From positions 10,314-74,313 of the forward strand of contig JALERH010000030.1 in NCBI GenBank assembly GCA_022764275.1: a stretch of DNA of 64,000 nucleotides, in the 5' to 3' direction. The notes under the pieces are model-generated. The model did no database searches. It was not told the origin of the DNA and worked only from the letters and a program-made list of their open reading frames with translations. Of this stretch, positions 1 to 64,000 are shown one piece after another (the stretch's first letter is position 1; each line of letters opens with the position of its first letter). This DNA is from Blautia sp. GTDB lineage: Bacteria; Bacillota; Clostridia; Lachnospirales; Lachnospiraceae. Position numbers and translations under genes: made by a program.

Positions 1-1388
1 TCTCTTGTCTTCCCGATCTGGGTACCGGTAATCTCAGATTTCCCTCCCTGCAGAACAAGCTCCAGAACCTTTGGCAGATTCAGCCAGCTGTTGGTGGTAT
101 TGCCGTTGTCTTTTCCCATGATCAGCGGTTCCTGACAGCCTGCTACCGAATAATCTGCCAGGTCTTCCTCTGCCACACCATTGTTTCTCAGTACCTCAAA
201 GAGCGCATCGTCGTTAAAGAGAGACGGCGTAAGCACACCTGGGGTAAAGAAGAATCTTCCCATTTCCTGATACAGCTCATCCGGCGTGTTCTTATGCAGC
301 TTCACGGAAAGAATCGGCTGCGGAAGGTTCATGTCAAAATAAGCATCAAACAGGGCGTAAGATGTGGGGTTTGTCAGGTCATTTCCTGCTGCGTCACGTC
401 CGCCGATGATCAGGTTCTGGGAAATTGCCCAGCTTCTGTCTGCCACATTGAAGAACACCAGCATATGCTTTAACAGGGATGCCGTCATGTCACGATCCAG
501 ATCTTCCATTGCCCGGTAAGGCTCAAAAATACGATCCGCATTTCCCACAGAAAAGGCGAATGGATTCGGGGTCTGCTCCACCGTCATGGTCTGCCAGATC
601 AGAATAAATGACTGAATCGCTTCATAGAGGTTCCGGGCGCCATTTGCCGGAACCTTTTTCAAGGTCTCCGCCATCAGAGTATAGCGTTCTTTCGCTTTCC
701 CCGTACTCTGTGCAGCTTTTTCTTCTGCCATCACGGCATAACGCTCTGCCAGGATCAGCATGGCATCGATGGAAATCCTCATGGCTTCGTAATACTGCTT
801 TTTACCTTCGTCCTCTGTCTCGGCCTTTTTTTCGCTGATTTCATTCTGTACATAGAGAGCGCCTTTTTCCAGCAGATGGCGGACATCCGGAATCACGTGT
901 CCGGTTACCTGCTCGATAAAGAACACGGCTTCTCCGGTATATTTTTCAGCCGGTGCGTAGGCAGCGGTCAGTGCTTTCGCAAACTCATTTTTTGCATAGT
1001 AGTCTTTTACCTTTGCGATACGCTCCGGGGTGATATCTCCAATAGGATCGATGTCCCCGAAAACGGCCGTCGGGTCGCAGTAACCGCTAAAAGAGCTTAC
1101 CTGAAAGGCAGGGTTGATCAGTGCATAGGAACGTGCAAAGGCATCGTCCTGGGTTCCGGCAAATACATGATAATCTCCCAATGTCAGCGGAATTCGCTTC
1201 ATTACCTCCGCCAGTGTCTTTGCGATACGCAGGCAGTCCGGCTCCTCTTTAAAGTTTTCGTCGCATTCCATGGCAATTTCTCTGGCAAGGAACCATCCCT
1301 CCAGATGATTCAGGGCACGTTCCTCCCGGAAGCGCTCTTTGGCTAATTCTGTAATCTCATTTGCATTATAGATTTCCTGAATTTTCAT
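1..1388 (-). CDS. Glycyl radical enzyme (PFL2/eliminase-like), 5' part only; runs off the left edge
   Basis: Missing from the ORF track; hand-translated from ATG 1388 (RBS AAGGAG): MKIQEIYNANEITELAKERF...GHVIPD...YEAIQSFILIWQ...NLIIGGRDAAGNDLTNPTSY...LPQPILSVKLHKNTPDELY...PSLFNDD...YSVAGCQEPLIMG. The QP.LSV, P..FND and GCxEP segments are GRE hallmarks; Cys at codon 418 (nt 135-137). Adjacent to a GRE activase. The Gly loop lies outside the window. Confidence 0.9.
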   Translation of the reverse strand, partial: MKIQEIYNANEITELAKERFREERALNHLEGWFLAREIAMECDENFKEEPDCLRIAKTLAEVMKRIPLTLGDYHVFAGTQDDAFARSYALINPAFQVSSFSGYCDPTAVFGDIDPIGDITPERIAKVKDYYAKNEFAKALTAAYAPAEKYTGEAVFFIEQVTGHVIPDVRHLLEKGALYVQNEISEKKAETEDEGKKQYYEAMRISIDAMLILAERYAVMAEEKAAQSTGKAKERYTLMAETLKKVPANGARNLYEAIQSFILIWQTMTVEQTPNPFAFSVGNADRIFEPYRAMEDLDRDMTASLLKHMLVFFNVADRSWAISQNLIIGGRDAAGNDLTNPTSYALFDAYFDMNLPQPILSVKLHKNTPDELYQEMGRFFFTPGVLTPSLFNDDALFEVLRNNGVAEEDLADYSVAGCQEPLIMGKDNGNTTNSWLNLPKVLELVLQGGKSEITGTQIGKTR

Positions 1389-1413
1389 TTTGATGATTCT
1401 CTCCTTTCTTCCG

Positions 1414-2289
1414 TCAGGTTCTCACAATCTGAATTCCTTCCTCCCGGAATCTGTTTTCAAAATATTGCCGTGTTTCGGGAGTGATCTTTCCCGGTTTCAT
1501 AGTGTAGGTATAGCCGCACTGTTCCCATTTTCCCTTTCCAAATTCGTGGTAGGTGAGGATTTCCACCCGTACATTGTCACGTCCGGCAGCACAGCTTTTA
1601 AAAAACTCTGCAAATTCTTCCGCATCCTCTCTGCTGTTATTAAATCCCGGGATCAGTGGAATCCGAATCAGTACATCCGGATGCTTCTCTGTGGCCATGC
1701 GAATGTTCTGAATCGTGCGTTCGTTGGATACGCCAAGCCATTCCTTATGCTTTTTCGCATCCATATGTTTGATATCCATGATCCACTCATCCACCAGGGG
1801 GATATATTCCTCCATCCGCGGATGCGTGCCATTGCTCTCGATCGCAGTATGGATACCTGCCTCTTTCAGTCCGCCGAGAAGCTCCTTTACCGCGTCAAAC
1901 TGCAGAGTAATCTCTCCACCCGTCAGAGTCACACCGCCTCCGTCAAAGAACATAGGCTTACAGCCAATGCATTCCTTTAAAAGGTCTGATACCTCGTATT
2001 CCCGGTAAGTGAGACGGATTCCCTTCTGCCGCCTCTTCTGAATACAGGGACGGTCTTCACAGTCTTCGCACAAAGTCCGGTCAAGCCTGCCATCTTTCAC
2101 CGCGCCCTTTGGACAACAGCTTTTAGACAGCCATTCCTTTTCCACAAACAATGCCCCGCCGGGAGTCATTCCCTCCGGATTGGAGCACCAGGGACAATGC
2201 ATGTTGCATCCCTGCAAATGCAGGATCAACCGGTTTCCCCTGCCATCCTGGGAATAATTAAATCCCTTTTGAAACACCTTGATCTTCAT
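1414..2289 (-). CDS. Glycyl-radical enzyme activating enzyme (radical SAM)
   Basis: SQDGRGNR...GCNMHCPWCSNPEG (CxxxCxxC), GGGVTLTGGE, HTAIESNG, RIPLIPGFN, short Cys-rich ferredoxin-like insert. ATG 2289 has RBS AGGAGG. Confidence 0.95.
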   Translation of the reverse strand: MKIKVFQKGFNYSQDGRGNRLILHLQGCNMHCPWCSNPEGMTPGGALFVEKEWLSKSCCPKGAVKDGRLDRTLCEDCEDRPCIQKRRQKGIRLTYREYEVSDLLKECIGCKPMFFDGGGVTLTGGEITLQFDAVKELLGGLKEAGIHTAIESNGTHPRMEEYIPLVDEWIMDIKHMDAKKHKEWLGVSNERTIQNIRMATEKHPDVLIRIPLIPGFNNSREDAEEFAEFFKSCAAGRDNVRVEILTYHEFGKGKWEQCGYTYTMKPGKITPETRQYFENRFREEGIQIVRT

Positions 2290-2304
2290 CTGTTCCTCCT
2301 GCAA

Positions 2305-2329
2305 ATTGGTATTATATTATAATACCAAT
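2305..2329. promoter_or_regulatory. Palindromic operator over the predicted start site of the GRE operon
   Basis: ATTGGTATTAT-TAT-ATAATACCAAT: perfect 11-bp inverted repeat between the proximal -10 and the RBS. Confidence 0.6.
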
Positions 2330-2330
2330 A

Positions 2331-2400
2331 AGACTAAAAAAATAAAAATGCTGTGTCAAGTTATTGATTTAATCATACGATAAGAGCCTGGTGTTGTCAA
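2331..2400 (-). promoter_or_regulatory. Two tandem sigma70 promoters for the activase-GRE operon
   Basis: TTGACA(2400-2395)-17-TATGAT(2377-2372) and TTGACA(2359-2354)-17-TAGTCT(2336-2331). Confidence 0.7.
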
Positions 2401-2716
2401 CCGATACAGAAATAGATTATTGCACAAAATATGGTCGGTGGTTTTGTTAACTATTTCAGCTTTCCACACGGCTGAGCACCTATTTCCTATTTTCCGCAAA
2501 TATAGGGGCAATCACAAATTTTGTGGGATAACTATCCCAGGTATTGCATGAGGTTCGTGCCAAGTTCGGCGGACGGATTAGATCATATATCGCCGTAAGG
2601 GAAACTCCAAAAAAAGCATATGGTTTGGGCATATATGACGCACAATACTCTCTCAGACCCAAAATCATGAAAATTCCAGTGGAAATATGCAAGTTTTACC
2701 ACAAATTTTCTCTATG

Positions 2717-3060
2717 TTAGAAATAAGTATACTCCAGACCCAGAATTTTGCATTTTTCTGGGTCTGGGAACAATTTTTGTCTGTTATAGATACAAAAGAA
2801 ATCTATAATGCTGTATTTTACCGTGAAATCCCAGGAAATTTTCTCCAGCGAGGTATCTTTTTTCGTATATGCCCAAAAGTGTTTCGAACAGCAGCAACTG
2901 CTCCTGCGTTCTTCGCCGTCGTTCCTGCTCCCTTTTTCGCACCGCGAAAGCTTCCTCTTTCCCGTTTTCCTGTACTCCTCTATCCTGTCCGAAAGCATAA
3001 TGTTGTACAGGAAGCGGCATTGTTTAAGCATCAACATCTAAACAGGAACCTGTTTGTTTA
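2717..3060 (-). pseudogene. Degenerate IS200/IS605 tnpB (OrfB) 5' fragment
   Basis: CRFLYNIMLSDRIEEYRKTGK resembles the HTH_OrfB_IS605 segment GCCRF(V/L)YNxMLxDKIxxYxKTGK; similarity decays afterwards; no RuvC or zinc finger; short hairpins nearby (AAACAGG-AA-CCTGTTT 3041-3056). Confidence 0.55.
2734..2767. repeat. 12-bp perfect inverted repeat (hairpin)
   Basis: CCAGACCCAGAA-TTTTGCATTT-TTCTGGGTCTGG; a partial copy (CAGACCCAAAAT) lies near 2655. Confidence 0.75.
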
Positions 3061-3070
3061 GTAACAGATC

Positions 3071-4651
3071 CTATATTTCTTCGATCACACATTGATGTTC
3101 TTTTGTTTTTTTGTCATAGCTGATTCCGATAAGCAGAATCTTTCCACTATATTTGAAGAGAGATTCCGGGTAGTTTTTTTCCTTTATCTGCTTCAGTGCT
3201 GTCTGTGCTGTCTTATTCCATTTCAGTTCTACCAGAAGTGCAGGATAATCATCCACGTATTCTGTCTTTGGCAGAAACACAAAATCCGCAAATCCTTTTC
3301 CTGCAGGCAATTCCCTGATTGGCTTGAAATAATATTGCATAGCACTCAGGTATGCGATTGTTAATACACTGCTGAGGGAGTTTTCATCATTGTACTGAAT
3401 AGAAGAAGCATATTCCGTGTGTATTTTTTCTATTCCATTTGCCACGGCAGTCTCATCCATATTAAGCGTCGCATTCAATAACTCACCTGACTGAGTTTCA
3501 AATTCAAGCAACTCATTCCACTTATTTTCTTCTACAGCATCCATGAACTCTCTTCGTATTTCCTCATTTGGAATATAGGCGGTTTGCTTCTTCTGATTAT
3601 AGGCAAGATACCCCAAATGGACCAAAAGTGTCAAAACATCGTCTTTACTTTTGAATGTAACCATATCATTCTGGAATGATGTTGTTTTGATTCTGTATTC
3701 GTCACCGGACAGCATGGTCAAAATGGAAGTTTTCAAACCGTCAAAATCTTTGTTTATGAGAGGAAGAATCGACTCATAGGTTCCTGTCTGTGACCAGTAA
3801 TTCTGAAACTCTCCCATCATCATAAGGTTCACTACCGCATTTGGATTATATACATGGTACGTTCCAAGCTGATATCCATCATACCAGCGTTTCACTTCTT
3901 CAAATTCCTGCCCATACTTATCACACAGACCCAATACTTCCTCTTCCGTAAATCCAATATAAGAGGACAGGGGTCCAGGGTTCAGCATTGTAAATTGAGT
4001 GAAATTGTTAAGTGCTGACTGAGTTTTTAATTTCTTGATGGGAAGGATCCCTGTCAAATACGCAAGGTGAATATACTTGGATGGTTCACTTCCCTTAAAC
4101 AACCCACGCAGAAAACCAATGTACTCTTCCTGTACCTGCTGATTCAGTGCCTCATCCCGTATCAAAGCATCCCACTCGTCAATGATCACAATAAACCTTT
4201 TTCCTGTAGCTGCATTAATACATGATAATGCATCCGGAAGAGAACCGGATATTTCTGAAAGCGCTTCCGGATAATAGCTTCTCAATTCATTTACTGTATT
4301 TTTTGTAATAAATGAAACCACCTTTTCGGGACCGCCTGCCGGTTCTATACACCACTGAATATCAAGATGAATCACATCATATTGGTTCAAATGTTTCTTA
4401 AAATCTTCTGCGTTACTGATTTCCAACCCTGAAAACAGCTTTTCTGAATCGCAGCCTCTGCTGTAATATGCTGTAAGCATATCTGCTGTGATTGATTTTC
4501 CAAACCGGCGCGGGCGACTGTTACAGATGAACTTTGCTGTTGTATCTATAACACTGTTGGTATATTCTAACAGGCCTGTTTTATCTACGTAGATTTTTGA
4601 ATTCAGCACGTCCTGAAACGCACTGATCTTAGGATTTAAAAACCTTCCCAT
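3071..4651 (-). CDS. AAA-ATPase-like protein with C-terminal PD-(D/E)XK nuclease domain
   Basis: YVDKT, Walker A SRPRRFGKS, Walker B IIIDEWD, YLTGILPI, WYDGY, YNP, and C-terminal RELPAGKGFADFVF...LLVELK...ALKQIKEKNY. Confidence 0.9.
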   Translation of the reverse strand: MGRFLNPKISAFQDVLNSKIYVDKTGLLEYTNSVIDTTAKFICNSRPRRFGKSITADMLTAYYSRGCDSEKLFSGLEISNAEDFKKHLNQYDVIHLDIQWCIEPAGGPEKVVSFITKNTVNELRSYYPEALSEISGSLPDALSCINAATGKRFIVIIDEWDALIRDEALNQQVQEEYIGFLRGLFKGSEPSKYIHLAYLTGILPIKKLKTQSALNNFTQFTMLNPGPLSSYIGFTEEEVLGLCDKYGQEFEEVKRWYDGYQLGTYHVYNPNAVVNLMMMGEFQNYWSQTGTYESILPLINKDFDGLKTSILTMLSGDEYRIKTTSFQNDMVTFKSKDDVLTLLVHLGYLAYNQKKQTAYIPNEEIRREFMDAVEENKWNELLEFETQSGELLNATLNMDETAVANGIEKIHTEYASSIQYNDENSLSSVLTIAYLSAMQYYFKPIRELPAGKGFADFVFLPKTEYVDDYPALLVELKWNKTAQTALKQIKEKNYPESLFKYSGKILLIGISYDKKTKEHQCVIEEI

Positions 4652-4828
4652 TTGCCGCACACCCTCTTTCGAAATCATACTTTATGATAAGTTTCTTATT
4701 CCCAGTATTTCAAAACGCCATCCGATATACCTACAATTTTATCATTATCCAGTATTGATAGCAAGTTGATACGAAAAATATCCGTTCATTTTTATCACCC
4801 TGAACGAAAACAGGCGCGCAAACCCCAA

Positions 4829-4860
4829 AAAAAGCATCCCCAATAAAGGGGATGCTTTTT
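4829..4860 (-). terminator. Intrinsic terminator after the ABC substrate-binding gene
   Basis: AAAAAGCATCCCC-AATAAA-GGGGATGCTTTTT. Confidence 0.8.
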
Positions 4861-4905
4861 ATTATTTGTTGTAACATACACTACTTGAGCGAATGCCCAT
4901 TCGCT

Positions 4906-5985
4906 TTAGTCGTACAGGTTCTGTGCGATTTCTTCGTCGTTCATGTTGTCAGCTGTATACCACTGGCATCCAGTATCAACATCTTCAACAGCCTCGCCTT
5001 TAGCAGCTTTGCAAGCAAGCTCAACAACCTTCTCGCCCATTGCTACAGGAGCCTGGGTGATAGCGCCTAAGAATGTTCCGTCAGCTACAGCAGCTTTGAT
5101 AACAGCACCGGAGTCAAAACCAACACCGATAACCTGATCTTCGCCAAGGCCGAATTTCTGAAGGTTCTCATTACCAGTTACCATAGCCTCTGCAGAGTGC
5201 TGGTTGGAACCATAGATGCAGATGATATCATCTTTGTTTAACAGAGTCTGGCAGTCGATAGCGGACAGCTCAGATGTAACCTGAGAAGGAACTAAGGTCT
5301 CGATGATAACTTTTCCGTCATCAACAGACTCAACTGTTGCATCGTTTACATATCTGTCGTTACCTTCCAGTTTAACTGTGAAGCCGTCAGCGATTGCAAG
5401 TTCACCGATTTTGTCGATGAAACCAAGACCACGGTTAACAACGGACTCGGAAGTAGCATCCTGGCCCATAACACCGATTCTTACGGAACCTTCTGCGTTA
5501 GCGATTCTGTCTTTTAATACTTCATAAGTTTTCTCTGCTGCAAGAGCACCTGCTGCATAGTTGTCGGTAGAAGCGTTAGCAACTACTGCTCCTTCCGGAG
5601 CTTCCGGAACACCAGAGTCAAAACCAATGATCGGGATTCCTGCTTCCTGTGCGGATGTAATAGCGTCCATACAAGCGCTGGTATCCAGAGCTGCCAGTGC
5701 GATTGCACCTGGTTTTGCGTTGATAGCGGAGTTCAGCATCTGAACCTGGTCAGCGATATCGGATTCGGAGTTTGGTCCAACAAAGTTGATCTTGCATCCT
5801 AATTCTTCAGCTTTCTGCTCAGCACCTTTTAATACTGCCTGCCAGTACTGATGCTGGAAACCTTTGGATACGATTTCTACGCTAACATCAGAGTAGTCAG
5901 CCTCTGCATGCACGTTCACTGTACCAACCATGCATCCTACCATTGCTGCACATAATGCAACGCTCATTAATTTCTTCTTTGTCAT
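4906..5985 (-). CDS. Sugar ABC transporter substrate-binding protein (RbsB/CUT2 family)
   Basis: Signal peptide; SKGFQHQYWQAV, GPNSESDIADQVQML, IPIIGFDSG, STDNYAAG, ITQAPVAMG. Confidence 0.92.
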   Translation of the reverse strand: MTKKKLMSVALCAAMVGCMVGTVNVHAEADYSDVSVEIVSKGFQHQYWQAVLKGAEQKAEELGCKINFVGPNSESDIADQVQMLNSAINAKPGAIALAALDTSACMDAITSAQEAGIPIIGFDSGVPEAPEGAVVANASTDNYAAGALAAEKTYEVLKDRIANAEGSVRIGVMGQDATSESVVNRGLGFIDKIGELAIADGFTVKLEGNDRYVNDATVESVDDGKVIIETLVPSQVTSELSAIDCQTLLNKDDIICIYGSNQHSAEAMVTGNENLQKFGLGEDQVIGVGFDSGAVIKAAVADGTFLGAITQAPVAMGEKVVELACKAAKGEAVEDVDTGCQWYTADNMNDEEIAQNLYD

Positions 5986-6122
5986 TGTTGTAATCCTCCT
6001 TAAGATTATATAGTTTTGTATATGTTAACCTTCCCCAAATTCCGCGGGCGGCACATATCATAATAATTGTATCCCCCGGCATTTACCGGTGCCGGGACCG
6101 TGCTTTTTTAAATTCTGTTATC

Positions 6123-7127
6123 TTATGCTGTTTTCTTGTTCTTTAATACGTCTACAAAGATAGCGACGATCAGGACAATACCTGTGATGATCTGCTGCCA
6201 GTTAGCCTGCAGTCCGATGTATGGAAGACCTGTCTTTAACAGAGACATAATGAATACACCGAGAAGAGTACCGGTAACAGTACCAACACCACCATTCATG
6301 GAAGTACCACCGATGATCGCACCGGCGATTGCATCAAGCTCCAGACCAGCTCCGGTACCAGGTGCGATTGCCTGGAAGGTGGATGCATAAGCAACACCTG
6401 CAAGTCCTGCAAAGAAACCGGAAATGATGTATGCAAGAGACTGATATTTTACTACGTTTACACCGGAAAGACGGGTTGCTTCTTTGTTGCTTCCGATTGC
6501 CAGGATATAACGTCCCGGTCTGCTGTGATTCAGGAAAACGGACATTATAAAGATGAAGAGCAATACCAGAAGGAATCCTACAGGAATCATCTTTCCGCCC
6601 ATCTTCATCTTAAAGATGCTTCTGAACCATCCCTGTTCAGATGCTGCAGGCGGCCAGGTAACACTCATACCACCTGTCAACAGGGAACCAAGACCACGTG
6701 TGATCATCATAGTACCAAGGGTTGCGATAAATGGCGGTAAATCCATAACTGCAACAAGTGCTGCGTTCAGGCATCCGATCACAACACCCAGAAGGATTGT
6801 TGCAAGAAGGCCAACGCCTACCGGCATTCCAAGTTTGGTGATCAGATGACCGCCAAACAGTCCGTAACATACCATACCAGTACCAATGGAAAGGTCTACA
6901 CCACCTGTGATCAGGCAGAACGTAACACCGATTGCCATGAAGCTGATATAGTAAGAATAATCGAAAATACTAACCAGTGTCGGATACTGTCTGAAAGCCG
7001 GGCTCTTAATGCAGAAGAACAATGCTAATAAAATAATTACTAAAACTACTACGATTTTCTGGGTTCCGATTGCTTTTACAATTGGATTATTGGTAAAAGC
7101 ATTTCCCTTTTTTTCCTTATTTGCCAT
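6123..7127 (-). CDS. Sugar ABC transporter permease (RbsC family), copy 2
   Basis: Multi-TM; TGGVDLSIG, PPFIATLG, GRYILAIGSNKEATRLSGV, ELDAIAGAIIGGTSMNGG. Confidence 0.93.
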   Translation of the reverse strand: MANKEKKGNAFTNNPIVKAIGTQKIVVVLVIILLALFFCIKSPAFRQYPTLVSIFDYSYYISFMAIGVTFCLITGGVDLSIGTGMVCYGLFGGHLITKLGMPVGVGLLATILLGVVIGCLNAALVAVMDLPPFIATLGTMMITRGLGSLLTGGMSVTWPPAASEQGWFRSIFKMKMGGKMIPVGFLLVLLFIFIMSVFLNHSRPGRYILAIGSNKEATRLSGVNVVKYQSLAYIISGFFAGLAGVAYASTFQAIAPGTGAGLELDAIAGAIIGGTSMNGGVGTVTGTLLGVFIMSLLKTGLPYIGLQANWQQIITGIVLIVAIFVDVLKNKKTA

Positions 7128-7142
7128 CTCTCTTTCCTCCTC

Positions 7143-8636
7143 CTAATTTCTAAGGGTTGCCGCATGCATGATGTTTTCCTGGGTAGCCTCTGAGATATCG
7201 ATCTCTCCGGTCTTTTTACCCTCACACATAACCACGATACGGTCACTCATTCTTAAAATTTCTGTCATTTCAGAGGAAATCATGATGATTGACTTTCCTT
7301 CTGCTACCAATTCATTCATCAGATGATAAATCTCACTCTTGGCACCTACGTCGATACCTCTGGTCGGCTCGTCAAAAATCAGGATATCACAGTTTCTTAC
7401 AAGCCACTTGGCGATTACCACCTTCTGCTGATTACCTCCGGAAAGATTTACAACAAGCTGATCCACGTTCGGAGTCTTGGTCTTTAAGGATTCCACATAT
7501 TTCTGGGCTACCTCTGCCTCTTTCTTCTTATTAATGAAGATTCCGCTCATGAACTCGTCCAGATTAGCCATAGTGGAATTCTCTGCCACACTCTTTCCTA
7601 CTACGATTCCGAACCTCTTACGGTCTTCTGAAAGATATCCGATTCCACACTTTACTGCATCCATCGGGCTCTTGATATCTACTTTCTTGCCGTTTACATA
7701 GATATCTCCGCTCTCCTTCGGGTCTGCTCCGAACAGTGCTCTTGCGGTCTCGGTTCTTCCTGCTCCCATCAGTCCTGAGAATCCGAGGATTTCTCCTTTG
7801 TGAAGTTCAAAGCTTACATCCTGCACCATCTTACCAGCCTTTAAGTGGTCTACCTTTAATACCACCGGTGCATCTGGTGCTACGTTGCTCTCTGTCTTCG
7901 GATCTTCGTAAATGACACGTCCAACCATCATGTTGATAATGTCATCCTTGGTACATTCTTTTGTGATCAGGGTTCCTACATAGCCGCCGTCACGCATTAC
8001 GGTAACACGGTCTGTGATGACCTTGATCTCATCCATACGGTGTGATATGTACACGATTCCAAGCTGCTTGTCACGGAGGTCTCTGATAATCTTGAACAGT
8101 TCCTCAATTTCTGCCTCTGTCAGAGCTGCAGAAGGCTCATCGAAAATAATGACCTTTGCTTCGTGGGAAATTGCTTTTGCAATCTCGCACATCTGCTGTT
8201 TTCCGACGGTCAGATTTCCCATCTTTTCCTTGGGATCAATGTCAATATTCAACTGTCTGAACAGTTTCGCTGCTTCCTCATTCATCTTAGAATCGTTGAT
8301 GAGCTTTCCGTTCATCATCTCACGTCCGATGAAAATGTTCTGAGCCACGGTCAGGTGGTTCATCATGTTCAGCTCCTGATGCACGATTACGATACCTGCT
8401 TCCTGTGCTTCACGCGGACTGCTGAACTCCACTTCTTTTCCTTCATAAGTAATGGTTCCGGAATCTTTGGTATAAATACCAGTGAGAACCTTCATTAAAG
8501 TGGATTTACCGGCTCCGTTCTCACCCATCAAGGCAAGTACTTCACCTTTACGGATTTCCAAATCTACATGGTCAAGAGCGTGTACACCCGGAAAAGACTT
8601 ATCGATTCCTTTCATTGTTAAAATGATTTCACCCAT
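7143..8636 (-). CDS. Sugar ABC transporter ATP-binding protein (RbsA/MglA type), copy 2
   Basis: Two fused NBDs; GENGAGKS, IIFDEPS, LSGGNQQK, DEPTRGIDVGAK. Confidence 0.95.
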   Translation of the reverse strand: MGEIILTMKGIDKSFPGVHALDHVDLEIRKGEVLALMGENGAGKSTLMKVLTGIYTKDSGTITYEGKEVEFSSPREAQEAGIVIVHQELNMMNHLTVAQNIFIGREMMNGKLINDSKMNEEAAKLFRQLNIDIDPKEKMGNLTVGKQQMCEIAKAISHEAKVIIFDEPSAALTEAEIEELFKIIRDLRDKQLGIVYISHRMDEIKVITDRVTVMRDGGYVGTLITKECTKDDIINMMVGRVIYEDPKTESNVAPDAPVVLKVDHLKAGKMVQDVSFELHKGEILGFSGLMGAGRTETARALFGADPKESGDIYVNGKKVDIKSPMDAVKCGIGYLSEDRKRFGIVVGKSVAENSTMANLDEFMSGIFINKKKEAEVAQKYVESLKTKTPNVDQLVVNLSGGNQQKVVIAKWLVRNCDILIFDEPTRGIDVGAKSEIYHLMNELVAEGKSIIMISSEMTEILRMSDRIVVMCEGKKTGEIDISEATQENIMHAATLRN

Positions 8637-8677
8637 GTCTTCACCTATACGTCCTTTCTAACTATATAATGAACTGA

Positions 8678-9661
8678 TTAATTCTTTCTTCTTCTGCTTC
8701 GTACGTCTGCAAATACAGCAAGGAGTACGATGATACCGGTAATAACATACTGGTAATCCTTCTGGAATCCCATTGCCAGGATACCTTCCTGCAAAAGAGA
8801 GATGATGAAAACACCGATGATACTTCCGCCGATGGATGCGATACCACCGGACATGGAGGTTCCTCCCATTACACAGCTTGCGATTGCTTCGTTGTTGAAG
8901 GTATCACCAAGACCCGGCTGAACGGTTGTGTAACATCCAACATAAGCGATTGCAGCAATACCTGCCAGAGTTCCGCAGAAAACATATGCCAGGCACTCCC
9001 ATTTTTTTACATCAACACCGGAAAGACGTACAGCTTCTTTGTTGCTTCCGAGACAAAGGATATAACGTCCTGCTTTGGTATTGTTCAGAATCATTGCACA
9101 GATAACAGCGACTACAAGAAGTAAAATCAGGCCTGTAGGAATGTCTACACCGCCGACTTTCATTTTCACCAGGTTACGGAACCATCCTGTCGGCTCACTT
9201 CCCTGCGGCCAGCTGATGGACTGTGTCTGGGTAAATACAGAACCGATACCTTTTGCAAGCATCATGGAAGCCATGGAAGAAATAAAAGACGGAAGTCCCA
9301 TATAAGCAACCAGAATACCATTCCAGATACCGAAGAGCATGCCCACCAGGATACATACCAACAATGCTACGATTACCGGAACTCCGTCTTTTACCAGAAG
9401 ACGTCCGCCGATCAGAGCTGCACAGAACATAACCGGTCCGATGGAGAAGTCAATACCGCCGGTTGCGATTACGAATGTAACGCCCAGTGCTAAAAATCCA
9501 AGGAAGTATGCATAGTTTAATGCACTCATGATATTGGCATATCCAAGAATTCTTCCACTTGCGATGGAGAAGATGATATACATCAAGATCATTACTCCTA
9601 CTAATACAATTCGGTTAAATCCAACTTTCTTCACGAATGGACTGTTTTTAAAATTTTCCAT
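8678..9661 (-). CDS. Sugar ABC transporter permease (RbsC family), copy 1
   Basis: Multi-TM; TGGIDFSIG, GRYILCLGSNKEAVRLSGV, AIASCVMGGTSMSGG. Confidence 0.93.
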   Translation of the reverse strand: MENFKNSPFVKKVGFNRIVLVGVMILMYIIFSIASGRILGYANIMSALNYAYFLGFLALGVTFVIATGGIDFSIGPVMFCAALIGGRLLVKDGVPVIVALLVCILVGMLFGIWNGILVAYMGLPSFISSMASMMLAKGIGSVFTQTQSISWPQGSEPTGWFRNLVKMKVGGVDIPTGLILLLVVAVICAMILNNTKAGRYILCLGSNKEAVRLSGVDVKKWECLAYVFCGTLAGIAAIAYVGCYTTVQPGLGDTFNNEAIASCVMGGTSMSGGIASIGGSIIGVFIISLLQEGILAMGFQKDYQYVITGIIVLLAVFADVRSRRRKN

Positions 9662-9672
9662 TTCTGTTCCTC

Positions 9673-11166
9673 CTAATTTCTAAGGGTTGCCGCATGCATG
9701 ATGTTCTCCTGGGTAGCCTCTGCGATGTCAATCTCGCCGGTCTTTTTGCCCTCACACATAACTACGATACGGTCACTCATTCTTAAAATTTCTGTCATCT
9801 CAGAGGAAATCATGATGATTGACTTTCCTTCTGCCACCAATTCATTCATCAGATGATAAATCTCACTCTTGGCACCTACATCGATACCTCTGGTCGGCTC
9901 ATCGAAAATCAGGATATCGCAGTTTCTGATAAGCCACTTGGCGATTACCACCTTCTGCTGATTACCTCCGGAAAGGTTTACCACAAGCTGATCCACATTC
10001 GGAGTTTTAGTCTTTAAGGATTCCACATACTGCTGAGCTACTTTTGCCTCTTTCTTCTTATTAATGAAGATTCCGCTCATGAATTCATCCAGATTAGCCA
10101 TAGTGGAATTCTCTGCCACACTCTTTCCTACTACGATTCCGAATCTCTTACGGTCCTCGGAAAGATATCCGATTCCACATTTTACTGCATCCATCGGGCT
10201 CTTGATATCTACTTTCTTACCGTTTACATAGATATCTCCGCTCTCCTTCGGGTCTGCACCAAAGAGTGCTCTGGCAGTCTCAGTTCTTCCGGCTCCCATC
10301 AGTCCTGAGAATCCGAGAATTTCGCCTTTGTGAAGCTCAAAGCTTACATCCTGCACCATCTTACCTGCCTTTAAGTGGTCTACCTTTAACACCACCGGTG
10401 CATCCGGCGCTACGTTGCTCTCTGTCTTCGGGTCCTCATAGATGACACGTCCAACCATCATGTTAATGATATCATCTTTTGTGGAATCCTTTGTGATCAG
10501 GGTTCCCACATATCCGCCATCACGCATAACCGTTACACGGTCTGTGATAACTTTGATCTCATCCATACGGTGCGATATGTAAACGATTCCAAGCTGCTTG
10601 TCACGGAGGTCTCTGATAATCTTGAACAGTTCCTCAATCTCTGCCTCTGTCAGTGCAGCGGAAGGCTCATCAAAAATGATAACCTTTGCTTCATGAGAAA
10701 TTGCTTTTGCAATCTCACACATCTGCTGCTTACCAACGGTCAGATTTCCCATCTTTTCCTTGGGATTGATGTCGATGTTCAACTGTCTGAACAGCTTGGC
10801 TGCTTCCTCATTCATCTTTGCGTCATTGATGAGCTTACCGTTCATCATCTCACGCCCGATGAAAATATTCTGCGCCACAGTCAGGTGGTTCATCATGTTC
10901 AGCTCCTGATGCACGATTACGATACCTGCTTCCTGGGCAGCACGGGGGCTTGCAAATTCTACTTCTTTTCCCTCATAGGTAATCGTACCGGAATCCTTGG
11001 TATAGATACCTGTCAGAACTTTCATCAGTGTAGATTTGCCTGCACCGTTCTCTCCCATCAGCGCATGGACTTCACCTTTCCTGATTTCAAGGTTTACATG
11101 GTCAAGAGCATGTACACCCGGAAAGGATTTATCAATGCCTTTCATGGTTAAGATAACTTCTCCCAC
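9673..11166 (-). CDS. Sugar ABC transporter ATP-binding protein (RbsA/MglA type), copy 1
   Basis: Same motifs as 7143-8636; GTG start at 11166 gives the same 497-aa length. Confidence 0.95.
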   Translation of the reverse strand: MGEVILTMKGIDKSFPGVHALDHVNLEIRKGEVHALMGENGAGKSTLMKVLTGIYTKDSGTITYEGKEVEFASPRAAQEAGIVIVHQELNMMNHLTVAQNIFIGREMMNGKLINDAKMNEEAAKLFRQLNIDINPKEKMGNLTVGKQQMCEIAKAISHEAKVIIFDEPSAALTEAEIEELFKIIRDLRDKQLGIVYISHRMDEIKVITDRVTVMRDGGYVGTLITKDSTKDDIINMMVGRVIYEDPKTESNVAPDAPVVLKVDHLKAGKMVQDVSFELHKGEILGFSGLMGAGRTETARALFGADPKESGDIYVNGKKVDIKSPMDAVKCGIGYLSEDRKRFGIVVGKSVAENSTMANLDEFMSGIFINKKKEAKVAQQYVESLKTKTPNVDQLVVNLSGGNQQKVVIAKWLIRNCDILIFDEPTRGIDVGAKSEIYHLMNELVAEGKSIIMISSEMTEILRMSDRIVVMCEGKKTGEIDIAEATQENIMHAATLRN

Positions 11167-11249
11167 TCTTCTCCCTCCATTCTTTTTCAATCTCAACTGT
11201 CAATATTATATGTCTTATCTGCACAAATTTTAATGGAATATTTTCTAAA

Positions 11250-11291
11250 AAAAGGTTAAAAATTTACTGTTGTGTAAAATTTTAACCTTTT
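11250..11291. terminator. 18-bp AT-rich inverted repeat between the sensor operon and the ABC operon (terminator or regulator site)
   Basis: AAAAGGTTAAAAATTTAC-TGTTGT-GTAAAATTTTAACCTTTT, one mismatch; U-tract follows on the minus strand. Confidence 0.5.
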
Positions 11292-11319
11292 CCTGTCAGT
11301 ACCAGACTTCCATATTCTG

Positions 11320-12324
11320 TTATTCTTCGCTGTCTTTTTGCTTTAAGTTATTAAAAGGAAACAGCAGTTTTTCAATTTCACTGTCATACATATTTTCAGG
11401 AGTCACCAGTTCGCATCCGGAATCCTGATTCTTTTTTACATTTTCGCCTTCCAGGAGATGAATGGTCTCTTCCACTCCCATATATCCCATTCGGAAAGCC
11501 TTCTGAACCACAAGCGCCTGAAAAATCCCCTGCTCCATCAGCTCCACGGCTTCCTGGGAGCTGTCCACTCCCACCACCCGGATTCTGTCCTGTGCCCTGG
11601 CATCCCGTACGGCTCTGGCAGCCCCTACAGAGGAATACTCATTCATCCCGGCAATCATTTCCAGATCCGGGTATTTTTCCATAAGCTCATTTGTCAGCTC
11701 ATATGCCTTGTCATAGAATGAATCGCAGTATACAACTTCTTCAATATTGTCTGCCAGTTCGCCAAGGCCTTCCCGAAATCCCGCCTCACGCTCCACAGCA
11801 GTGGAAACGCCTTTTACATGGCTTACAATGGCAATTCGGGAATCTTCATCCAGAAGTCTTTTCGCAAACTCTCCCAGCCGCCTGCCAACTTCCATGTTAT
11901 CCGTGGCCACCGTCAGATCCTGGATTTCTTCTTCTGTATAAGAGTCAATAAAAGTAATATGAGTTCCCTGTTCCTTTGCTTCCTTCAACAGTTCATCCGA
12001 TTCCGTAAAGCTGGAAGGAGAAAACAGAATCGCATCCGGCTTCTTTTTGATGGCAGCTCTGAGCAGTTCATTCTGCTGCTTCACATCCTGCTCCGCCTCA
12101 GGTCCTGTTACCAGAAAATCTGCCCCATATTCTTTTGCCGCCATTCTGGCTCCGGATATAAGGGAAGTCCAGAAATCGTTTGTTCCATCCTCGGTCTTCG
12201 GAATGTAGATCAGTGACAGGGGTCTGCTCTTCTTCTGCTGGTGCTGCGCATACCCGATCAGCAGCGTCCCGACTGACAAAAACAGGAATACTGCCACGGA
12301 AACCCATTTCTTATACTTATTCAT
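11320..12324 (-). CDS. Membrane-anchored sugar-binding sensor protein (accessory to the histidine kinase)
   Basis: N-terminal TM then RbsB-like fold (DFWTSLISGA, VATDNMEVG, VVGVDSS, LVVQKAFRMGY); overlaps the kinase stop. Confidence 0.85.
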   Translation of the reverse strand: MNKYKKWVSVAVFLFLSVGTLLIGYAQHQQKKSRPLSLIYIPKTEDGTNDFWTSLISGARMAAKEYGADFLVTGPEAEQDVKQQNELLRAAIKKKPDAILFSPSSFTESDELLKEAKEQGTHITFIDSYTEEEIQDLTVATDNMEVGRRLGEFAKRLLDEDSRIAIVSHVKGVSTAVEREAGFREGLGELADNIEEVVYCDSFYDKAYELTNELMEKYPDLEMIAGMNEYSSVGAARAVRDARAQDRIRVVGVDSSQEAVELMEQGIFQALVVQKAFRMGYMGVEETIHLLEGENVKKNQDSGCELVTPENMYDSEIEKLLFPFNNLKQKDSEE

Positions 12325-14116
12325 GGCTCACCTCCTGTTTCATAGGAATCGTAATGGCAGCAGCGGTTCCTCTGCCCGGTTCACTTTTATAGGCCATTCC
12401 ATAATCGTTTCCATAATAAAGCTTCAGACGTTTCTGTACATTGTAAACGCCCACACCATTGGAATGGTAATCTACCTTATGCCTTTCAAAAATATGGGAA
12501 AGGGTTGTCGAATCCATTCCCACACCGTTGTCAAGGATTTCGATCACTGCATTTCCATCCTTTTCATACCCGCGTACAATGAGCAGTCCTTTGCTCTCCT
12601 TATATTTCAGGCCATGATAGATTGCATTTTCTATAATCGGCTGGAGTACCAGTTTAATGATCTGAACACTCTGAATCTCCGGCTCCACTTCAATGCAAAA
12701 TTCCAGCTTGTCCTTATACCGCATCTTCTGAATGGTCAGATAGCTTCTCGCGTACTCGATCTCCTGCCCCACGGAAACCAGCTCATCTTCATTGCTGATA
12801 CTCTGCCGCAAAAGTCTTGCGAGAGATGCCGTCATAAGCACAACTTCCTCATTCTTTTTCCCCTCTGCCATCCAGATAATGGAATCCAGGGTATTATAGA
12901 GAAAATGAGGATTGATCTGAGACTGCAGTGCCTTCATCTCACTCTTTCTTTTTTCCTCCTGCTCATGAACATTCTGCTCCATCAGCTCCTGAATGCGGTA
13001 CGTCATGAGGTTGAAGGTTTTTGTCAGGCTTCCGATTTCGTTTTCAGTGGAAACCTCCACATCCGCCTGGGAAAAATCTCCTTCCTGCACCTTTGCCATG
13101 GAATCCCGCAGACGCTGGATCGGCATGGTAATATTTCTCGCGATCATGTTAGACAAAAGCAATGCCACACAAACCAGTGCAATGGCCATGATCACATAAA
13201 TACTCTGTGCTTTCCTGCTGCCCTTGGTAAGCTCTGCCATGTTCATACAGCCCACAACCGTCCATCCCGTTTTTTCAGATCGGGACAGTGTGTAAATTTT
13301 GGCACTGTTTCCGCTTCCCATGGTCACGGTATCTGTCTGCGCATTCATGACAAGCTCAATGTTTTCTGTCTGCAGTTCATTATACAGCTGCTGCTGCTGA
13401 GGATGGTAGACAATATTCCCCTCGCCGTCCACAATAAATACATATCCCTTGTTTCCAATGGAGTTCTGGTCACAAAGCTCACTGATGGCGCTGTAATTCA
13501 AGTCGATAAAAACGACTCCCTCCTTGCCGCCGCTTCCGGTAAAATTACGGATTCCCCGACTCAGGGTGATCACCCAGGGTCTTTCCCCTTTTATTGCATG
13601 CTGCACGTGAGAAGAGGTAAGAACGGATTTGCTGCTGTTTACGGCTTCCTCGTACCAGTTCTGCTCTGCCACATTCAGATACGGATTCACATACTGCAGC
13701 CCGCTGTTAAAAAGCCCCTTTCCATCATTGCGTATAATTCCGATATTTTTAATATCATCACGGCTTTTTAAAATCGTGGTGAACTGCTCGATCAGACGTT
13801 TCTTATGTCCCATCTCATCCCGTGCATCACCATCCTCCTGATAAAGATACGACTGAGCGTCCTCACTCCCTGAAATCATAGTGGCAATGTTATCCATATA
13901 TGTAATATAAGAATCGATACTCTGATTCATCTGCCGGATAATAGTCTGCGTGTACACCACAGCATTGTCATAAATAGAGGATCTCGTAAAACGAAGGGAT
14001 ACAAAGGTTACAATCAGCACAGCACACAGCACCAGCAAAGATACCGCAGCAAAAATAGCACTCCGAATACTTTTGAAACGCCTCAGCATAGTACCGGTTC
14101 TTTTTTCATATTTCAT
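12317..14116 (-). CDS. Sensor histidine kinase (YesM/LytS-like)
   Basis: Two TMs, Cache-like region, HAMP, LQSQINPHFLYNTL, LQPIIENAIYHG, DNGVG, GVGVYNV. Confidence 0.95.
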   Translation of the reverse strand: MKYEKRTGTMLRRFKSIRSAIFAAVSLLVLCAVLIVTFVSLRFTRSSIYDNAVVYTQTIIRQMNQSIDSYITYMDNIATMISGSEDAQSYLYQEDGDARDEMGHKKRLIEQFTTILKSRDDIKNIGIIRNDGKGLFNSGLQYVNPYLNVAEQNWYEEAVNSSKSVLTSSHVQHAIKGERPWVITLSRGIRNFTGSGGKEGVVFIDLNYSAISELCDQNSIGNKGYVFIVDGEGNIVYHPQQQQLYNELQTENIELVMNAQTDTVTMGSGNSAKIYTLSRSEKTGWTVVGCMNMAELTKGSRKAQSIYVIMAIALVCVALLLSNMIARNITMPIQRLRDSMAKVQEGDFSQADVEVSTENEIGSLTKTFNLMTYRIQELMEQNVHEQEEKRKSEMKALQSQINPHFLYNTLDSIIWMAEGKKNEEVVLMTASLARLLRQSISNEDELVSVGQEIEYARSYLTIQKMRYKDKLEFCIEVEPEIQSVQIIKLVLQPIIENAIYHGLKYKESKGLLIVRGYEKDGNAVIEILDNGVGMDSTTLSHIFERHKVDYHSNGVGVYNVQKRLKLYYGNDYGMAYKSEPGRGTAAAITIPMKQEVSHE

Positions 14117-15732
14117 TTACGCTTCTCCCTGGCATATTCAGTAGGTGTCTTTCCTGTCATTTTCTTAAAGGAAATGCCGAAATAATGCGGGTCCGAAAAG
14201 CCCACTTTTTCCGCAATCTCATAATTTTTCAGAGTCGTATTTCCCAGGAGCTCTTTTGCCTTTTCCATCCTTGTACGGACAAGGGCCTCGATAAAGGTTT
14301 CCCCCGTCACCTCCTTGAAAATCGTGCTGAAATAACTGGTGCTGATATTTAAATAAGAACAGATACTGTTCAGGCTCACGTCCGGATTCATATAATTTTT
14401 CTGAATATAATCAAGCGCCATCGCAGCCTGACGCTGCCCGCTGGAGCTGTTCAGCTGGGACAGCTCGTCAAAAACCTCCTGCACATATTCTTTTACCAGG
14501 CCAATGGCCAGCTGGAAAGTTTTCTGGTCCGTAACCTGGCGGATCAGTTCCTCTCTTTTCGCCACATCTCCCTCTTCGTCCTGAGAAACCGCATCCTGGC
14601 AGTTTCCTGCTGCACGGATGATCCGCTGAAGGCAGACACAGGCCTGACTTTTTTCTACCATGGCATCCTTAATGTCCTGCTCCATCCTGGCAATTGCGAG
14701 ATCCACGCCTTCCCGGTTTCCGGTTTTCAGCGCATTTGTCAGATTGTTCAAGGAACTCTGGAGGGAAATCCTGCAGTCCGTGTCTTTTTCTTCCATATCA
14801 ATAAGAAGATTCCCGCCCAGAAGGTAACGATATCCGATGGCCTTTTCCGCAAGATTATGGGAAAGCAGCAGATCCTGAGGCGTTTTCACCCAGCTTCCGA
14901 TACCGGCCGAAACCTCTATTCCAATTACGTCCCGGACTTCCTGCTGGATTTCCCTGCAGATCTTCCTGATTTTCCCGGAAAATTCTCTGGAATGATTTCC
15001 CATAAAAAGAATACACACACGATTATTTCCTTCCTGATACGCAATCCCCGCATTTTCTCTGGTCACGATCTCATCAGAAACATTAAAGAGAACGAATGCC
15101 ATGAGTGCACTTTCCTGCCGTTTTTCGACATCCACCTGATAAATATCAGAGTAAAGATCCATGTCAAAAACTGCAACACGATAGGAAGAGGCATCCAGAA
15201 TGATTCCCATATCTGCCAGCTCATTCAGGCTCTCCTGAACATCCCGTGTGCAGCTCACCAGGGCTTCGATTGCCTTGGAACGGATTACCTGGGCATTCTT
15301 GTGATAATCCTGCGAGGTTCTGGTAAGGTTTTCCAGCTTTTTCTTTTCCTTGCGGCGCTGATCCACCTTTTCTTTCATTTTCTCAATGACCCCTCTCAGT
15401 TCCATGGCAGTGATGGGTTTGAGCATATATTCGCTTACATTATACTGGATAGCTTTTTTGGCATATTCAAACTCTCCGAAACCGCTGAAGATGACAATTA
15501 CAATATCCGGATAATTGTCATGAAGAAAATGACTCAGCTCCATCCCATCCATATAAGGCATGCAAATATCGGTGAGCACAATATCTACCTGATGATTTTT
15601 CACGAATTCCGCTGCCTGCTGGCCATTTTCACAATCTCCTACCAGCTCACAGTCCATTCCCTTCCAGTCTATATTCTCCCTTATAGCGTCACGTACCAGG
15701 ATTTCATCGTCTACCAGTAAAATATGATACAT
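14113..15732 (-). CDS. Response regulator with AraC output domain (YesN-like)
   Basis: LLVDDE, LTDICMPYMDG, YMLKP, C-terminal AraC HTH (IAEKVGFSDPHYF...FKK). Confidence 0.95.
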   Translation of the reverse strand: MYHILLVDDEILVRDAIRENIDWKGMDCELVGDCENGQQAAEFVKNHQVDIVLTDICMPYMDGMELSHFLHDNYPDIVIVIFSGFGEFEYAKKAIQYNVSEYMLKPITAMELRGVIEKMKEKVDQRRKEKKKLENLTRTSQDYHKNAQVIRSKAIEALVSCTRDVQESLNELADMGIILDASSYRVAVFDMDLYSDIYQVDVEKRQESALMAFVLFNVSDEIVTRENAGIAYQEGNNRVCILFMGNHSREFSGKIRKICREIQQEVRDVIGIEVSAGIGSWVKTPQDLLLSHNLAEKAIGYRYLLGGNLLIDMEEKDTDCRISLQSSLNNLTNALKTGNREGVDLAIARMEQDIKDAMVEKSQACVCLQRIIRAAGNCQDAVSQDEEGDVAKREELIRQVTDQKTFQLAIGLVKEYVQEVFDELSQLNSSSGQRQAAMALDYIQKNYMNPDVSLNSICSYLNISTSYFSTIFKEVTGETFIEALVRTRMEKAKELLGNTTLKNYEIAEKVGFSDPHYFGISFKKMTGKTPTEYAREKRK

Positions 15733-15903
15733 AAACTGCAGTCTCCTCTTTTTTCAAACTTCTGTGCTCCTATTATACCCTATACCAAATAGAAGCACAA
15801 TCCAAATTCGCGGTTACTTTTTCAATAGGCAAATTCCATGTTGTATCTGAAAGCGGTGCGGTGCTATAATGAGGAAAAGTTGATTCGAAAGGGGAAATTT
15901 TTT

Positions 15904-16296
15904 ATGAAGATCAGTGATTACGCAACCGGACTCCAGCACCTCGGCATTCCCACAAAAGATATGGCAGAAACGCTTCTTTTTTATTCCGAACTGGGCTTTG
16001 AAATTGCCCACGCCACAAAAAACGAGGCTACCGGACAGGCTGTGAACTTTCTGAAACTTGGTAATCTTGTTATCGAAGCCTACGAGAGCGATGACGCTGC
16101 CATGTGCTGCGGCGGTATTGAGCATGTTGCCATTGACGTGACAGACATCGAAGCGGTATATGACATCATCTGCAAACGCGATCTGAATACCCTCAATGAC
16201 GAGATTCACTTCCTGCCTTTCTGGGAAAACGGTGTGAAATTCTTTACCATCGAAGGACCAAACAAAGAAAAGGTGGAATTCAGTCAGTATCTGTAA
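15904..16296 (+). CDS. VOC/glyoxalase family protein
   Basis: LQHLGIPTKD...VIEAYE...IEHVAIDVTD...GPNKEKVEF (H/E/H/E metal ligands). Confidence 0.85.
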   Translation: MKISDYATGLQHLGIPTKDMAETLLFYSELGFEIAHATKNEATGQAVNFLKLGNLVIEAYESDDAAMCCGGIEHVAIDVTDIEAVYDIICKRDLNTLNDEIHFLPFWENGVKFFTIEGPNKEKVEFSQYL

Positions 16297-16302
16297 AGGT
16301 CA

Positions 16303-16352
16303 AAAAGGCTGCTGCCTGATGATTTTTGAATCAACCGGGCACCAGCCTTTTT
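16303..16352. terminator. Terminator between convergent VOC and AKR genes
   Basis: AAAAGGCTG...CAGCCTTTTTT imperfect stem with A/T tracts on both sides. Confidence 0.55.
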
Positions 16353-16394
16353 CATTATTTAAATTTTTATGGAGATATCTTATTACATAAAACC

Positions 16395-17405
16395 CTATTT
16401 TACGATCACGCCATCTTCATCCCACAGGTCATGCCAGTCTTTTGCACCTTCCCACAGAAATACATGTCCTTTGATCAGACGATTGTTCTTATCCAGAGAT
16501 TTGATGGTTTCCATTTCCTCCTCTGTCAGCGGGTCCTCTGTAACACATTTCAGATTCATCGTGTAGTTTTTCTCCTTGAGCGAGAATGGGATAGGAGATT
16601 CTCCTCTCTGAACAGCCCATTTGATGCAGATAACAGCCGGATGTACTCCATGAGCCTCTGCGATTTTTTTCAGCTCCGGAAGCTCAATGTCTGCGATATC
16701 CTCCGGCATCTTGTCACGCTCCGGTCTCTCCGGGGAACCAATCGGGCAGAATCCCACAACTTCGATTCCATGAGCTCTGCAGTAGTCAAAAAGCTCAGGC
16801 TGCTGGAAGCAGGGATGCAGTTCCATCTCGATTGCTGCCGGTTTGATTCTGCAGAGGGGAAGCACAGCCTCCAGCTTCGGGATGGTCATATTGGACATTC
16901 CGATATGTTTCGTAAGGCCCATGTCTACCAGTCTCTCCATCTGTCTCCAGGTCTTCATAAAACGCTCCACGGTAAACGGCTTGGAATCCGGATTTCTGGC
17001 ATCCACATCACAATGAGGTGCATGATAGTTTGGAAATGGCCAGTGTACATAATACATATCCAGATAATCAAGCTTTAAGTCTTTCAGTGTTTTTGCGCAG
17101 GCAAGCAGAACATCTCCGTCCCCGTGCATATCGTTCCATACCTTGGAAGCAATAAACAGTTCTTCTCTTTTTACAATGCCTTCTGCAAAAGCGTCCGCAA
17201 ATACCTTTCCGATCATATCCTCGTTGCCGTAGCAGGCAGCACAGTCAAATGAACGGTATCCCACACGAATCGCACCTGCCACGGATGCAGCTACCGCATC
17301 CGGGTCTGCATGGTCACTTCCAAAAGTTCCCATACCAACAGCCGGCATTTTCGCCCCTGTATAAAGGGTTCTCTGTGGAACTGTACTCGGATCAATAAAT
17401 GTCAT
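16395..17405 (-). CDS. Aldo/keto reductase (aldose-reductase-like)
   Basis: MPAVGMGT, catalytic tetrad in FDCAACYGNE, IASKVWN, YYVHWP; IGMSN, EMELHP. Confidence 0.92.
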   Translation of the reverse strand: MTFIDPSTVPQRTLYTGAKMPAVGMGTFGSDHADPDAVAASVAGAIRVGYRSFDCAACYGNEDMIGKVFADAFAEGIVKREELFIASKVWNDMHGDGDVLLACAKTLKDLKLDYLDMYYVHWPFPNYHAPHCDVDARNPDSKPFTVERFMKTWRQMERLVDMGLTKHIGMSNMTIPKLEAVLPLCRIKPAAIEMELHPCFQQPELFDYCRAHGIEVVGFCPIGSPERPERDKMPEDIADIELPELKKIAEAHGVHPAVICIKWAVQRGESPIPFSLKEKNYTMNLKCVTEDPLTEEEMETIKSLDKNNRLIKGHVFLWEGAKDWHDLWDEDGVIVK

Positions 17406-17431
17406 AACAAAGCCCTCCTTTTACATTCCTG

Positions 17432-18364
17432 TTATCTTATCTTTTTTATATTTATTTTTGGAAGAAGCTCTTCCATATCTTCTTTCACAAAAAATCCGGT
17501 TTCCAGCCTCATGGCATTGGCAGCGGAAATAGCGCTGGCCAGCCGGATGGTCTCCTCCATGGAAAGCCCTCTGGACATTCCCACTGCAAAGCCTGCGATC
17601 ATGGAGTCTCCGCAGCCCACGGTATTCACCGCCTCAATTTTCGGCACCTTCACATCGTAAACACCCTCCTGGCAGGAGACAAGAGAACCTTCTCCTCCAA
17701 GGGAGATCACTACGATCTCAATACCATCATCGTGAAGATCTCTCGCCGCGCGCAGAAGTGCTTCCCGGCTGTTCATGGGCCTTCCTGTCAGGGCACGGAT
17801 TTCGTCAATGTTTGGTTTTATCATGGTCGGACGCTCCAACAGGCATTCTTCCAGAAGCTTTCCGCTGGTATCCAGAAGCACTGGTTTTTTTTCTTCTCTG
17901 GCTGCACGGATCATACTCTTATAAAGAGCAGCCCCGGCACCCTGAGGAGTACTGCCGGAAATGGTCACCACTCTGCATTCCGGCAAAATGGAGGTGAACT
18001 TTTTCAGAAGCCTGCTGCAGTCTTCCTCTGTCACCGAAAAACCCGGTTCCAGAAACTCTGTCTGCTGATGATTTACCTCATCCCAGATGTTGATACATGT
18101 ACGGCTTTCCCCTTCGCACCATACGAATTCACTTCGGATGCCTCTGGCCTCTACACGTTCCGAAATAAACTTTCCGGAATGTCCGCCCAGAAAACCAGTG
18201 GCTGTCATTTTTTCCCCGGCAATGGATGCCACACGCGCCACATTGATCCCCTTTCCGCCGGCGTTAGCCGCACAGGATTTTACACGGTTTACATTGCCAA
18301 CGCCAAACCGCTCCACCACATATCGCTTGTCAATAGCGGCATTGGCAGTTACTGTTAAGATCAT
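17432..18364 (-). CDS. PfkB-family hexose-phosphate kinase (1-phosphofructokinase/tagatose-6-phosphate kinase type)
   Basis: MILTVTANAAID, AGGKGINVARV, IKPNIDE, ISLGGEG, NTVGCGDSMIAG. Confidence 0.9.
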   Translation of the reverse strand: MILTVTANAAIDKRYVVERFGVGNVNRVKSCAANAGGKGINVARVASIAGEKMTATGFLGGHSGKFISERVEARGIRSEFVWCEGESRTCINIWDEVNHQQTEFLEPGFSVTEEDCSRLLKKFTSILPECRVVTISGSTPQGAGAALYKSMIRAAREEKKPVLLDTSGKLLEECLLERPTMIKPNIDEIRALTGRPMNSREALLRAARDLHDDGIEIVVISLGGEGSLVSCQEGVYDVKVPKIEAVNTVGCGDSMIAGFAVGMSRGLSMEETIRLASAISAANAMRLETGFFVKEDMEELLPKINIKKIR

Positions 18365-18377
18365 ATTTCCTGCTCCC

Positions 18378-19427
18378 TTAGTCTTCATTCATCAGAAGAA
18401 TTTTTCCCTTTACAAGGCCAGGCGTCTTATAAAGCTGGAAAGCCTCCTGGGCCTGGCTCATAGGCATTTTTTTATAAATAAAGCCCGGATCGAATTTCAG
18501 CTGTCCCGTTGCAAAATAATGAGCAGTCAGATCCCACTCTTTTCCCGGGAAAGGAGAACTGTAGGACATCCAGGAGCCAGTCAGCTTAAATTCCTTACGG
18601 TTCATATTCTCCCACTGCTTTGGCGTAAAGTTAAGATCCACATGAGGAGTTCCGATAAAGCAGACGTGCGCCTTATTTGCTGCAAGCTCAAAAGCCATAT
18701 GCATGGTAGGAACCTGTCCGGCTGTCTCATAGACAAAACCGTATCCTTTTCCGCCGGTGATTGCCATCGCTTCTTCCATATAATTTTCCTTCGTGGTGTC
18801 AATTACCTCGTCTGCTCCAAGACGTTTTGCCAGTTCCAGACGTTCCTGACTGATATCGAATACCACAACCTTTTTGGAACCGAAAATTTTTGCCCACTGC
18901 ATGGTAAACATTCCGATGGTTCCACCGCCTAAAATTGCCACATACTGGCCGCCCTGGTAATCGTTCTGCAGAAGTCCGTGAAGGGCTACGGTAGACGGCT
19001 CAAACATGGCACCCTGCTCATAGGAGATCGATGGATCAAAAGGAATGGCATTCTGCTCCGGGATCACCACGTAATCCGCATTGCTTCCCTGCTCTCTGGA
19101 GCCAATAAAGCTGTAATGCTTGCACAGAGAAAAGTTTCCGTTCTGACAGTCATCACATTTCATACATGGAAGAAGCGGTGCTCCTGAAACTCTCTGTCCT
19201 GCTTTCACCTTTGTGACGCCTTCTCCCACTTCCACTACATCGCCGGAAAATTCATGTCCCAGTACGATAGGATAAAAGTGAACGCCGTTATGTAATACAC
19301 GCGGAATATCGGAACCGCAGATACCGGAAGCTTTTACCTTAATTTTCACATAGCCCGGTTTCACCTGTGGTTCTTCCACTTCCTGGTAACGTACGTCCTC
19401 ATTTGCTACTACAACTGCTGCTTTCAT
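18378..19427 (-). CDS. Zn-dependent dehydrogenase, galactitol-1-phosphate 5-dehydrogenase-like
   Basis: GICGSD, LGHEFSG, CMKCDDC, ILGGGTIG, C-terminal GSWMSYSSPFPGKEW as in GatD-type enzymes. Confidence 0.8.
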   Translation of the reverse strand: MKAAVVVANEDVRYQEVEEPQVKPGYVKIKVKASGICGSDIPRVLHNGVHFYPIVLGHEFSGDVVEVGEGVTKVKAGQRVSGAPLLPCMKCDDCQNGNFSLCKHYSFIGSREQGSNADYVVIPEQNAIPFDPSISYEQGAMFEPSTVALHGLLQNDYQGGQYVAILGGGTIGMFTMQWAKIFGSKKVVVFDISQERLELAKRLGADEVIDTTKENYMEEAMAITGGKGYGFVYETAGQVPTMHMAFELAANKAHVCFIGTPHVDLNFTPKQWENMNRKEFKLTGSWMSYSSPFPGKEWDLTAHYFATGQLKFDPGFIYKKMPMSQAQEAFQLYKTPGLVKGKILLMNED

Positions 19428-19496
19428 AACTATTATTTCCTCCTTGGATCAGAAAGGGAAATCCTTTCTGAAATGATAAACCAATCTGTTTCCTGT

Positions 19497-21014
19497 TCAC
19501 TGCGGCTTTACCATCAGGTCTTTCAGATTTTCATAAAGCTTCCGATAGGTATCGTAGTTCCGGTCGTATATTTTCCGATTGTCAGGATTCGGCTCATGGC
19601 GTCTCGTTTCTTTCACCGTCAGAGACACTGCCTCCTCATAGCTTTCGTAAAATCCCACGCCTACGCCTGCCAGAATCGCCGCCCCCAGGGTAGTCGCCGT
19701 ATCAGAAGAAGGCACCACAACAGACTTCCCTGTTACATCAGCCTTGATCTGCGTCCACAAAAGGGAATTTGCTGAACCTCCCATAGCACGAAGGACCTCG
19801 ACTTCTGCACCGGCTTTTTCAGCTGTTTCCAGATTGTGGCGAAGAGCAAAGGCAACGCCTTCCATGCAGGCCCGAACCATATGCCCCTTCGTCTTTGCGA
19901 AATCCAGTCCGTAGAACACTCCCTTTGCGTATGGATTCCAGATTGGGGAACGCTCTCCTGACATATATGGTAAAAATACGACTCCGTCACTTCCGGGTGC
20001 AATTTTTTCTGCAATCTCGTTCAGCTGTGTCAGAGAAGACTTCCCGGAAGCTTCCTTCCGGGCTCTCTCATAGTCCGCAAATTCCCGTTCGAACCACCGC
20101 ATGACACCGCCGCCTCCGGTGGTACCTCCCTGCAGAAGCCACTGTCCCGGAACCACATGAAATCCCAGGATCAGCCTTGGATCCGCTTTATAGGAGTCCA
20201 TACAGATACTCATGCCTCCTGCCTGACCACCCTGCTCCTGTGTTTCTCCCGGATGGATCACCCCTGCTCCCAGAGTTCCGCAGGCTGCATCCAGACCTCC
20301 GGCCACAACCGGTGTTCCCACAGCAAGGCCGCACTGGGCAGACGCAGTTTCTGTCACCGTCCCCACCACCTTATCGCATGATACGATTTCCGGCAGGAAT
20401 TTGGCAGGAATCCCAAGCTTTTCGCACATTTCCTGATTCCAGGTACCATTTTTCATGTCAAAACAATGAAGCCCATAGCCCTGTGACAGATCCTGACTCA
20501 ATGCTCCTGTCAGCCGATAAGCGATATAGCTGTTGGACTGCAGGATTTTATCAATTTTCTCATACACCTCCGGCATATTTTCCTGATACCAGAGAATTTT
20601 GGCAGTGGTGTAGGATGGCTGAAGAGAATTTCCTGCCACCTGAAAAATTTTCTCTGCCCCCACTTTCTCATTCAGCCAGTCGCAGATTTCCTGTGCCCTG
20701 GTATCCATCCAGATAGGGGTGTTGGTCAGTACATTTCCTTCTTTGTCAACCGCAATCGCAGACCAGCTCTGTCCGTCAATTCCCACCCCGGCAATCTCTT
20801 CTGCCGGGATATCCCCCTGCTTCAGGCATTCCCGGGTGGCCTTGCATACAGCATCCCACCATTCTTCCGGGTTCTGTTCTGCCCATCCTTCCCGGGGATA
20901 GTAAACCGGATAATCCCCATTTGCGGAAGCTTTTACCTTTCCTTCCCGGTCAAACACCGCAACTTTACAGGCGCTGGTTCCAATATCAATTCCCAATAAA
21001 TATTTCTTTATCAT
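19497..21014 (-). CDS. FGGY-family carbohydrate kinase (xylulokinase-like)
   Basis: LGIDIGTS, WAEQNPEEWW, IWMDTRA, FLPYMSGERSP, RACMEGVA, MGGSA. Confidence 0.92.
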   Translation of the reverse strand: MIKKYLLGIDIGTSACKVAVFDREGKVKASANGDYPVYYPREGWAEQNPEEWWDAVCKATRECLKQGDIPAEEIAGVGIDGQSWSAIAVDKEGNVLTNTPIWMDTRAQEICDWLNEKVGAEKIFQVAGNSLQPSYTTAKILWYQENMPEVYEKIDKILQSNSYIAYRLTGALSQDLSQGYGLHCFDMKNGTWNQEMCEKLGIPAKFLPEIVSCDKVVGTVTETASAQCGLAVGTPVVAGGLDAACGTLGAGVIHPGETQEQGGQAGGMSICMDSYKADPRLILGFHVVPGQWLLQGGTTGGGGVMRWFEREFADYERARKEASGKSSLTQLNEIAEKIAPGSDGVVFLPYMSGERSPIWNPYAKGVFYGLDFAKTKGHMVRACMEGVAFALRHNLETAEKAGAEVEVLRAMGGSANSLLWTQIKADVTGKSVVVPSSDTATTLGAAILAGVGVGFYESYEEAVSLTVKETRRHEPNPDNRKIYDRNYDTYRKLYENLKDLMVKPQ

Positions 21015-21024
21015 CTTCTCCTCC

Positions 21025-22038
21025 TCAGATTCTTCCTATGGATTTTCCCATAAAAATCTCTGTCTGAAGCTTCTCTGTAATCCCTTCCGATGCTCCCTGC
21101 TCCTCTTTCGAATTTTCCAGGCGCTCCAAAATGATCCTTGCCACTTCCCTGGCAATTTTTTCCGTAGGCTGGGAAATGATCGTAAGCTTCGGGCTGCATG
21201 CACGGGCAAACTGCAGGTTGTCAAATCCAATCATGGAGAGATCTTCCCGCAAATGAATTCCCATTTCATTCACACCGATAACAGCACCCATCGTCATTTC
21301 ATAATTCGTCACAAATACAGCTGTCATATCCGGATTATTCTTTACCAGTGTCTCTATGGCACGTACACCGCCCTGTATGGTATAATCCCCATAATAAATC
21401 AGATTTTCCTCCACCGGAATTTCATGTTTTTCCAGGGCGCTGCGGTATCCCGACAGACGCTCCCTGGCTGTGGAGATATCTTTTGGTCCGGCAATGATTC
21501 CAATCTTTCTGTGTCCGTTTGCAAAAAACAATTCCATGGCATCTTCGGCTGCTTTTTCATTATCCACCAGCACACAGTCACAGGAGAGCCCTTTGATCCG
21601 TCGGTCGATCAGTACGATTGGCTTTCCGGTCTTTTTGAACGCTTCCAGGTGGCTTCCGCTGCCGTTCACCGGCATATTGATGATACCATCCACTCTTTTT
21701 CTGACGAGGAATTCGACTGCCTCTTTTTCCAGTCTTTTGTCTGTCCGGCAATCGCATACAATGGTCGCATAGCCGTGGTTTCGCAGAATATCTTCCATCC
21801 CGGTAATAATTTCCGTACAGAAAATATTGTTCAGCTCCGGTATGACGACTCCCACTGTCTTGGTGGCATTCGTCTTTAACCCACGGGCAACCTCATTCAC
21901 TTCATAATGCAGTTCCTGGATGGCTTCTTCAATTTTCGCCCTGTTCTTTTCCCGTACATTTCCCCCGTTGAAATAAGAGGAAATGGTGGCCAGACCAAGT
22001 CCTGTTCGCCTGGCAATGTCCTTCATCGTTGCCGCCAT
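21025..22038 (-). CDS. LacI-family transcriptional regulator
   Basis: TMKDIARRTGLGLATIS HTH, ARGLK hinge, periplasmic-binding-like effector domain. Confidence 0.95.
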   Translation of the reverse strand: MAATMKDIARRTGLGLATISSYFNGGNVREKNRAKIEEAIQELHYEVNEVARGLKTNATKTVGVVIPELNNIFCTEIITGMEDILRNHGYATIVCDCRTDKRLEKEAVEFLVRKRVDGIINMPVNGSGSHLEAFKKTGKPIVLIDRRIKGLSCDCVLVDNEKAAEDAMELFFANGHRKIGIIAGPKDISTARERLSGYRSALEKHEIPVEENLIYYGDYTIQGGVRAIETLVKNNPDMTAVFVTNYEMTMGAVIGVNEMGIHLREDLSMIGFDNLQFARACSPKLTIISQPTEKIAREVARIILERLENSKEEQGASEGITEKLQTEIFMGKSIGRI

Positions 22039-22055
22039 ACCATCACTCCCGGCTT

Positions 22056-22904
22056 TTATTCTGCTTTTCCATCGCAGCCGCATACCTTCATGCGTGCCAT
22101 TACCAGTTCTTTTACTGCTGCAATTCCCGCTTTTCCATATACCTTCGGGTCAAATACTTTCTCATCTTCCAGAGTCTCTCTCACGGCCTTGCTGTATGCT
22201 GCTCTAAGCTCTGTGGCAAAATTCACTTTGCAGATACCGCGTCTTACGCAGTCCATAACATCCTCATCGGTCAGACCGGAAGCGCCGTGGAGAACAAGAG
22301 GAATGTCCACTACTTCACGGATCTCGCTAAGGCGTTCCTTATCCAGAACCGGTGTACCAACATAGAAGCCATGCGCTGTTCCGATTGCCACTGCAAGAGA
22401 AGTAACACCTGTACGCTCCACAAACTCTTTTGCCTGCTGCGGATCTGTATTGGTATCTGCTACTGCTTCCAGATCGTCTTCTTTGCCGCCTACCTTACCA
22501 AGCTCTGCCTCGCAGGGAATTCCCATAGATGCCGCCACATCTGCTACTTTTTTGCTCACTTCAACATTTCCTTCAAAGTCAAGCTTGGAGCCATCTATCA
22601 TAACAGAAGTATAACCTGCTTTTAATGCTTTCATAGCCAGGTCAAAGCTGCTGCCGTGATCCAGATGCAGGCATACTGGAACGGATGCCTGTGCTGCTTC
22701 TGCTGCGACAATCGCACAATATGTGTCAAGCGTTCCATATTTGATGGTGGACGGAGTCGTCTGAATCATCACAGGGGCTTTCAGCTCCTCAGCAGCCTGA
22801 ATAATGGCTTTCACCATTTCCATATTCTCTGCATTAAATGCACCTACTGCATAACCGCCCTTCTGGGCTTTTAATAACATTTCTTCTGATGTAACAAGTG
22901 GCAT
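22056..22904 (-). CDS. Class II fructose/tagatose-1,6-bisphosphate aldolase
   Basis: YAVGAFN, LHLDHG, SVMIDGS, EAELG, LAVAIGTAHG, LVLHGASG, KVNFATE; RBS AAGGAGG. Confidence 0.92.
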   Translation of the reverse strand: MPLVTSEEMLLKAQKGGYAVGAFNAENMEMVKAIIQAAEELKAPVMIQTTPSTIKYGTLDTYCAIVAAEAAQASVPVCLHLDHGSSFDLAMKALKAGYTSVMIDGSKLDFEGNVEVSKKVADVAASMGIPCEAELGKVGGKEDDLEAVADTNTDPQQAKEFVERTGVTSLAVAIGTAHGFYVGTPVLDKERLSEIREVVDIPLVLHGASGLTDEDVMDCVRRGICKVNFATELRAAYSKAVRETLEDEKVFDPKVYGKAGIAAVKELVMARMKVCGCDGKAE

Positions 22905-22935
22905 CTCATTTGTCCTCCTTAATTTTTTGGAAACC

Positions 22936-22985
22936 GAAACGTTTCTGTTTTGTTTAATAATAACTCCTCTATCTTCATATGTCAA
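22936..22985 (-). promoter_or_regulatory. Sigma70 promoter with downstream LacI-type operator
   Basis: TTGACA(22985-22980)-17-TATTAT(22962-22957); palindrome GAAACGTTTC at 22936-22945 just after the predicted start site. Confidence 0.7.
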
Positions 22986-23103
22986 CCGTAAATTTTTCAT
23001 CTTTTCTCGGAAAATATTACCTTGAAAACAGCCTGAAACAAAGGTAAGTTATAAGATAGGATTGTATCAGATTCTACAAAAACAGAAGGGAGAAACAAAA
23101 ACT

Positions 23104-23547
23104 ATGTTAAAAGGAATTCCTGAAATATTATCACCAGAGTTACTGAAGGTTTTATGTGAAATGGGTCACAGTGACCGTATCGTAATCGCAGACGGCAATT
23201 TCCCGGTTGAATCCATGGGTAAAAACTGCAAGGTCGTACGCTGCGACGGCCACGGAGTACCGGAGCTTCTGGATGCTATCCTTACCGTAATTCCGCTGGA
23301 TACTTATGTAGAGCATCCTGTTAACCTGATGGAAGTTATGCCAGGGGATAATGTAGCCACCCCAATCTGGGATACATACAAAGAAATCATCGCAAAGCAT
23401 GATGAAAGAGGTGCTTCCGCAGTTGGAAATATCGAACGTTTTGCTTTCTATGACGAAGCAAAGACCGCATACTGCATCATTGCCACCGGTGAAAAAGCAG
23501 TTTACGCAAATGTAATGCTGCAGAAAGGTGTAGTCATCAACAAATAA
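23104..23547 (+). CDS. fucU: L-fucose mutarotase (RbsD/FucU family)
   Basis: MLKGIP..LSPELLKVLCEMGHSDRIVIADGNFP...IERFAFY...IATGE...YAN. Confidence 0.88.
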   Translation: MLKGIPEILSPELLKVLCEMGHSDRIVIADGNFPVESMGKNCKVVRCDGHGVPELLDAILTVIPLDTYVEHPVNLMEVMPGDNVATPIWDTYKEIIAKHDERGASAVGNIERFAFYDEAKTAYCIIATGEKAVYANVMLQKGVVINK

Positions 23548-23606
23548 TTTATGGGATGATCAGAGCCTCCTGTTCTGATTTTTATACACACATATTCAAA
23601 GAGTTC

Positions 23607-23638
23607 AAAAAGAGCACCTCAAATGAGGTGCTCTTTTT
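23607..23638. terminator. Bidirectional terminator
   Basis: AAAAAGAGCACCTC-AAAT-GAGGTGCTCTTTTT between convergent genes. Confidence 0.85.
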
Positions 23639-23650
23639 GTATGATTTCAT

Positions 23651-24748
23651 TTATTTGTTATCTTTATTTTTCTTTTTCAAGAGAACTCCGACAACAATCA
23701 GTGCGATCACAATCAACGCAATCAAGATCCAAATGACAGGATTCTGAACCCAGGAAGTACTTTTCACTTCTGTGCTGGATGCTTCTTTGTCATCTTCTGC
23801 TTTTTCAGCAGGAGTTGCTTCTGTAGTAGGGACCGGCTCCTCTGTAGGTGCAGCAGTTGCCGCCGTTGTAGGTGTTACCTTTTCAGTAGGAGTTGCAGTA
23901 GCTTCTGCAGCCTCTGTAGCCGTTGGCGCTGCTGTTGGTGTAGATGTCGGCTCTGTTGTAGGAGTGGCAGTCGGCTTCGGAGTAGCGGTTGGCTTTGGTG
24001 TAGGGGTAGCGGTTGGCTTCGGTGTAGGAGCAGCCGTTGGCTTTGGTGTTGCGGTCGGTGCTGGTGTCACAGTCACATTGCCTGATTTTCCGGTCTCTTC
24101 AACCTTTGTTTCCTCCACATCATTTCCTGTGTCTGATACCATATCGACTGCAGAAACTTCTGTACCGGTAGCAGTATTGATGTTCACCCATCCGGAAACT
24201 CCGTTGTAACTTGTCTCTCCCCACACGCCATCCTTTCCTGTATCAACTTCACTGGAAACGGATAACTGCTGTCCATTGGCAATCTCTGTTGCCCCGGTTA
24301 CTGTTCCGTATTTCTTTCCCGGTCCTTTATACAAAGAAACAGAACCGTCTTTTGCATTTACCGTAATATCGTAATCTGCATCTTTTCCACCGTAAAGGCT
24401 GTATTCAGACTGAATCGCTTCTGAAAGGGTAGCCGGCTTCAGATCATCCATAAGAATAAAACCGTGCATTCCCTGATACTGTGCATAAGCCCACAGCTTA
24501 CCATCATCAGATTTTTTCTCTCCTTCTACATGGATAGCTGTACCATTGGGGATCAGTTCTTCATTTAATTTTGAGCTGTCAAGTCTTGGTTCAGAAAAGA
24601 TATCCACTCCTCCGTCCCTGGACTCCACGATCATATAATAATCGGTCTTATAATCCACATTCTGCGGTGTTCCGGCATCTGCCCATACCCCAATCGTCAT
24701 ACACAGGCTCAGAAGCACTGCAAGAAAAATGCCAATCTTTTTTCTCAT
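23651..24748 (-). CDS. Surface protein: two SH3b-like domains, Pro/Thr-rich repeat linker, C-terminal TM anchor
   Basis: Signal peptide; WAYAQYQGMHGFI and WGETSYNGVSGWVN; PTATPKPT repeats; TM followed by KKKNK. Confidence 0.8.
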   Translation of the reverse strand: MRKKIGIFLAVLLSLCMTIGVWADAGTPQNVDYKTDYYMIVESRDGGVDIFSEPRLDSSKLNEELIPNGTAIHVEGEKKSDDGKLWAYAQYQGMHGFILMDDLKPATLSEAIQSEYSLYGGKDADYDITVNAKDGSVSLYKGPGKKYGTVTGATEIANGQQLSVSSEVDTGKDGVWGETSYNGVSGWVNINTATGTEVSAVDMVSDTGNDVEETKVEETGKSGNVTVTPAPTATPKPTAAPTPKPTATPTPKPTATPKPTATPTTEPTSTPTAAPTATEAAEATATPTEKVTPTTAATAAPTEEPVPTTEATPAEKAEDDKEASSTEVKSTSWVQNPVIWILIALIVIALIVVGVLLKKKNKDNK

Positions 24749-24913
24749 AATAATCCCCTTCAATTTCTTTTTTACAAGATCTATTCCCTAAAGCGACCTG
24801 ATTCGCATAAGAAACCTATTTTTATGCTATATTTCCTATTTTAGCACGGTTTTCAAAAGATGCAATCTTTTTTTGCAGATTTTTCCTGTTTATTTCTGTA
24901 TAAAATAAAAAAC

Positions 24914-24962
24914 ACTGCCGCATCTGTGATTTTCTCATCATGGATGCGGCAGCAGCTTTTTT
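24914..24962 (-). terminator. Terminator after fucI
   Basis: CTGCCGCATC...GATGCGGCAG stem flanked by A/T tracts. Confidence 0.65.
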
Positions 24963-25008
24963 ATATGACGGGATATGTGCCATAAGCACATATCCCACAT
25001 GTAATCAA

Positions 25009-26805
25009 TTATTTATAAAGAGGTCCGTAGTTCTTGCAAGCTCTGAAGTCTGCGCCTTCTTTGTCCATGCCGAATGCATTCCAAGCTGCCGGACGGAAGA
25101 TTTTTTCTTCTGGTACGTTGTGCATGCAAACCGGAATTCTCAGCATAGAGCACATGGTGATCAGGTCTGCACCAATGTGTCCATAGGAGATTGCACCATG
25201 GTTAGCGCCCCAGTTGTTCATTACATCGTAAGCAGATTTGAATGCGCCTTCTTTGCCATCGCATCTCGGTACAAACCATGTACATGGCCATGTATAGTCA
25301 GTACGTTTCCACAGCGGATCAGAGATTTCTTCCGGAAGATCCAGAGTCCATCCTTCAGCGATCTGAAGAACCGGTCCAAGGCCTTTTACAAGGTTCAGAC
25401 GAATCATAGTTGCAGGCATCTGTGCTTTGGTCTCAAATCTGGAGGAGAATCCGCCGCCACGGAAGTATCCGATATCAGCAAAGTTCCAGGTAGTGTTTTT
25501 CATGATAGCATCCTGATCTGCCTCTGTAACTTCATACCATGGTTTCATAACGGAATTTCCGTTTTCATCTTTTGCCGCACCGTTTGCATCCAGACAGCAT
25601 GCGCCGGAGTTGATCAGATGGATAAATCCGCCGTTTTCCTTTGCGATTCCTTCCAGTTCATATCCGGTAACTCTCTTAACAGCCTCTGGGCTCCAGTATG
25701 TACGAACGTCTGCGAACATCTGAGCACGATTGGTAAGGAGTTTCATAAACAGCATTCCAAGACCGTTCAGAACGTCATTCTCTGTAGCAAGGATGTACGG
25801 CTCTCTTGCTCCGTTCCAGTCGAAGGATGTATTCAGAACTGCTTCTGCAAAGTCGCCGTTTGGATAGAAGTCTGTCCACTGTCTCTGTCCCTGGAAGCCA
25901 GCAGCGATTGCATTGTGTCCAACCATCTCTTCCTCGCGTCCTTCCGGAAGATTCGGGTTGCCGTTCATCAGGTCTTTGATGATAACTGCCATCTTAACAA
26001 CAAACTCGAACTGCTCTTCTTTCTTCTCATCACTCATCTGCAGTTCTTCCGGGTTCTTGTCAAAGCCGATGATGCATTTTTCTTTTGCCCATGCAAGAGC
26101 TTTCTGGTATTCAGCCTCATCATAAATGCCTTCTGTCATACGACGGATGATCTCAACCTCATCAACAGATTCTACACGCATTCCAAGGTAGGACTCGATA
26201 AAGTCAGAGTCAATAATGGATCCGCCGATACCCATACAGATGGATCCGATCTGTAACCAGGATTTTCCTCTCATGGAAGCAGCTGCAACTGCTGCACGTC
26301 CGAATCTTAACAGTTTTTCTTTCACATCTTCCGGAACTGTTGTATCATCAGCATCCTGAACCTCATGTCCGTAAATACCGAATGCCGGAAGACCTTTCTG
26401 TGCATGAGTAGCAAGAACAGATGCCAGATATACAGCGCCTGGTCTCTCTGTTGCATTAAAGCCCCATACAGCTTTGATGGTCTGAGGATCCATATCCATT
26501 GTCTCAGAACCATAGCACCAGCACGGAGTAACAGTAAGAGTGATGTCAACGCCTTCTTTTCTGAATTTGTCAGCGCAAGCTGCAGATTCTGCAACACGTC
26601 CGATTGTTGTATCAGCGATAACAACCTTTACAGGCTCGCCATTGGAATATCTTAAATTCTCTTCAAATAATTTTGCAGCTGATTTAGCCATGTTCATGGT
26701 CTGCTCTTCCAGAGATTCACGAACCTTTAATGCTCCGCGACGGCCATCAATCGTAGGTCTGATACCGATTACCGGGTAGCTTCCAATTAATCTGCTTTCT
26801 GCCAT
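25009..26805 (-). CDS. fucI: L-fucose isomerase
   Basis: [53 protein letters not shown]. Confidence 0.97.
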
Positions 26806-26992
26806 AATTACAAATTACCTCCTAATAATTATATAATTTCGTTCTGCAGGATTTCTCTTCAAATCCTTATGTTTGTATTATACGATTGAAAAAAAGAAAT
26901 TACTTGTGTTATAATAGCAAATAATAGTACAATATTCACTTTTTCTGTCGAAGATGTAAAAAATCTATAAACTTTAAAGAGGAGGTGATTCT

Positions 26993-27844
26993 TTGCATGA
27001 TTTAGACCGTAACGAAGACCGCAGAAGAGGAACCTATGAGTTTCCTTTTGAGTTTCATCATATTGATGCCAGTCACCCAAGATACGTGATGTCCTACCAC
27101 TGGCACGTGGAATATGAAATCATTCGCATCCTGAAAGGGCAGCTTACTGTCACTTTAGACGAAAAAAGTTTCACAGCATGCGCTGATGATGTAATTTTTA
27201 TCCATAGCGGGGTCCTTCATTCGGGAATACCGGATGACTGTATTTACCAGTGCATCGTTTTCGACATCAATGCTTTTCTGAAGCTGAATTCTGTCTGTGC
27301 AGATTATATGCAGAAGATCATTCACCAGGAGGTCATGATCTATCATCATTTTACGAAAAAGCAACCGGAAATTATTCAGATTGTAAATAATCTCTTTGAT
27401 GCCATGTGGAAACATTCCAATGGTTACGAAATGATTGTGATTGGACAATTTTACCACTTTTTCGGTTTAATTTTTGGCAATCATTACTATCTGGACAACA
27501 TTCCCAAGGCCCGCCGGGATTACAAACGTATTTTGCAGTTAAAGCAGGTGGTGGAATTTATTGAAAAGAATTATGCCAGCCCAATCACCCTGCAGCAGCT
27601 TTCCGCATCTGTATCCATGTCGCCCAAATATTTCTGTCGTTTTTTTTCAGAGATGACGCATCAGACTCCTATGGATTATCTGAACCGCCAGCGCATTGAA
27701 CAGGCCTGTTACCAGCTTTCCACTACGGATGATTCCATTACGGAAATCGCTTACCGCAATGGATTTAATGATTTAAGCTACTTTATCCGTACCTTTAAAA
27801 AATACAAGGGAACCACACCAGGAAAATATAAAAAGCGCTGCTAA
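26993..27844 (+). CDS. AraC-family regulator (cupin + HTH), divergent from fucI
   Basis: YHWHVEYEI cupin; SPKYFCRFF...TEIAYRNGFNDLSYFIRTFKK. Confidence 0.93.
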   Translation: MHDLDRNEDRRRGTYEFPFEFHHIDASHPRYVMSYHWHVEYEIIRILKGQLTVTLDEKSFTACADDVIFIHSGVLHSGIPDDCIYQCIVFDINAFLKLNSVCADYMQKIIHQEVMIYHHFTKKQPEIIQIVNNLFDAMWKHSNGYEMIVIGQFYHFFGLIFGNHYYLDNIPKARRDYKRILQLKQVVEFIEKNYASPITLQQLSASVSMSPKYFCRFFSEMTHQTPMDYLNRQRIEQACYQLSTTDDSITEIAYRNGFNDLSYFIRTFKKYKGTTPGKYKKRC

Positions 27845-27871
27845 TCCTTCACAACATGTCCGAAAATACGA

Positions 27872-27945
27872 AAGCCTCTGCAGATTTGCAGAGGCTTAAG
27901 GTCCGAATGGACGAAGATGCCAGGTTTTCTTCTGAAAAACCTGGC
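27872..27945. terminator. Two tandem hairpins after the AraC gene
   Basis: AAGCCTCTGCA-GATT-TGCAGAGGCTT (27872-27897) and GCCAGGTTTT...AAAACCTGGC (27919-27945). Confidence 0.6.
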
Positions 27946-28148
27946 TGCTTTCGCATAATATGATGAATTACGCTGAAAAATTTATTGACAATACATTATC
28001 TTTTATGTATCTTATTTTTTCCATATTTTCTCTCTGTATTTTATTCGTTCTTCTTTTTTTCTTTCGCTTATTATATTCTATCAAATAGTTCTAAAAAAAA
28101 CAACAAAAAGAAAACCATTTATTCTTGTATATTTCGACGGCGTACTGC

Positions 28149-28179
28149 AAAAAAAGGAGTGCACAAAGCACTCCTTTTT
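28149..28179. terminator. Bidirectional terminator ending the BMC operon
   Basis: AAAAAGGAGTGC-ACAAA-GCACTCCTTTTT. Confidence 0.85.
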
Positions 28180-28191
28180 CATTTCTCTGTT

Positions 28192-29265
28192 TTACAACAC
28201 TTCGTTTAATACGGAAAGTCCGTATTCTGCCAGGCTGTTATCCTCCTCGCCGGTACCACCGCTGACTCCCAGTCCTCCGATAATGGTATCACCCACTTTA
28301 ATCGGAACACCGCCGCCAAAAATAACGATTTTGCCGCCATCCATCTTATCCACACCATAGAAGGTTTCGCCGGGCTGAGCCAATTTGGAAAGTTCCATTG
28401 TGGACATTTTTACAGCTACGGAGGTATAGGCTTTCTTTAAAGCAACGTCAAAGCTTACCAGAAACGCACCGTCCATTACATGTACCGCAATAGGATTCCC
28501 TTCCGGACCACAGATTGCAATGACTGCTTTCTTTCCACGCCTGTTTGCTTCCTGCTCGATTTTCTCAATGAGGCGTTTTGCGCTCTCCAGAGTGATTCTG
28601 CCCTGGATTCCCATGCGTTTTAATACTTCCTGGATGACAGCTTCGTCAGCTGCTGCTTTTGTAGTCTGCTCCATTGTCATACCCTTTCCTGCAGTCTGTG
28701 TTCCTCTGACAGCTTCTGCAACAGCCGGAGTGGTCTCCGTCTCTTTATTGGCACCTATTCCCGCTTCTTTGGCATCTGCATATCTGGCAAGAACATACAG
28801 ATAATCTGCCAGACGATTCATGTATTTTTTCGTTCCGGTGTCTGTTCCGAATTTTACACTGACAGCCGCGAGAGCTCGTTCTGCTCTTCTCGCCACCGTA
28901 CGTGCAACATCAATCTCTGCGGAAAGCCTGCATGCACCAGGAAGGATAAATTTTTTCGGACGGTCAAACAATGCTTCCATGCGGTCGATTTCTTCCTCCA
29001 GAAGCTCTGTCTTATCATCACTTATCTTGTATTCCCTGTTGTATGGATCAGCTACTCCTGCCATTATGGTAATGAGAGTTGCCTGGATTTTCTCCAGAAA
29101 ATGGATGATATCTCCGTCACTCAGCATGGTCTTCACCACACCGATATGGCTGGTCAGCTCATCTATGGTCCCTACAAGCTGGATCCTGTCATCCGACTTG
29201 GAGACATTTTTCGTATGAACAAGGCTCGTGGTGCCTTTATCCCCGCCCTTTGTGTATACATTCAT
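28192..29265 (-). CDS. pduO: ATP:cob(I)alamin adenosyltransferase with C-terminal haem-binding (GlcG-like) domain
   Basis: VYTKGGDKGTT, GTIDEL, ARTVARRAER, NRLADYLY; then AVHVMDGA...KKAYTS...FGGGVP...GGLGVSGG. Confidence 0.93.
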   Translation of the reverse strand: MNVYTKGGDKGTTSLVHTKNVSKSDDRIQLVGTIDELTSHIGVVKTMLSDGDIIHFLEKIQATLITIMAGVADPYNREYKISDDKTELLEEEIDRMEALFDRPKKFILPGACRLSAEIDVARTVARRAERALAAVSVKFGTDTGTKKYMNRLADYLYVLARYADAKEAGIGANKETETTPAVAEAVRGTQTAGKGMTMEQTTKAAADEAVIQEVLKRMGIQGRITLESAKRLIEKIEQEANRRGKKAVIAICGPEGNPIAVHVMDGAFLVSFDVALKKAYTSVAVKMSTMELSKLAQPGETFYGVDKMDGGKIVIFGGGVPIKVGDTIIGGLGVSGGTGEEDNSLAEYGLSVLNEVL

Positions 29266-29283
29266 AACGGCTATCCTCCAAAA

Positions 29284-29619
29284 CTAAATCACCGGTTTAA
29301 ACGGCATCTTTTTAATCGCTCTTGCACTGTTTGCCCCAAGATTACGACATTGCCAGAAGCGGGGCATGTTCAGCTCAAAAACATTTCTTCCTTTGGGAAG
29401 GCGTTCCATCTGCATTGCCAGACGCGCTCCCGTGATTCCGACTCCAGAGCCCAGCATGGATTCCTTTGCAGCCTCAAAGGCAAGCGTATCCAAATCTCCC
29501 TCATGGGATGAGACCTGGTAAAGTACACCCTCTTCCTCGATTCCTGCGCATACTTCCCGCAGAAGATCTTCGTCCGGCTCATTGGTGTAAATAATGATTG
29601 CAGGCTTATTAACTACCAT
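29284..29619 (-). CDS. pduH: Diol dehydratase reactivase small subunit
   Basis: VCAGIEEEGV...AAKESMLGSGVGI...RNLGANSAR; RBS AGGAGG at the 29619 start. Confidence 0.9.
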   Translation of the reverse strand: MVVNKPAIIIYTNEPDEDLLREVCAGIEEEGVLYQVSSHEGDLDTLAFEAAKESMLGSGVGITGARLAMQMERLPKGRNVFELNMPRFWQCRNLGANSARAIKKMPFKPVI

Positions 29620-29685
29620 GCTCTCCTCCTGCCATCTGTAAACAGAAAGCATCTGTTTACTTACCATGGCGTATCTCTATCACTC

Positions 29686-31500
29686 TTATCTGTCGCTCAG
29701 ATAAGACAATAACAATCCTGTGGCAACTGCATTTCGCGGTCCCTCGCAGCCACGGATATTTCCACGGCCGCAGACAATGCGGTATTCAGAAAGAGCTTCC
29801 ATCAGCATCTCCGGAATCTCAAAGTCTTCGGCAGACCCGCCAACCAGCACCACGTTTGGTATTTTTCGTAAATCATGTTCCGGTGCAACTGTACGCAAAG
29901 CTCTGATGGCATTTCGTACAAACACTTTCTTCTTCGCATCCCTTCTCACTTCCAGAATGCGCTCCATAGGAATGTCTTCCTCAACCTTCAGCATCTCGCC
30001 CGGAGCAAGGAGCACCACATGCCCATAATACCTCGGATCAATGGAATCCTCGAAAAACTGCATAGCGCCGTTTTCCAGACGCATATGAAACAGGCTCTCC
30101 ACTTTTCCCATAGGATATTTTTTAATCTGTTCGGCTGTCACACGGCTGTGAAGTCCCAGTTCTGTCTGAATCAGCATGGAAACAAGTTCGCCGGCACCTG
30201 CCTGATGCGTCGTTCGCACACTTCCATCCGGCCCCAGAACCGCCGCATCTGTAGACCCGCCTCCCATATCCAGAATGGCAAGGGGAAGCTTTGTCCCCGG
30301 TGTGGTCATTGCACCAAGGGATGCCATGACAGCCTCCACACCTGCTACCACAGCCTTTATATGAAGTTCACTTTCCAGACGCTTTGCAATCTGCTGCATG
30401 GGAAGATGCTGTGTCTTTACCATAGCGGCAATTCCCACTGCCTTTTCCATACAGGTTTCTCCTGCAAGAGAACCGGATATCTCCACCGGTGCAAGGGTAT
30501 CGACAGCCAGGATATCTGTAATCCGGATATGATTTTCCTGTGACTGAGCCACATCCGCCATACTGGTCTTGATCCGGTTCAGCATATTTCCTACATTCGT
30601 ATCCTGCTGACCGTCAATATCACGGATTTCACCGGCATCCGTCAGCGTCTTCATAATATCATCTGCTCCGGCATCAATATTCACGCATAAATCCTGATCA
30701 CCGTGGAAGGTGATCTCACCAGCCGGAAGGACATTCTCCCTGATGTTTCCGTGAGGGGTCTTAATGACCACTGCACTCCGTTTTCCAACAAGGCTCTTTG
30801 CAATAGGAGTGACTGCTTTCGTTTCCTCTGCATTCAGCCCCAGAAGAGTGGCAATTCCATAAGGATTGGAAAGCATCCGAATCGTAGTCCCGGGAAGTGC
30901 CACCTCAATGGCAGCCAGCTTTCCCTCGGGAATCTTACTGATATGGCGTACTTCATCCACAATCGGGATTGGTCTGTTCAGTCGGTTCTCCACAAGAACA
31001 GCTTCATCTGCCTGGAGGATCAGCCCTCTGATGTCAAGCTCAGGAATATGCTGATTCATTCTTGCAGCAACCTCTTCATAGGAAAATTTATTGGACGCGG
31101 CAATGATATAGGCTGTACCCGGTTTTCCCTTCCAGATATTTTCCAGAAGAAGGAGTTCTCCTACCGCTTCCCCTGCACCTGCAGGCGTGGAAGGATTGTG
31201 TCCGATCATAGAGGATTCCGTGATAATGGTCTCCGTAATGGTCTCCATTGCCGTATCACCAATAACAGGAGCCGCTTCATTCAGGCGCACCAGATCAAGG
31301 GCACTCAAAGGCTGATGAATCTTATCCATTGCCTCCAGAAGAGCCGCCTTAATCCCGTGAACATTCGGAATGGTTCCCTTGGTTCCGGTTGTCATACGGG
31401 AAGCGCTTGAGAGGAAATGGAATTTTCCATTGTCCTCCACGCCTCCGATACATACTTCAGTTGTGGAATTTCCTATGTCAACACCAGCAATCAGTTTCAA
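29686..31500 (-). CDS. pduG: Diol dehydratase reactivase large subunit
   Basis: AGVDIGNSTTE, LIRLNEAAPVIGD, ILDMGGGSTDA, VVLVGGSA, GPRNAVATG. Confidence 0.96.
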   Translation of the reverse strand: MKLIAGVDIGNSTTEVCIGGVEDNGKFHFLSSASRMTTGTKGTIPNVHGIKAALLEAMDKIHQPLSALDLVRLNEAAPVIGDTAMETITETIITESSMIGHNPSTPAGAGEAVGELLLLENIWKGKPGTAYIIAASNKFSYEEVAARMNQHIPELDIRGLILQADEAVLVENRLNRPIPIVDEVRHISKIPEGKLAAIEVALPGTTIRMLSNPYGIATLLGLNAEETKAVTPIAKSLVGKRSAVVIKTPHGNIRENVLPAGEITFHGDQDLCVNIDAGADDIMKTLTDAGEIRDIDGQQDTNVGNMLNRIKTSMADVAQSQENHIRITDILAVDTLAPVEISGSLAGETCMEKAVGIAAMVKTQHLPMQQIAKRLESELHIKAVVAGVEAVMASLGAMTTPGTKLPLAILDMGGGSTDAAVLGPDGSVRTTHQAGAGELVSMLIQTELGLHSRVTAEQIKKYPMGKVESLFHMRLENGAMQFFEDSIDPRYYGHVVLLAPGEMLKVEEDIPMERILEVRRDAKKKVFVRNAIRALRTVAPEHDLRKIPNVVLVGGSAEDFEIPEMLMEALSEYRIVCGRGNIRGCEGPRNAVATGLLLSYLSDR

Positions 31501-31892
31501 AGAAGAATTCCCCTTTTTTCATAAATTTCTGCAGCTTCCAGTACCAGCTTTGCACAGTGTGGTGCATGATACTTTTCCAAAAGCTCCTGCGCGATCAGAA
31601 GAAGCTCGCGTTTTGTGGAGCGGTTTGGACGAAGCTTGTTGTACATATTCAAAATCACATCGTCAGGAACATTTACCAGCTCAGCGGCACGATCAAAGTT
31701 TGCCTCCATCTGGGGATTGTCAGCCTCAGCTGCAACCTGTCCCTGCCGTTTCAACATTTCAGAAGAGATTTTAATATCTTCTGCTGTAACATTGCCGCGC
31801 TTTACCTCATCAAGGGTAATCTCAGAAAGTTTCTTTCCGGTCTTGGAGGTAATGGTATCGGCTTCGTTGCGTCCTAAAGGATAATTGCTCAT
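31497..31892 (-). CDS. pduE: B12-dependent diol dehydratase small subunit
   Basis: YPL...TGKKLSEITL...NFDRAAEL...YNKLRPNRSTK...EAAEIYEKR. Confidence 0.95.
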   Translation of the reverse strand: MSNYPLGRNEADTITSKTGKKLSEITLDEVKRGNVTAEDIKISSEMLKRQGQVAAEADNPQMEANFDRAAELVNVPDDVILNMYNKLRPNRSTKRELLLIAQELLEKYHAPHCAKLVLEAAEIYEKRGILL

Positions 31893-32584
31893 CTTGTGCC
31901 CTCCCATTCAATCATGCCCATTTCCGGGTCAAGCTGCTCTGTCTCAATAATATGCATAAGAGCTGCCTTTACCTGGTATTTTGCACGAACCATAGGGTCG
32001 TTGGTACACTCGATGGGTGTTACCTTTTCCCCTTTTACGTATTTTGCAGCATTTCTGCCGATCTTACGATAAGTGTCGAGATCCATCAGCGGTGCCTGTG
32101 GGAAAAGCTCAAGGTTTGACAGCGGATACAGGTCTTTCTGGTGAATTACCGTTGTACCCTTTGACTGGATTCCGATACCGATTCCGGAACCGGAAAGCTT
32201 TGCTGCCTCCAACGCCATGAAGCCCACATCTGAGGTATCCAGAACCTTCACAACACGTGAAGTCATGCCTTCCTCCTCAATGCCTGCTTTCACATTACGA
32301 AGCACGTCATCCAGCGGAATTCCGCCCATGGTGGCGTTGATCTCTGTCTGGAAAGCTGCCCCTACACCGATGACAACTTCTTTAGGGTCAGTTCCTTTTG
32401 CGGCTTTTGCGGCTCCTGCGTAGGAACGCTTCGGACGCATTCTCGTTCTTCCGGCAAGACCGGAAGTGCCTGCCGGTGAACTGCTTCCGGCATCCGATGT
32501 GGTCTGGGGCTGTGCATTTTTTTTCTGCAACTGCTCCACGACCGCTTTGGTAATGGCCTGTATCAGTTGATCATTCATCTCCAT
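31889..32584 (-). CDS. pduD: B12-dependent diol dehydratase medium subunit
   Basis: EVVIGVGAAF, AGIEEEG, SGSGIGIGIQSKGT, LELFPQAP; N-terminal amphipathic helix. Confidence 0.96.
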   Translation of the reverse strand: MEMNDQLIQAITKAVVEQLQKKNAQPQTTSDAGSSSPAGTSGLAGRTRMRPKRSYAGAAKAAKGTDPKEVVIGVGAAFQTEINATMGGIPLDDVLRNVKAGIEEEGMTSRVVKVLDTSDVGFMALEAAKLSGSGIGIGIQSKGTTVIHQKDLYPLSNLELFPQAPLMDLDTYRKIGRNAAKYVKGEKVTPIECTNDPMVRAKYQVKAALMHIIETEQLDPEMGMIEWEGTR

Positions 32585-32595
32585 GGCACAGCCTC

Positions 32596-34260
32596 CTAAA
32601 ATTCATTTACATTAATTCTGTGAGGAATTGCTTTGATTTCCTCCCAGCGTTTTCCTGTTACACGATATCCGGTTCCGGGGCCCATGTAGTCGTTCGGAGT
32701 ATTCACACCGGACATTACCTGGAAATTCTCATCCAGAATCGCTGCGGTATGCATATAATCTCCGATCACACGCTGTTTCAGCATGTTCAGAATGCTTTGA
32801 GCAAGCTCTTCAAAGCCACTCTCTGCAAGAGCCTTTACCACATCAATTCCGGTAATGCCTCGCTTCATCAGGTCATCTGCTGCCATAATGTCTGCTGCGG
32901 AATCACGGTTTAAAGTGTCCTTACTTCCATGTGCGTAGGTAACTGCCTCCACCTGCTCATCTGTGATCTCGGTGAGTCCAAGATATTTGAACACAGCCTG
33001 AACCGCTTTTCCGGCAAGGTTACGTACACGGATTACTTCTTCCTCTGTTACCGGACGAAGGCCGCCGTCCACCTGCATATCTCTCTGCATGACATTATAA
33101 TCATCAAAGTCTTCCGCATCAAAGTTGGAACCGGCGAACATATTATCATAGTTTGGTTCTGCCGCATATCCGGAGAAGATAAAGTCTGTACCTGGCATAA
33201 ACTGCAGCATGGTTCTGGCTGTCCTTCGCATATCGGAATTGGAAAAGCTCTGGTCATTGGAGGAAGCACATTCCAGTCCAAGAAGTGCTGCCACCAGGTT
33301 CTCACCCATGACTTCCCGGATTCCTGCCGGAACACCGGCTGCAACGCCGATACAGCTTACGGAACCATTCTGGATACCCTGGGAACCTGCACCTTTTGTC
33401 ACATACAGACATCTGCATTCCAGGTAAAGCATGGATTTCATCTCACTGCTTCCCATCAGAACTTCAGAACCTGCACCGGAGGTAAATCTTACCTTCAGAC
33501 CTCTTGATGCATAAGCGGAATTCAGGAATGCCTTGGAATAAGGGGTATCATCACCGTCTACGAAAACTTTTTCCGTACCATATACGGAAAGGGTTTCTGC
33601 ATAAGTGGTAAAGCCGCGGATTCCGAGCTCCAGCTCAGTTGCTTCCTCTGCGGAGCACTGTGTCAGGACACCTTTTCTCCCTGCCTGGGAACCGATCAGA
33701 AGTGCAATGGAGCTAAATGGTGCGTAACGGGCTACCCCCATGGTAGTCTCCTCTTCGCTGAAACCACGAAGAGCACCTTCTGCCGCATCTGCTGCTATCT
33801 GAACCGGATCATCCTTCAGATTGGTGATATGCGCCTGGTTTCCCGGCACTTTTCTGGCACGCATCTTCTGCATCCCCATCATCATTTCCACTACGTTCAG
33901 ATAGTTAATGACCTCCACCATTTTCGCCGGTGTAATACCGGATACAATGGTCAGAATTTCTTTTCTTGTTGTCTGGATATCCACGATTTTTCTCGCGATT
34001 TCCAAAGAAGAAATCGCCATGGATTCCTCAGCTCTGTCTATGCGAATCGCATAATCAGCAATAAACTGATCCAGGAAGTCGAAATCTTCTCTCTTCTTCC
34101 CATCCAGTTCTGTGATTACGCCATTCTTTACTTTTACAGAGGGCTTTGGATCATAGGGGCTGCTCATTGCGACAAAGCCCATCTCCGGCCATTCGTCGAT
34201 AAACCCGTCTTTATTTACAGCTCTTTTGTCCAAAGTCTCAATTCTTTTCGATCTTTTCAT
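32596..34260 (-). CDS. pduC: B12-dependent diol dehydratase large subunit
   Basis: MKRSKR...RAVNKDGF, QAHITN, EEETT, QCSAEEATEL, YAETLSVYGTE, GDDTPYSK, NMFAGSNFD. Confidence 0.97.
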   Translation of the reverse strand: MKRSKRIETLDKRAVNKDGFIDEWPEMGFVAMSSPYDPKPSVKVKNGVITELDGKKREDFDFLDQFIADYAIRIDRAEESMAISSLEIARKIVDIQTTRKEILTIVSGITPAKMVEVINYLNVVEMMMGMQKMRARKVPGNQAHITNLKDDPVQIAADAAEGALRGFSEEETTMGVARYAPFSSIALLIGSQAGRKGVLTQCSAEEATELELGIRGFTTYAETLSVYGTEKVFVDGDDTPYSKAFLNSAYASRGLKVRFTSGAGSEVLMGSSEMKSMLYLECRCLYVTKGAGSQGIQNGSVSCIGVAAGVPAGIREVMGENLVAALLGLECASSNDQSFSNSDMRRTARTMLQFMPGTDFIFSGYAAEPNYDNMFAGSNFDAEDFDDYNVMQRDMQVDGGLRPVTEEEVIRVRNLAGKAVQAVFKYLGLTEITDEQVEAVTYAHGSKDTLNRDSAADIMAADDLMKRGITGIDVVKALAESGFEELAQSILNMLKQRVIGDYMHTAAILDENFQVMSGVNTPNDYMGPGTGYRVTGKRWEEIKAIPHRINVNEF

Positions 34261-34360
34261 AGCTTCTACCTTTTCTATAAAAAAGAATCGTATCTGTTCA
34301 GTACCTTCACAGAAAAGAATCTTAATTATTTTTTATGTACAAAACCATAGCTTCCCGAAA

Positions 34361-35512
34361 TCAGAAAGACCACAGCTTTGTATAGATTTTTACGATATCT
34401 TCCTTGGTCGGAACTCTCGGATTGTTTGCTGTGCATGCATCTGCCAGCGCTGCATCTGCCATCTTGTCAATTGCGGCAAAATAAGCATCCGGAGTAATGG
34501 TTCCAAGCTCCTGGATCGTCAGCGGAATGTTCATTTCCTTCTGCATGAACTGAATCCAGTTTACCAGGGATCTCACCGTCATAACTTTATTGTAATTGCT
34601 TAATCCAAGAATGTGTGCGATATTTGAATACCGTTTCACTGCCGGAAGGTACTCCTTCTGACTCCTGCTGTGTTTGTTGATGTCCGCATTAAACTCAACA
34701 ATATGAGGGAGCAGCATTGCATTTGCCCGTCCGTGAGGAATATGGAAAATTGCTCCGAGCTGATGTGCCATACTGTGCGTAATTCCAAGACCTGCCGTAT
34801 TAAAAGAAAGTCCCGCAAGACAGGATGCCACGTGCATCTTCTGGCGGGCATGCATGTCATTTCCGTCCAGATATGCTCTCAGCAGGAATACTCCGCAGAT
34901 TTCAATGGCTTTCTCAGCAAGTGCGGAAGAAAACTCATTGTGCTGCGTGCTTACATAAGACTCCAGTGCATGGGTGAAAACATCCATTCCCGTATCTGCC
35001 GTAATCGCAGGCGGAACACTTCTGACAAGCTCTGCATCCAGAATCGCCTCATCGGCTGTCAGGCTGTCAGATATAAGAGGATATTTCACATGTGCATCTG
35101 TATCATTTACAACAGCAAAAGAGGTTACCTCAGAGCCTGTTCCGCTTGTGGTGGGAATGGCAATCAGGCCAACCTTACCATAGTTGTTGATTTTTAAAGC
35201 AAACTCACGGATCGCCTTGGATGAATCGATGGCAGAACCGCCACCCACAGCCACAATTGCTTCCGGCTGATACTGCAGGAATTTGCTTACACCCTCCGCG
35301 ATTTTTCCAACAGGTGCATCCGGAACAACATCACTGAAGATGTCATATTCAATGCCGCCCTGCTTCAAAGGCGTAGTGATCAGATCGATCATGTTCCCCT
35401 GTGCAATAAAAGGGTCTGTGATGATCAGAACGCGTTTGTATGGAAGGTTCTTCAGTCTCTCCAGTGCATTGTCGCCGAAATGGATGACTGTTTTCATTTC
35501 AAAGGTCTTCAT
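34361..35512 (-). CDS. pduQ: Fe-containing 1-propanol dehydrogenase
   Basis: AVGGGSAID, IPTTSGTGSEVT, TGMDVFTHALE, HSMAHQLG, PHGRANA. Confidence 0.88.
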   Translation of the reverse strand: MKTFEMKTVIHFGDNALERLKNLPYKRVLIITDPFIAQGNMIDLITTPLKQGGIEYDIFSDVVPDAPVGKIAEGVSKFLQYQPEAIVAVGGGSAIDSSKAIREFALKINNYGKVGLIAIPTTSGTGSEVTSFAVVNDTDAHVKYPLISDSLTADEAILDAELVRSVPPAITADTGMDVFTHALESYVSTQHNEFSSALAEKAIEICGVFLLRAYLDGNDMHARQKMHVASCLAGLSFNTAGLGITHSMAHQLGAIFHIPHGRANAMLLPHIVEFNADINKHSRSQKEYLPAVKRYSNIAHILGLSNYNKVMTVRSLVNWIQFMQKEMNIPLTIQELGTITPDAYFAAIDKMADAALADACTANNPRVPTKEDIVKIYTKLWSF

Positions 35513-35538
35513 ATATGATGCTCCTTTTCCAGTGGATG

Positions 35539-36303
35539 TTATGACGGATATTTACATTCCACTCCTTCTTCTTCAAACAGCTTAAGCCATTTGTCCGAAG
35601 GCTTCGTATCTGTCACAACGATTTCCACATCCCGCAGTTTTCCGGCAACAGAAAATGCGGTCTGGTCAAATTTTGTACTGTCTACTACCAGAATTCTCCT
35701 CCGTCCGGAGGCTATCATGGCTTTTTTTGCTGAGCCGAAAGCTTCCTGTGATTCCATAATTCCCCAGCCCATATCCAGTGCCTTACAGGAAAAGATAACC
35801 GTGTCCACAAAGTAGGAACGAATCACTTCTTCTGTCCTGGAACCGAGACATGCGAGGTATCCCTCCTTCACCACTCCCCCGGTGGAAATGATATTCCAGC
35901 CTGACACATCTGCCAGTTCCAGAAGAATTTCCATGGAGTTTGTAATGACAGTCAGACGATTCTTCTCCTTCAGGGCTTTTGCAACGAAAACGGCTGTGGT
36001 ACTGGCATCGAGAAAAAGATGTTCTCCCTCATGCACCAGCGATGCCACAATTTCTGCCATTTTCTGCTTTCCCACCACATTCTGGTTTTTCCTGACGTTG
36101 AAGGGCAAATCAATGCTGATATCCTCGTTGATCACAGCCCCACCGTAACTTTTCGTGGCAAGCCCTTCTTTTTCCAGCTTGTCCAGGTCACGGCGTATCG
36201 TCTCTTCCGAGACATTGTAAAGCTGGCTGAGTTCGCTTACTACAACCCGCTTTTCTTCCTGCAGTTTCTCAAGGATCAGATTCCGTCTCTCTAACGCTAG
36301 CAT
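35539..36303 (-). CDS. DeoR/GlpR-family regulator
   Basis: VSEETIRRDL HTH, FLDASTT, ITNS, LVVDSTKF; RBS AGGAGG. Confidence 0.93.
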   Translation of the reverse strand: MLALERRNLILEKLQEEKRVVVSELSQLYNVSEETIRRDLDKLEKEGLATKSYGGAVINEDISIDLPFNVRKNQNVVGKQKMAEIVASLVHEGEHLFLDASTTAVFVAKALKEKNRLTVITNSMEILLELADVSGWNIISTGGVVKEGYLACLGSRTEEVIRSYFVDTVIFSCKALDMGWGIMESQEAFGSAKKAMIASGRRRILVVDSTKFDQTAFSVAGKLRDVEIVVTDTKPSDKWLKLFEEEGVECKYPS

Positions 36304-36340
36304 AGTCTCCTGCCTCCTTTTGAGGTATCGTGGTATGATA

Positions 36341-36889
36341 TTAGAGAATGCTGTCAATCATACGCCTGTCAGGATGGGCAATAACAGAAGAATCCAGATA
36401 CATACCCTTTTCTGCAACAAGCTCTTTTGCTCTCTGAATAGATGCTTCCACTGCGGAAACTTCTCCGGTAATCATCATATAGGATTTACCGCACATACCT
36501 TTTGCAATACGGAGCTCAATCAGCTCCACGATTGCTGTTTTGGCTGCCTGATCAGCGGCTTCGATAATGGAAGCGGCATCGTAAGTCTCAAGGATTCCCA
36601 GAGCACTGATCTCCTCCACCTGAGTGGTTCCATAGATAGCCGGGAAAATAGACTCATGCGGATTGCCCAGCACAAAACTGTCGATACATTTATCTTCGTA
36701 TGTTGTCACAGCCGCATCAACGGCAGCCTTCACCGCACTTAAATCACCGGTAATAATTGCAATATATTTGCCCGGACACACGGTCTGCGCCTCGACGATT
36801 TCGACATCAGATGTCTTAACCATAGCATCTGCTGCCATTACGCCGGTGGCTGTGGTTTTAAATTCAATCATTCCGATTGCTTTACTCAT
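36341..36889 (-). CDS. pduT: Tandem-domain BMC shell protein (PduT-like)
   Basis: Two BMC domains; TVCPGKY Fe-S cysteine. Confidence 0.88.
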   Translation of the reverse strand: MSKAIGMIEFKTTATGVMAADAMVKTSDVEIVEAQTVCPGKYIAIITGDLSAVKAAVDAAVTTYEDKCIDSFVLGNPHESIFPAIYGTTQVEEISALGILETYDAASIIEAADQAAKTAIVELIELRIAKGMCGKSYMMITGEVSAVEASIQRAKELVAEKGMYLDSSVIAHPDRRMIDSIL

Positions 36890-36905
36890 GTTCTGCACGT
36901 CCTTT

Positions 36906-38234
36906 CTACTTCTTTGCAATTATAATGTGGCGGTCTGTCACTTCGGTTACTTTTCCACAGATGGATGCATGGATGCCGACGCTTAATCCGTTGGCAGGCT
37001 GTGCGATCATCTGTCCTCTTGTCACTTCATCGCCTACTTTTACAATCGCCTGGGCCGGTGCTCCGATGTGCTGGCTCAAAAGAATCTTCACCTTTGGAAT
37101 ACCCACTAAGGTCTCATCCATTGGTGCATCCTTGTCGTACCTGGTCAGGGCAAGACGTGCCATCAGTCGTTCTTCCGGTACTTTGCGGTATGCCCTGGAT
37201 TCCTTTATAGGAGCTGGCTGTACTCCCTGAGGAGGACGGATTCCTCCTTTGCGAAGTCCTGCTTTCATGTCAGCCAGAAGGGTTCTGGGTGCCAGGCTCT
37301 GCGGACAGGAATACATCTCACATACTCCACAGGAACTGCAGAAGCTTGCATCGATATATGGATTCAGATCTCTGAAATCCTGATTGGATGCTGCTCTCAT
37401 AAACAGTGCCGGGTCAATGGGATGTCCAAGGTTGTTACGCGGACAAAGGTCCGTACAGGTTTCACAATGGCAGCAGATAGATGCTGCACGTTTTAAATCT
37501 ATGGAAGAAGTGCGAAGCTTCTTCTGTACGATTACATGATCCTTTGGAAGAACCAGAATCGCATTCGTCGTTTTTGTTACCGGTTCAGAACCGCTGCCGA
37601 TACGTCCCATCATAGGACCACCGATAAAGTATACCGGATCCTTAACGGTCACACCGCCTGCCTGGGCAACTACATCATCCATTGTACAGCCGAGCGGAAC
37701 GCGGACTGTAACCGGATGGTTTACCTCTGCAACAACGGATACGTATTTGTCCGTTACCGGCATCTGTTTTTCCACTGCACGGTAAACGTTGTAGATTGTC
37801 TCTACATTGAATACGGCCACGCCCTGTTCAATAGGCAGACCGCCGGGTCTTACCACCCGGCCGGTTGCCTCATAGATCAGGACAACCTCATCTCCCATAG
37901 GATACACTTCATCAAGGAGGTGAATCCTCATATTCGGGAATTCTTCAATATGCTGGTTTAAAGCATTCACAGTCTGTACATAAGATTTTTTTATTCCAAT
38001 AATGGCCTCGGATGCGCCTACGGTCTCCGCCACCAGATTAAAGGTCTTCATAATCTCATATGCGTGCTTTTCCAGTAACTGTCTGTGTAGTTTCAGTAAA
38101 GGCTCGCATTCTGCACAATTCATGAGAATCGTGTCTGCCTTATCGCTCAGCTTCATATAGGTAGGGAAGCCTGCGCCACCGGCACCAACTACACCGTTCT
38201 CCTGTATAATGTTCTGTAATTCTTTGATATCCAT
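36906..38234 (-). CDS. pduS: PduS-like cobalamin reductase (RnfC-like flavin/Fe-S protein)
   Basis: GAGGAGFPT, NCAECEP, CCHCETCTDLCP, CSSCGVCEMYSCP, C-terminal QHIGAPA barrel. Confidence 0.9.
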   Translation of the reverse strand: MDIKELQNIIQENGVVGAGGAGFPTYMKLSDKADTILMNCAECEPLLKLHRQLLEKHAYEIMKTFNLVAETVGASEAIIGIKKSYVQTVNALNQHIEEFPNMRIHLLDEVYPMGDEVVLIYEATGRVVRPGGLPIEQGVAVFNVETIYNVYRAVEKQMPVTDKYVSVVAEVNHPVTVRVPLGCTMDDVVAQAGGVTVKDPVYFIGGPMMGRIGSGSEPVTKTTNAILVLPKDHVIVQKKLRTSSIDLKRAASICCHCETCTDLCPRNNLGHPIDPALFMRAASNQDFRDLNPYIDASFCSSCGVCEMYSCPQSLAPRTLLADMKAGLRKGGIRPPQGVQPAPIKESRAYRKVPEERLMARLALTRYDKDAPMDETLVGIPKVKILLSQHIGAPAQAIVKVGDEVTRGQMIAQPANGLSVGIHASICGKVTEVTDRHIIIAKK

Positions 38235-38238
38235 GGCG

Positions 38239-38505
38239 TTACTCCAATCCTGCACCGTCATCGATGATACCCACGATGGCAGCATCTACCGGTGCTGTTT
38301 CTACGCCGCAGCCAATTCTTGCTGCGCTTCCCTGTGCCACCAATACATATTCTCCGATTCCTGCACCGATGATATCGATTGCAACAATCTGACTGAGGTC
38401 ACCTTTCATATGATGCACCGGCTCCACAATCATAAATTTATTTCCAATCAGTTTTTCACTTTTTCGTGTGGATACCACGCTTCCTACTACTTTGCCTACA
38501 ATCAT
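38239..38505 (-). CDS. pduN: BMC pentamer (EutN/CcmL/PduN)
   Basis: GKVVGSVVSTRK...AIDIIGAGIGE...GSAAR...DAAIVGIID. Confidence 0.93.
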   Translation of the reverse strand: MIVGKVVGSVVSTRKSEKLIGNKFMIVEPVHHMKGDLSQIVAIDIIGAGIGEYVLVAQGSAARIGCGVETAPVDAAIVGIIDDGAGLE

Positions 38506-38541
38506 ATGAGCCTCCAAAAAAATTTGTGTTAATTCTCCACT

Positions 38542-38565
38542 GCCGATGGCAGAATTGCCATCGGC
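38542..38565. repeat. Intra-operon 10-bp stem-loop between pduL and pduN
   Basis: GCCGATGGCA-GAAT-TGCCATCGGC; no immediate U-tract on the sense strand. Confidence 0.7.
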
Positions 38566-38589
38566 TGTGCGGATGAATTGATTCTTTTT

Positions 38590-39234
38590 TTATTTAATGA
38601 TGGTAACTGTATTGCCTGTGGCGATTTTTGCTGCATTTGCTTCATCGGTATCAATATGCATTTCCAGTGTAAAGCTGTCATCAACGCGAATCTTTACCTG
38701 ATTAAAGATTGTTCCACGCTCATTGTCAGCTTTTACGGATACAATGTCACCGTCCTTAACACCTGCTGCCTGAGCATCCTTCGGAGACATATGGATGTGG
38801 CGCATTGCCACAATACATCCCTCCTGCAGATAAATAGCACCTTTCGGGCCCACGATGGCAATGGGAGCACTGCCCTTTACATCACCGGATTCACGAACCG
38901 GAACTTTCATGCCAAGTTTGATGGCATCTGTAGCTGATACCTCAACCTGAGACGCTTTACGAACCGGTCCTAAGATCCGGACATTTTCAATTGCACGAAG
39001 TTTCAGTCCCACAATGGTAACTGTTTCGTTGGAAGCGAACTGGCCGCCCATCAGATCTTTTTTCTTGGTGAGCTGATATCCCGGTCCGAATAACGCTTCA
39101 ACATGCTCCTGTGTCAGGTGAATGTGTCTTGCGGAAACTCCGATCGGCACCATAAAGCCGTCGCCTTTTTTTTCGTTTTTGTTAATTGCATCGATTACCA
39201 TTTTGGTAATGAGTTCGATATTATTCGTTTCCAA
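38590..39234 (-). CDS. pduL: Phosphate propanoyltransferase
   Basis: IGVSARHIHL, RILGPVR..SQVE, RHIHMSP, EMHIDTDEANA. Confidence 0.95.
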   Translation of the reverse strand: METNNIELITKMVIDAINKNEKKGDGFMVPIGVSARHIHLTQEHVEALFGPGYQLTKKKDLMGGQFASNETVTIVGLKLRAIENVRILGPVRKASQVEVSATDAIKLGMKVPVRESGDVKGSAPIAIVGPKGAIYLQEGCIVAMRHIHMSPKDAQAAGVKDGDIVSVKADNERGTIFNQVKIRVDDSFTLEMHIDTDEANAAKIATGNTVTIIK

Positions 39235-39272
39235 GCGTACACCTGCTTTCTTTCCAGTTTTTCAGTTATTCT

Positions 39273-39740
39273 TTATTTCAGAACCGGAAGGATTTTCTCA
39301 ACGTCAGTGTGTGGTCTCGGGATTACATGTGTAGCTACCAGTTCACCAAGTCTGGATGCTGCTGCGCTTCCGCTCTCTACTGCAGATTTAACAGCTCCTA
39401 CGTCTCCACGAACCATAACGGTTACAAGACCGGAACCGATCTTCTCTGTACCAACTAATGCAACATTAGCTGCTTTGCACATCTGGTCTGCTGCTTCGAT
39501 AGCGGCTGTAAGTCCTCTGGTTTCCACCATTCCTAATGCTTCCTGTGTCATGATTTTTTCCTCCTTATGGGTTGTTGATGCTTCAACATTTATTTGATTC
39601 GTTTCTGTAGTGTTTTCTTCAGCTACGGCTGCATCTGCTTTCACAGCCTGTGCTTTTGTGGTTTTTGCCGTTCTTCTGGGAGCGGCTGCCTTTTTAGGGG
39701 CTGTGTTTTTCGCTGTTGATTTTTTTTCTTCGTCAGCCAT
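39273..39740 (-). CDS. BMC hexamer (PduA/J-like) with 63-aa Lys/Ala-rich N-terminal extension; second start at 39551
   Basis: BMC domain [10 protein letters not shown]...RGDVGAV...HVIPRPH; internal AAGGAGG RBS 8 nt before the MTQEALG codon. Confidence 0.9.
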
Positions 39741-39751
39741 GATTCATCCCC

Positions 39752-40048
39752 CTATTTATCCTTGTTGTTCCATCGACTTGCGCTTAATTCCACCATCTTG
39801 ACGATTTCCTCATGGGGACGGGCAATTACTGCGTAGCTTGCCGGTTTTTTAATGGCATTTGCCACTGCTGCCTCTACAGCTTCTGTGACAGCTGCCACAT
39901 CGCCTTCTACAATAATGGTCACCAGTCGTCCGCCCAGCTTACGCTCCCATGACTTCAGTTCAACATCTGCCGTTTTGCACATGATGTCCAGCGCATCCAA
40001 AGCAGCCACAACACCTGTGATTTCTATAAAACCATATGATTTACTCAT
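39752..40048 (-). CDS. BMC hexamer shell protein (divergent)
   Basis: GFIEITG..AALDALD.MCK...GGRLVTIIVEGDVAAV...VIARPH. Confidence 0.9.
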   Translation of the reverse strand: MSKSYGFIEITGVVAALDALDIMCKTADVELKSWERKLGGRLVTIIVEGDVAAVTEAVEAAVANAIKKPASYAVIARPHEEIVKMVELSASRWNNKDK

Positions 40049-40080
40049 GAGCGAACTCCTTAATACCCTTCACCTTTTTG

Positions 40081-40356
40081 TTAGATGGTAGGCAGGATTT
40101 TTTCCACATCTGTATGTGGTCTCGGGATTACATGGGTAGCAACCAGCTCACCAAGTCTGGATGCTGCTGCGCTTCCGCTTTCTACTGCTGCCTTAACAGC
40201 TCCAACATCACCGCGAACCATAACAGTTACAAGACCGGAACCGATTTTTTCAGTACCAACGAGTGTAACCTCTGCAGCCTTGGTCATTGCATCTGCTGCC
40301 TCGATTGCAGCGGTAAGTCCTCTGGTTTCTACCATTCCTAAAGCTTCCTGTGCCAT
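40081..40356 (-). CDS. pduA: BMC hexamer shell protein (PduA/J-like)
   Basis: [21 protein letters not shown]...[16 protein letters not shown]...HVIPRPH. Confidence 0.88.
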
Positions 40357-40423
40357 GATGAATTCCTCCTGAATTTAACCTAAATAATAAACAGTTTATT
40401 TATCAAACCATCCGTCGGCGCCG

Positions 40424-40738
40424 CTAATCCTTGTCAAGGGCGCTGATCTTAAGCATTTTTTCCGTACCGGCTTCCGGGTTTGGAATTACATAATGCTGTA
40501 CCACTCCGGTCATGTTGTTTGCAACTTCCATTCCGGCTTCCACGGCTGCTGTCACATCTGTCACGCTTCCGCGGAATTTGATGCAGACAAGGAGTGGTAC
40601 CGGCAGACTGTCCGCATTTGCAGGTTTATTTTTATCAAAAACCTCCAGATGGACATTTGCTGCCTTACAGCCGGCATCGGCCGCTACGAAAGCTGTGGTC
40701 AGTCCGAATACCTCTAAAATTCCTACAGCTTCTGCCAT
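40424..40738 (-). CDS. BMC hexamer shell protein (divergent, loop insertion)
   Basis: AVGILEVFG..AFVAADAGCKAA...RGSVTDV.AAVEAG...YVIPNP. Confidence 0.85.
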   Translation of the reverse strand: MAEAVGILEVFGLTTAFVAADAGCKAANVHLEVFDKNKPANADSLPVPLLVCIKFRGSVTDVTAAVEAGMEVANNMTGVVQHYVIPNPEAGTEKMLKISALDKD

Positions 40739-40761
40739 CTTGTTTCTCCTTTATCCTGCAA

Positions 40762-41985
40762 TTATTTATTTACAACTGCAATCTTCAGACCTGTCATTGC
40801 AAGGTTGGTCTTCAGAGCTTCGTTAATCTCCTCTAACGGGAACTTGTCAGTGATCAGTTCTGCCATTGGAAGTCCAATGCCTTTTGCTCTCTTTAAGAAG
40901 TCAAAAGTAGTAACGTAATCTCTCAGAGTGTAAACCCAGGAGCCTACGATCGTGATTTCCTTGGAGCAGATGTCAAAGTGCGGGTTAATGGTTGCATCGC
41001 CGCCATTGATAAAGAATCCAAGCTCGCAGAGACCGCCGCCGTTACGGATAAATTTGTAGATATTTGCATGTGCAACAGGAGAACCTGTACACTGGAATGC
41101 AAAGTCTGCAAGGTGTCCGCCGAACTGCTCTTTCACTGCATCTGCAAGGGCTTCAATTCCCTTATGGTCTTTGAAGTTTACAGACATCGTTGCGCCCATT
41201 CTCTTGGCAAAGTCAAGACGTTTCTGCTCACCGTCTACTGCACAGATGTTTTCCACACCCATAGTACGCAGGATAGCAATACAGATCAGACCGATCGGTC
41301 CGCATCCCTGAACTACAACTCTGCTGTTGAAGCGAAGGATACCGGTTGTTTTTGCTCTCTCAACTGCATGGATCAGAACAGCACACGGCTCGATCAGAAT
41401 ACGGGAATCCAGATCCAGATCACTTACATTAAAGAATGTGGATCCAAACTCACCGCCGCGGATGAAGATGTAATCAGAAAACCATCCATTCAGATGAATA
41501 TCATCGTCCGGCAGAAGACCGTATACATCAGCACCGCCAACATTTTTCTTATTTAAGTCGAACATGGTGATTTCCGGATCATCCTTGAAAATCATACAGG
41601 TAACAACTTTATCGCCGACCTTAACTGGTTTTCCGGCTGTATCCGTTTTTACATTTTTACCCATTGCCACGATCTCACCGGTTCCTTCGTGTCCAAGTGC
41701 AACCGGGATCAGGTTAAACGGGTCTCTCTTGAATTCATGAGCGTCTGTACCGCAAACACCGCAGCCTTCTACTTTAACCAGGATATCGTCATCTCCCAGA
41801 GGAGGAATCGGGTATTCTTTTAATTCAAAGTGCTCTTTTTCTGTCAGGACTGCTACTCTTGAGGTCTTCGGAATTGCTCCGCCTGCTGCCGGTGCAGCCG
41901 GTGTAGATGCTGCCGGAGCATTTCCTGTCATACCTGCAAGTACCTGTTTTACAATTTCTTCAATATTTACATTATTCATATCCAT
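40762..41985 (-). CDS. Zn-dependent alcohol dehydrogenase with N-terminal encapsulation peptide (probable lactaldehyde reductase)
   Basis: NIEEIVKQVLAGM helix plus Ala/Pro linker; GCGVCGTDAH, LGHEGTG, VQGCGPIG. Confidence 0.85.
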   Translation of the reverse strand: MDMNNVNIEEIVKQVLAGMTGNAPAASTPAAPAAGGAIPKTSRVAVLTEKEHFELKEYPIPPLGDDDILVKVEGCGVCGTDAHEFKRDPFNLIPVALGHEGTGEIVAMGKNVKTDTAGKPVKVGDKVVTCMIFKDDPEITMFDLNKKNVGGADVYGLLPDDDIHLNGWFSDYIFIRGGEFGSTFFNVSDLDLDSRILIEPCAVLIHAVERAKTTGILRFNSRVVVQGCGPIGLICIAILRTMGVENICAVDGEQKRLDFAKRMGATMSVNFKDHKGIEALADAVKEQFGGHLADFAFQCTGSPVAHANIYKFIRNGGGLCELGFFINGGDATINPHFDICSKEITIVGSWVYTLRDYVTTFDFLKRAKGIGLPMAELITDKFPLEEINEALKTNLAMTGLKIAVVNK

Positions 41986-42002
41986 GTTTTTCTATCCTCC
42001 TG

Positions 42003-43391
42003 TCAACGAATGCAAAGGCTGTCTGACATTGTGCAGCGTCTTCTCTTGGTAAAGGTGCTTGCGCTTGTAAGACCTTCACCGGTACGGCTTGCGATGGTAA
42101 ATGTACAGAAACCTTCTCCTCCGAATCCAAGTGCTGCATAGGAAGGTGCATTCTTTACAAGGATTGCGGTATCGATTGCTTTCGCATATTTGGTGATATT
42201 GTCAATGTTCTTGGAATGGATGTGTGCAGAATGGCGGTTGCCATGCTCCAGCCATACAGCCTGCTCTACTGCATCATCAAAATCCTTTGCTCTTACAACG
42301 CCAAGGATTGGCATCATAAGCTCAGTAGTGATGAGAGGATGTTCCTTCGGTCCTTCAAATACGATGCAGCGGATGTTTGCAGGAGCATTTACTCCAATCA
42401 TGGAAAGAAGTGTTCTTGCATCACGTCCTACACATTTACGATTCAGTTTACCGCCTGCCAGAACTACTTCTGTCAGTTTATCCTGCTCTTCTTTGGAAGC
42501 CAGATAGCAATCATTCTCTGTAATCAGATAATGCATCAGTTCATCCACGATGGAAGATACTGCTACGATTTCTTTTTCAGCAATACATGGAAGGTTATTA
42601 TCAAATGTACATCCGTTTACAATATCCTGAGCAGCTTTACGAATGTCTGCTGTTTCATCTACCAGTGCCGGTGGGTTGCCAGCGCCGGCGCCGATTCCAC
42701 GTTTTCCGGAAGAAAGAACTGCTGTTACAACGCCGGGACCGCCTGTTGCTGCAATAAGCGGGATATCTTTATGTTTCATCATGATATTGCTTGTCTCTAA
42801 GGTTGGTTTTTCTACCGTGACTGCAATGTTGTCCGGTCCGCCAGCTTCCAGAGAAGCTTCGTTTAACAGATTGATTGCATAGATAGATGTTTTGATTGCT
42901 GCCGGATGTGGGTTAAATACAACTGTATTTCCGCCTGCCAGCATACCGATTGTATTGCACAGGATTGTCTCACTTGGGTTCGTACACGGTGTAATGGCAC
43001 CGATCACACCGAAAGGTCCCATTTCGATCAGAGTCAGTCCTCTGTCACCGGACCATGCGGTCGTTGTGATATCCTCAGTACCCGGAGTCTTATCTGCTAC
43101 CAGATGATGTTTCAGGATCTTATCCCCAACATTTCCCATTCCGGTTTCATCCACACCCATACGGGCAAGGATTTCCGCATTTTCTCTTGTTTTTTTGCGG
43201 ATGCAGGTGATGATTTTCTCTCTCTGGTCCATGGACATTCTTCTTACAATCTGGTCAGCTTTCTTTGCCGCTTCGATTGCATCGTTCATATCTTTAAAAA
43301 CGCCATGTTTACCGGCCGGAGCTTCTGCAATCTGCATTTTTGCCATTACTTCCTGTACAATATCCTGTACCATAGTCTCGCTAATTGGCAT
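42003..43391 (-). CDS. pduP: CoA-acylating propionaldehyde dehydrogenase
   Basis: MVQDIVQEVMAKM helix; ITPCTNP, ATGGPGVV, GAGAGNPP, FDNNLPCIAEKE, ELMMP, TIASRTGEG. Confidence 0.95.
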   Translation of the reverse strand: MPISETMVQDIVQEVMAKMQIAEAPAGKHGVFKDMNDAIEAAKKADQIVRRMSMDQREKIITCIRKKTRENAEILARMGVDETGMGNVGDKILKHHLVADKTPGTEDITTTAWSGDRGLTLIEMGPFGVIGAITPCTNPSETILCNTIGMLAGGNTVVFNPHPAAIKTSIYAINLLNEASLEAGGPDNIAVTVEKPTLETSNIMMKHKDIPLIAATGGPGVVTAVLSSGKRGIGAGAGNPPALVDETADIRKAAQDIVNGCTFDNNLPCIAEKEIVAVSSIVDELMHYLITENDCYLASKEEQDKLTEVVLAGGKLNRKCVGRDARTLLSMIGVNAPANIRCIVFEGPKEHPLITTELMMPILGVVRAKDFDDAVEQAVWLEHGNRHSAHIHSKNIDNITKYAKAIDTAILVKNAPSYAALGFGGEGFCTFTIASRTGEGLTSASTFTKRRRCTMSDSLCIR

Positions 43392-43423
43392 GAGATTGTT
43401 CCTCCTTTTCATTTACAGAATGA

Positions 43424-44236
43424 TTATTTCAGGCCTAACTGCTCCATAACCTGTTTTGTGATGCTTGCTACTAAATCCGCATCTGCTGTCTGAGCTGCAG
43501 TGTCTTCTTTTGCTCCGCCACAGCTTCCGCCGCAGTTATGGCAGTTCATGCCGTTCTTATTCTGGCAAAGGTTTGCCGGATGTTTTCCTGGCAGGCCCAT
43601 TTTTCTTCTGATCTCGTAAAGTTTTGCGATCTGCTCTTTGTCGAATTCCTTCGGTCCGCCAAGCATTTTGGATTTGTAAAGAAGCTCTGCGTAGAATTCT
43701 ACAGATTCCATCTTCATGTATGCAGCCATAAGGTCTGTGGACCAGGTCAGAGCGCCGTGGTTTTCAAGGAGAACTGCATCGTAGTATGGAAGATATTTCT
43801 CTACTGCATCCGGAATTTCCATAGTGGATGGTGTGCCGTATTCAGCGATCGGAACACATCCGAGAGCGATAACTGCTTCAGGCATGATCGGCTGTGTCAG
43901 CGGAATACCAGCGATTGCGAAAGATGTAGCGAAAGTCGGATGAGCATGTACAACTGCTCCTACGTCTGGTCTTTTTGCGTAAACTCTCATGTGCATCTTA
44001 ATCTCAGATGATGGACGGAATCCCGGATTAGCCTGGATCACATTACCCTGTGCATCTACCTTACAGATAAATTCCGGAGTCATGAAGCCTTTGGATACGC
44101 CTGTCGGTGTGCAAAGGAACTCATTGTCATTGAGCTTCACGGAAATGTTACCATCATTTGCAGCAACCATATTACGGTTGTAAATTCTTCTGCCGACTTC
44201 GCAAATCTGTTTTTTGATTTCAAATTCGTTTACCAT
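43424..44236 (-). CDS. fucA: Class II aldolase (L-fuculose-1-phosphate aldolase) with C-terminal encapsulation peptide
   Basis: AANDGNIS, TPTG, PSSEIKMH, VVHAHP, LLENHG; C-terminal Cys cluster and DLVASITKQVMEQL helix. Confidence 0.85.
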   Translation of the reverse strand: MVNEFEIKKQICEVGRRIYNRNMVAANDGNISVKLNDNEFLCTPTGVSKGFMTPEFICKVDAQGNVIQANPGFRPSSEIKMHMRVYAKRPDVGAVVHAHPTFATSFAIAGIPLTQPIMPEAVIALGCVPIAEYGTPSTMEIPDAVEKYLPYYDAVLLENHGALTWSTDLMAAYMKMESVEFYAELLYKSKMLGGPKEFDKEQIAKLYEIRRKMGLPGKHPANLCQNKNGMNCHNCGGSCGGAKEDTAAQTADADLVASITKQVMEQLGLK

Positions 44237-44352
44237 GTTTTTTTCCTCCTTAAACGCATTTGGATGCAGCTGCCATACTTTTATTTGCAGCTGCATTGGG
44301 TAACTTTTTATGGCTGAAAATGCAGCCTGTTACTTTTTGTGTTTCTGATGCA

Positions 44353-44442
44353 ATTCTACAGTATTCCACAAAATAAGTCAAGTATATTCTGTTGATTTAT
44401 GTTGTTTTTCGTGAAATTTCAATGTTGTTTTATTTTGTTTTT
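44353..44442 (-). promoter_or_regulatory. Internal sigma70 promoter for fucA-pduP with an upstream array of TGTTG(A/T)TTT repeats
   Basis: TTGACT(44381-44376)-17-TAGAAT(44358-44353); TGTTGATTTA, TGTTGTTTTT and TGTTGTTTTA at 44390, 44400 and 44423. Confidence 0.6.
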
Positions 44443-44900
44443 GTTTTTCCCTGTTCCCACGGCATCACATCCCCATCCTCCCGGAGATATTCCAGGATTT
44501 CCGGCACTCCTTCCTGTGTTTTCGAATCCACATAAAAGATTTTTTCACAGCCGGCAAGCTTCAGCCACGCTGTTGCACGGTTGGTGTCTGCACCAGGTTC
44601 ATGGATTTTTGTCACGATTCCTATCACCTCACGGTTCGCCATACAGGTGATGCAGGGCGGAAACAGACAGTACGGCTCTGTGGCCGAAACGAGAAGTCCC
44701 ACAATATCGGACTCATATGTATACAATGCAAGGGCATGTCCAAGTCCCTTCGTCTGGGCATATTCCCCCGGTGTATCCACGATAACATCAAAATGATTCA
44801 CATACTGGGTTTTGTGATAATGTATCTTCTCCCCCCGCAGGGCCTGGGTCAGGGTTGTCTTTCCCGCCTCACTGCGGCCTATGAGAACAATTTTCTTCAT
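44430..44900 (-). CDS. pduV: EutP/PduV small P-loop GTPase
   Basis: LIGRSEAGKTTL, KTQ, DTPGEY, IVTKI. Confidence 0.92.
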   Translation of the reverse strand: MKKIVLIGRSEAGKTTLTQALRGEKIHYHKTQYVNHFDVIVDTPGEYAQTKGLGHALALYTYESDIVGLLVSATEPYCLFPPCITCMANREVIGIVTKIHEPGADTNRATAWLKLAGCEKIFYVDSKTQEGVPEILEYLREDGDVMPWEQGKTKTK

Positions 44901-44956
44901 ATTATGCTGTCAGTCCTTTCCAATGTCTGATACGGAGAACTGTTTTTCTCAAAGTA

Positions 44957-45334
44957 TCATGTTCTGGTAATCGGACATATGACGAATCCCAACTTCCCGT
45001 CAACATAATCCAGAACTGCTTTGGTGGATGCCTCCACCTCGGACACAGTACCAGTGATGATCAGGCTGCCGCTGAACCGATCCACAAACCCCAGTTCAAC
45101 ACCAGATGACTTGATCGCAATATCTGCCATGATAATGGCCGTTTCCGCAGGACTGACCGTCATAATTCCGATTGCAGCACGGGAATAATCAACGGATGGA
45201 TCAAGGCCAAGCTTGGTATACAGAATCTTATCCGGGTTTGCGATAATGTGAGCCAGCGAAATCTGCTTACCAGGAACCAGCTCCTGTATAATACGCTGTT
45301 TCATCTCCGGAGACATATTGTCCGTATATCCCAT
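44957..45334 (-). CDS. pduU: Circularly permuted BMC shell protein (PduU/EutS)
   Basis: RIIQELVPGKQISLAHIIANP...MTVSPAE...DRFSGSL. Confidence 0.92.
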   Translation of the reverse strand: MGYTDNMSPEMKQRIIQELVPGKQISLAHIIANPDKILYTKLGLDPSVDYSRAAIGIMTVSPAETAIIMADIAIKSSGVELGFVDRFSGSLIITGTVSEVEASTKAVLDYVDGKLGFVICPITRT

Positions 45335-45439
45335 TTTTTACCTCCTATCCGACAGAAGATGCCAGAAGCCCTGCTGTCTTTATTCTCTTCCTTGCCAAAA
45401 AGCGCAGAAGCAAAACGTTCGATGCGTTTCATGTCATTT

Positions 45440-45590
45440 ATTATACTCTCACGATATCGTAATGTCAACGAAAATCAACATGTTTTCCCTTCCAGAATGT
45501 GGTTTTTGTTTGTTTTTATGTGTGGTTTTTATTTGTTTCTTAAGTTTTTATAATTTTCATATTGACAACTTTTTTCGCCTCTGCCATACT
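45440..45590. promoter_or_regulatory. Divergent sigma70 promoters (BMC operon and PHP gene) with a 23-bp tandem repeat between them
   Basis: Minus: TTGACA(45468-45463)-17-TATAAT(45445-45440) with palindrome ACGATATCGT in the spacer. Plus: TTGACA(45562-45567)-17-CATACT(45585-45590). TGTGGTTTTT(G/A)TTTGTTT repeated at 45498 and 45521. Confidence 0.72.
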
Positions 45591-45620
45591 GAAAACAGAA
45601 AAAATCCAAAGAAAAAGGAG

Positions 45621-46376
45621 ATGTTTTTCTTGTATCTTTCCGACATCCATACGCATTCCATTGCCAGTGGTCACGGAACCACCTGCACCATCACCGATAT
45701 GGCAAAGAAAGCATCCAAAGCAGGGTTGAAGCTTTTAGGGATTACCGATCATGGCCCCGCTACGCTCGCGGCAGGAACCTCTTCTTATTTCCGCAGCCTG
45801 AGTTATTCTCCAAGGAAGAGATTTGGGGTTGAGCTTTTATTCGGAGTGGAATTAAATATCCTGGACACTGACGGAAAAACAGACCTGGAGAAAGAATTGC
45901 TGGAAAAGCTTGATTACGCCATTGTCAGCATGCACGCTCAAAATTTTCGTCCTCGCTCGCGTGAAGAAAATACTATGGCATTTTTAAATACAATGAAAAA
46001 TCCTGCAGTTAAGATTCTGGGACACTGTGACAACACACAATATCCTCTGAATTATGATATTCTTGTAAAAGCCGCCAGAGAAAACGGAGTCATTCTGGAA
46101 ATCAATGAGGCTTCTCTCGCCCCTTACGGCTATCGGGGAGATACCAGAGATAATGCTTTTGAAATTCTTCGCTGCAGTGCAAAATACCGCAATCCCATTG
46201 TGCTTTCCAGCGACAGCCATGGCGCAGAGCACATCGGAGATTTTACATATGCAGCAGATTTTGTTCATCAGGCAATGTTTCCTGAGAGCCTGATCTTAAA
46301 CAACCAGATTCCGGCACTGAAAGTTTTTCTGCAGACACGTCAGGCAGGAAGCATCTGTCCCTTCGCTTCCTTATAA
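45621..46376 (+). CDS. PHP-domain phosphatase (YcdX-like)
   Basis: DIHTHS, ITDHGP, GVELN, VSMH, GHCDN, EINEAS, SSDSH; ATG 45621 after AAGGAG. Confidence 0.88.
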   Translation: MFFLYLSDIHTHSIASGHGTTCTITDMAKKASKAGLKLLGITDHGPATLAAGTSSYFRSLSYSPRKRFGVELLFGVELNILDTDGKTDLEKELLEKLDYAIVSMHAQNFRPRSREENTMAFLNTMKNPAVKILGHCDNTQYPLNYDILVKAARENGVILEINEASLAPYGYRGDTRDNAFEILRCSAKYRNPIVLSSDSHGAEHIGDFTYAADFVHQAMFPESLILNNQIPALKVFLQTRQAGSICPFASL

Positions 46377-46427
46377 GCACAGAATAGCCCAAATGCTTTC
46401 CTGTAAGATAAAAAAGCCTCCCGGATA

Positions 46428-46742
46428 TTATTCTTCCGAGAGGTTTTCTCTTTTTTCGTCTTCTTTTATTTTCTTCATCAGCGCCGCAAGCTCCTGATAT
46501 TTTCCTGTGACATAGCCATAGTTCTTTTTTTTATGCGGAAGCTGACATTTCGTACAGTCTTTAATCCCCGAGTCAGTGTACCGGAAATTTCCTCCGCATT
46601 TATCTCCCAGTGCATACAAAGGGCAATAACAGAACAGACAGTTGAAATTATCCGGATCCGCACCTTCGTGGCACGGAAAATACTCACATTTTTTATGGCT
46701 GAAAAAGGAATATTCTTTGTTTTCCCAGTATTGTTTTTCCAT
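46428..46742 (-). CDS. Small Cys-rich metal-binding protein (zf-like / cysteine-rich small domain)
   Basis: FFSHKKCEYFPCH...FNCLFCYCPLY...CGGNF...KDCTKCQLPH; RBS AGGAGG. Confidence 0.85.
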   Translation of the reverse strand: MEKQYWENKEYSFFSHKKCEYFPCHEGADPDNFNCLFCYCPLYALGDKCGGNFRYTDSGIKDCTKCQLPHKKKNYGYVTGKYQELAALMKKIKEDEKRENLSEE

Positions 46743-46933
46743 AAAACTTTCCTCCTGCCCAAATCTTTGTTTCCACACAATGTCAGGCAAATGTCCCCTA
46801 AAAAAGAGGGAGCGATGCTACTTCGGGGTAGACAATGAACCGTTCATATATACGCGGAGGGAACGGACACATCCGAAGTAGTATCGCCTGCCATTTAATC
46901 TGGTATAATTCACATGAACAGGCGCATTCCATA

Positions 46934-46965
46934 AAAAATGCCTGCCCCGGTAGAGCAGACAACGT
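46934..46965 (-). terminator. Riboswitch-controlled intrinsic terminator
   Basis: Sense UGUCUGCUC-UACCG-GGGCAGGCA-UUUUUU; an alternative GCCCCG/CGGGGC pairing overlaps its 3' arm. Confidence 0.65.
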
Positions 46966-47024
46966 TTCGGGGCTGCGGATTTCCCCAAATTGGTTGTTAC
47001 ACTTTACACGGAAGTTTAACCTCG

Positions 47025-47199
47025 CCATATCAAGCAGGTTTCCTGGCTCCAGAATCTACACATCATCTCTCCTTCTCATGCTTTCGCACAATGGCTTTCG
47101 AGAATCGCTCCTCTGTTACAGTGACCGGATCGCTCAGGTTTCGCACCTGATTCCCTCTTTCTGACTTTTTTCTGTCAGCACTTAATATGTTCAATATGG
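47025..47199 (-). ncRNA. Cobalamin (AdoCbl) riboswitch
   Basis: Sense ...AAGAGGGAATCAGGTGCGAAACCTGAGCGATCCGGTCACTGTAAC...GCCATTG...GAGAAGG...GAGCCAGGAAACCTGC matches the B12-element core; P1 CCATATTGA/TTGATATGG; promoter TTGACA(47243-47238)-17-TAGTAT upstream. Confidence 0.9.
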
Positions 47200-47368
47200 A
47201 ATTATACTGACATCATACTACCACGCCATGCCCTCTCTGTCAACCATGAAATAAACATTTCGCGTCTCCACATGTAATAAAAAAGCAGTACAAAAGGGGA
47301 GTCCGCCTTTCATACTGCTTCCAACTGCTTTTTATATTTCAGAAAAAGGATCTGTACGATAACATGTT

Positions 47369-48670
47369 TCAGACAAGACGTCTTACAGAGGTAATGGTTC
47401 TGTATGTCGCATCGTTGCTGATTTTAATTCCATCTACAGAGTTGGACGCATGCACAATCTGTCCATTGCCCATATAAATAGCCACATGCCCGCCATAGCA
47501 GATCAGATCTCCCGGCTGTGCATCCGCGTAAGAAACCTCTGTTCCCGCATTCTGCTGCTCGTAAGAGGTTCTCGGCAGACTCACACCAAAGTTCGCATAT
47601 ACACTCTGTACGAATCCGGAACAGTCAGCACCGTTGGTAAGGCTGGTACCACCCCATACATATGGGTTTCCTACAAACTGAGTCGCAAAATCCACAACTG
47701 AGGAACCGGAGCCTGAGCTGTAGGAACTGCTGGAAGAACTGCTCTCATATGTGTCATAATCCACAGTATTATCAGTATCAATCACATTTCCATATTCGTC
47801 ATACTGGGTCTCACTGTAATCAGAGGATCCATCCTCATCATAGTCGTAGTCCTCATAATATTCGTCTTCATTCTCTGCCGCAGCCGCTGCAGCAGCAGCT
47901 GCCTCTGCCTCAGCCTGACGCCTTGCTTCTTCTTCCGCTGCAATTCTCTCTGCTTCCAGTCTCTCAAGCTCTGCCTGCTGCTCTACGAGAAGATTTGCAT
48001 ATTCAGTAGCCATCTGCTGTGCATATGCAATTTCGTTTTCACAGTCTTCAGAATTAGACCGTTTTACATCAAGCTGGTACTGAAGGTTTGCCGATTCTGC
48101 TTCGTACTCCTGCTTCATCGTCTCAAGCTCTGCTTTTTCCTGTGTATACTGTTCTTCCAGCTTCTGTACTTCTGTGATCGTGTTTGCATATTTTTCCAGG
48201 CTTTTTCTGTCCTGCTCATAAAGCTTCTGGGTATACTCAGCCTTTGTCAGAAGATCTGACAGATTATCTGCATTCATCATCATCTGAAACCATGCATCGT
48301 TTCCGCCTTTTTCATAAAGGTACTGGATGCGCTTCTTCATGGCTTCATATTGTTTATCCTTTGCGTTCTGTGCTTTCTCAAGATCGACTTTTGTTTTTTC
48401 AATAACAGCTTCTTTATTTGCAATATCGTTTTCCAGAGTTTGGATAGAAGCCATTACATTCACAAGGTTGGCATCGAGAGTGGCAATTTCACTTTCCAAC
48501 TGCTGCTTCTGAGCCCAGAGCTGATCAAGCCGGGAGTATGTAGCATCCAGCTGCTGACTGGTCCATGCCTGTTCCTCTCTCAAATCATCTTCCCTTGAAG
48601 CACTCACGCTCACCACCTGAGTACCACACATCATAAGTGCCAGTGTCAGACATACAATTCTTTTTTTCAT
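47369..48670 (-). CDS. Coiled-coil NlpC/P60 peptidoglycan endopeptidase (CwlO/PcsB-like)
   Basis: Signal peptide, long coiled coil, acidic/Ser linker, GNPYVWGG...DCSGFV...GHVAIY...HAS. Confidence 0.93.
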   Translation of the reverse strand: MKKRIVCLTLALMMCGTQVVSVSASREDDLREEQAWTSQQLDATYSRLDQLWAQKQQLESEIATLDANLVNVMASIQTLENDIANKEAVIEKTKVDLEKAQNAKDKQYEAMKKRIQYLYEKGGNDAWFQMMMNADNLSDLLTKAEYTQKLYEQDRKSLEKYANTITEVQKLEEQYTQEKAELETMKQEYEAESANLQYQLDVKRSNSEDCENEIAYAQQMATEYANLLVEQQAELERLEAERIAAEEEARRQAEAEAAAAAAAAAENEDEYYEDYDYDEDGSSDYSETQYDEYGNVIDTDNTVDYDTYESSSSSSSYSSGSGSSVVDFATQFVGNPYVWGGTSLTNGADCSGFVQSVYANFGVSLPRTSYEQQNAGTEVSYADAQPGDLICYGGHVAIYMGNGQIVHASNSVDGIKISNDATYRTITSVRRLV

Positions 48671-48883
48671 GATTCTTCACCCTCGTAATCTCATTAAACT
48701 TATTTGTAACATTTCTGCAATATTCTTTTTAATTCTTTTACATATTAACATATCATTACATAGATTGCAACCCTAAATCGAAATAAATTTTAAATTTTCG
48801 TAACATTTAGAAATGATTATGAAACAAAAGAGGAGAAAGCCTGAATTACACCTGCTTTCTCCCCAGTATATTTCACATGTTTT

Positions 48884-50404
48884 TTATTTTCCAAACAGAT
48901 CATAAAGGATCTGGTCTGCCGTCATATTTGCATATCCATCCGGATCTGACAGTGTAGAACTGTTCCATCTCAGATAATTACCGTTACGAATATAATTTCC
49001 GCAGGACGGATGATAAGAGAACTTGCTGTAGCCAGAATACATAGACATATATTTCTTAGCAAGTGTTACCGCCTGGCTGGAATAATTTCCTTCCGGTGTC
49101 GTCGTACCGGAAATCTGACAGCCTGCCTGTGGAGTGGAATGAATGATCACCACGCTCTTGTCGCTGCACTGCCCCAATACGATCCATGTGTGGCCATCGT
49201 TGTATCCGATATCTCCGGGTTTCAGTGTCCAGCCGTTCTTTGACAGATAAGACTGGTTTACGATTGTTCCCCATTTCAATGTATTGCTGTAATAGGAACC
49301 GATGTCGCCAGAAACAACTGTGTAGCCAAAGCCCACATTGGATTTTGTCTGCATAACCTGATATGCTGCCCACCCTACAAATCCGGAGCAATCCAGGCCT
49401 TTGGCTCTGTTCGTCGTGCTCAGATCCCGGTAATCGTTATAGTCATAACCGCTGGGATTAGCAGACCATTTATTGTACCATTCAACCCAGGTCGGGCTTA
49501 CACCCTTTCTGGTAGAATCATTCCAACCGCCGCCCCAGATATAAAGTGCCTGTCCTACCGGCTGCAATGCTCCAAGCAGATAGTTTTTTATGGTCTTGGT
49601 TCCGGTGCTTGGCACAGTGGCAGGATCATCAGATGCCTCTCCCTGATAAACACCGTTGCTTGCGAACTGCTGTTTCACACCATCAATGGTATGTACGCCT
49701 GTGTACATAGCTCCTGTCGTCGGATCGAAATAATATTTTGTACCGTTTGATGTATTTTCCACCCAGCCAGTCGCCATAATACCGCTTCCGCTGTAGAAAT
49801 AATATGTTACATCATCAATCGTATTAAAACCAACTGCCATAATTCCATCTGTAGAGGTGCTGGAAGTAGGTTTAAAGTAACGTTTCTCGCCATTTGAGTT
49901 CGTCACCCAGCCTCTCAGCATAATGCCGGATGGGGTAAAATATCTCGTATTTCCGTTGCTGTCCTTCAGCCATCCCGTAGCCATAATACCGGAACCGGAA
50001 TAAAAATAATACGTATTGCCATTCAGTTTCAGCCACTTGGTAGCCATAATTCCTGTCTTCTTGATAAAGTAGCGTCTCTGACCTTTGGAGTTTTCAATCC
50101 AGCCCTTTACCATGGCGCCGGCTTTACTGGTAAAATAATATTTATTTCCCTTCAGTGTCAGCCAGCCTTTTACCTGGACTCCATCCTTCTGGAAGTAATA
50201 TTTCTTTCCATTTAAGGTCAGCCAACCTGTGTGTTTTTTTCCATCGGAATCTATGTAGTATGTCTTTCCATTTACTGTCTGAAAGCCCGTCTTTGTTGCA
50301 GCCTGTACCTCCTTTGACACAGCACTGCCCGTAAGGCCCGCCGCAACCAGCATAAGCAACAGCAGCACTCCCCAGAGTTTAAACTTTTTACATCTGTTCC
50401 GCAT
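48884..50404 (-). CDS. Cell-wall-binding repeat protein with C-terminal NlpC/P60-like domain
   Basis: Signal peptide; repeated GW..L.G..YYF...G.M units; YIWGGG...GLDCSGFVGW...GHTW...IHST. Confidence 0.85.
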   Translation of the reverse strand: MRNRCKKFKLWGVLLLLMLVAAGLTGSAVSKEVQAATKTGFQTVNGKTYYIDSDGKKHTGWLTLNGKKYYFQKDGVQVKGWLTLKGNKYYFTSKAGAMVKGWIENSKGQRRYFIKKTGIMATKWLKLNGNTYYFYSGSGIMATGWLKDSNGNTRYFTPSGIMLRGWVTNSNGEKRYFKPTSSTSTDGIMAVGFNTIDDVTYYFYSGSGIMATGWVENTSNGTKYYFDPTTGAMYTGVHTIDGVKQQFASNGVYQGEASDDPATVPSTGTKTIKNYLLGALQPVGQALYIWGGGWNDSTRKGVSPTWVEWYNKWSANPSGYDYNDYRDLSTTNRAKGLDCSGFVGWAAYQVMQTKSNVGFGYTVVSGDIGSYYSNTLKWGTIVNQSYLSKNGWTLKPGDIGYNDGHTWIVLGQCSDKSVVIIHSTPQAGCQISGTTTPEGNYSSQAVTLAKKYMSMYSGYSKFSYHPSCGNYIRNGNYLRWNSSTLSDPDGYANMTADQILYDLFGK

Positions 50405-50453
50405 ACTTACCTTCCTTTTTCCTGTTAACTTTTTGTTTCTTTTGATTGTAAAT

Positions 50454-50470
50454 TTTACAATCTTGTTACA
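50454..50470 (-). promoter_or_regulatory. WalR-like box upstream of the cell-wall hydrolase gene
   Basis: Sense TGTAAC-AAGAT-TGTAAA fits TGTWAH-N5-TGTWAH. Confidence 0.45.
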
Positions 50471-50657
50471 ACTTTATGTAATTGATTATATAACATTCAA
50501 AACCTTTCGTCAATAAAAAAGTACAAGTATGTTAATATTTCACAATCATTTGCTTCATTTATCGTAAATCTTTTCGTAAAAAAAGAACAAACCTGCAATC
50601 CCCGGTTTGTTCTTTTTTAACACTTATATTATTTTTTGATTTTCTTTGAAAACAGGT

Positions 50658-51644
50658 TTATAAAAGATGCTTCCGAAGCTCTTCCCCGCTCATAGCACTT
50701 AAGTATGCCGGTGCGACATCAAAAACCGTCTTGCAGCCCTTCTGCCCTTCCTGATTCATGCGATATGCAGCCCGTGCATATGCAATGATAACTGAAGAAG
50801 TAAATTCCGGATTAGAATCCAGTTTCAGGCTGTACTCGATCACATGGCTGTTTTCATCATTCCAGCCGGTCTTTCCGGTCCGGATAACAAAGCCTCCGTG
50901 AGGAATACCGCTGTGGTCGCGTTTTAACTCTTCCTCCGTAATAAAGTGTACTGTTGTATCATACTCGTCAAAGTAGTTAGGCATGGTTTTGATCTCACGC
51001 TCGATTCTGTCAAGATCTGCCCCTTTTTCAGCCACTACGAAACATTCTCTGGTGTGCTTTTCTCTGGTAGTAAGCTCCGGATTTTCTCCGTTTCGCACTG
51101 ACTCAAGAGCTTTCTCTACCGGAATCGTGTACTGCTTTCCGTCCTTTACGCCATCGATGCGACGGATTGCATCCGAATGTCCCTGGCTGACTCCCTTGCC
51201 CCAGAAAGTATAATCCTTTCCGTTTGTCAGGATTGCATTTGCATACATACGGTTCAGGGAAAACATTCCCGGATCCCAGCCTACAGAAATAATTCCTACA
51301 TGACCGTTTTCTGCTGCTGCTTTATCCACCGCTGCAAAATGCTCCGGAATCTTCTTATGGGTGTCAAAGCTGTCCACCACGTTAAACCACTGTGCATATT
51401 TCGGGGTCTGCTGCGGCAGATCTGTTGCGCTTCCGCCGCAAAGGATCATAACATCAATTTTGTCCTTCATCTTTTCTGCATCATCTGCAGAATAAACCTT
51501 TGCTGTGTGTGTCAGAATTTTTACGGAAGATGGATCGCGACGCGTAAAAACTCCCACCAACTCCATATCCGGGTTATGTTTAATGGCACACTCGATACCA
51601 CGTCCGAGATTTCCGTAACCCAGGATTCCTATACGAATACTCAT
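50658..51644 (-). CDS. ddh: meso-Diaminopimelate D-dehydrogenase
   Basis: IGILGYGNLGRG, LCGGSATD, VDSFDTH, SVGWDPG, FWGKGVSQGHSDA, HGG. Confidence 0.95.
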   Translation of the reverse strand: MSIRIGILGYGNLGRGIECAIKHNPDMELVGVFTRRDPSSVKILTHTAKVYSADDAEKMKDKIDVMILCGGSATDLPQQTPKYAQWFNVVDSFDTHKKIPEHFAAVDKAAAENGHVGIISVGWDPGMFSLNRMYANAILTNGKDYTFWGKGVSQGHSDAIRRIDGVKDGKQYTIPVEKALESVRNGENPELTTREKHTRECFVVAEKGADLDRIEREIKTMPNYFDEYDTTVHFITEEELKRDHSGIPHGGFVIRTGKTGWNDENSHVIEYSLKLDSNPEFTSSVIIAYARAAYRMNQEGQKGCKTVFDVAPAYLSAMSGEELRKHLL

Positions 51645-51731
51645 TATCCAGTTTCCTCCTCTGTTTCTTATGTGTTTAGCACTTTACTATATTAATATTT
51701 CAACGCAATATTGTCAATAGTTTCGAAAATA

Positions 51732-52370
51732 CTAACAACACAGGATATGACTTCCAGGACAGCACATGCTGCACACCATATTTGCAAGGCATAGATTCAT
51801 ACACACCTTATCTCCTCCGGTTGGCATTCCGCCAAAAGGACTCTGCTGTTCCTGGTACCAGCTTCCTCCGCCTTCCATACGGTTCAGCAGCATTCTGTAC
51901 TGGTTATTATTCGGTTCCAGCCGCACAGCCTCACGGATATCATTTAATGCATTGACGTTGTTTCCCAGGCCCATATTGGCCATTGCGGATAAATAATACC
52001 ATTCACCGTTTTTCTGACGGAGAGAATTCAGGACATTCATAGCCTCCTGATAGTGTCCGCTCTGTACATAATTGGCAGCAGCTCTCCTTCGGATGCTTTC
52101 CTCATCCTGGTATCCGGAATTCTGCTGTCCTCCAAAGCCGCCAAAGCCTCCATAGCTGCCTCCGGACGTATTGGAACCGTACTCTCTCTCTTTCATGACC
52201 TGCTCATAGGCCTGCTGCACTTCTTTAAATTTCTCTTCTGCCTGGTCTTTGTTGGGATTGTTGATATTGGCATCTGGATGATACTTCCGGCTCAGGCGCC
52301 GATAAGCCTTTTTGATTTCTTCGTCTGATGCGTCTCTGGATACTCCGAGTACGCTATATGGATCTAACAT
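51732..52370 (-). CDS. J-domain protein with TPR-like region and Cys-rich C-terminus
   Basis: DPYSVLGV...KYHPD...EAEEKF-like helix; Gly/Phe linker; ends [24 protein letters not shown]. Confidence 0.88.
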
Positions 52371-53208
52371 GTTTTTTCTCCCGTTCTTCCCTACGTTTTT
52401 TGCTCACTGTCTCAAATCGGCACCAAACGCCGGAATATAAAATGTTCCGCAATATATCCTCATATTTTATAATAGGAAGTTTCTCAAATTCTCTGCATGC
52501 TTCTGCCAGCATCATAATAAGAATCTGCCGTATCTCTTCTTCGAACCCTTCCATTTTATACTTTTCAGAAAAGGGATTGTAACTTCCATTTTTCACATCT
52601 TTTTCCACATCGTCATAGGCATCAAGAAGATAGATGAATTTTCCAAGGTAAAATCCCATTCGTCGTAAGGAACTCTCCCAGGCATCCTGCCTCCAGGCAA
52701 AAATCTCCTCCATGATTCTCCCGAAAAGGCCGGCCATTTTATCAATATCTTTCTCCCCGGCTTTTTCCTGGGCAGACAGTTCATCCAACAGGGAAATAAT
52801 TCGGGTTATTTTTTCTTTATATTGCCCCTGAAGCTTCCTGCTGCTTCCTTCCAGAAGTCTGGCATAACAGAGACGGGACCATTTTCTTTCATCCTTCCAG
52901 TCATCCACACATTTATAATAAGTAAGAATCAGATTCATATCCGCCGCATATTCTGTTATCTCATTCTTACGCACAGTCTGTTTGCACACGGGATGCAGGA
53001 TGCAGCGTGTCGTCCCCTTCTTTGTTTTTGGTTCATACAGTCCGCTCAGAAGCAGTATCACAAAGGTCATATCATAAGTCAGGGAAATCTGACCGGTAAT
53101 CCCGTACTTTTCCCTCAGTTCCCGGCACAGTCCGCAGTAAAAGGATTTATACACATCAAAATCCTTGAATTTCATTTCCGGTTGATTTACAACAACGTAA
53201 CCGAACAT
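52354..53208 (-). CDS. DUF5685-like conserved protein
   Basis: MFGYV...YCGLC...YG...LTYDMTF...CILHP; family recognised from memory. Confidence 0.75.
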
Positions 53209-53209
53209 T

Positions 53210-53620
53210 TCAGCTCCTCTTAATAAATTTTGTATGGCATTTTGGACATTCTATCTCTATTTTTCCCTTTCCTCTGGGAATACGGATTTTCTGACCGCAG
53301 CTCGGGCAGGAATAAATATGATGCGTTTTTCGTTGTTTCATCAGATTCTTCTCTTTATTGAAGCGCATACGGATTTTACTCGTCATGGAAAGATATTTTT
53401 GATTCTCTTCATAGCGTTTCTGGATGTTTCTGGAGAAAATCCGAAAATAAGTGTAAACAATCGCTGCCAGTCCAAGAGTATCCAGCACAGAACCCAACGC
53501 ACTTCCCGAACCTGCAAAAATTGCCAGAATAATGGACACCAAAGCCACACCCATGGTAAATTTTGCAAAGTCGTCCACTCCGTAACGCCCCTGCATGAAT
53601 TTGATAAATTTGTCTTTCAT
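53210..53620 (-). CDS. Membrane protein with C-terminal zinc ribbon
   Basis: FMQGRYGVDD, two TMs, CPSCGQKIRIPRGKGKIEIECPKC. Confidence 0.8.
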   Translation of the reverse strand: MKDKFIKFMQGRYGVDDFAKFTMGVALVSIILAIFAGSGSALGSVLDTLGLAAIVYTYFRIFSRNIQKRYEENQKYLSMTSKIRMRFNKEKNLMKQRKTHHIYSCPSCGQKIRIPRGKGKIEIECPKCHTKFIKRS

Positions 53621-53635
53621 GTAATCCTTCTTTCC

Positions 53636-54148
53636 TTATTTTTCTCTCACAAGTACCTTCATAACTTCCGCAATATACATCATGTGATAATCTTTTCCGG
53701 GATACCACTTACTGTCATTCGCCGTATCATCAAAGCATTCCGGTTTAATCGTATCGTGGTACATCTTTCTGCAGACCATGATCATATCTGCTTCTTTGAT
53801 TCCCGCAGTTCCGTCCACATAATATGGAGTCAGGCCTGCTGCCTTTATCTTGTCCTCTTCGTCCTTTCCTGATCTGCTTCCGCAGTAATTCAGGGCCTTA
53901 CGGTACTTTTCTCCCAGTACAGAGATAGTAAAGGTCTCTTCCCTGTCCACAAACTCTTTGGTGTATCTCTGTGGACGTATGTAAACCGTTACCGCATTTT
54001 TGCCCCACATGACACCCATAGCACCCCAGCTTGCCGTCATCGTGTTACATTTTTCTTCGTTTCCGGCAGTGATAAGAAGCCATTCTTTTCCGATTTTTGT
54101 AAACGGATTCATGTTCAGCTCTTCCGCCTTCACTTCTTTAAATCCCAT
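53636..54148 (-). CDS. Flavin reductase-like protein
   Basis: WLLITAG...NTMTASWG...WGK..VTVYIRPQRYT...YH.MYIAE. Confidence 0.85.
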   Translation of the reverse strand: MGFKEVKAEELNMNPFTKIGKEWLLITAGNEEKCNTMTASWGAMGVMWGKNAVTVYIRPQRYTKEFVDREETFTISVLGEKYRKALNYCGSRSGKDEEDKIKAAGLTPYYVDGTAGIKEADMIMVCRKMYHDTIKPECFDDTANDSKWYPGKDYHMMYIAEVMKVLVREK

Positions 54149-54229
54149 CTTTCATTCCTCCTGTCGCCGTACCAGACGGCTTTGCTAAAATAGTCGAAAA
54201 CCTGCTTTTCTGTCCCCCGAATTTATCTC

Positions 54230-55432
54230 CTATCTGTCGCTGCATACCTGGAAGATATAAAACTTCAGATAATAAGATTCGTCTGCCGCCCAAAGGATCG
54301 GATGATCCGGAGCCTGTGTCCTGTACTCCACCTGACGCAGGCGTTTGTGTACATTTTTCGCCGCCTGGCCAATGGTCTGTGTAAACAATTCGTAATCCAT
54401 GAAATGAGAACAGGAACACGTAGCGAGAAAACCGCCGTCCTTTACCAGCTTCATGGCACGCAGGTTAATCTCCCGGTATCCCTTCACAGCATTTTTAACA
54501 GAGCTCCTGGACTTTGTAAAGGCAGGGGGATCCAGGATGACCACATCAAATTTCTCTCCCCGCTCCTCCAGTTCCGGCAACAGATCAAATACATCTGCAC
54601 ACAAAAATTCAACTCTGTCGGAAAGCCCGTTCAGCTTCGCATTTTCTGTTGCCTGATCCACAGCCAGCTGGGAAGCATCCACGCCAATGACACTGGACGC
54701 GCCGGCAATTCCGGCATTCAGCGCAAAAGAGCCGGTGTGAGTAAAGCAGTCCAGCACTCTTGCTCCTTTACACAGCTTCTGGATTGCCAGACGGTTATAC
54801 TTCTGATCCAGGAAAAATCCGGTCTTCTGTCCATCCTTTATATCTACCTGATATTTTACCCCGTTTTCTTCAATTTCCACAAGGGTTGGAAATTCTTCTC
54901 CCAGAAATCCCTTGGTAAGCTCCATTCCCTCCTGACGTCGTACCTTTACATCGCTTCTTTCATACACACCGCGAATGAAAATTTCATCTTCAGCCAGAAT
55001 TTTTTTCAGAATAGATACGATCATTTCTTTATACCGATCAATTCCCAGTGCCAGCGACTGCACCACCAGCACATCCGAAAATTTGTCAACCACAAGTCCC
55101 GGCAGGAAATCCGCTTCCGCAAAAATCACACGACAGCTTCCCGTATCCACCACCTTTTTACGGTACTCCCAGGCATCACGCACTCTCTTTTCAAAAAATT
55201 CCTCGTCAATCTCCGCTCTCTCATCACGTGATAAAAGACGGACTGTGATTTTGGAGTTGGTATTGATAAATCCCTTCCCCAGAGGATAACCATCGAAATC
55301 GCGAATCAAAACCACATCTCCGTTTACAAAACTTCCCATAATCGAAGCGATTTCGTTGTCAAAAACCCACATTCCGCCGGATTTCAAAAGTCGTCCTTCT
55401 CCTTTTTTCAGGGTCACTACTGCCAGACTCAT
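54230..55432 (-). CDS. PUA-domain class I SAM-dependent rRNA methyltransferase (RlmI-like)
   Basis: GMWVFDNEI, EADFLPGLVVD, GQKTGFFLDQ, VLDCFTHTGSF, VILDPPAF, TCSCS. Confidence 0.9.
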   Translation of the reverse strand: MSLAVVTLKKGEGRLLKSGGMWVFDNEIASIMGSFVNGDVVLIRDFDGYPLGKGFINTNSKITVRLLSRDERAEIDEEFFEKRVRDAWEYRKKVVDTGSCRVIFAEADFLPGLVVDKFSDVLVVQSLALGIDRYKEMIVSILKKILAEDEIFIRGVYERSDVKVRRQEGMELTKGFLGEEFPTLVEIEENGVKYQVDIKDGQKTGFFLDQKYNRLAIQKLCKGARVLDCFTHTGSFALNAGIAGASSVIGVDASQLAVDQATENAKLNGLSDRVEFLCADVFDLLPELEERGEKFDVVILDPPAFTKSRSSVKNAVKGYREINLRAMKLVKDGGFLATCSCSHFMDYELFTQTIGQAAKNVHKRLRQVEYRTQAPDHPILWAADESYYLKFYIFQVCSDR

Positions 55433-55653
55433 AAAATCTCTCCTTTGCTTACTGCAATTTAGACTACATTCTATCATAGAATGATTTATTTTTCCAGTCA
55501 TTCCCGCCAGTCGACCCCAGAAAGTCACAAAAAATTCATAACTTCCATCCAATTTTCTGCCCCAGCTTTTCTCCGGAGGCACTCCATCACAAAAAAAACG
55601 CCCCATATTCTCCAGTTTGGGAATATGGGACGATTTCTGAACGTTATGGTTAT

Positions 55654-56277
55654 TTATTTTGCCTCTGCAGTTTTCTGAGGATGTATTTCCAGAAGATTTG
55701 CCTTAATCAGGGCCGGACGCAGAGCATTGTAAATAATACATACCAGTATCACAGAAACAACAGCATTGACAAAGGTCGCAACCGCACTCATTTTTGCCAG
55801 AGCATCCGCCAGCTGCTGGGGCTGCCCCAGAATGTACTGTTTGTAAAAATATCCGACGATCGGATCTGCAACCACGTTGAAAGCAAGACCTGCAACGGAA
55901 GCGATCAGGCTCCACTTGAATACATATTTTTTATCAGTACTCTCATTGATCTTTGCAATCCTGTGCGCAACAAGGCCGGTAATCAGACCAATACAAAGCT
56001 TCAGCACAAAAGTCTTTGGCGCTACTGTAATGTAAACCGGATCCATAAGATCTGCGATGGTCATACCGATGGAACCTGCAAGTCCGCCGTACCAGCCGCC
56101 CAGGAGCAGTGCTCCCAAAACACAGAAGGTATTTCCGATATGAAGAGAAGTCGCATCTCCTCCCGGAACAGGAATCTTAATCTGCAAAAATGTAAAGGAT
56201 ACATAGCAGAGTGCTGCCAGAAGAGCTGTCTCCGCAAGTTTTAAAATGGTAGAATTCTGTTTGTTCATATCACTCAC
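55654..56277 (-). CDS. ECF transporter S component (substrate unknown)
   Basis: ALLAAL...IKIPVPG...HIGN...GGLAGSIG..IADL; six-TM pattern. Confidence 0.85.
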   Translation of the reverse strand: MSDMNKQNSTILKLAETALLAALCYVSFTFLQIKIPVPGGDATSLHIGNTFCVLGALLLGGWYGGLAGSIGMTIADLMDPVYITVAPKTFVLKLCIGLITGLVAHRIAKINESTDKKYVFKWSLIASVAGLAFNVVADPIVGYFYKQYILGQPQQLADALAKMSAVATFVNAVVSVILVCIIYNALRPALIKANLLEIHPQKTAEAK

Positions 56278-56403
56278 TGCCTTTCCTTAATCTCAGGCAT
56301 ATCATACTCACAAACTGTCTTCTGTGCAATGTCCAATTTTAACTATTTTTCAGAGGTCAGTTTTCTATTCTCTGGATGCAGTTCCTGTGTGACACCCTAA
56401 TCC

Positions 56404-57942
56404 TTATTCTACGATTTCGTCGATATCGCCTGCTTCATCTACAGGTTCTTCTGTCATTTCAACGTCTGCCTCAGCAGTTCCTACCTCAGCACTTGTTTCG
56501 TCATAAGTCTCATAAGACTCTCCATACAGTTTCTCAAAGAACTTCATGGTATCCTCATAGAGGGTCTGCTTATCTTCTTCCGAAACATCATAGCCAAGAA
56601 TATCCGCTTTTTCACTGCTCTCATCGCTGATTTCAATGCCAAAGATTTCTTTTAAGTCTTTATCCAGCATATTCAGCTCGACAGTAAGGTATTTTTCATC
56701 ACCCTGCGCAACATAGGAGCCAGCTCCATTTCCAAGGATTCCCAGATAGTCCTTCAGGACTGTAAGAGAAAGTTTCTTTCCTGTCTCAGCATCCAGAGTG
56801 GTCACATCACAGTATGCGTCCTCTCCCATTGCTTCCTGCAGAGAAACTGTATCACCTTCATACTCGCCTTTGCAGAAGGTTTTTGCTTTTTCAAACAGAG
56901 CCTTTGCATCTTCACCTAAGAAATCGGTACTTAACTGAGAAACATCGGTAATTTCCTCTGTATCCTCTTCTTCTGCCAGGCCTGCCTCAGAAATTTCTGA
57001 TTCCGGATCAGAAGCCTGCGGAATTCCTTCTGCTGCACCTGTCTCCTCAGCCAGTCCCGGATCCTCTGTGGAGTCCTGGATTACATCGCCCAGAACACTG
57101 TCATCCACATCGTTCACAATGCTGTCCGGATCATCAGATGGCTCAGCTGCCTCAGCCTGACCTGTCACGTTATCATTGACACGTTCCAGTGTCTCCTGCA
57201 TTTCTGAATAATCGTAGTTCTGCTGTGCGATTTCCTTCAAAAGGTTCACAATCGTATTCAGCTGGTCGTCAGAAATGCTGACACCATTGTTATTTGCAAT
57301 GTTTATTACAATGTTCTGGATCTCATCTGCATTCTGGATATTGTCTGCGATAACCTGCATCTTTGCCTGGTTGATCACGGTAACAGCGTCATTCTGGCCA
57401 ACCTCGTTTGCCAGATCACCGGTAACTACCATTTCCTCTGTTGCGATCTCTTTCTTTGTCTCGTCAAGCTTCTCACCGCTTGCAGTCTCATAAGCCATCA
57501 GAATACCGGTCAGAGCGCCTGTTCCGGACACCTCAAACGGGCATGCAGCAACGACTTCACAGTTGGTGACACCGGATGTGGAAAGTGTGGTGGCGATCAT
57601 ATTACAGGTAACCCAGTTCAGGTTTGCAGTACGAACCTTAATTCCGCCGGATGTGGTGGGTTTTACGTAAGAACAGCTTACAGTTCTTGTACCGATCTGT
57701 TCCAGCGGCACAAATGCGCTTAAGTGATTTCTCTCGTCCTGGTTCGTGACTGTAAGAATCTGCACCTCGCTGGAACTTACATTAAAATACCTCATCATGG
57801 TGTCTTTCTGATCCTGGCTCAGGTCTGCGCCCAGTGTTACCACTTTGACCGCATCTGCCATTACAGGCACTGTCGGAGCTACACTTCCGAAAACCATGGA
57901 TGCACTGCACAGTAATGCAGCAAATAAGTTTGCTTTTTTCAT
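56404..57942 (-). CDS. DUF1002-domain secreted protein with acidic C-terminal region
   Basis: VVTLGADLS...SCSYV...NLNWVT.NM..TTL.TSGV...VSGTGALTGI. Confidence 0.8.
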   Translation of the reverse strand: MKKANLFAALLCSASMVFGSVAPTVPVMADAVKVVTLGADLSQDQKDTMMRYFNVSSSEVQILTVTNQDERNHLSAFVPLEQIGTRTVSCSYVKPTTSGGIKVRTANLNWVTCNMIATTLSTSGVTNCEVVAACPFEVSGTGALTGILMAYETASGEKLDETKKEIATEEMVVTGDLANEVGQNDAVTVINQAKMQVIADNIQNADEIQNIVINIANNNGVSISDDQLNTIVNLLKEIAQQNYDYSEMQETLERVNDNVTGQAEAAEPSDDPDSIVNDVDDSVLGDVIQDSTEDPGLAEETGAAEGIPQASDPESEISEAGLAEEEDTEEITDVSQLSTDFLGEDAKALFEKAKTFCKGEYEGDTVSLQEAMGEDAYCDVTTLDAETGKKLSLTVLKDYLGILGNGAGSYVAQGDEKYLTVELNMLDKDLKEIFGIEISDESSEKADILGYDVSEEDKQTLYEDTMKFFEKLYGESYETYDETSAEVGTAEADVEMTEEPVDEAGDIDEIVE

Positions 57943-58099
57943 AACCATTCCTCCATAATCTCTCATGAATTTTACATTCTGTTGCATGAAAAAATCCTTT
58001 TTATCCAAATCGTATCTTTTGTCCGTTTCGGATTCGGTGTCCTTATTATAACATACTTTTCCAGAAGTTTGTAATTTGGATATATATATTTTAAAATTT

Positions 58100-60376
58100 T
58101 TAAGCTGTCTCCTCCAGAACTCTGTCCAGAACCTCCTGTATCCTTTTTACCGGAATGATCTGAAGCTTTTCTTTTACTTCATCTGCCACATCATCCAGAT
58201 CGTCCACATTTTCATAAGGTATGAAGACCTGTCTGATTCCCGCTCGCTGCGCAGCCATCAGTTTTTCCGGCAGACCGCCAATAGGCATGACACCGCCTCG
58301 GAGAGATACTTCGCCGGTCATTCCAATCTCAGGCGAAACTGCTTTTCCTGTCACCAGGGAAGACAATGCGGTTACCAGCGTGATTCCGGCAGAAGGCCCG
58401 TCCTTTGGGACAGCACCGGAAGGTACATGGATATGGAGATCACTTTTCTCAAATTTTTCAGCGGATTCCGGATACATGGATTTCACGAGGGTAATGGCAA
58501 TCTGAGCGGATTCCTTCATCACATCCCCTAGCTGACCGGTAAGGATTACTTTTCCGCTTCCTTTGGTGAAAGATGTCTCAATGAAAAGAATTTCCCCTCC
58601 TGCTGTTGTCCATGCCAGCCCCGTCACAACACCAGGCACCGGCTTCTCCAGAATCTTTTCATGACGGATTCCATTATTCCCCATAAATTCCGGAACGCGT
58701 TTTTCGCTCACGGTAATGCTTTTCTGCTCCCCTTTTACCAGTTTCACGGCAGCATAGCGGCAGAGCACATCCATCTGTTTCTTCAGGCCACGTACACCGG
58801 CTTCCGCCGTATACTCTCCGATAATACGCATGATCGCTTCATCGGTCACGCGAAGATTCTGTGCTTTGATTCCCATGCTTTTCATCGCTCTGGGGAGCAG
58901 ATGCCTTCTGGCAATATGGAATTTTTCAATGGCGGTATAGCCCGGAAACTGAATGACCTCCATACGATTCAGCAGTGGTTCCGGAATCGTATCCGTAGTG
59001 TTCGCCGTGCAGACAAAAAGAACATTGGACAGATCATAGGGTACATTCATGTAGTGATCCGTAAAACTGTTATTCTGCTCCGGATCAAGCACTTCCAGCA
59101 GGGCACTGGACGGATCCCCGCCATAGTCCTTTGTCAGCTTATCTACTTCATCCAACACCATGACCGGGTTCTGTGCACCGCTTCTCTTCATTCCTTCCAT
59201 AATCCTGCCGGGCATAGCCCCCACATAGGTTCTTCTGTGTCCACGGATTTCCGCTTCGTCATGGACACCGCCCAGGCTGATGCGCACATATTTCCGGTGC
59301 AGTGCCCTGGCGATACTCTGTCCGATGCTGGTTTTTCCGGTTCCCGGCGCACCTACGAAAAGCAGGATAGACCCTGATTGTTTTTTATTTAAAGCCATAA
59401 CGGCAAGCTGTTGGATGATCCTTTCTTTTACCTTTTTCAGGCCATAGTGATCCTCATCCAGAATCTTTTCCGCCTCATTCAGATCAATCTCCGGTGTCTC
59501 CTCATTTTTCCAGGAAAGACTGGTGACAAAGTCCAGATAATCATACAGCATTCCATATTCATGGCTGTCTTTTCCCTCCTGCTTCATGCGGTTCAGTACC
59601 TTCTCCGCTTCTTTTTTCGCCTCATCATTCATGCCGGCTTCCTGAATTTTTTTCTCAAACCGACGGACATCGGAGATATTTTCCGGATGCATCTCATCCA
59701 GCTGGTTCTGCAAAAATTCAATCTGCTTCTTCAGAGCGGATTCCCGGTAAATCTTTTCATTGGAATTTTTCTGGGCACTTTCCGCTTCCTCGCTCACCCT
59801 GAAAATCTCCATCAGCTCGTAGAAAGCCTGCTCCAGAATATCACATCTCTGCCTTCTGGAATTGGTAGAAAGAATCGCGTATTTTTCTTCCCACGTAATA
59901 TTCATGTATCCTGCCAGAGCACAGGCGGCTTCGTCAAAGCTTTTCCAGTGATAGATCATGCTTCTCGCCCAGATTCCCCACTGAAATCCTTTGGCAAAAT
60001 CCATCATTTCCTTTTTTGTTTTTTCGAAACGTTCCTTTTCTTCTTCCGCAGGAATATCCTCTTCCTCAGGATTGTCCTGGGTATCCGCTACAAGGCCGTC
60101 AGGAGAACTTTGGAATCCTGAAATTGTCACACGCTTTTCAGTGCTGATTTTCACGCTTCCCTCTTCATCAATACTTTCAATTTTTCCAGTCACACCCACG
60201 GGATATAAATCCTCGGGCATGATTTCCTCACCAGATGCCTCATTTTTCAGCATTACAAATAAAACTTCTTCCCCCACGCTCTCCGGAGTAATTTTCTCTC
60301 TGGGGAACATATCTTTTTTAAAGAAAAAGGTAATGCCCGGCAGTACCAGCAAATCATAAATCGGTATGGTTATCAT
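58100..60376 (-). CDS. lon: ATP-dependent Lon protease
   Basis: DHYGLKKVKERI, GAPGTGKTS, HRRTYVGAMPG, VLDEVDK, KDGPSAG, IGGLPEK. Confidence 0.96.
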   Translation of the reverse strand: MITIPIYDLLVLPGITFFFKKDMFPREKITPESVGEEVLFVMLKNEASGEEIMPEDLYPVGVTGKIESIDEEGSVKISTEKRVTISGFQSSPDGLVADTQDNPEEEDIPAEEEKERFEKTKKEMMDFAKGFQWGIWARSMIYHWKSFDEAACALAGYMNITWEEKYAILSTNSRRQRCDILEQAFYELMEIFRVSEEAESAQKNSNEKIYRESALKKQIEFLQNQLDEMHPENISDVRRFEKKIQEAGMNDEAKKEAEKVLNRMKQEGKDSHEYGMLYDYLDFVTSLSWKNEETPEIDLNEAEKILDEDHYGLKKVKERIIQQLAVMALNKKQSGSILLFVGAPGTGKTSIGQSIARALHRKYVRISLGGVHDEAEIRGHRRTYVGAMPGRIMEGMKRSGAQNPVMVLDEVDKLTKDYGGDPSSALLEVLDPEQNNSFTDHYMNVPYDLSNVLFVCTANTTDTIPEPLLNRMEVIQFPGYTAIEKFHIARRHLLPRAMKSMGIKAQNLRVTDEAIMRIIGEYTAEAGVRGLKKQMDVLCRYAAVKLVKGEQKSITVSEKRVPEFMGNNGIRHEKILEKPVPGVVTGLAWTTAGGEILFIETSFTKGSGKVILTGQLGDVMKESAQIAITLVKSMYPESAEKFEKSDLHIHVPSGAVPKDGPSAGITLVTALSSLVTGKAVSPEIGMTGEVSLRGGVMPIGGLPEKLMAAQRAGIRQVFIPYENVDDLDDVADEVKEKLQIIPVKRIQEVLDRVLEETA

Positions 60377-60405
60377 GCTTATTTCCTCCTTCTTTTCGTT
60401 TATTG

Positions 60406-60432
60406 TCAGCACTCATTTTATTCGAGTGCTAA
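60406..60432 (-). promoter_or_regulatory. CIRCE element (HrcA operator) upstream of lon
   Basis: Sense TTAGCACTC-GAATAAAAT-GAGTGCTGA; one mismatch to TTAGCACTC-N9-GAGTGCTAA. Confidence 0.88.
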
Positions 60433-60576
60433 TATTCAGTTAAAGAAAATGGCGAACTCAATGGAATCCGCCATTTGATACTATGACTTTTATTCTACCA
60501 CGAAATTCGGATTTTGCAAGGATTTCCGAAAAATATCTCTGGCAGATACTGTGAATTATCTGTGAAATTTCTTATC

Positions 60577-61905
60577 CTATAATACAACTGCACTGATCTG
60601 CCTCTTATAAATTCTGACAAAGTACAGAATTTCAGCTGCTGCTGTGATGCCCCAGGAAAAAATGTAGAGCAGATACAGCGACGGTATTGTACGAAAATGT
60701 GCAAAGACTGTATAAACCCAGACGATACGGAACGCACAGGAGCCAAGAAGTACAATGACTGTCGGTGCCAGGCTCTTTCCCAGCGCTCTGGATGCCGCAA
60801 TGGTACAGTCCATAAATGCGGAAAAGCCATAGGAAAATCCCATAATGACCAGACGGTGCATTCCCGCCTCGACAACCGCCGGGTCACTGGTAAACAATCC
60901 CAGGAACGGCTTTCCGAAAATCACAAGCAGGATTCCCAGAAGCATGCCGACCCCAAAAGAATATCCCAGACTCACCAGATAGCTTTTGCGGATACGTTCC
61001 TTTTTCCCGGCACCGTAATTGTGTCCCATAAAGGTTCCGCAGGCTGTATAGAAGGACATCATAACTCCATATACAACCGCATCCGCATTTGCCGCTGCGG
61101 AGTTTCCCGCAACCATGGTAGCACTGAAGGAGTTTACACCAACCTGAATAAACAGGTTTGCGACCTGAAAAATGGCATTTTGCGCTCCTGCCGGAACCCC
61201 GATCCGAAGGATGTCTTTTACTTTTTCCCTGTGGATATGCAGGGATGAACGTCTGAGTGCATAGGTTTCCCGGCTTTTAAAGAGTGCCCGCACAATCCAG
61301 ATGGCGGATATGTACTGCGCGATCACGCTGGCCCAGGCCACTCCCGCCACACTCATTTTACACACAATCACGAAAAACAGATTCAGAAGCACATTTACAA
61401 TCCCTGCAAAAGACAGGTAATAAAGGGGACGTTTTGTCTCGCCTCCTGCACTGAAAACAGCATTTCCGAAATTGTAAACCGCAAGGGCAGGTATTCCCAG
61501 AAAATAAATGCGGATATACAGAACTGCCCCGTCCAAAAGCTCCGGTTTTGTCTGCAGGATCTGAAGAATTTCTCTGGAAGAGCCAATCCCCAGAAGCATC
61601 AGCAAGATACCGATGATAATACTCAAAAGCAGTGAGGTATGAACCGTTTCCGTGGTCGCCTTTTTATTTCCGGCACCCAGATACAGTGCTGTCAGTACAT
61701 TGATTCCTCCAGACAACCCGATCAGAAAATCTGTAAACATCGTCACAAGCGTAGCGGTGGAACCCACCGAACCCAACGCTGCTGATCCGGCAAACTGTCC
61801 CACCACCGCAATATCTGCCATATTGAATAATACCTGCAGAAGGTTGGATATCATCAGTGGTATGCTGAAAAGCAAAATATTTTTCCCAAGTGAACCCTCC
61901 GTCAT
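60577..61905 (-). CDS. MATE family efflux transporter
   Basis: PLMISNLLQVLFNMADIAVVG, GETKRPL, NVLLN.FFV; 12-TM pattern. Confidence 0.93.
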   Translation of the reverse strand: MTEGSLGKNILLFSIPLMISNLLQVLFNMADIAVVGQFAGSAALGSVGSTATLVTMFTDFLIGLSGGINVLTALYLGAGNKKATTETVHTSLLLSIIIGILLMLLGIGSSREILQILQTKPELLDGAVLYIRIYFLGIPALAVYNFGNAVFSAGGETKRPLYYLSFAGIVNVLLNLFFVIVCKMSVAGVAWASVIAQYISAIWIVRALFKSRETYALRRSSLHIHREKVKDILRIGVPAGAQNAIFQVANLFIQVGVNSFSATMVAGNSAAANADAVVYGVMMSFYTACGTFMGHNYGAGKKERIRKSYLVSLGYSFGVGMLLGILLVIFGKPFLGLFTSDPAVVEAGMHRLVIMGFSYGFSAFMDCTIAASRALGKSLAPTVIVLLGSCAFRIVWVYTVFAHFRTIPSLYLLYIFSWGITAAAEILYFVRIYKRQISAVVL

Positions 61906-62059
61906 ATTTCCTCTCCTCATCACAATTTCTCATCCATCTGGAATCCTGACAGGATTCCCGCTCTATTTTACCATCAAAGAGGAAATCTGTTAACCTTCTT
62001 TTTTATGATTTATGAAACAGCACTCTGGGTTCCCTTTTTCAGATCAAAGGCCCCTTCTT

Positions 62060-62569
62060 TTAAATATATTCGTATTCCTGCCTGCCTGATTCCTTTCCAT
62101 CTTCCGATGAGGGAAACTTAATGATCCATTCCTCACCGTCTATTTCTGTCAAAATTTTAGGTCTCGCACCTCCGGAAGAGCCGCCCATACGAAATAGTTC
62201 ATCCAGATTATCAGAATAATCCGGTTTGTAAGTAAGTGCTCCCATTCCTGAATCCCCCACAATTGCAAGTCGATTCAGATTTCCTGTTTTGTAAGGATTC
62301 ATATGATTTTTCAGTAAAAAGCGATCAACCAGAAGACTTCCCCATCCATCCGGCAGACTGTCTGCAAATACGCCGAAAATCCCTTCAAAGGGATCTGCTT
62401 TTGGAAGAAACACTCTGCGCTCCAGTGGAATTGAAAAAGGGCTTATGGAAAAGTCATCCGCTATCCACTCTTTTTCATATTCAAATGCAATCAGGTTGTT
62501 CTTGTGTAATGCCAGTGTTCCAACCTTTCTCTCGTGGTAAAATACAGACAAACGATTAATCTTCTCCAT
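62060..62569 (-). pseudogene. hipA: Truncated HipA-family toxin kinase
   Basis: N-terminal coupling domain (FEY..EW, DSLPDGWG, GMGALTY) and GGSSGGARPK P-loop, then stop right after EYEY; no catalytic loop follows in any frame I could read. Confidence 0.8.
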
Positions 62570-62843
62570 TCAGAACCTCCTCGATTGACAAAAAAGGCAC
62601 TTCTTCGAATAAGCTCTCCAATTCGCCCTGTATTCCCAGAGCAAATGCAATCTTAGTCAGGGAAATCAGAGAAATCTCACCGCTTTGCTCAAAACGCTTC
62701 ACAGACCCTAAGCTTACTCCTGATTTTTCACTCAATCTTTTCTGTGATATTTTGCGTCTTTTTCGTATGGCGCGTATTCGCTGTGCGATAAGCCTGTCGA
62801 TTTCCCCAGGGGATTTCAGCATAAAATTAAATGTATGATTCAT
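62556..62843 (-). CDS. hipB: XRE-family HTH antitoxin (HipB-like)
   Basis: ISQKRLSEKSGVSLGSVKRFEQSG; overlaps the hipA start; start codon uncertain. Confidence 0.8.
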   Translation of the reverse strand: MNHTFNFMLKSPGEIDRLIAQRIRAIRKRRKISQKRLSEKSGVSLGSVKRFEQSGEISLISLTKIAFALGIQGELESLFEEVPFLSIEEVLNGED

Positions 62844-62981
62844 AGATAATATTTTAGCTATTTCTCCTATTTTTGTCAATAAAGGGATAATATATTAGCG
62901 TTCTTCAAGCACAGCCTGCAGCACCTCTTTTCCTTCCGAAGTATTATGAATCTGTTCCATCCAGATCGCTCAAAACTGATT

Positions 62982-64000
62982 TCAATACTCTGACCGTATT
63001 GCCCAACGCATCTTTGTAGATTTTGCCCGACTGTTTCTTGCGCATTCTTCTGCGGAAGGACGGATCACATCTTTTGAAATCTCACTGTACAGACCTTCGC
63101 GTTTGAATTCTTTAAACGACTTTTTCACCAGCCTGTCCTCTCCGGAATGGAACGTCAGAATAGCCACCCGACCATTGGGTGCCAATACTTCCGGGAGTTT
63201 CCCGAGAAACGCGTACAGGACTTCAAATTCACTGTTGATATCAATCCGAAGAGCCTGAAAAGTCCGCTGGCAGGTTTTTTTCACTGCTTCCTTACGCTCT
63301 TTATCCGGGATGAAATACAAAGCTTCTTCAATAGCTTCCTTCAGCTGTGTGGTGGTTAAAATATATTTTCCTTTGGCCCTCCATTTCAGAACTGTTTTTG
63401 CAATCTCCTCTGCATAAGGCTCATCTGCATTTTCCACCAGCATTCCCTGCAGTTCTTCTCCGGAGATCGTCTTCAGACGTTCTGCAGCACTTATACCTTT
63501 TTCCGGATTCATGCGCAGATCAAGAGGTCCGTCCGTTTTATAGGAAAATCCACGGTCCGGATTGTCAATCTGCATGGACGATACACCAAGGTCTGCCAGA
63601 ATAAAGTCAAACTTTTTCCCAGTATCCCGTGATACCTGATCGACATCCGCAAAATTCTGAAGCCTGACAGTCAGAATTTCCTCGCCAAATCCCTGCTTTT
63701 CCAGTCGCTCTTTCGTCTTTTTCGATTCGATCGGATCGACATCCAGGCCGTAAATATGCCCCTGTCCCTGAAGGCATTTCAGCATCTCCTTCGTATGCCC
63801 GCCGTAGCCCAGGGTGGCATCGAGGCCAATCTGTCCCGGTTGAATTTGCAGGAATTCCAGTATTTCTTTTACCATGATGGAGATATGCATCCCCGCCGGG
63901 GTACTTCCTTTCCGAATTACCTTCTCAATGGTATCTGCATACTTTTCCGGATTATGCTCCTTATATTTTTCCTTATAGTTTCTCGGGTGCGTACCGGAAT
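62982..64000 (-). CDS. rsmH: RsmH/MraW-like 16S rRNA C1402 methyltransferase paralogue, 5' end outside the window
   Basis: DATLGYGGH, ADLGVSSMQ, GPLDLRM, FQALRI, ILTFHSGEDR, NSRAKSTKMR; the frame stays open to 64000 (SGTHPRNYKEKYKE). Confidence 0.88.
   Translation of the reverse strand, partial: SGTHPRNYKEKYKEHNPEKYADTIEKVIRKGSTPAGMHISIMVKEILEFLQIQPGQIGLDATLGYGGHTKEMLKCLQGQGHIYGLDVDPIESKKTKERLEKQGFGEEILTVRLQNFADVDQVSRDTGKKFDFILADLGVSSMQIDNPDRGFSYKTDGPLDLRMNPEKGISAAERLKTISGEELQGMLVENADEPYAEEIAKTVLKWRAKGKYILTTTQLKEAIEEALYFIPDKERKEAVKKTCQRTFQALRIDINSEFEVLYAFLGKLPEVLAPNGRVAILTFHSGEDRLVKKSFKEFKREGLYSEISKDVIRPSAEECARNSRAKSTKMRWAIRSEY

Follow-up and report, generated by a model that had tools for sequence, protein, structure and literature searches.

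The DNA analysed here comes from a gut Blautia sp., and six co-directional minus-strand genes with their promoter and operator occupy positions 16395-22985 of the window (the whole stretch examined, 64,000 nt). Gene identities were assigned with Pfam and NCBIfam profile models, and nearest structures were taken from PDB matches. In order of transcription, the genes encode a class II aldolase, a LacI-family repressor, an FGGY kinase, an MDR zinc dehydrogenase, a PfkB kinase and an aldo-keto reductase (AKR). About 130 related loci were compared, and gene-presence counts were made on the 77 that are fully flanked.

4906..11196, minus strand: CUT2 monosaccharide ABC transporter (two ATPases, two permeases, one SBP)
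11320..15732, minus strand: three-component sugar sensor (AraC-type response regulator, histidine kinase, SBP-like sensor) with its own upstream -10 box
16302..16352, minus strand: intrinsic terminator ending the operon, a long hairpin and U-run (MFE -30.1 kcal/mol over a 111-nt stretch, z = -3.5)
16395..17405, minus strand: AKR, aldose/aldehyde-reductase-like (PF00248)
17432..18388, minus strand: PfkB kinase, 1-PFK/LacC 'hexose kinase' subfamily (TIGR03168, 333 bits, above cut-off)
18378..19427, minus strand: GatD-like Zn-dependent MDR dehydrogenase (246 bits to PDB 4A2C, E. coli GatD)
19497..21014, minus strand: FGGY kinase, XylB-like paralogue (FGGY_N and FGGY_C)
21025..22083, minus strand: LacI-family repressor, longest ORF (LacI HTH and Peripla_BP domains)
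22056..22904, minus strand: class II ketose-bisphosphate aldolase, GatY-like (PF01116, 339 bits)
22931..22950, minus strand: LacI operator, 20-bp palindrome AAACAGAAACGTTTCGGTTT, 7 nt downstream of the -10 box
22957..22985, minus strand: promoter TTGACA-17 nt-TATTAT, 11 of 12 consensus positions
23062..23547, plus strand: FucU-type mutarotase, divergent to the operon (PF05025), probable start near 23104

Operon architecture and neighboring units

The promoter is the only near-consensus minus-strand match between positions 15600 and 23700, and the operator site occurs once in the genome. Among related loci, the operator consensus AAACCGAAACGTTTCGGTTT lies upstream of the aldolase gene in 53 of 56 that carry LacI and in none of 32 that lack it, such that presence of the repressor parallels presence of the operator. 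Gaps between the genes span 0-69 nt and contain Shine-Dalgarno sequences, no convincing internal terminator was found within the operon, and the terminator at its end is probably bidirectional. We infer that the six genes are co-transcribed, and the near-consensus promoter, conserved palindrome, short gaps and terminator bear out a preliminary description of this DNA in which one promoter and LacI operator precede all six. The aldolase start was placed at the ATG at 22904, which is preceded by AAGGAGG, rather than at the ORF's own start at 23000. The true start of LacI, which reaches no NCBIfam equivalog cut-off, may be a downstream ATG. A 131-aa minus-strand ORF past the AKR gene was rejected as a shadow ORF opposite a glyoxalase-family gene that runs convergently on the plus strand.

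As the same description had stated, PTS genes are absent: no PTS component was found in the window, and no Gat-type EIIC (EIIC-GAT) was found in the assembly, which is 92% complete.

The three-component sensor is probably a partner of the operon encoded in a separate transcription unit, and 32 of the 61 loci with AKR have it, versus none of the 16 without AKR. The CUT2 system probably imports the aldose on which the operon would act and is possibly shared with L-fucose. Homologous permease and SBP genes in loci L047 and L099 adjoin a RhaB-like kinase, FucI, FucU and the counterpart of this operon.

Aldolase, PfkB and dehydrogenase resemble a galactitol pathway

Substrates are proposed throughout from homology and gene context. 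The aldolase, which carries HLDHG, GTAHG and LHGASG motifs, finds its best NCBIfam match in the GatY subfamily (369.5 bits, below the cut-off of 383), whereas no fructose-bisphosphate aldolase (FBA) equivalog exceeds 330 bits. It is probably a D-tagatose-1,6-bisphosphate aldolase; three further class II paralogues are encoded elsewhere in the genome. The PfkB protein is a candidate tagatose-6-phosphate kinase. It misses the LacC equivalog cut-off (249 bits, cut-off 469) and passes the 1-phosphofructokinase model (307 versus 292), and a better FruK is encoded on contig C161 of the same genome. GatZ/KbaZ-like genes (525 bits on the agaZ_gatZ model) substitute for PfkB in some relatives: 62 of the 77 loci carry PfkB only, 8 a GatZ-like gene only and none both (Fisher p = 3e-7, although such tests over phylogenetically related loci overstate independence). 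This replacement, together with the closeness of the aldolase to GatY, favors the tagatose-type pathway end proposed earlier.

The dehydrogenase is present as a single copy in the genome and is proposed to be a galactitol-1-phosphate 5-dehydrogenase. Its identity to E. coli GatD is 37%, and the two have 71 of 89 family-invariant columns in common, including both zinc sites, although it scores 311 bits against a GatD equivalog cut-off of 550. Its second-best structure, at 145 bits, is a xylitol dehydrogenase. Classical Gat-type PTS operons with no FGGY gene, which also carry the aldolase and PfkB, encode orthologues with 61-68% identity to it, and these PTS-linked dehydrogenases nest inside the FGGY-linked clade (support 100/97 and 99/91). 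This distribution argues that the substrate is a hexitol phosphate, and therefore that another enzyme must phosphorylate the hexitol in Blautia.

An FGGY kinase as the proposed substitute for a PTS

The FGGY protein is proposed to be an ATP:galactitol (hexitol) kinase. Although it passes the xylulokinase (XylB) model (404 bits, cut-off 380), it is distinct from the housekeeping xylulokinase. That role falls to a true XylB encoded on a different contig, to which the model gives 592 bits, and a loop that reads GQMHG in XylB reads GQSWS in the operon protein. Its orthogroup is distinct, with identities of at least 59% inside and at most 36% to other FGGY paralogues. The FGGY and GatD-like genes are neighbors in almost all related loci, and the six-gene set is also found in several Bacillota families beyond this one, with FGGY identities of 49-60%. 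Together with the dehydrogenase orthologues of FGGY-free PTS operons, the adjacency and distinct orthogroup support the view, also taken in the preliminary description, that FGGY supplies what the PTS supplies in other loci. However, three loci hold both a Gat-type PTS and FGGY, a redundancy that is unexplained if the kinase merely replaces the PTS.

Gene content across the 77 loci is conserved but modular. GatD-like genes are present in 75, the aldolase in 73, PfkB or a GatZ-like gene in 70 and AKR in 61. In genome G112 the set is split, with AraC-FGGY-AKR-KdgT permease-FucU on one contig and DeoR-aldolase-GatD-PfkB on another, which argues for FGGY belonging with AKR.

A free aldose as the probable start of the pathway

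The AKR gene begins 26 nt past the PfkB stop with a Shine-Dalgarno sequence 8 nt upstream, and the catalytic tetrad of its product (D54, Y59, K88, H121) is intact. Its top PDB matches (AKR1A, AKR1B, AKR4 and mannose-6-phosphate reductase) score about 200-210 bits, eukaryotic aldehyde and aldose reductases being best. We propose that it is an NAD(P)H-dependent L-galactose (aldose) reductase, for which the divergent mutarotase (121 bits on the L-fucose mutarotase model versus 48 on ribose pyranase) could supply the reducible form of the sugar. FucU is present in 30 of 77 loci, 29 of which also carry AKR, and in other Bacillota families it adjoins AKR in the same direction. RhaM-type and Aldose_epim-type (aldose-1-epimerase) mutarotases likewise occur in AKR-bearing loci. 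Such company points to a free aldose at the pathway start and, with the separate G112 module, agrees with the earlier suggestion that AKR feeds the pathway by aldose reduction. The aldose-1-epimerase family is weak evidence in this regard, because one PTS-only locus has a member too, as does the tagatose cluster of E. coli Nissle (PMC9720028).

The L-fucose genes noted previously do adjoin the operon region: its neighbors include FucU, FucI (25009-26805) and a fucose microcompartment. Because the FucU in the window is the only fucose-type mutarotase in the genome, it may simply serve fucose. The previously suggested substrate, L-galactose, is favored by the L-fucose-type mutarotase and by a Leloir GalK in the genome that would cover D-galactose, and stands as our best guess.

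Proposed pathway and alternatives

On balance we lean toward the operon being a way into the galactitol/tagatose-6-phosphate pathway that does not depend on a PTS. The neighboring CUT2 transporter would import the free aldose, most likely L-galactose (D-galactose would give the identical meso product), FucU would equilibrate it and AKR would reduce it to galactitol. FGGY would then phosphorylate the end of galactitol that matches the stereochemistry of D-xylulose, yielding L-galactitol-1-phosphate, which is D-galactitol-6-phosphate. The GatD-like enzyme would oxidize this with NAD+ to D-tagatose-6-phosphate, PfkB would form D-tagatose-1,6-bisphosphate, and the aldolase would release DHAP and glyceraldehyde-3-phosphate. 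LacI would occupy the palindrome over the transcription start and presumably be freed by a pathway intermediate. The kinase-then-dehydrogenase order, the cofactors and the effector are predictions from sequence comparison, as are the substrates.

The order of the middle steps could be reversed, with the MDR enzyme oxidizing imported or AKR-made galactitol to free D-tagatose and FGGY forming tagatose-6-phosphate for PfkB and the aldolase. This is the order in Agrobacterium and Sinorhizobium, PTS-independent routes via free tagatose are already known (PMC9720028), and most FGGY kinases act on ketoses, with the operon protein itself matching the XylB model; the tail of D-tagatose should also match D-xylulose in stereochemistry. 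We nevertheless consider this order unlikely, given that orthogroup members in FGGY-free PTS operons would meet only phosphorylated substrate, that GatD is the nearest characterized relative by 100 bits, and that G112 keeps FGGY with AKR and a permease and the dehydrogenase on another contig with PfkB and aldolase. A little less probable is a pentose route, either a bacterial counterpart of the reductase-dehydrogenase-kinase pathway of fungi or one for D-arabinose, in which AKR would make a pentitol from D-arabinose, D-xylose or L-arabinose, and FGGY and the MDR enzyme, in either order, would yield xylulose-5-phosphate. AKR, a polyol dehydrogenase and a XylB-like kinase do constitute an XR-XDH-XK set, the second-best structure of the dehydrogenase belongs to a xylitol dehydrogenase, and FucU may also act on D-arabinose. 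Moreover, the minimal loci L161 and L162 (LacI-FGGY-GatD-AKR-FucU only) lack PfkB, GatZ and aldolase and would fit conversion of D-arabinose via D-arabitol-phosphate to xylulose-5-phosphate equally well. However, such a route has no use for the PfkB/GatZ-like and aldolase genes of nearly all loci, a canonical XylB already exists, and the dehydrogenase clade is common to PTS operons holding aldolase and PfkB.

Least probable of the alternatives is a route modeled on L-sorbose catabolism, wherein FucI would isomerize L-galactose to L-tagatose, FGGY would phosphorylate C1, AKR would reduce L-tagatose-1-phosphate to L-galactitol-1-phosphate and GatD would form D-tagatose-6-phosphate. This chemistry parallels sorbose-1-phosphate reductase and sorbitol-6-phosphate dehydrogenase, and mannose-6-phosphate reductase is among the PDB matches of AKR. 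FucI and FucU adjoin the operon and are co-directional with it in L047 and L099, and L-galactose is a known substrate for isomerization by FucI enzymes (Ju and Oh 2010, cited by PMC3557285). Yet FucI lies within ~9 kb in just 8 of 77 loci and is absent from out-of-family loci and the G112 feeder module. Furthermore, L047 has FucI without AKR, and the neighbor of FucI in L047 and L099 is the RhaB-like kinase, not an operon-type FGGY.

Relation to known pathways

Our literature search found no published account of a galactose-galactitol-kinase entry route, in line with the preliminary description. From galactitol-1-phosphate on, the proposed intermediates are those of the E. coli gat system (GatABC PTS, GatD, PfkA/PfkB, GatYZ), and GatD-like and GatY-like enzymes are homologous, with GatZ-like proteins in some relatives of the Blautia operon. 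In contrast to gat, the Blautia operon has no PTS but a soluble kinase of the FGGY family, with an aldose reductase upstream of it in the proposed scheme. It also has a dedicated PfkB instead of reliance on housekeeping Pfk, and LacI with its own operator instead of GatR. PTS-independent CUT2 uptake is a feature of tagatose/galactitol routes in E. coli Nissle (tag) and in Sinorhizobium and Agrobacterium (TagD/TagE), and the Nissle route (PMC9720028) likewise leads to tagatose-6-phosphate and a GatY-like aldolase, as proposed for Blautia. Unlike in our proposal, a PfkB-type tagatose kinase acts on free D-tagatose in these routes, after which the rhizobial ones epimerize to fructose-6-phosphate. 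They lack the FGGY kinase, GatD-type dehydrogenase and AKR that Blautia has.

The kinase-then-dehydrogenase logic with an FGGY polyol kinase resembles the erythritol pathway. In Brucella and Rhizobium, EryA, an FGGY kinase, phosphorylates the free polyol and EryB oxidizes the polyol phosphate. That pathway differs in its four-carbon polyol, its unrelated dehydrogenase family and its lack of an aldose-reductase feeder and bisphosphate aldolase. The fungal oxidoreductive D-galactose pathway likewise opens with AKR-catalyzed reduction to galactitol and continues with dehydrogenase steps on unphosphorylated intermediates until fructose, whereas the Blautia pathway would phosphorylate directly after reduction. 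Bacteroides vulgatus reportedly degrades L-galactose through L-galactose dehydrogenase, a lactonase and L-galactonate dehydrogenase (Hobbs et al. are said to have described this in 2014). That route would address the same nutrient and habitat, but it is oxidative, leads through L-galactonate to D-tagaturonate and has no enzymes in common with the Blautia operon.

A six-gene operon with a predicted LacI operator of its own

On the minus strand, six ORFs follow one another head to tail from 23000 to 16395; they encode a GatY-like aldolase, a LacI-type regulator, a XylB-like kinase of the FGGY family, a GatD-like dehydrogenase, a PfkB-family kinase and an aldo-keto reductase (AKR). The sequence elements that delimit them are as follows.

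22985-22957 (-): TTGACA-17-TATTAT, the sole near-consensus promoter of the operon strand
22950-22931 (-): 20-bp palindrome AAACAGAAACGTTTCGGTTT, starting seven bases past the -10 box
15838-16296 (+): glyoxalase/VOC-family ORF (PF00903, 29 bits), convergent with the operon and sharing its terminator hairpin

The true start of the aldolase gene is the ATG at 22904, nine bases past an AAGGAGG; the ORF start at 23000 was discounted because the longer frame would cross its own promoter. Successive genes are spaced by 0-69 nt and have Shine-Dalgarno sequences, with AAGGAGG standing ahead of both the dehydrogenase and the AKR. Terminator-like matches inside the operon are short, lie within coding sequence and are not commoner than in shuffled sequence. 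The AKR stop codon is followed by a long hairpin and a U-run (111-nt stretch, MFE -30.1 kcal/mol, z = -3.5). A 131-aa ORF on the minus strand (15814-16209) is a mere shadow of the plus-strand glyoxalase-family gene. Because the terminator and the convergent gene follow the AKR, the response regulator, histidine kinase, SBP-like sensor and CUT2 ABC transporter beyond them form a separate unit. The arrangement proposed in the preliminary description, one promoter with a LacI operator ahead of all six genes, is thus borne out by the promoter, the palindrome, the tight spacing and the terminator.

The regulator has the N-terminal HTH and PBP-type effector domains of the LacI family, and the promoter palindrome is its predicted operator. 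Among related loci, the operator consensus AAACCGAAACGTTTCGGTTT occurs upstream of the aldolase gene in 53 of the 56 that carry LacI and in none of the 32 in which an AraC- or DeoR-type regulator takes its place. A genome-wide regulon search of the window's genome returned no second operator copy. Since the palindrome tracks LacI and is present only once, the regulator is probably local and the operator real.

Protein identities

Protein calls were made from Pfam and NCBIfam profiles with curated cut-offs. For the aldolase, GatY is the best model (369.5 bits, cut-off 383), and the FBA equivalogs give at most 330 bits. The dehydrogenase, a Zn-dependent MDR enzyme, scores 311 bits on the GatD model NF007642 (cut-off 550), and its nearest structure is E. 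coli galactitol-1-phosphate 5-dehydrogenase at 246 bits, followed by a xylitol dehydrogenase at 145 bits. The window's enzyme and E. coli GatD are 37% identical over their length and agree in 71 of 89 family-invariant columns, both zinc sites included. Full-length FGGY_N (PF00370, 1-245 of 245) and FGGY_C (PF02782) domains place the XylB-like kinase in the FGGY family; its 404 bits with the XylB model (TIGR01312) exceed the cut-off of 380, and pipelines annotate it as 'xylulokinase'.

The PfkB protein passes TIGR03168 (1-PFK/LacC 'hexose kinase') with 333 bits (cut-off 216) and scores 307 on the FruK model (cut-off 292) and 249 on the LacC model (cut-off 469), values from which tagatose-6-phosphate specificity cannot be told from ketose-1-phosphate specificity. 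The AKR (PF00248, 173 bits) shows the superfamily tetrad D54, Y59, K88 and H121 in its translation, and among solved structures it comes closest to eukaryotic aldehyde and aldose reductases and to a mannose-6-phosphate reductase. As the GatD, GatY and LacC scores fall below their equivalog cut-offs and the XylB and FruK scores narrowly exceed theirs, sequence models alone would give these genes other names.

A kinase orthogroup linked to gat-type genes

Orthologues of the FGGY kinase with at least 59% identity are present in 28 of 151 Lachnospiraceae genomes (nearly one genome per genus), where the next-best matches do not exceed 36%; one of the 28 copies is split and one is cut at a contig end. 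Over the whole phylum, 17 of 401 genomes have matches at E <=1e-130, and the 16 besides the window's genome belong to eight other families, with 42-60% identity. A pattern scan of species-representative genomes yielded 561 relatives, the best 80 of which are from Blautia, Faecalicatena, Dorea, Lacrimispora, Hungatella, Mediterraneibacter and others.

We compared about 20 kb around 127 loci, clustered the ORFs, and took gene counts from the 77 loci in which the kinase is flanked on both sides by 6.5 kb or more. A GatD-like gene is found in 75 of these, an aldolase in 73 and an AKR in 61. PfkB (62/77) and a GatZ/KbaZ-like protein (8/77) never occur together (Fisher p = 3e-7, although such p-values overstate independence because the loci are kin). 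FucU is present in 30 loci, 29 of them with an AKR, and a histidine-kinase sensor in 32, every one AKR-bearing. Gene order differs between lineages; in other Bacillota families the genes run LacI-FGGY-GatD-(aldolase-PfkB or GatZ)-AKR-FucU on a single strand. The orthogroup is always linked to GatD-like genes and not to xylose genes, and a kinase loop reads GQSWS throughout it, versus GQMHG in the true XylB of the window's genome.

Several loci have features of their own. At L064 (G143:C3:2712499-2713994) the FGGY orthologue appears as two overlapping ORFs, pieces with 73% and 65% identity; a frameshift may have turned it into a pseudogene, the rest of the operon being intact. At L129, L136, L139 and L144 the operon occurs in DeoR-regulated form, and its neighbours are a PFL-like glycyl-radical enzyme with the cognate activase, further FGGY kinases and an aldolase of the FucA type. 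The left edge of the window (3-2304) holds a glycyl-radical enzyme and activase, and FGGY kinases lie just upstream on the contig.

The kinase probably acts ahead of the dehydrogenase

Some Lachnospiraceae have an orthologue of the GatD-like dehydrogenase and none of the FGGY kinase. At four loci (L170, L171, L172 and L174) the dehydrogenase, 61-68% identical to that of the window, lies inside classical PTS operons comprising EIIA, EIIB, EIIC-GAT, a PRD regulator, PfkB and aldolase. Because these operons encode a Gat-type PTS and lack FGGY, the only substrate for the dehydrogenase there would be a PTS-made hexitol phosphate. In a maximum-likelihood tree the PTS-linked dehydrogenases nest within the FGGY-linked clade, as illustrated by L172 with L057 and L094 (support 100/97) and by L170 with L123, L128 and L138 (99/91), and E. 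coli GatD falls outside the clade on a long branch. Moreover, one relative (G112) carries the genes as two modules, AraC-FGGY-AKR-KdgT-type permease-FucU at L042, an arrangement also seen at L112, versus DeoR-aldolase-GatD-PfkB on another contig (L175). This split favours a kinase that acts first, since a later-acting kinase would not be expected alongside the reductase and permease.

Taken together, these three results favour an order in which the kinase precedes the dehydrogenase. The dehydrogenase, PfkB or GatZ, and the aldolase would then constitute an ordinary downstream gat module, and the FGGY kinase, with or without the AKR, would fill the role that the PTS plays elsewhere. Such a replacement had been suggested from the window alone and now has comparative backing. 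The accompanying statement that PTS genes are missing also holds, as homologues of EIIA, EIIB, EIIC and the PRD regulator are absent from the window, and galactitol-family EIIC (PF03611) has no match in the whole genome assembly, which is 92% complete.

Three loci (L123, L128 and L138) do not fit the replacement of the PTS by FGGY, because they have both. There, at about 4-15 kb of each locus, genes for a PRD regulator, EIIA, EIIB and two EIIC-GAT proteins lie directly upstream of FGGY-GatD-PfkB-aldolase on one strand, and the PfkB is more divergent (41-44% identity).

Proposed intermediates of the lower pathway

The PTS partners of the dehydrogenase orthologues belong to the galactitol family. 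Where PfkB is absent, a GatZ/KbaZ-like gene takes over (525 bits on the agaZ_gatZ model); the window itself has no GatZ. In E. coli, housekeeping Pfk phosphorylates tagatose-6-phosphate and GatZ assists GatY (PMC9720028), so either PfkB or GatZ would suit a D-tagatose-6-phosphate intermediate.

The stereochemistry of the kinase step would also be suitable. C4-C6 of galactitol (D-numbering) correspond in configuration to C3-C5 of D-xylulose, so that an active site derived from XylB would yield D-galactitol-6-phosphate. This compound is identical to L-galactitol-1-phosphate, the substrate of GatD. Xylitol and D-arabitol are side substrates of E. coli XylB. At two loci, L161 and L162, a route from D-arabinose through D-arabitol-1-phosphate to xylulose-5-phosphate would explain the genes equally well, as PfkB, GatZ and aldolase are all missing there.

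Which aldose may enter

To our knowledge, galactitol can be formed by reduction only from D- or L-galactose. Most loci carry the aldose-reductase-like AKR, and mutarotases of three unrelated families occur at the operon, FucU being the commonest. At L097, L098 and L105 a RhaM-family gene (104 aa, PF05336, L-rhamnose mutarotase) heads the operon directly before the aldolase, with ABC transporter genes ahead of it at L105 and L098. The frequency of the AKR and the FucU- and RhaM-type mutarotases support the proposal that the AKR probably supplies the pathway from a free aldose. FucU and RhaM act on L-sugars, the Leloir GalK encoded elsewhere in the genome covers D-galactose, and L-galactose, as the 6-hydroxy analogue of L-fucose, resembles the latter. 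L-galactose is therefore our best guess for the entering aldose, and only a guess.

The third mutarotase family is less informative. In operons of the Lacrimispora type an aldose-1-epimerase-family gene lies between PfkB and the AKR. We had considered these genes as proof of a free aldose and downgraded them, because the family also occurs in a PTS-only locus and in the tagatose cluster of E. coli Nissle, where its role is unknown (PMC9720028).

Two fuc-type genes adjoin the operon.

23062-23547 (+): FucU, divergent from the operon (L-fucose mutarotase model 121 bits, ribose pyranase 48 bits)
25009-26805: FucI, followed by a B12-dependent fucose/rhamnose microcompartment with a FucA-type aldolase

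As the sole fucose-type mutarotase of the genome, this FucU may serve fucose additionally or instead. Outside the window, a cluster at C96:1231-8358 begins with another FucU/RbsD-like gene (50% identity), whose neighbours, judged by eye, look like an ABC transporter and methylthioribose-kinase-like and isomerase-like genes. We rejected this gene as the 'real' fucose mutarotase on account of its neighbours, which suggest that it acts as a mutarotase or pyranase in the salvage of 5-deoxy- or methylthio-ribose. A GW-domain protein gene (23651-24763, minus strand) lies between FucU and FucI, and surface-protein genes recur in this position at Blautia loci, for example at L074:4454-7147; the Blautia surface protein, of about 900 aa, has papain-like peptidase, lectin-like, Listeria-Bacteroides repeat and BspA-type LRR domains. 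For the binding proteins of the ABC transporter (4906-5985) and of the sensor (11320-12324), the PDB relatives 4KQC and 3BRS have names uninformative as to ligand. A Blautia species description offered no usable phenotype.

Other readings of the operon

The rest of the genome, that of a Blautia, bears on several other readings. A housekeeping xylulokinase would agree with the XylB score and the pipeline annotation, but the true XylB, a better match at 592 bits, is on another contig (C26), and we rejected this assignment. Likewise, the PfkB protein passes the FruK model, but a better FruK is encoded on C161, which led us to reject a role in a fructose PTS. Three more class II aldolase paralogues are present in the genome, where a second GatD-like gene was not found.

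Another reading would make the FGGY protein the missing L-fuculokinase; E. coli-type FucK was not found in the genome. At two loci (L047 and L099), however, FucI-FucU is immediately preceded by a RhaB-type kinase that scores above the rhamnulokinase cut-off and whose orthologue in the window's genome is 79% identical (C116:2990-4390, on the contig that holds the window). This protein is a candidate for the fuculokinase of these Lachnospiraceae, either dedicated or bifunctional, and we rejected the FGGY kinase for that role. L-fucose as the substrate of the operon was set aside on chemical grounds, as a 6-deoxy intermediate would not be phosphorylatable by PfkB and could not yield a bisphosphate.

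Proposed pathway, precedents and implications

The reading we prefer is that the AKR would reduce a galactose-type sugar, L-galactose at best guess, to meso-galactitol, and that the FGGY protein, as a galactitol kinase, would pass L-galactitol-1-phosphate to GatD and then to PfkB and the aldolase. We consider this full mechanism just probable, the identity of the aldose being its weakest link. That it represents an undescribed L-galactose catabolic pathway in gut Lachnospiraceae and several other Bacillota families, running through meso-galactitol from the L- to the D-series by way of an NAD(P)H-dependent L-galactose reductase and a stereoselective FGGY galactitol kinase, is possible though somewhat short of probable. 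Overall, the comparative genomic data lend support to the earlier interpretation. Its statement that no description of the route was known agrees with our full-text literature search, which returned no description of a galactitol kinase, of an FGGY enzyme acting on galactitol or tagatose, or of an L-galactose-galactitol-tagatose-6-phosphate route, and no record of an ATP:galactitol phosphotransferase yielding L-galactitol-1-phosphate.

The downstream half of the proposed route would be that of the E. coli gat pathway. The latter has a PTS and GatZ, whereas the window operon lacks both, and a GatZ-like protein replaces PfkB only in some relatives. In the PTS-independent routes of Agrobacterium, Sinorhizobium and E. 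coli Nissle, a PfkB-type kinase phosphorylates free D-tagatose, and these routes lack the FGGY kinase, GatD-type enzyme and AKR that the operon combines (PMC9720028). The operon would encode a variant of the known galactitol/tagatose-6-phosphate pathway, with a new entry half. The nearest mechanistic precedent for its kinase-then-dehydrogenase order is the erythritol pathway, in which an FGGY polyol kinase is followed by a polyol-phosphate dehydrogenase.

If the proposal is correct, a hexitol kinase would be a new specificity within the FGGY family, and bacteria would have a second pathway for L-galactose, which occurs as a minor sugar in glycans of plants and algae. It would also explain the use of galactitol and galactose-type sugars by abundant, PTS-poor gut Clostridia. 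In gut colonisation resistance, galactitol is among the nutrients that are competed for, and metabolic models of the microbiota would gain from knowing which commensals consume it and by means of which genes.

Follow-up and report, generated by a model that had tools for sequence, protein, structure and literature searches.

How a microcompartment locus comes to pair the shell of one class with the signature enzyme of another is the question raised by positions 28192–45334 of the DNA analysed here, a 64,000-nucleotide window of a Blautia sp. genome, in which shell and core-enzyme genes of the glycyl-radical (GRM5) type are followed by genes for a B12-dependent diol dehydratase. A previous sequence-only reading had proposed that the signature enzyme was swapped and that the hybrid architecture was novel. 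The interpretation that we favour, with considerable confidence, is a one-operon B12-only microcompartment of a gut Blautia that would ferment fucose or rhamnose to propionate, and which would have arisen through a single cassette fusion followed by loss of the glycyl-radical enzyme and its activase (GRE-AE).

Gene content and operon signals of the locus

All 21 genes were recovered with Pfam and NCBIfam profiles on the minus strand, from 45334 to 28192 (Table 1), and the names assigned from pduU to pduO agreed, gene for gene, with those given by the sequence-only reading. The absences that it had listed were also confirmed, since no GRE or activase was found between 28192 and 45334, nor pduB, pduF or pduW within the locus; PduM and PduK were likewise not detected among the ORFs. 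An orphan gene matching the PduB equivalog (TIGR04501; 337.6 bits, cut-off 310) is located on another contig (C162, 18170–18883). Based on its profile matches, pduCDE (31497–34260) is assigned as a B12-dependent diol dehydratase. The class II aldolase did not reach the threshold of any aldolase equivalog in NCBIfam. The pduO product combines a cob(I)alamin adenosyltransferase with a DUF336/HbpS-like domain in one fusion protein, and DUF336 is present in the locus solely as this C-terminal domain.

Table 1. Features of the microcompartment locus and its neighbours (window positions)
Feature	Coordinates	Strand	Evidence or remark
PHP-domain hydrolase, divergent 5' neighbour	45318–46376	+	PF02811
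Sigma-70-type promoter upstream of pduU, TTGACA-17-TATAAT	45440–45468	-	12/12 consensus match, best in region
pduU/eutS-type permuted BMC-H	44957–45334	-	PF00936; NF012012 (EutS) 102.6 bits, under cut-off 123
pduV/eutP GTPase	44430–44900	-	PF10662, 160 bits
Class II aldolase, fuculose/rhamnulose-1-phosphate aldolase type	43424–44296	-	PF00596, 174 bits
pduP, CoA-acylating aldehyde dehydrogenase	42003–43412	-	NF011927, 658 bits (cut-off 403)
Zn-dependent alcohol dehydrogenase (Zn-ADH)	40762–41985	-	PF00107 + PF08240
Four BMC-H	39273–40738 (40424–40738, 40081–40356, 39752–40048, 39273–39740)	-	PF00936, 74–107 bits
pduL, phosphotransacylase (PTAC)	38590–39234	-	PF06130, 262 bits
pduN, BMC-P vertex pentamer	38239–38517	-	PF03319, 100 bits
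pduS, flavin/Fe-S oxidoreductase	36906–38285	-	PF01512, PF13375, PF13534
pduT, tandem BMC-T	36341–36919	-	Two PF00936 domains, 156 bits
DeoR-family regulator	35539–36357	-	PF00455 + PF08220
pduQ-like Fe-alcohol dehydrogenase, last gene of GRM5-type block	34361–35512	-	PF25137 + PF00465
Junction of GRM5-type block and B12 cassette	34261–34360	-	100 bp, 30% GC
pduC	32596–34260	-	PF02286, 994 bits; NF011979, 949 bits (cut-off 788)
pduD	31889–32584	-	PF02288
pduE	31497–31907	-	PF02287
pduG, diol dehydratase reactivase	29686–31500	-	TIGR04491, 898 bits; PF08841, PF18427
pduH, diol dehydratase reactivase	29284–29667	-	PF02288
pduO	28192–29265	-	PF01923 + PF03928; TIGR00636, 150 bits (cut-off 108)
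Palindromic terminator-like hairpin right after pduO	28151–28179		12-pair stem
AraC-type regulator, 3' neighbour	26993–27844	+	
L-fucose isomerase FucI, 3' neighbour	25009–26805	-	NF008220, 1050 bits

Because the gaps between genes do not exceed 133 bp, and given the one fully matching promoter and the terminator after pduO, the locus is predicted to be a single 17-kb operon running from approximately 45468 to 28150. The promoter sits between PHP and pduU, in an intergenic stretch that GRE-less loci share by homology, and the true start of the PHP gene is probably near 45624. In every locus and genus examined, a PHP gene was found immediately upstream of either GRE or pduU, and the AraC-type regulator and FucI adjoin Blautia loci whatever their dehydratase state. 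A fuculokinase gene was not recognised in the vicinity of the locus.

Regarding the junction, the AT-rich gap in front of pduC had been proposed as a seam. Its low G+C content was confirmed, but not its uniqueness, as the pduV-aldolase gap is similar (133 bp, 31% GC). A weak terminator-like hairpin is present at the junction (34368–34351), and the B12 genes do not differ in G+C or GC3 from the block of shell and core-enzyme genes.

The shell-and-core-enzyme block is of GRM5 type

GRM5 loci with proteins 55–97% identical to those of the present block were found in eight other Lachnospiraceae genera, where the order is PHP, then GRE-AE-pduU-pduV-aldolase-(DUF336)-pduP-ZnADH-4xBMC-H-pduL-N-S-T-DeoR-(pduQ). 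In particular, the aldolase and the Zn-ADH are 73–85% and 76–82% identical, respectively, to their counterparts in those loci, and the shell genes are orthologous to theirs. Membership of the shell proteins in the grm5 HMM classes of the Sutter 2021 catalogue is indirectly suggested by this orthology and by the labels grm5a or PVMlike-GRM5like given there to Blautia proteins of the same lengths. Synteny and phylogeny bear out the earlier assignment of the block to GRM5. Since pduQ is itself a gene of this block, following DeoR in the GRM5 loci of four of the eight genera sampled (L112, L113, L114 and L119), the B12 module was added behind pduQ and not directly after DeoR as had been suggested. 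The GRM5 loci of the other genera encode at most a DUF336 protein of ~170 aa, and never a full-length PduO.

Origin of the B12 cassette and history of the locus

The B12 genes correspond to a Lachnospiraceae cassette, pduCDEGHO, which in other genera lies apart from the shell genes. They nest in the clade of these stand-alone cassettes, which upholds the earlier view of the module as an add-on, and are distant from classical PDU; PduC identity was 78–91% to cassettes versus 63–65% to PDU-type PduC of the same family, and the classical PDU representative sits on a branch of ~1.8 substitutions per site. In these trees, built in 'quick' mode and with a root that rests on the more distant loci sampled, all fused Blautia-type modules formed one clade (support 97) among the stand-alone cassettes, and the deepest lineages all have the module. 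Distances for the block and for the module were correlated (Mantel r 0.92 overall and 0.69 in core Blautia; 0/2000 permutations in each case), and at least 5 state changes are required for the module and at least 9 for the presence of GRE at the locus.

With pduS as marker of the block, a total of 80 Blautia loci were found to carry the same genes, with PduS identities of 80–96%. Strains with a dual locus include Blautia schinkii DSM 10518 and B. caecimuris DSM 29492. Both GRE and the B12 enzyme were present in 19 of the Blautia loci classified by state, GRE only in another 19, the B12 enzyme only in 14 and neither in 4. At the level of the genus (136 species genomes, 103 with the block and 33 without it), PduC was adjacent to the block in 49 genomes, of which 11 encode a GRE elsewhere; block, PduC and GRE were all adjacent in 25 of the 136, the commonest single class. 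Thirteen genomes, i.e., the present one and those of 12 other species, were B12-only.

Traces of the B12 module were observed in loci that lack its dehydratase. All Blautia GRE-only loci retain a full-length adenosyltransferase PduO, and one of them (L062), from which pduCDEGH is deleted, still has the homologous pduQ-pduC spacer, the ribosome-binding site of pduC and ~11 nt from the start of that gene; its sister L063 has the whole B12 module; among module-less spacers, pduC remnants were found in L062 and, as a weaker trace, in L061, and in none of 38 others. Between PHP and pduU in the window, the only candidate remnant of a GRE or activase is a stretch of ~25 nt just before pduU, which resembles the 3' end of the activase gene in relatives but also serves as the ribosome-binding region of pduU.

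These patterns bear on the possibility that a GRM5 locus of this lineage recently acquired its B12 module from a foreign source through horizontal transfer, with direct displacement of the GRE. Although the cassette looks mobile, being found at many genomic positions, and both the AT-rich spacer and an independent cassette fusion in another genus (L086) could be read in the same way, we regard such a recent exchange as extremely unlikely. The block and module trees agree, with the fused Blautia-type modules in one clade, no compositional contrast separates the two parts, dual-enzyme loci are common and placed on deep branches, and GRE-only loci contain module relics; moreover, the module sits at one end of the locus and GRE-AE at the other, so that the module did not displace it. 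The direct swap suggested by the sequence-only reading is thus replaced by a history in which the dual locus is the intermediate. As we reconstruct it, a GRM5 locus whose 5' end held GRE and activase would have gained the pduCDEGHO cassette behind pduQ in a single event at the base of the Blautia-type clade, the resulting dual-dehydratase locus would then have repeatedly shed one enzyme or the other, and in the present lineage GRE-AE may have left first the locus and then the genome, giving rise to a B12-only organelle.

Glycyl-radical enzymes in the present genome

A GRE with its activase is present in the window at 3–2304, 26 kb from the locus, and is the only GRE in the assembly. This gene (3–1388) was considered as the missing dehydratase and rejected, given its 26% identity to GRM5-type propanediol dehydratases and the sugar kinase and transaldolase-like genes to which it is linked.

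The genome is a metagenome-assembled genome (MAG), 92% complete and in 205 contigs, and a GRM5-type GRE-AE serving the same shell alongside PduCDE might have been missed, especially because the closest relative (G528/L068, Ruminococcus sp. 5_1_39BFAA, 96% PduS identity), whose locus has the same B12-only architecture, keeps a GRE-AE pair at a separate site. The same holds for four other members of the clade and, more broadly, for the 11 genomes with a GRE away from a module-bearing locus. We consider this unlikely. The best GRE match in the genome had only 26.6% identity, so that none in the assembly exceeded 27%, and in five relatives GRE-AE follows a gene for a 356-aa membrane protein, whereas in the present genome contig C160 spans the same gene (91% identity) and continues into unrelated genes. 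In addition, seven other genomes of at least 90% completeness also lack such a GRE. Judged from its assembly, the genome is taken to be B12-only through loss of the GRE-activase pair.

Encapsulation signals and the one-organelle question

N-terminal encapsulation peptides were recognised in PduP (MPISETMVQDIVQEVMAKM), Zn-ADH (NIEEIVKQVLAGM, followed by a PA-rich (Pro/Ala) linker), PduL (NNIELITKMVIDAINK) and PduD (MEMNDQLIQAITKAVVEQLQKK, followed by a Ser/Gly/Pro linker), and the aldolase ends in an encapsulation-peptide-like helix (...DLVASITKQVMEQLGLK) after a Gly/Cys-rich linker. The presence of such amphipathic termini on all five proteins supports their predicted packaging into one organelle. 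The earlier proposal of a single organelle is plausible because PduD bears an N-terminal encapsulation peptide, as far as sequence motifs indicate. The PduD peptide was also found in every stand-alone pduCDEGHO cassette, and the genomes with such cassettes have a GRM5 locus elsewhere.

Alternatively, the locus could consist of two adjacent but separate systems, an aldolase shell that hosts a PVM-like lactaldehyde pathway with 1,2-propanediol as its exported product, and a merely co-regulated PduCDE-GH-O in the cytosol or in another compartment. Ravcheev 2019 found PduCD beside aldolase microcompartment genes in only 6 of 13 genomes, concluded that the pathway can do without PduCD, and read this proximity as functional coupling of two pathways and not as one organelle. 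The distance between cassette and shell genes in other Lachnospiraceae genera, and the four Blautia loci with neither dehydratase, could be taken in the same sense. Nevertheless, we judge this arrangement very unlikely, since PduD carries its canonical peptide and linker both here and in every cassette, the PduP, PduL and PduQ of the locus use the product of the dehydratase, and the genes form one predicted operon with short gaps. Within the genus, at least one of the two propanediol dehydratases was encoded in 103 of 103 block-bearing genomes versus 8 of 33 block-less ones. The series of locus states also argues that aldolase-type 'PVM-like' loci, at least in Blautia, encode organelles that process propanediol with a dehydratase supplied from another site in the genome.

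Proposed pathway and implications

For a single organelle, a pathway can be outlined with steps taken from published GRM5 and Pdu models and encapsulation signals from the present sequence. FucI, adjacent to the locus, or RhaA/RhaB, 45 kb away, together with a kinase would produce fuculose- or rhamnulose-1-phosphate in the cytosol, which the class II aldolase would cleave inside the shell to DHAP and lactaldehyde. Zn-ADH, the lactaldehyde reductase of the GRM5 model (Ferlez 2019), would then form 1,2-propanediol, and the B12-dependent PduCDE, with PduGH, PduO and PduS maintaining its activity, would convert it to propionaldehyde. From here, PduP and PduL would yield propionyl-phosphate and regenerate the NADH spent by Zn-ADH, and PduQ would give propanol. 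The shell would be composed of the four BMC-H, PduU, PduT and PduN, probably with the orphan PduB.

Because CbiC and CobS are present, a supply of B12 in this genome is plausible. B12 biosynthesis did not explain the use of PduCDE across the genus, where CbiC was found in 125 of 136 genomes and in 77 of the 78 of high quality. The orphan PduB was not associated with the B12 module (39/53 vs. 38/50, p = 0.82), but tracked the shell-and-core-enzyme block (77/103 vs. 12/33, p = 1e-4, a value that ignores phylogeny).

A broader possibility, which we put forward tentatively, is that the Blautia shell and core pathway accepts either or both of two unrelated radical propanediol dehydratases, each self-targeted, and that the dual locus is maintained as bet-hedging between a B12 enzyme that is oxygen-tolerant but cofactor-costly and a GRE that is cofactor-free but oxygen-labile. 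If so, the genus would represent a natural experiment on the interchange of signature enzymes, in which species repeatedly drop one dehydratase, the orphan PduB is a shared shell component and the present genome is a committed B12-only endpoint. For microcompartment biology, the value lies not in the single locus but in the series, from a cassette apart through a fused dual locus to B12-only or GRE-only loci, which is backed by the deletion scar and the relic pduO genes and illustrates a stepwise exchange of the signature enzyme with the shell untouched. Gut Lachnospiraceae form propionate from fucose and rhamnose, an output relevant to health for which Blautia is among the main genera credited, and the radical enzyme used decides both the corrinoid dependence of this flux and whether pduC-based or GRE-based marker genes count a species.

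Comparison with known systems

With GRM5, as described in Clostridium phytofermentans and Roseburia inulinivorans (Axen 2014, Zarzycki 2015, Ferlez 2019), the locus shares the class II aldolase (PF00596) with its C-terminal encapsulation peptide, Zn-ADH (PF00107/PF08240), PduP, PduL, the BMC-H set, PduN, PduS, PduT, DeoR and a protein with a DUF336 domain, in the same gene order and beside the same PHP neighbour. It differs in that the defining signature enzyme, GRE with its activase, is missing, PduCDE-GH and a full-length PduO are added after pduQ, and no separate DUF336 gene lies between the aldolase gene and pduP.

The combination itself is already on record, as 'PDU1D_GRM5' in Supplementary Data 1 and 4 of Sutter 2021, where it is marked as omitted and 'unresolvable' (e.g., Blautia obeum ATCC 29174, uncultured Blautia SAMEA3545328, Clostridium methylpentosum DSM 5476 and C. 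grantii DSM 8605), and in Ravcheev 2019 for C. methylpentosum. Because the arrangement was thus catalogued, recurs in the 49 of 136 species genomes mentioned above, and has congruent block and module trees, the claim of a novel hybrid fails; the locus is a well-resolved member of a known but little-described kind that is common in the genus. Like those loci, it unites a GRM5-type shell ('grm5a' and 'PVMlike-GRM5like' HMM classes), the aldolase and a B12 diol dehydratase (PduCDE) in one consolidated locus, within the same genus and with a PduB-type satellite recorded there too. However, 'PDU1D_GRM5' was an initial assignment, left out of the final analysis of Sutter 2021 and never described, and the label is silent on the presence of GRE; the present locus is the GRE-free form.

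Classical PDU1, represented by the pdu operon of Salmonella enterica, has in common PduCDE, the reactivase PduGH, the adenosyltransferase PduO, PduS, PduP, PduL, PduQ, PduN, PduT, PduU and PduV, as well as N-terminal encapsulation peptides on PduD and PduP. In contrast, the present locus lacks the PduB-type BMC-T, the PduA/J/K/M set, PocR, PduF, PduW and PduX, it contains the aldolase and Zn-ADH, and its PduC does not group with PduC from PDU loci. PVM and PVM-like loci share the class II aldolase with an encapsulation peptide, the DeoR regulator and a fucose or rhamnose substrate. In PVM, lactaldehyde is oxidised and a propanediol dehydratase is missing, whereas block-bearing Blautia genomes always encode a dehydratase; PVM-like loci are defined by the aldolase as sole signature enzyme, with no propanediol dehydratase, whereas here PduCDE lies in the same predicted operon.

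Finally, PDU1AB and GRM4 provide a published precedent, a pair in which B12 and glycyl-radical propanediol dehydratases were interchanged with shell and gene order unchanged (Sutter 2021, Discussion). That pair belongs to a different shell lineage and has its enzymes at the same position, whereas in Blautia one enzyme is encoded at each end of the locus and intermediates with both enzymes still exist.

Gene content and proposed pathway

The locus comprises 21 minus-strand genes with intergenic gaps of at most 133 bp. Searches with Pfam and NCBIfam models bore out all the gene names proposed in the sequence-only reading, together with their order and the lack, within the locus, of a glycyl radical enzyme (GRE), its activase, pduB, pduF and pduW. 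A perfect TTGACA-17-TATAAT promoter was located upstream of pduU and a 12-pair hairpin directly 3' of pduO, and the neighbouring genes encode a PHP hydrolase (divergent) at one end and an AraC regulator and L-fucose isomerase at the other. This PHP gene was the invariant divergent 5' neighbour of the microcompartment (BMC) locus in at least 10 genera (loci L107-L119), whatever came next, and may be the 'hydrolase' that Axen 2014 lists for GRM5. In the fourth BMC-H, an N-terminal low-complexity extension of 63 residues, Lys/Ala-rich and then acidic, precedes a domain nearly identical to the second BMC-H.

Features of the BMC locus and of other elements of the window and source genome (C-numbers are contigs of that genome)
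Feature	Position	Strand	Evidence or annotation
Shell and GTPase genes: permuted BMC-H (PduU/EutS type), PduV GTPase, four BMC-H, PduN, PduT	45334-28192	-	Pfam/NCBIfam
Core enzymes and regulator: class II aldolase, PduP, Zn-ADH, PduL, PduS, DeoR regulator, Fe-ADH (PduQ)	45334-28192	-	Pfam/NCBIfam
PduP		-	NF011927, 658 bits vs cut-off 403
PduC		-	PF02286, 994 bits; NF011979, 949 bits
PduD, PduE, PduH		-	Pfam/NCBIfam
PduG		-	TIGR04491, 898 bits
PduO		-	Adenosyltransferase + DUF336 domain
Fourth BMC-H	39273-39740	-	
PHP-domain hydrolase	45318-46376	+	
Cobalamin riboswitch, full	47016-47200	-	RF00174, 95 bits
Small Cys-rich protein	46428-46790	-	PF04071
Divergent GRE and activase	3-2304; genome C116:9311-12629	-	
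Sugar-alcohol-like cluster	16395-23000	-	Class II FBP/tagatose-type aldolase, LacI, XylB-like FGGY kinase, Zn-dehydrogenase, PfkB kinase, aldo-keto reductase
Orphan PduB equivalog	C162:18170-18883	-	237 aa; 337.6 bits vs cut-off 310
Orphan EutS-like permuted BMC-H	C122:~26452-26880	-	Adjoins selB
BMC-H pair	C47:7927-8505	-	Beside xanthine-dehydrogenase-type genes

According to published GRM5 and Pdu models and to signals read in the sequence, fuculose- or rhamnulose-1-phosphate would be cut by the aldolase within the shell, and lactaldehyde would be reduced to propanediol by the Zn-ADH. Propanediol would then be dehydrated by PduCDE, serviced by PduGH, PduO and PduS, while propionaldehyde would be converted to propionyl-phosphate via PduP and PduL with return of NADH, and propanol would be made by PduQ. 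Amphipathic terminal helices with flexible linkers were found on PduD, PduP, Zn-ADH, PduL and the aldolase (at the C-terminus in the latter), which supports a predicted location of these enzymes in one shared lumen.

Dehydratase states in Blautia

A scan with PduS yielded 80 loci, all from Blautia or close kin (80-96% identity), with Ruminococcus sp. 5_1_39BFAA as the nearest relative. When the window proteins were mapped onto these loci, one conserved block of GRM5-type shell and core-enzyme genes, running from pduU/aldolase to DeoR/pduQ, was observed in four dehydratase states: GRE and activase (GRE-AE) at the 5' end plus pduCDEGH at the 3' end (dual state, 19 loci), GRE-AE only (19 loci, for instance the group of B. 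wexlerae and B. luti), pduCDEGH alone (14 rows, which take in the window and two re-fetched duplicates), and neither (4 loci, from B. faecis, B. glucerasea and B. acetigignens). Both pduQ and full-length pduO were found in all four states.

Across a genus census of 136 species genomes, the block was present in 103, a GRM5-type GRE in 96 and PduC in 56. All three were adjacent in 25 genomes, and the block had an adjacent GRE without PduC in a further 27; an adjacent PduC was found in 49, with the GRE elsewhere in 11 of these and no GRE in 13, the source genome included. No block-bearing genome lacked both dehydratases (0/103), and 8 of the 33 genomes without the block carried one. Since CbiC is nearly universal across the genus, B12 synthesis does not separate the dehydratase states and was ruled out as their divider; CbiC and CobS were both found in the source genome.

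Origin of the B12-dependent module

In a family survey of 401 genomes, one per genus, PduC was detected in 26. Most of these carried pduC-D-E-G-H-O as a stand-alone cassette of six genes, and the 13 kb upstream of it held no shell genes; its PduD always bore an N-terminal encapsulation peptide. At another site, these genomes harbored a canonical GRM5 locus that lacked full-length PduO and was ordered as PHP, then GRE-AE-pduU-pduV-aldolase-DUF336(~170 aa)-pduP-ZnADH-4xBMC-H-pduL-N-S-T-DeoR-(pduQ). This shared order in other genera supported the proposed GRM5-type nature of the block. In a PduC+PduG tree, all Blautia-type fused modules (pduCDE-pduGH-pduO) formed one clade (support 97), which lay among the cassettes and had a stand-alone one as its sister, in line with the proposal that the B12 genes are an add-on. 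A classical PDU locus from the family surveyed was placed far from this clade (PduC 64% identical). A second fusion, aldolase-DUF336-pduP...DeoR-pduCDEGHO-GRE, was found in another Lachnospiraceae genus (L086, G137:C3:12801-32800); its module came from another cassette clade, and this fusion is independent of that in Blautia.

Direction of change

A block tree (five proteins, 71 loci) and a module tree (PduCDEG, 41 loci) were broadly congruent, and block and module pairwise distances correlated with r of 0.92 overall and 0.69 in core Blautia, values that 0 of 2000 permutations reached. The deepest lineages were all module-bearing, with module-less loci nested within them, and no compositional seam was found between block and module. 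Two relics supported module loss. Firstly, in the GRE-only locus L062 (13900-14040), the pduC ribosome-binding site and approximately 11 nt of pduC remain after pduQ, with ATG changed to CAC, and the sequence picks up again 15 nt upstream of pduO; its sister L063 has the whole module (L063:13885-18960). This is the direct scar of a clean deletion of pduCDEGH. Secondly, GRE-only Blautia loci all retain an adenosyltransferase PduO (352-412 aa), for which a GRE has no need, and GRM5 loci of other genera never had a full-length one. On the basis of the congruent trees, the nesting and both relics, the cassette was most probably fused once, behind pduQ and not after DeoR as initially proposed, and the dual loci are the intermediate state rather than the signature enzyme having been directly swapped, so that the initial proposal was wrong in its timing as well.

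In the clade of the window (L101-L105, from genomes G528, G448, G401, G402 and G484), a GRM5-type GRE-AE lies apart from the BMC locus, preceded by genes for a 356-aa membrane protein and a histidine kinase, and PHP is immediately followed by pduU at the 5' end of that BMC locus in all four species inspected (G401, G448, G484, G528). The GRE-AE pair has probably moved out of the locus in this clade. In the source genome, a MAG of 2.63 Mb, the membrane-protein gene (91% identity) is followed by unrelated genes on contig C160, and the best GRE match was 26.6% identical; the GRE has therefore likely been lost, although the MAG is incomplete (92%).

Other elements of the window and genome

The GRE encoded at the window's edge, outside the BMC locus, is divergent: it shares only 26% identity with GRM5-type propanediol dehydratases, has a C-terminal RIHGT motif in place of RVAGY, and gave no PF01228 score in a whole-genome search. 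Downstream of it and its activase lie genes for LacI, two FGGY kinases and a transaldolase-like protein, then rhaB and rhaA. The orphan PduB gene, remote from all other BMC genes in the genome, occurred in 89 of the 136 genus genomes, where it tracked the block and not the dehydratase type. The BMC-H pair possibly belongs to a BUF/xanthine-type locus. The cobalamin riboswitch, two genes from the BMC operon promoter, precedes the Cys-rich protein gene, and the aldolase-kinase cluster looks like a BMC-unrelated sugar-alcohol pathway.

Comparison with described loci

The hybrid had been regarded as novel; however, this kind of locus is already known, if scarcely described. In a study that also discussed PDU1AB/GRM4 signature-enzyme interchange (Sutter 2021), the label 'PDU1D_GRM5 (omitted)', a category of initial, unresolvable assignments excluded from the final analysis, is given to shell proteins from B. 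obeum ATCC 29174, an uncultured Blautia and C. methylpentosum, among others. The co-localisation in C. methylpentosum was termed surprising and interpreted as pathway coupling (Ravcheev 2019), both dehydratases were recorded in 28 Clostridiales genomes (Frolova 2022), and B. obeum counts among the standard gut taxa with pduC.
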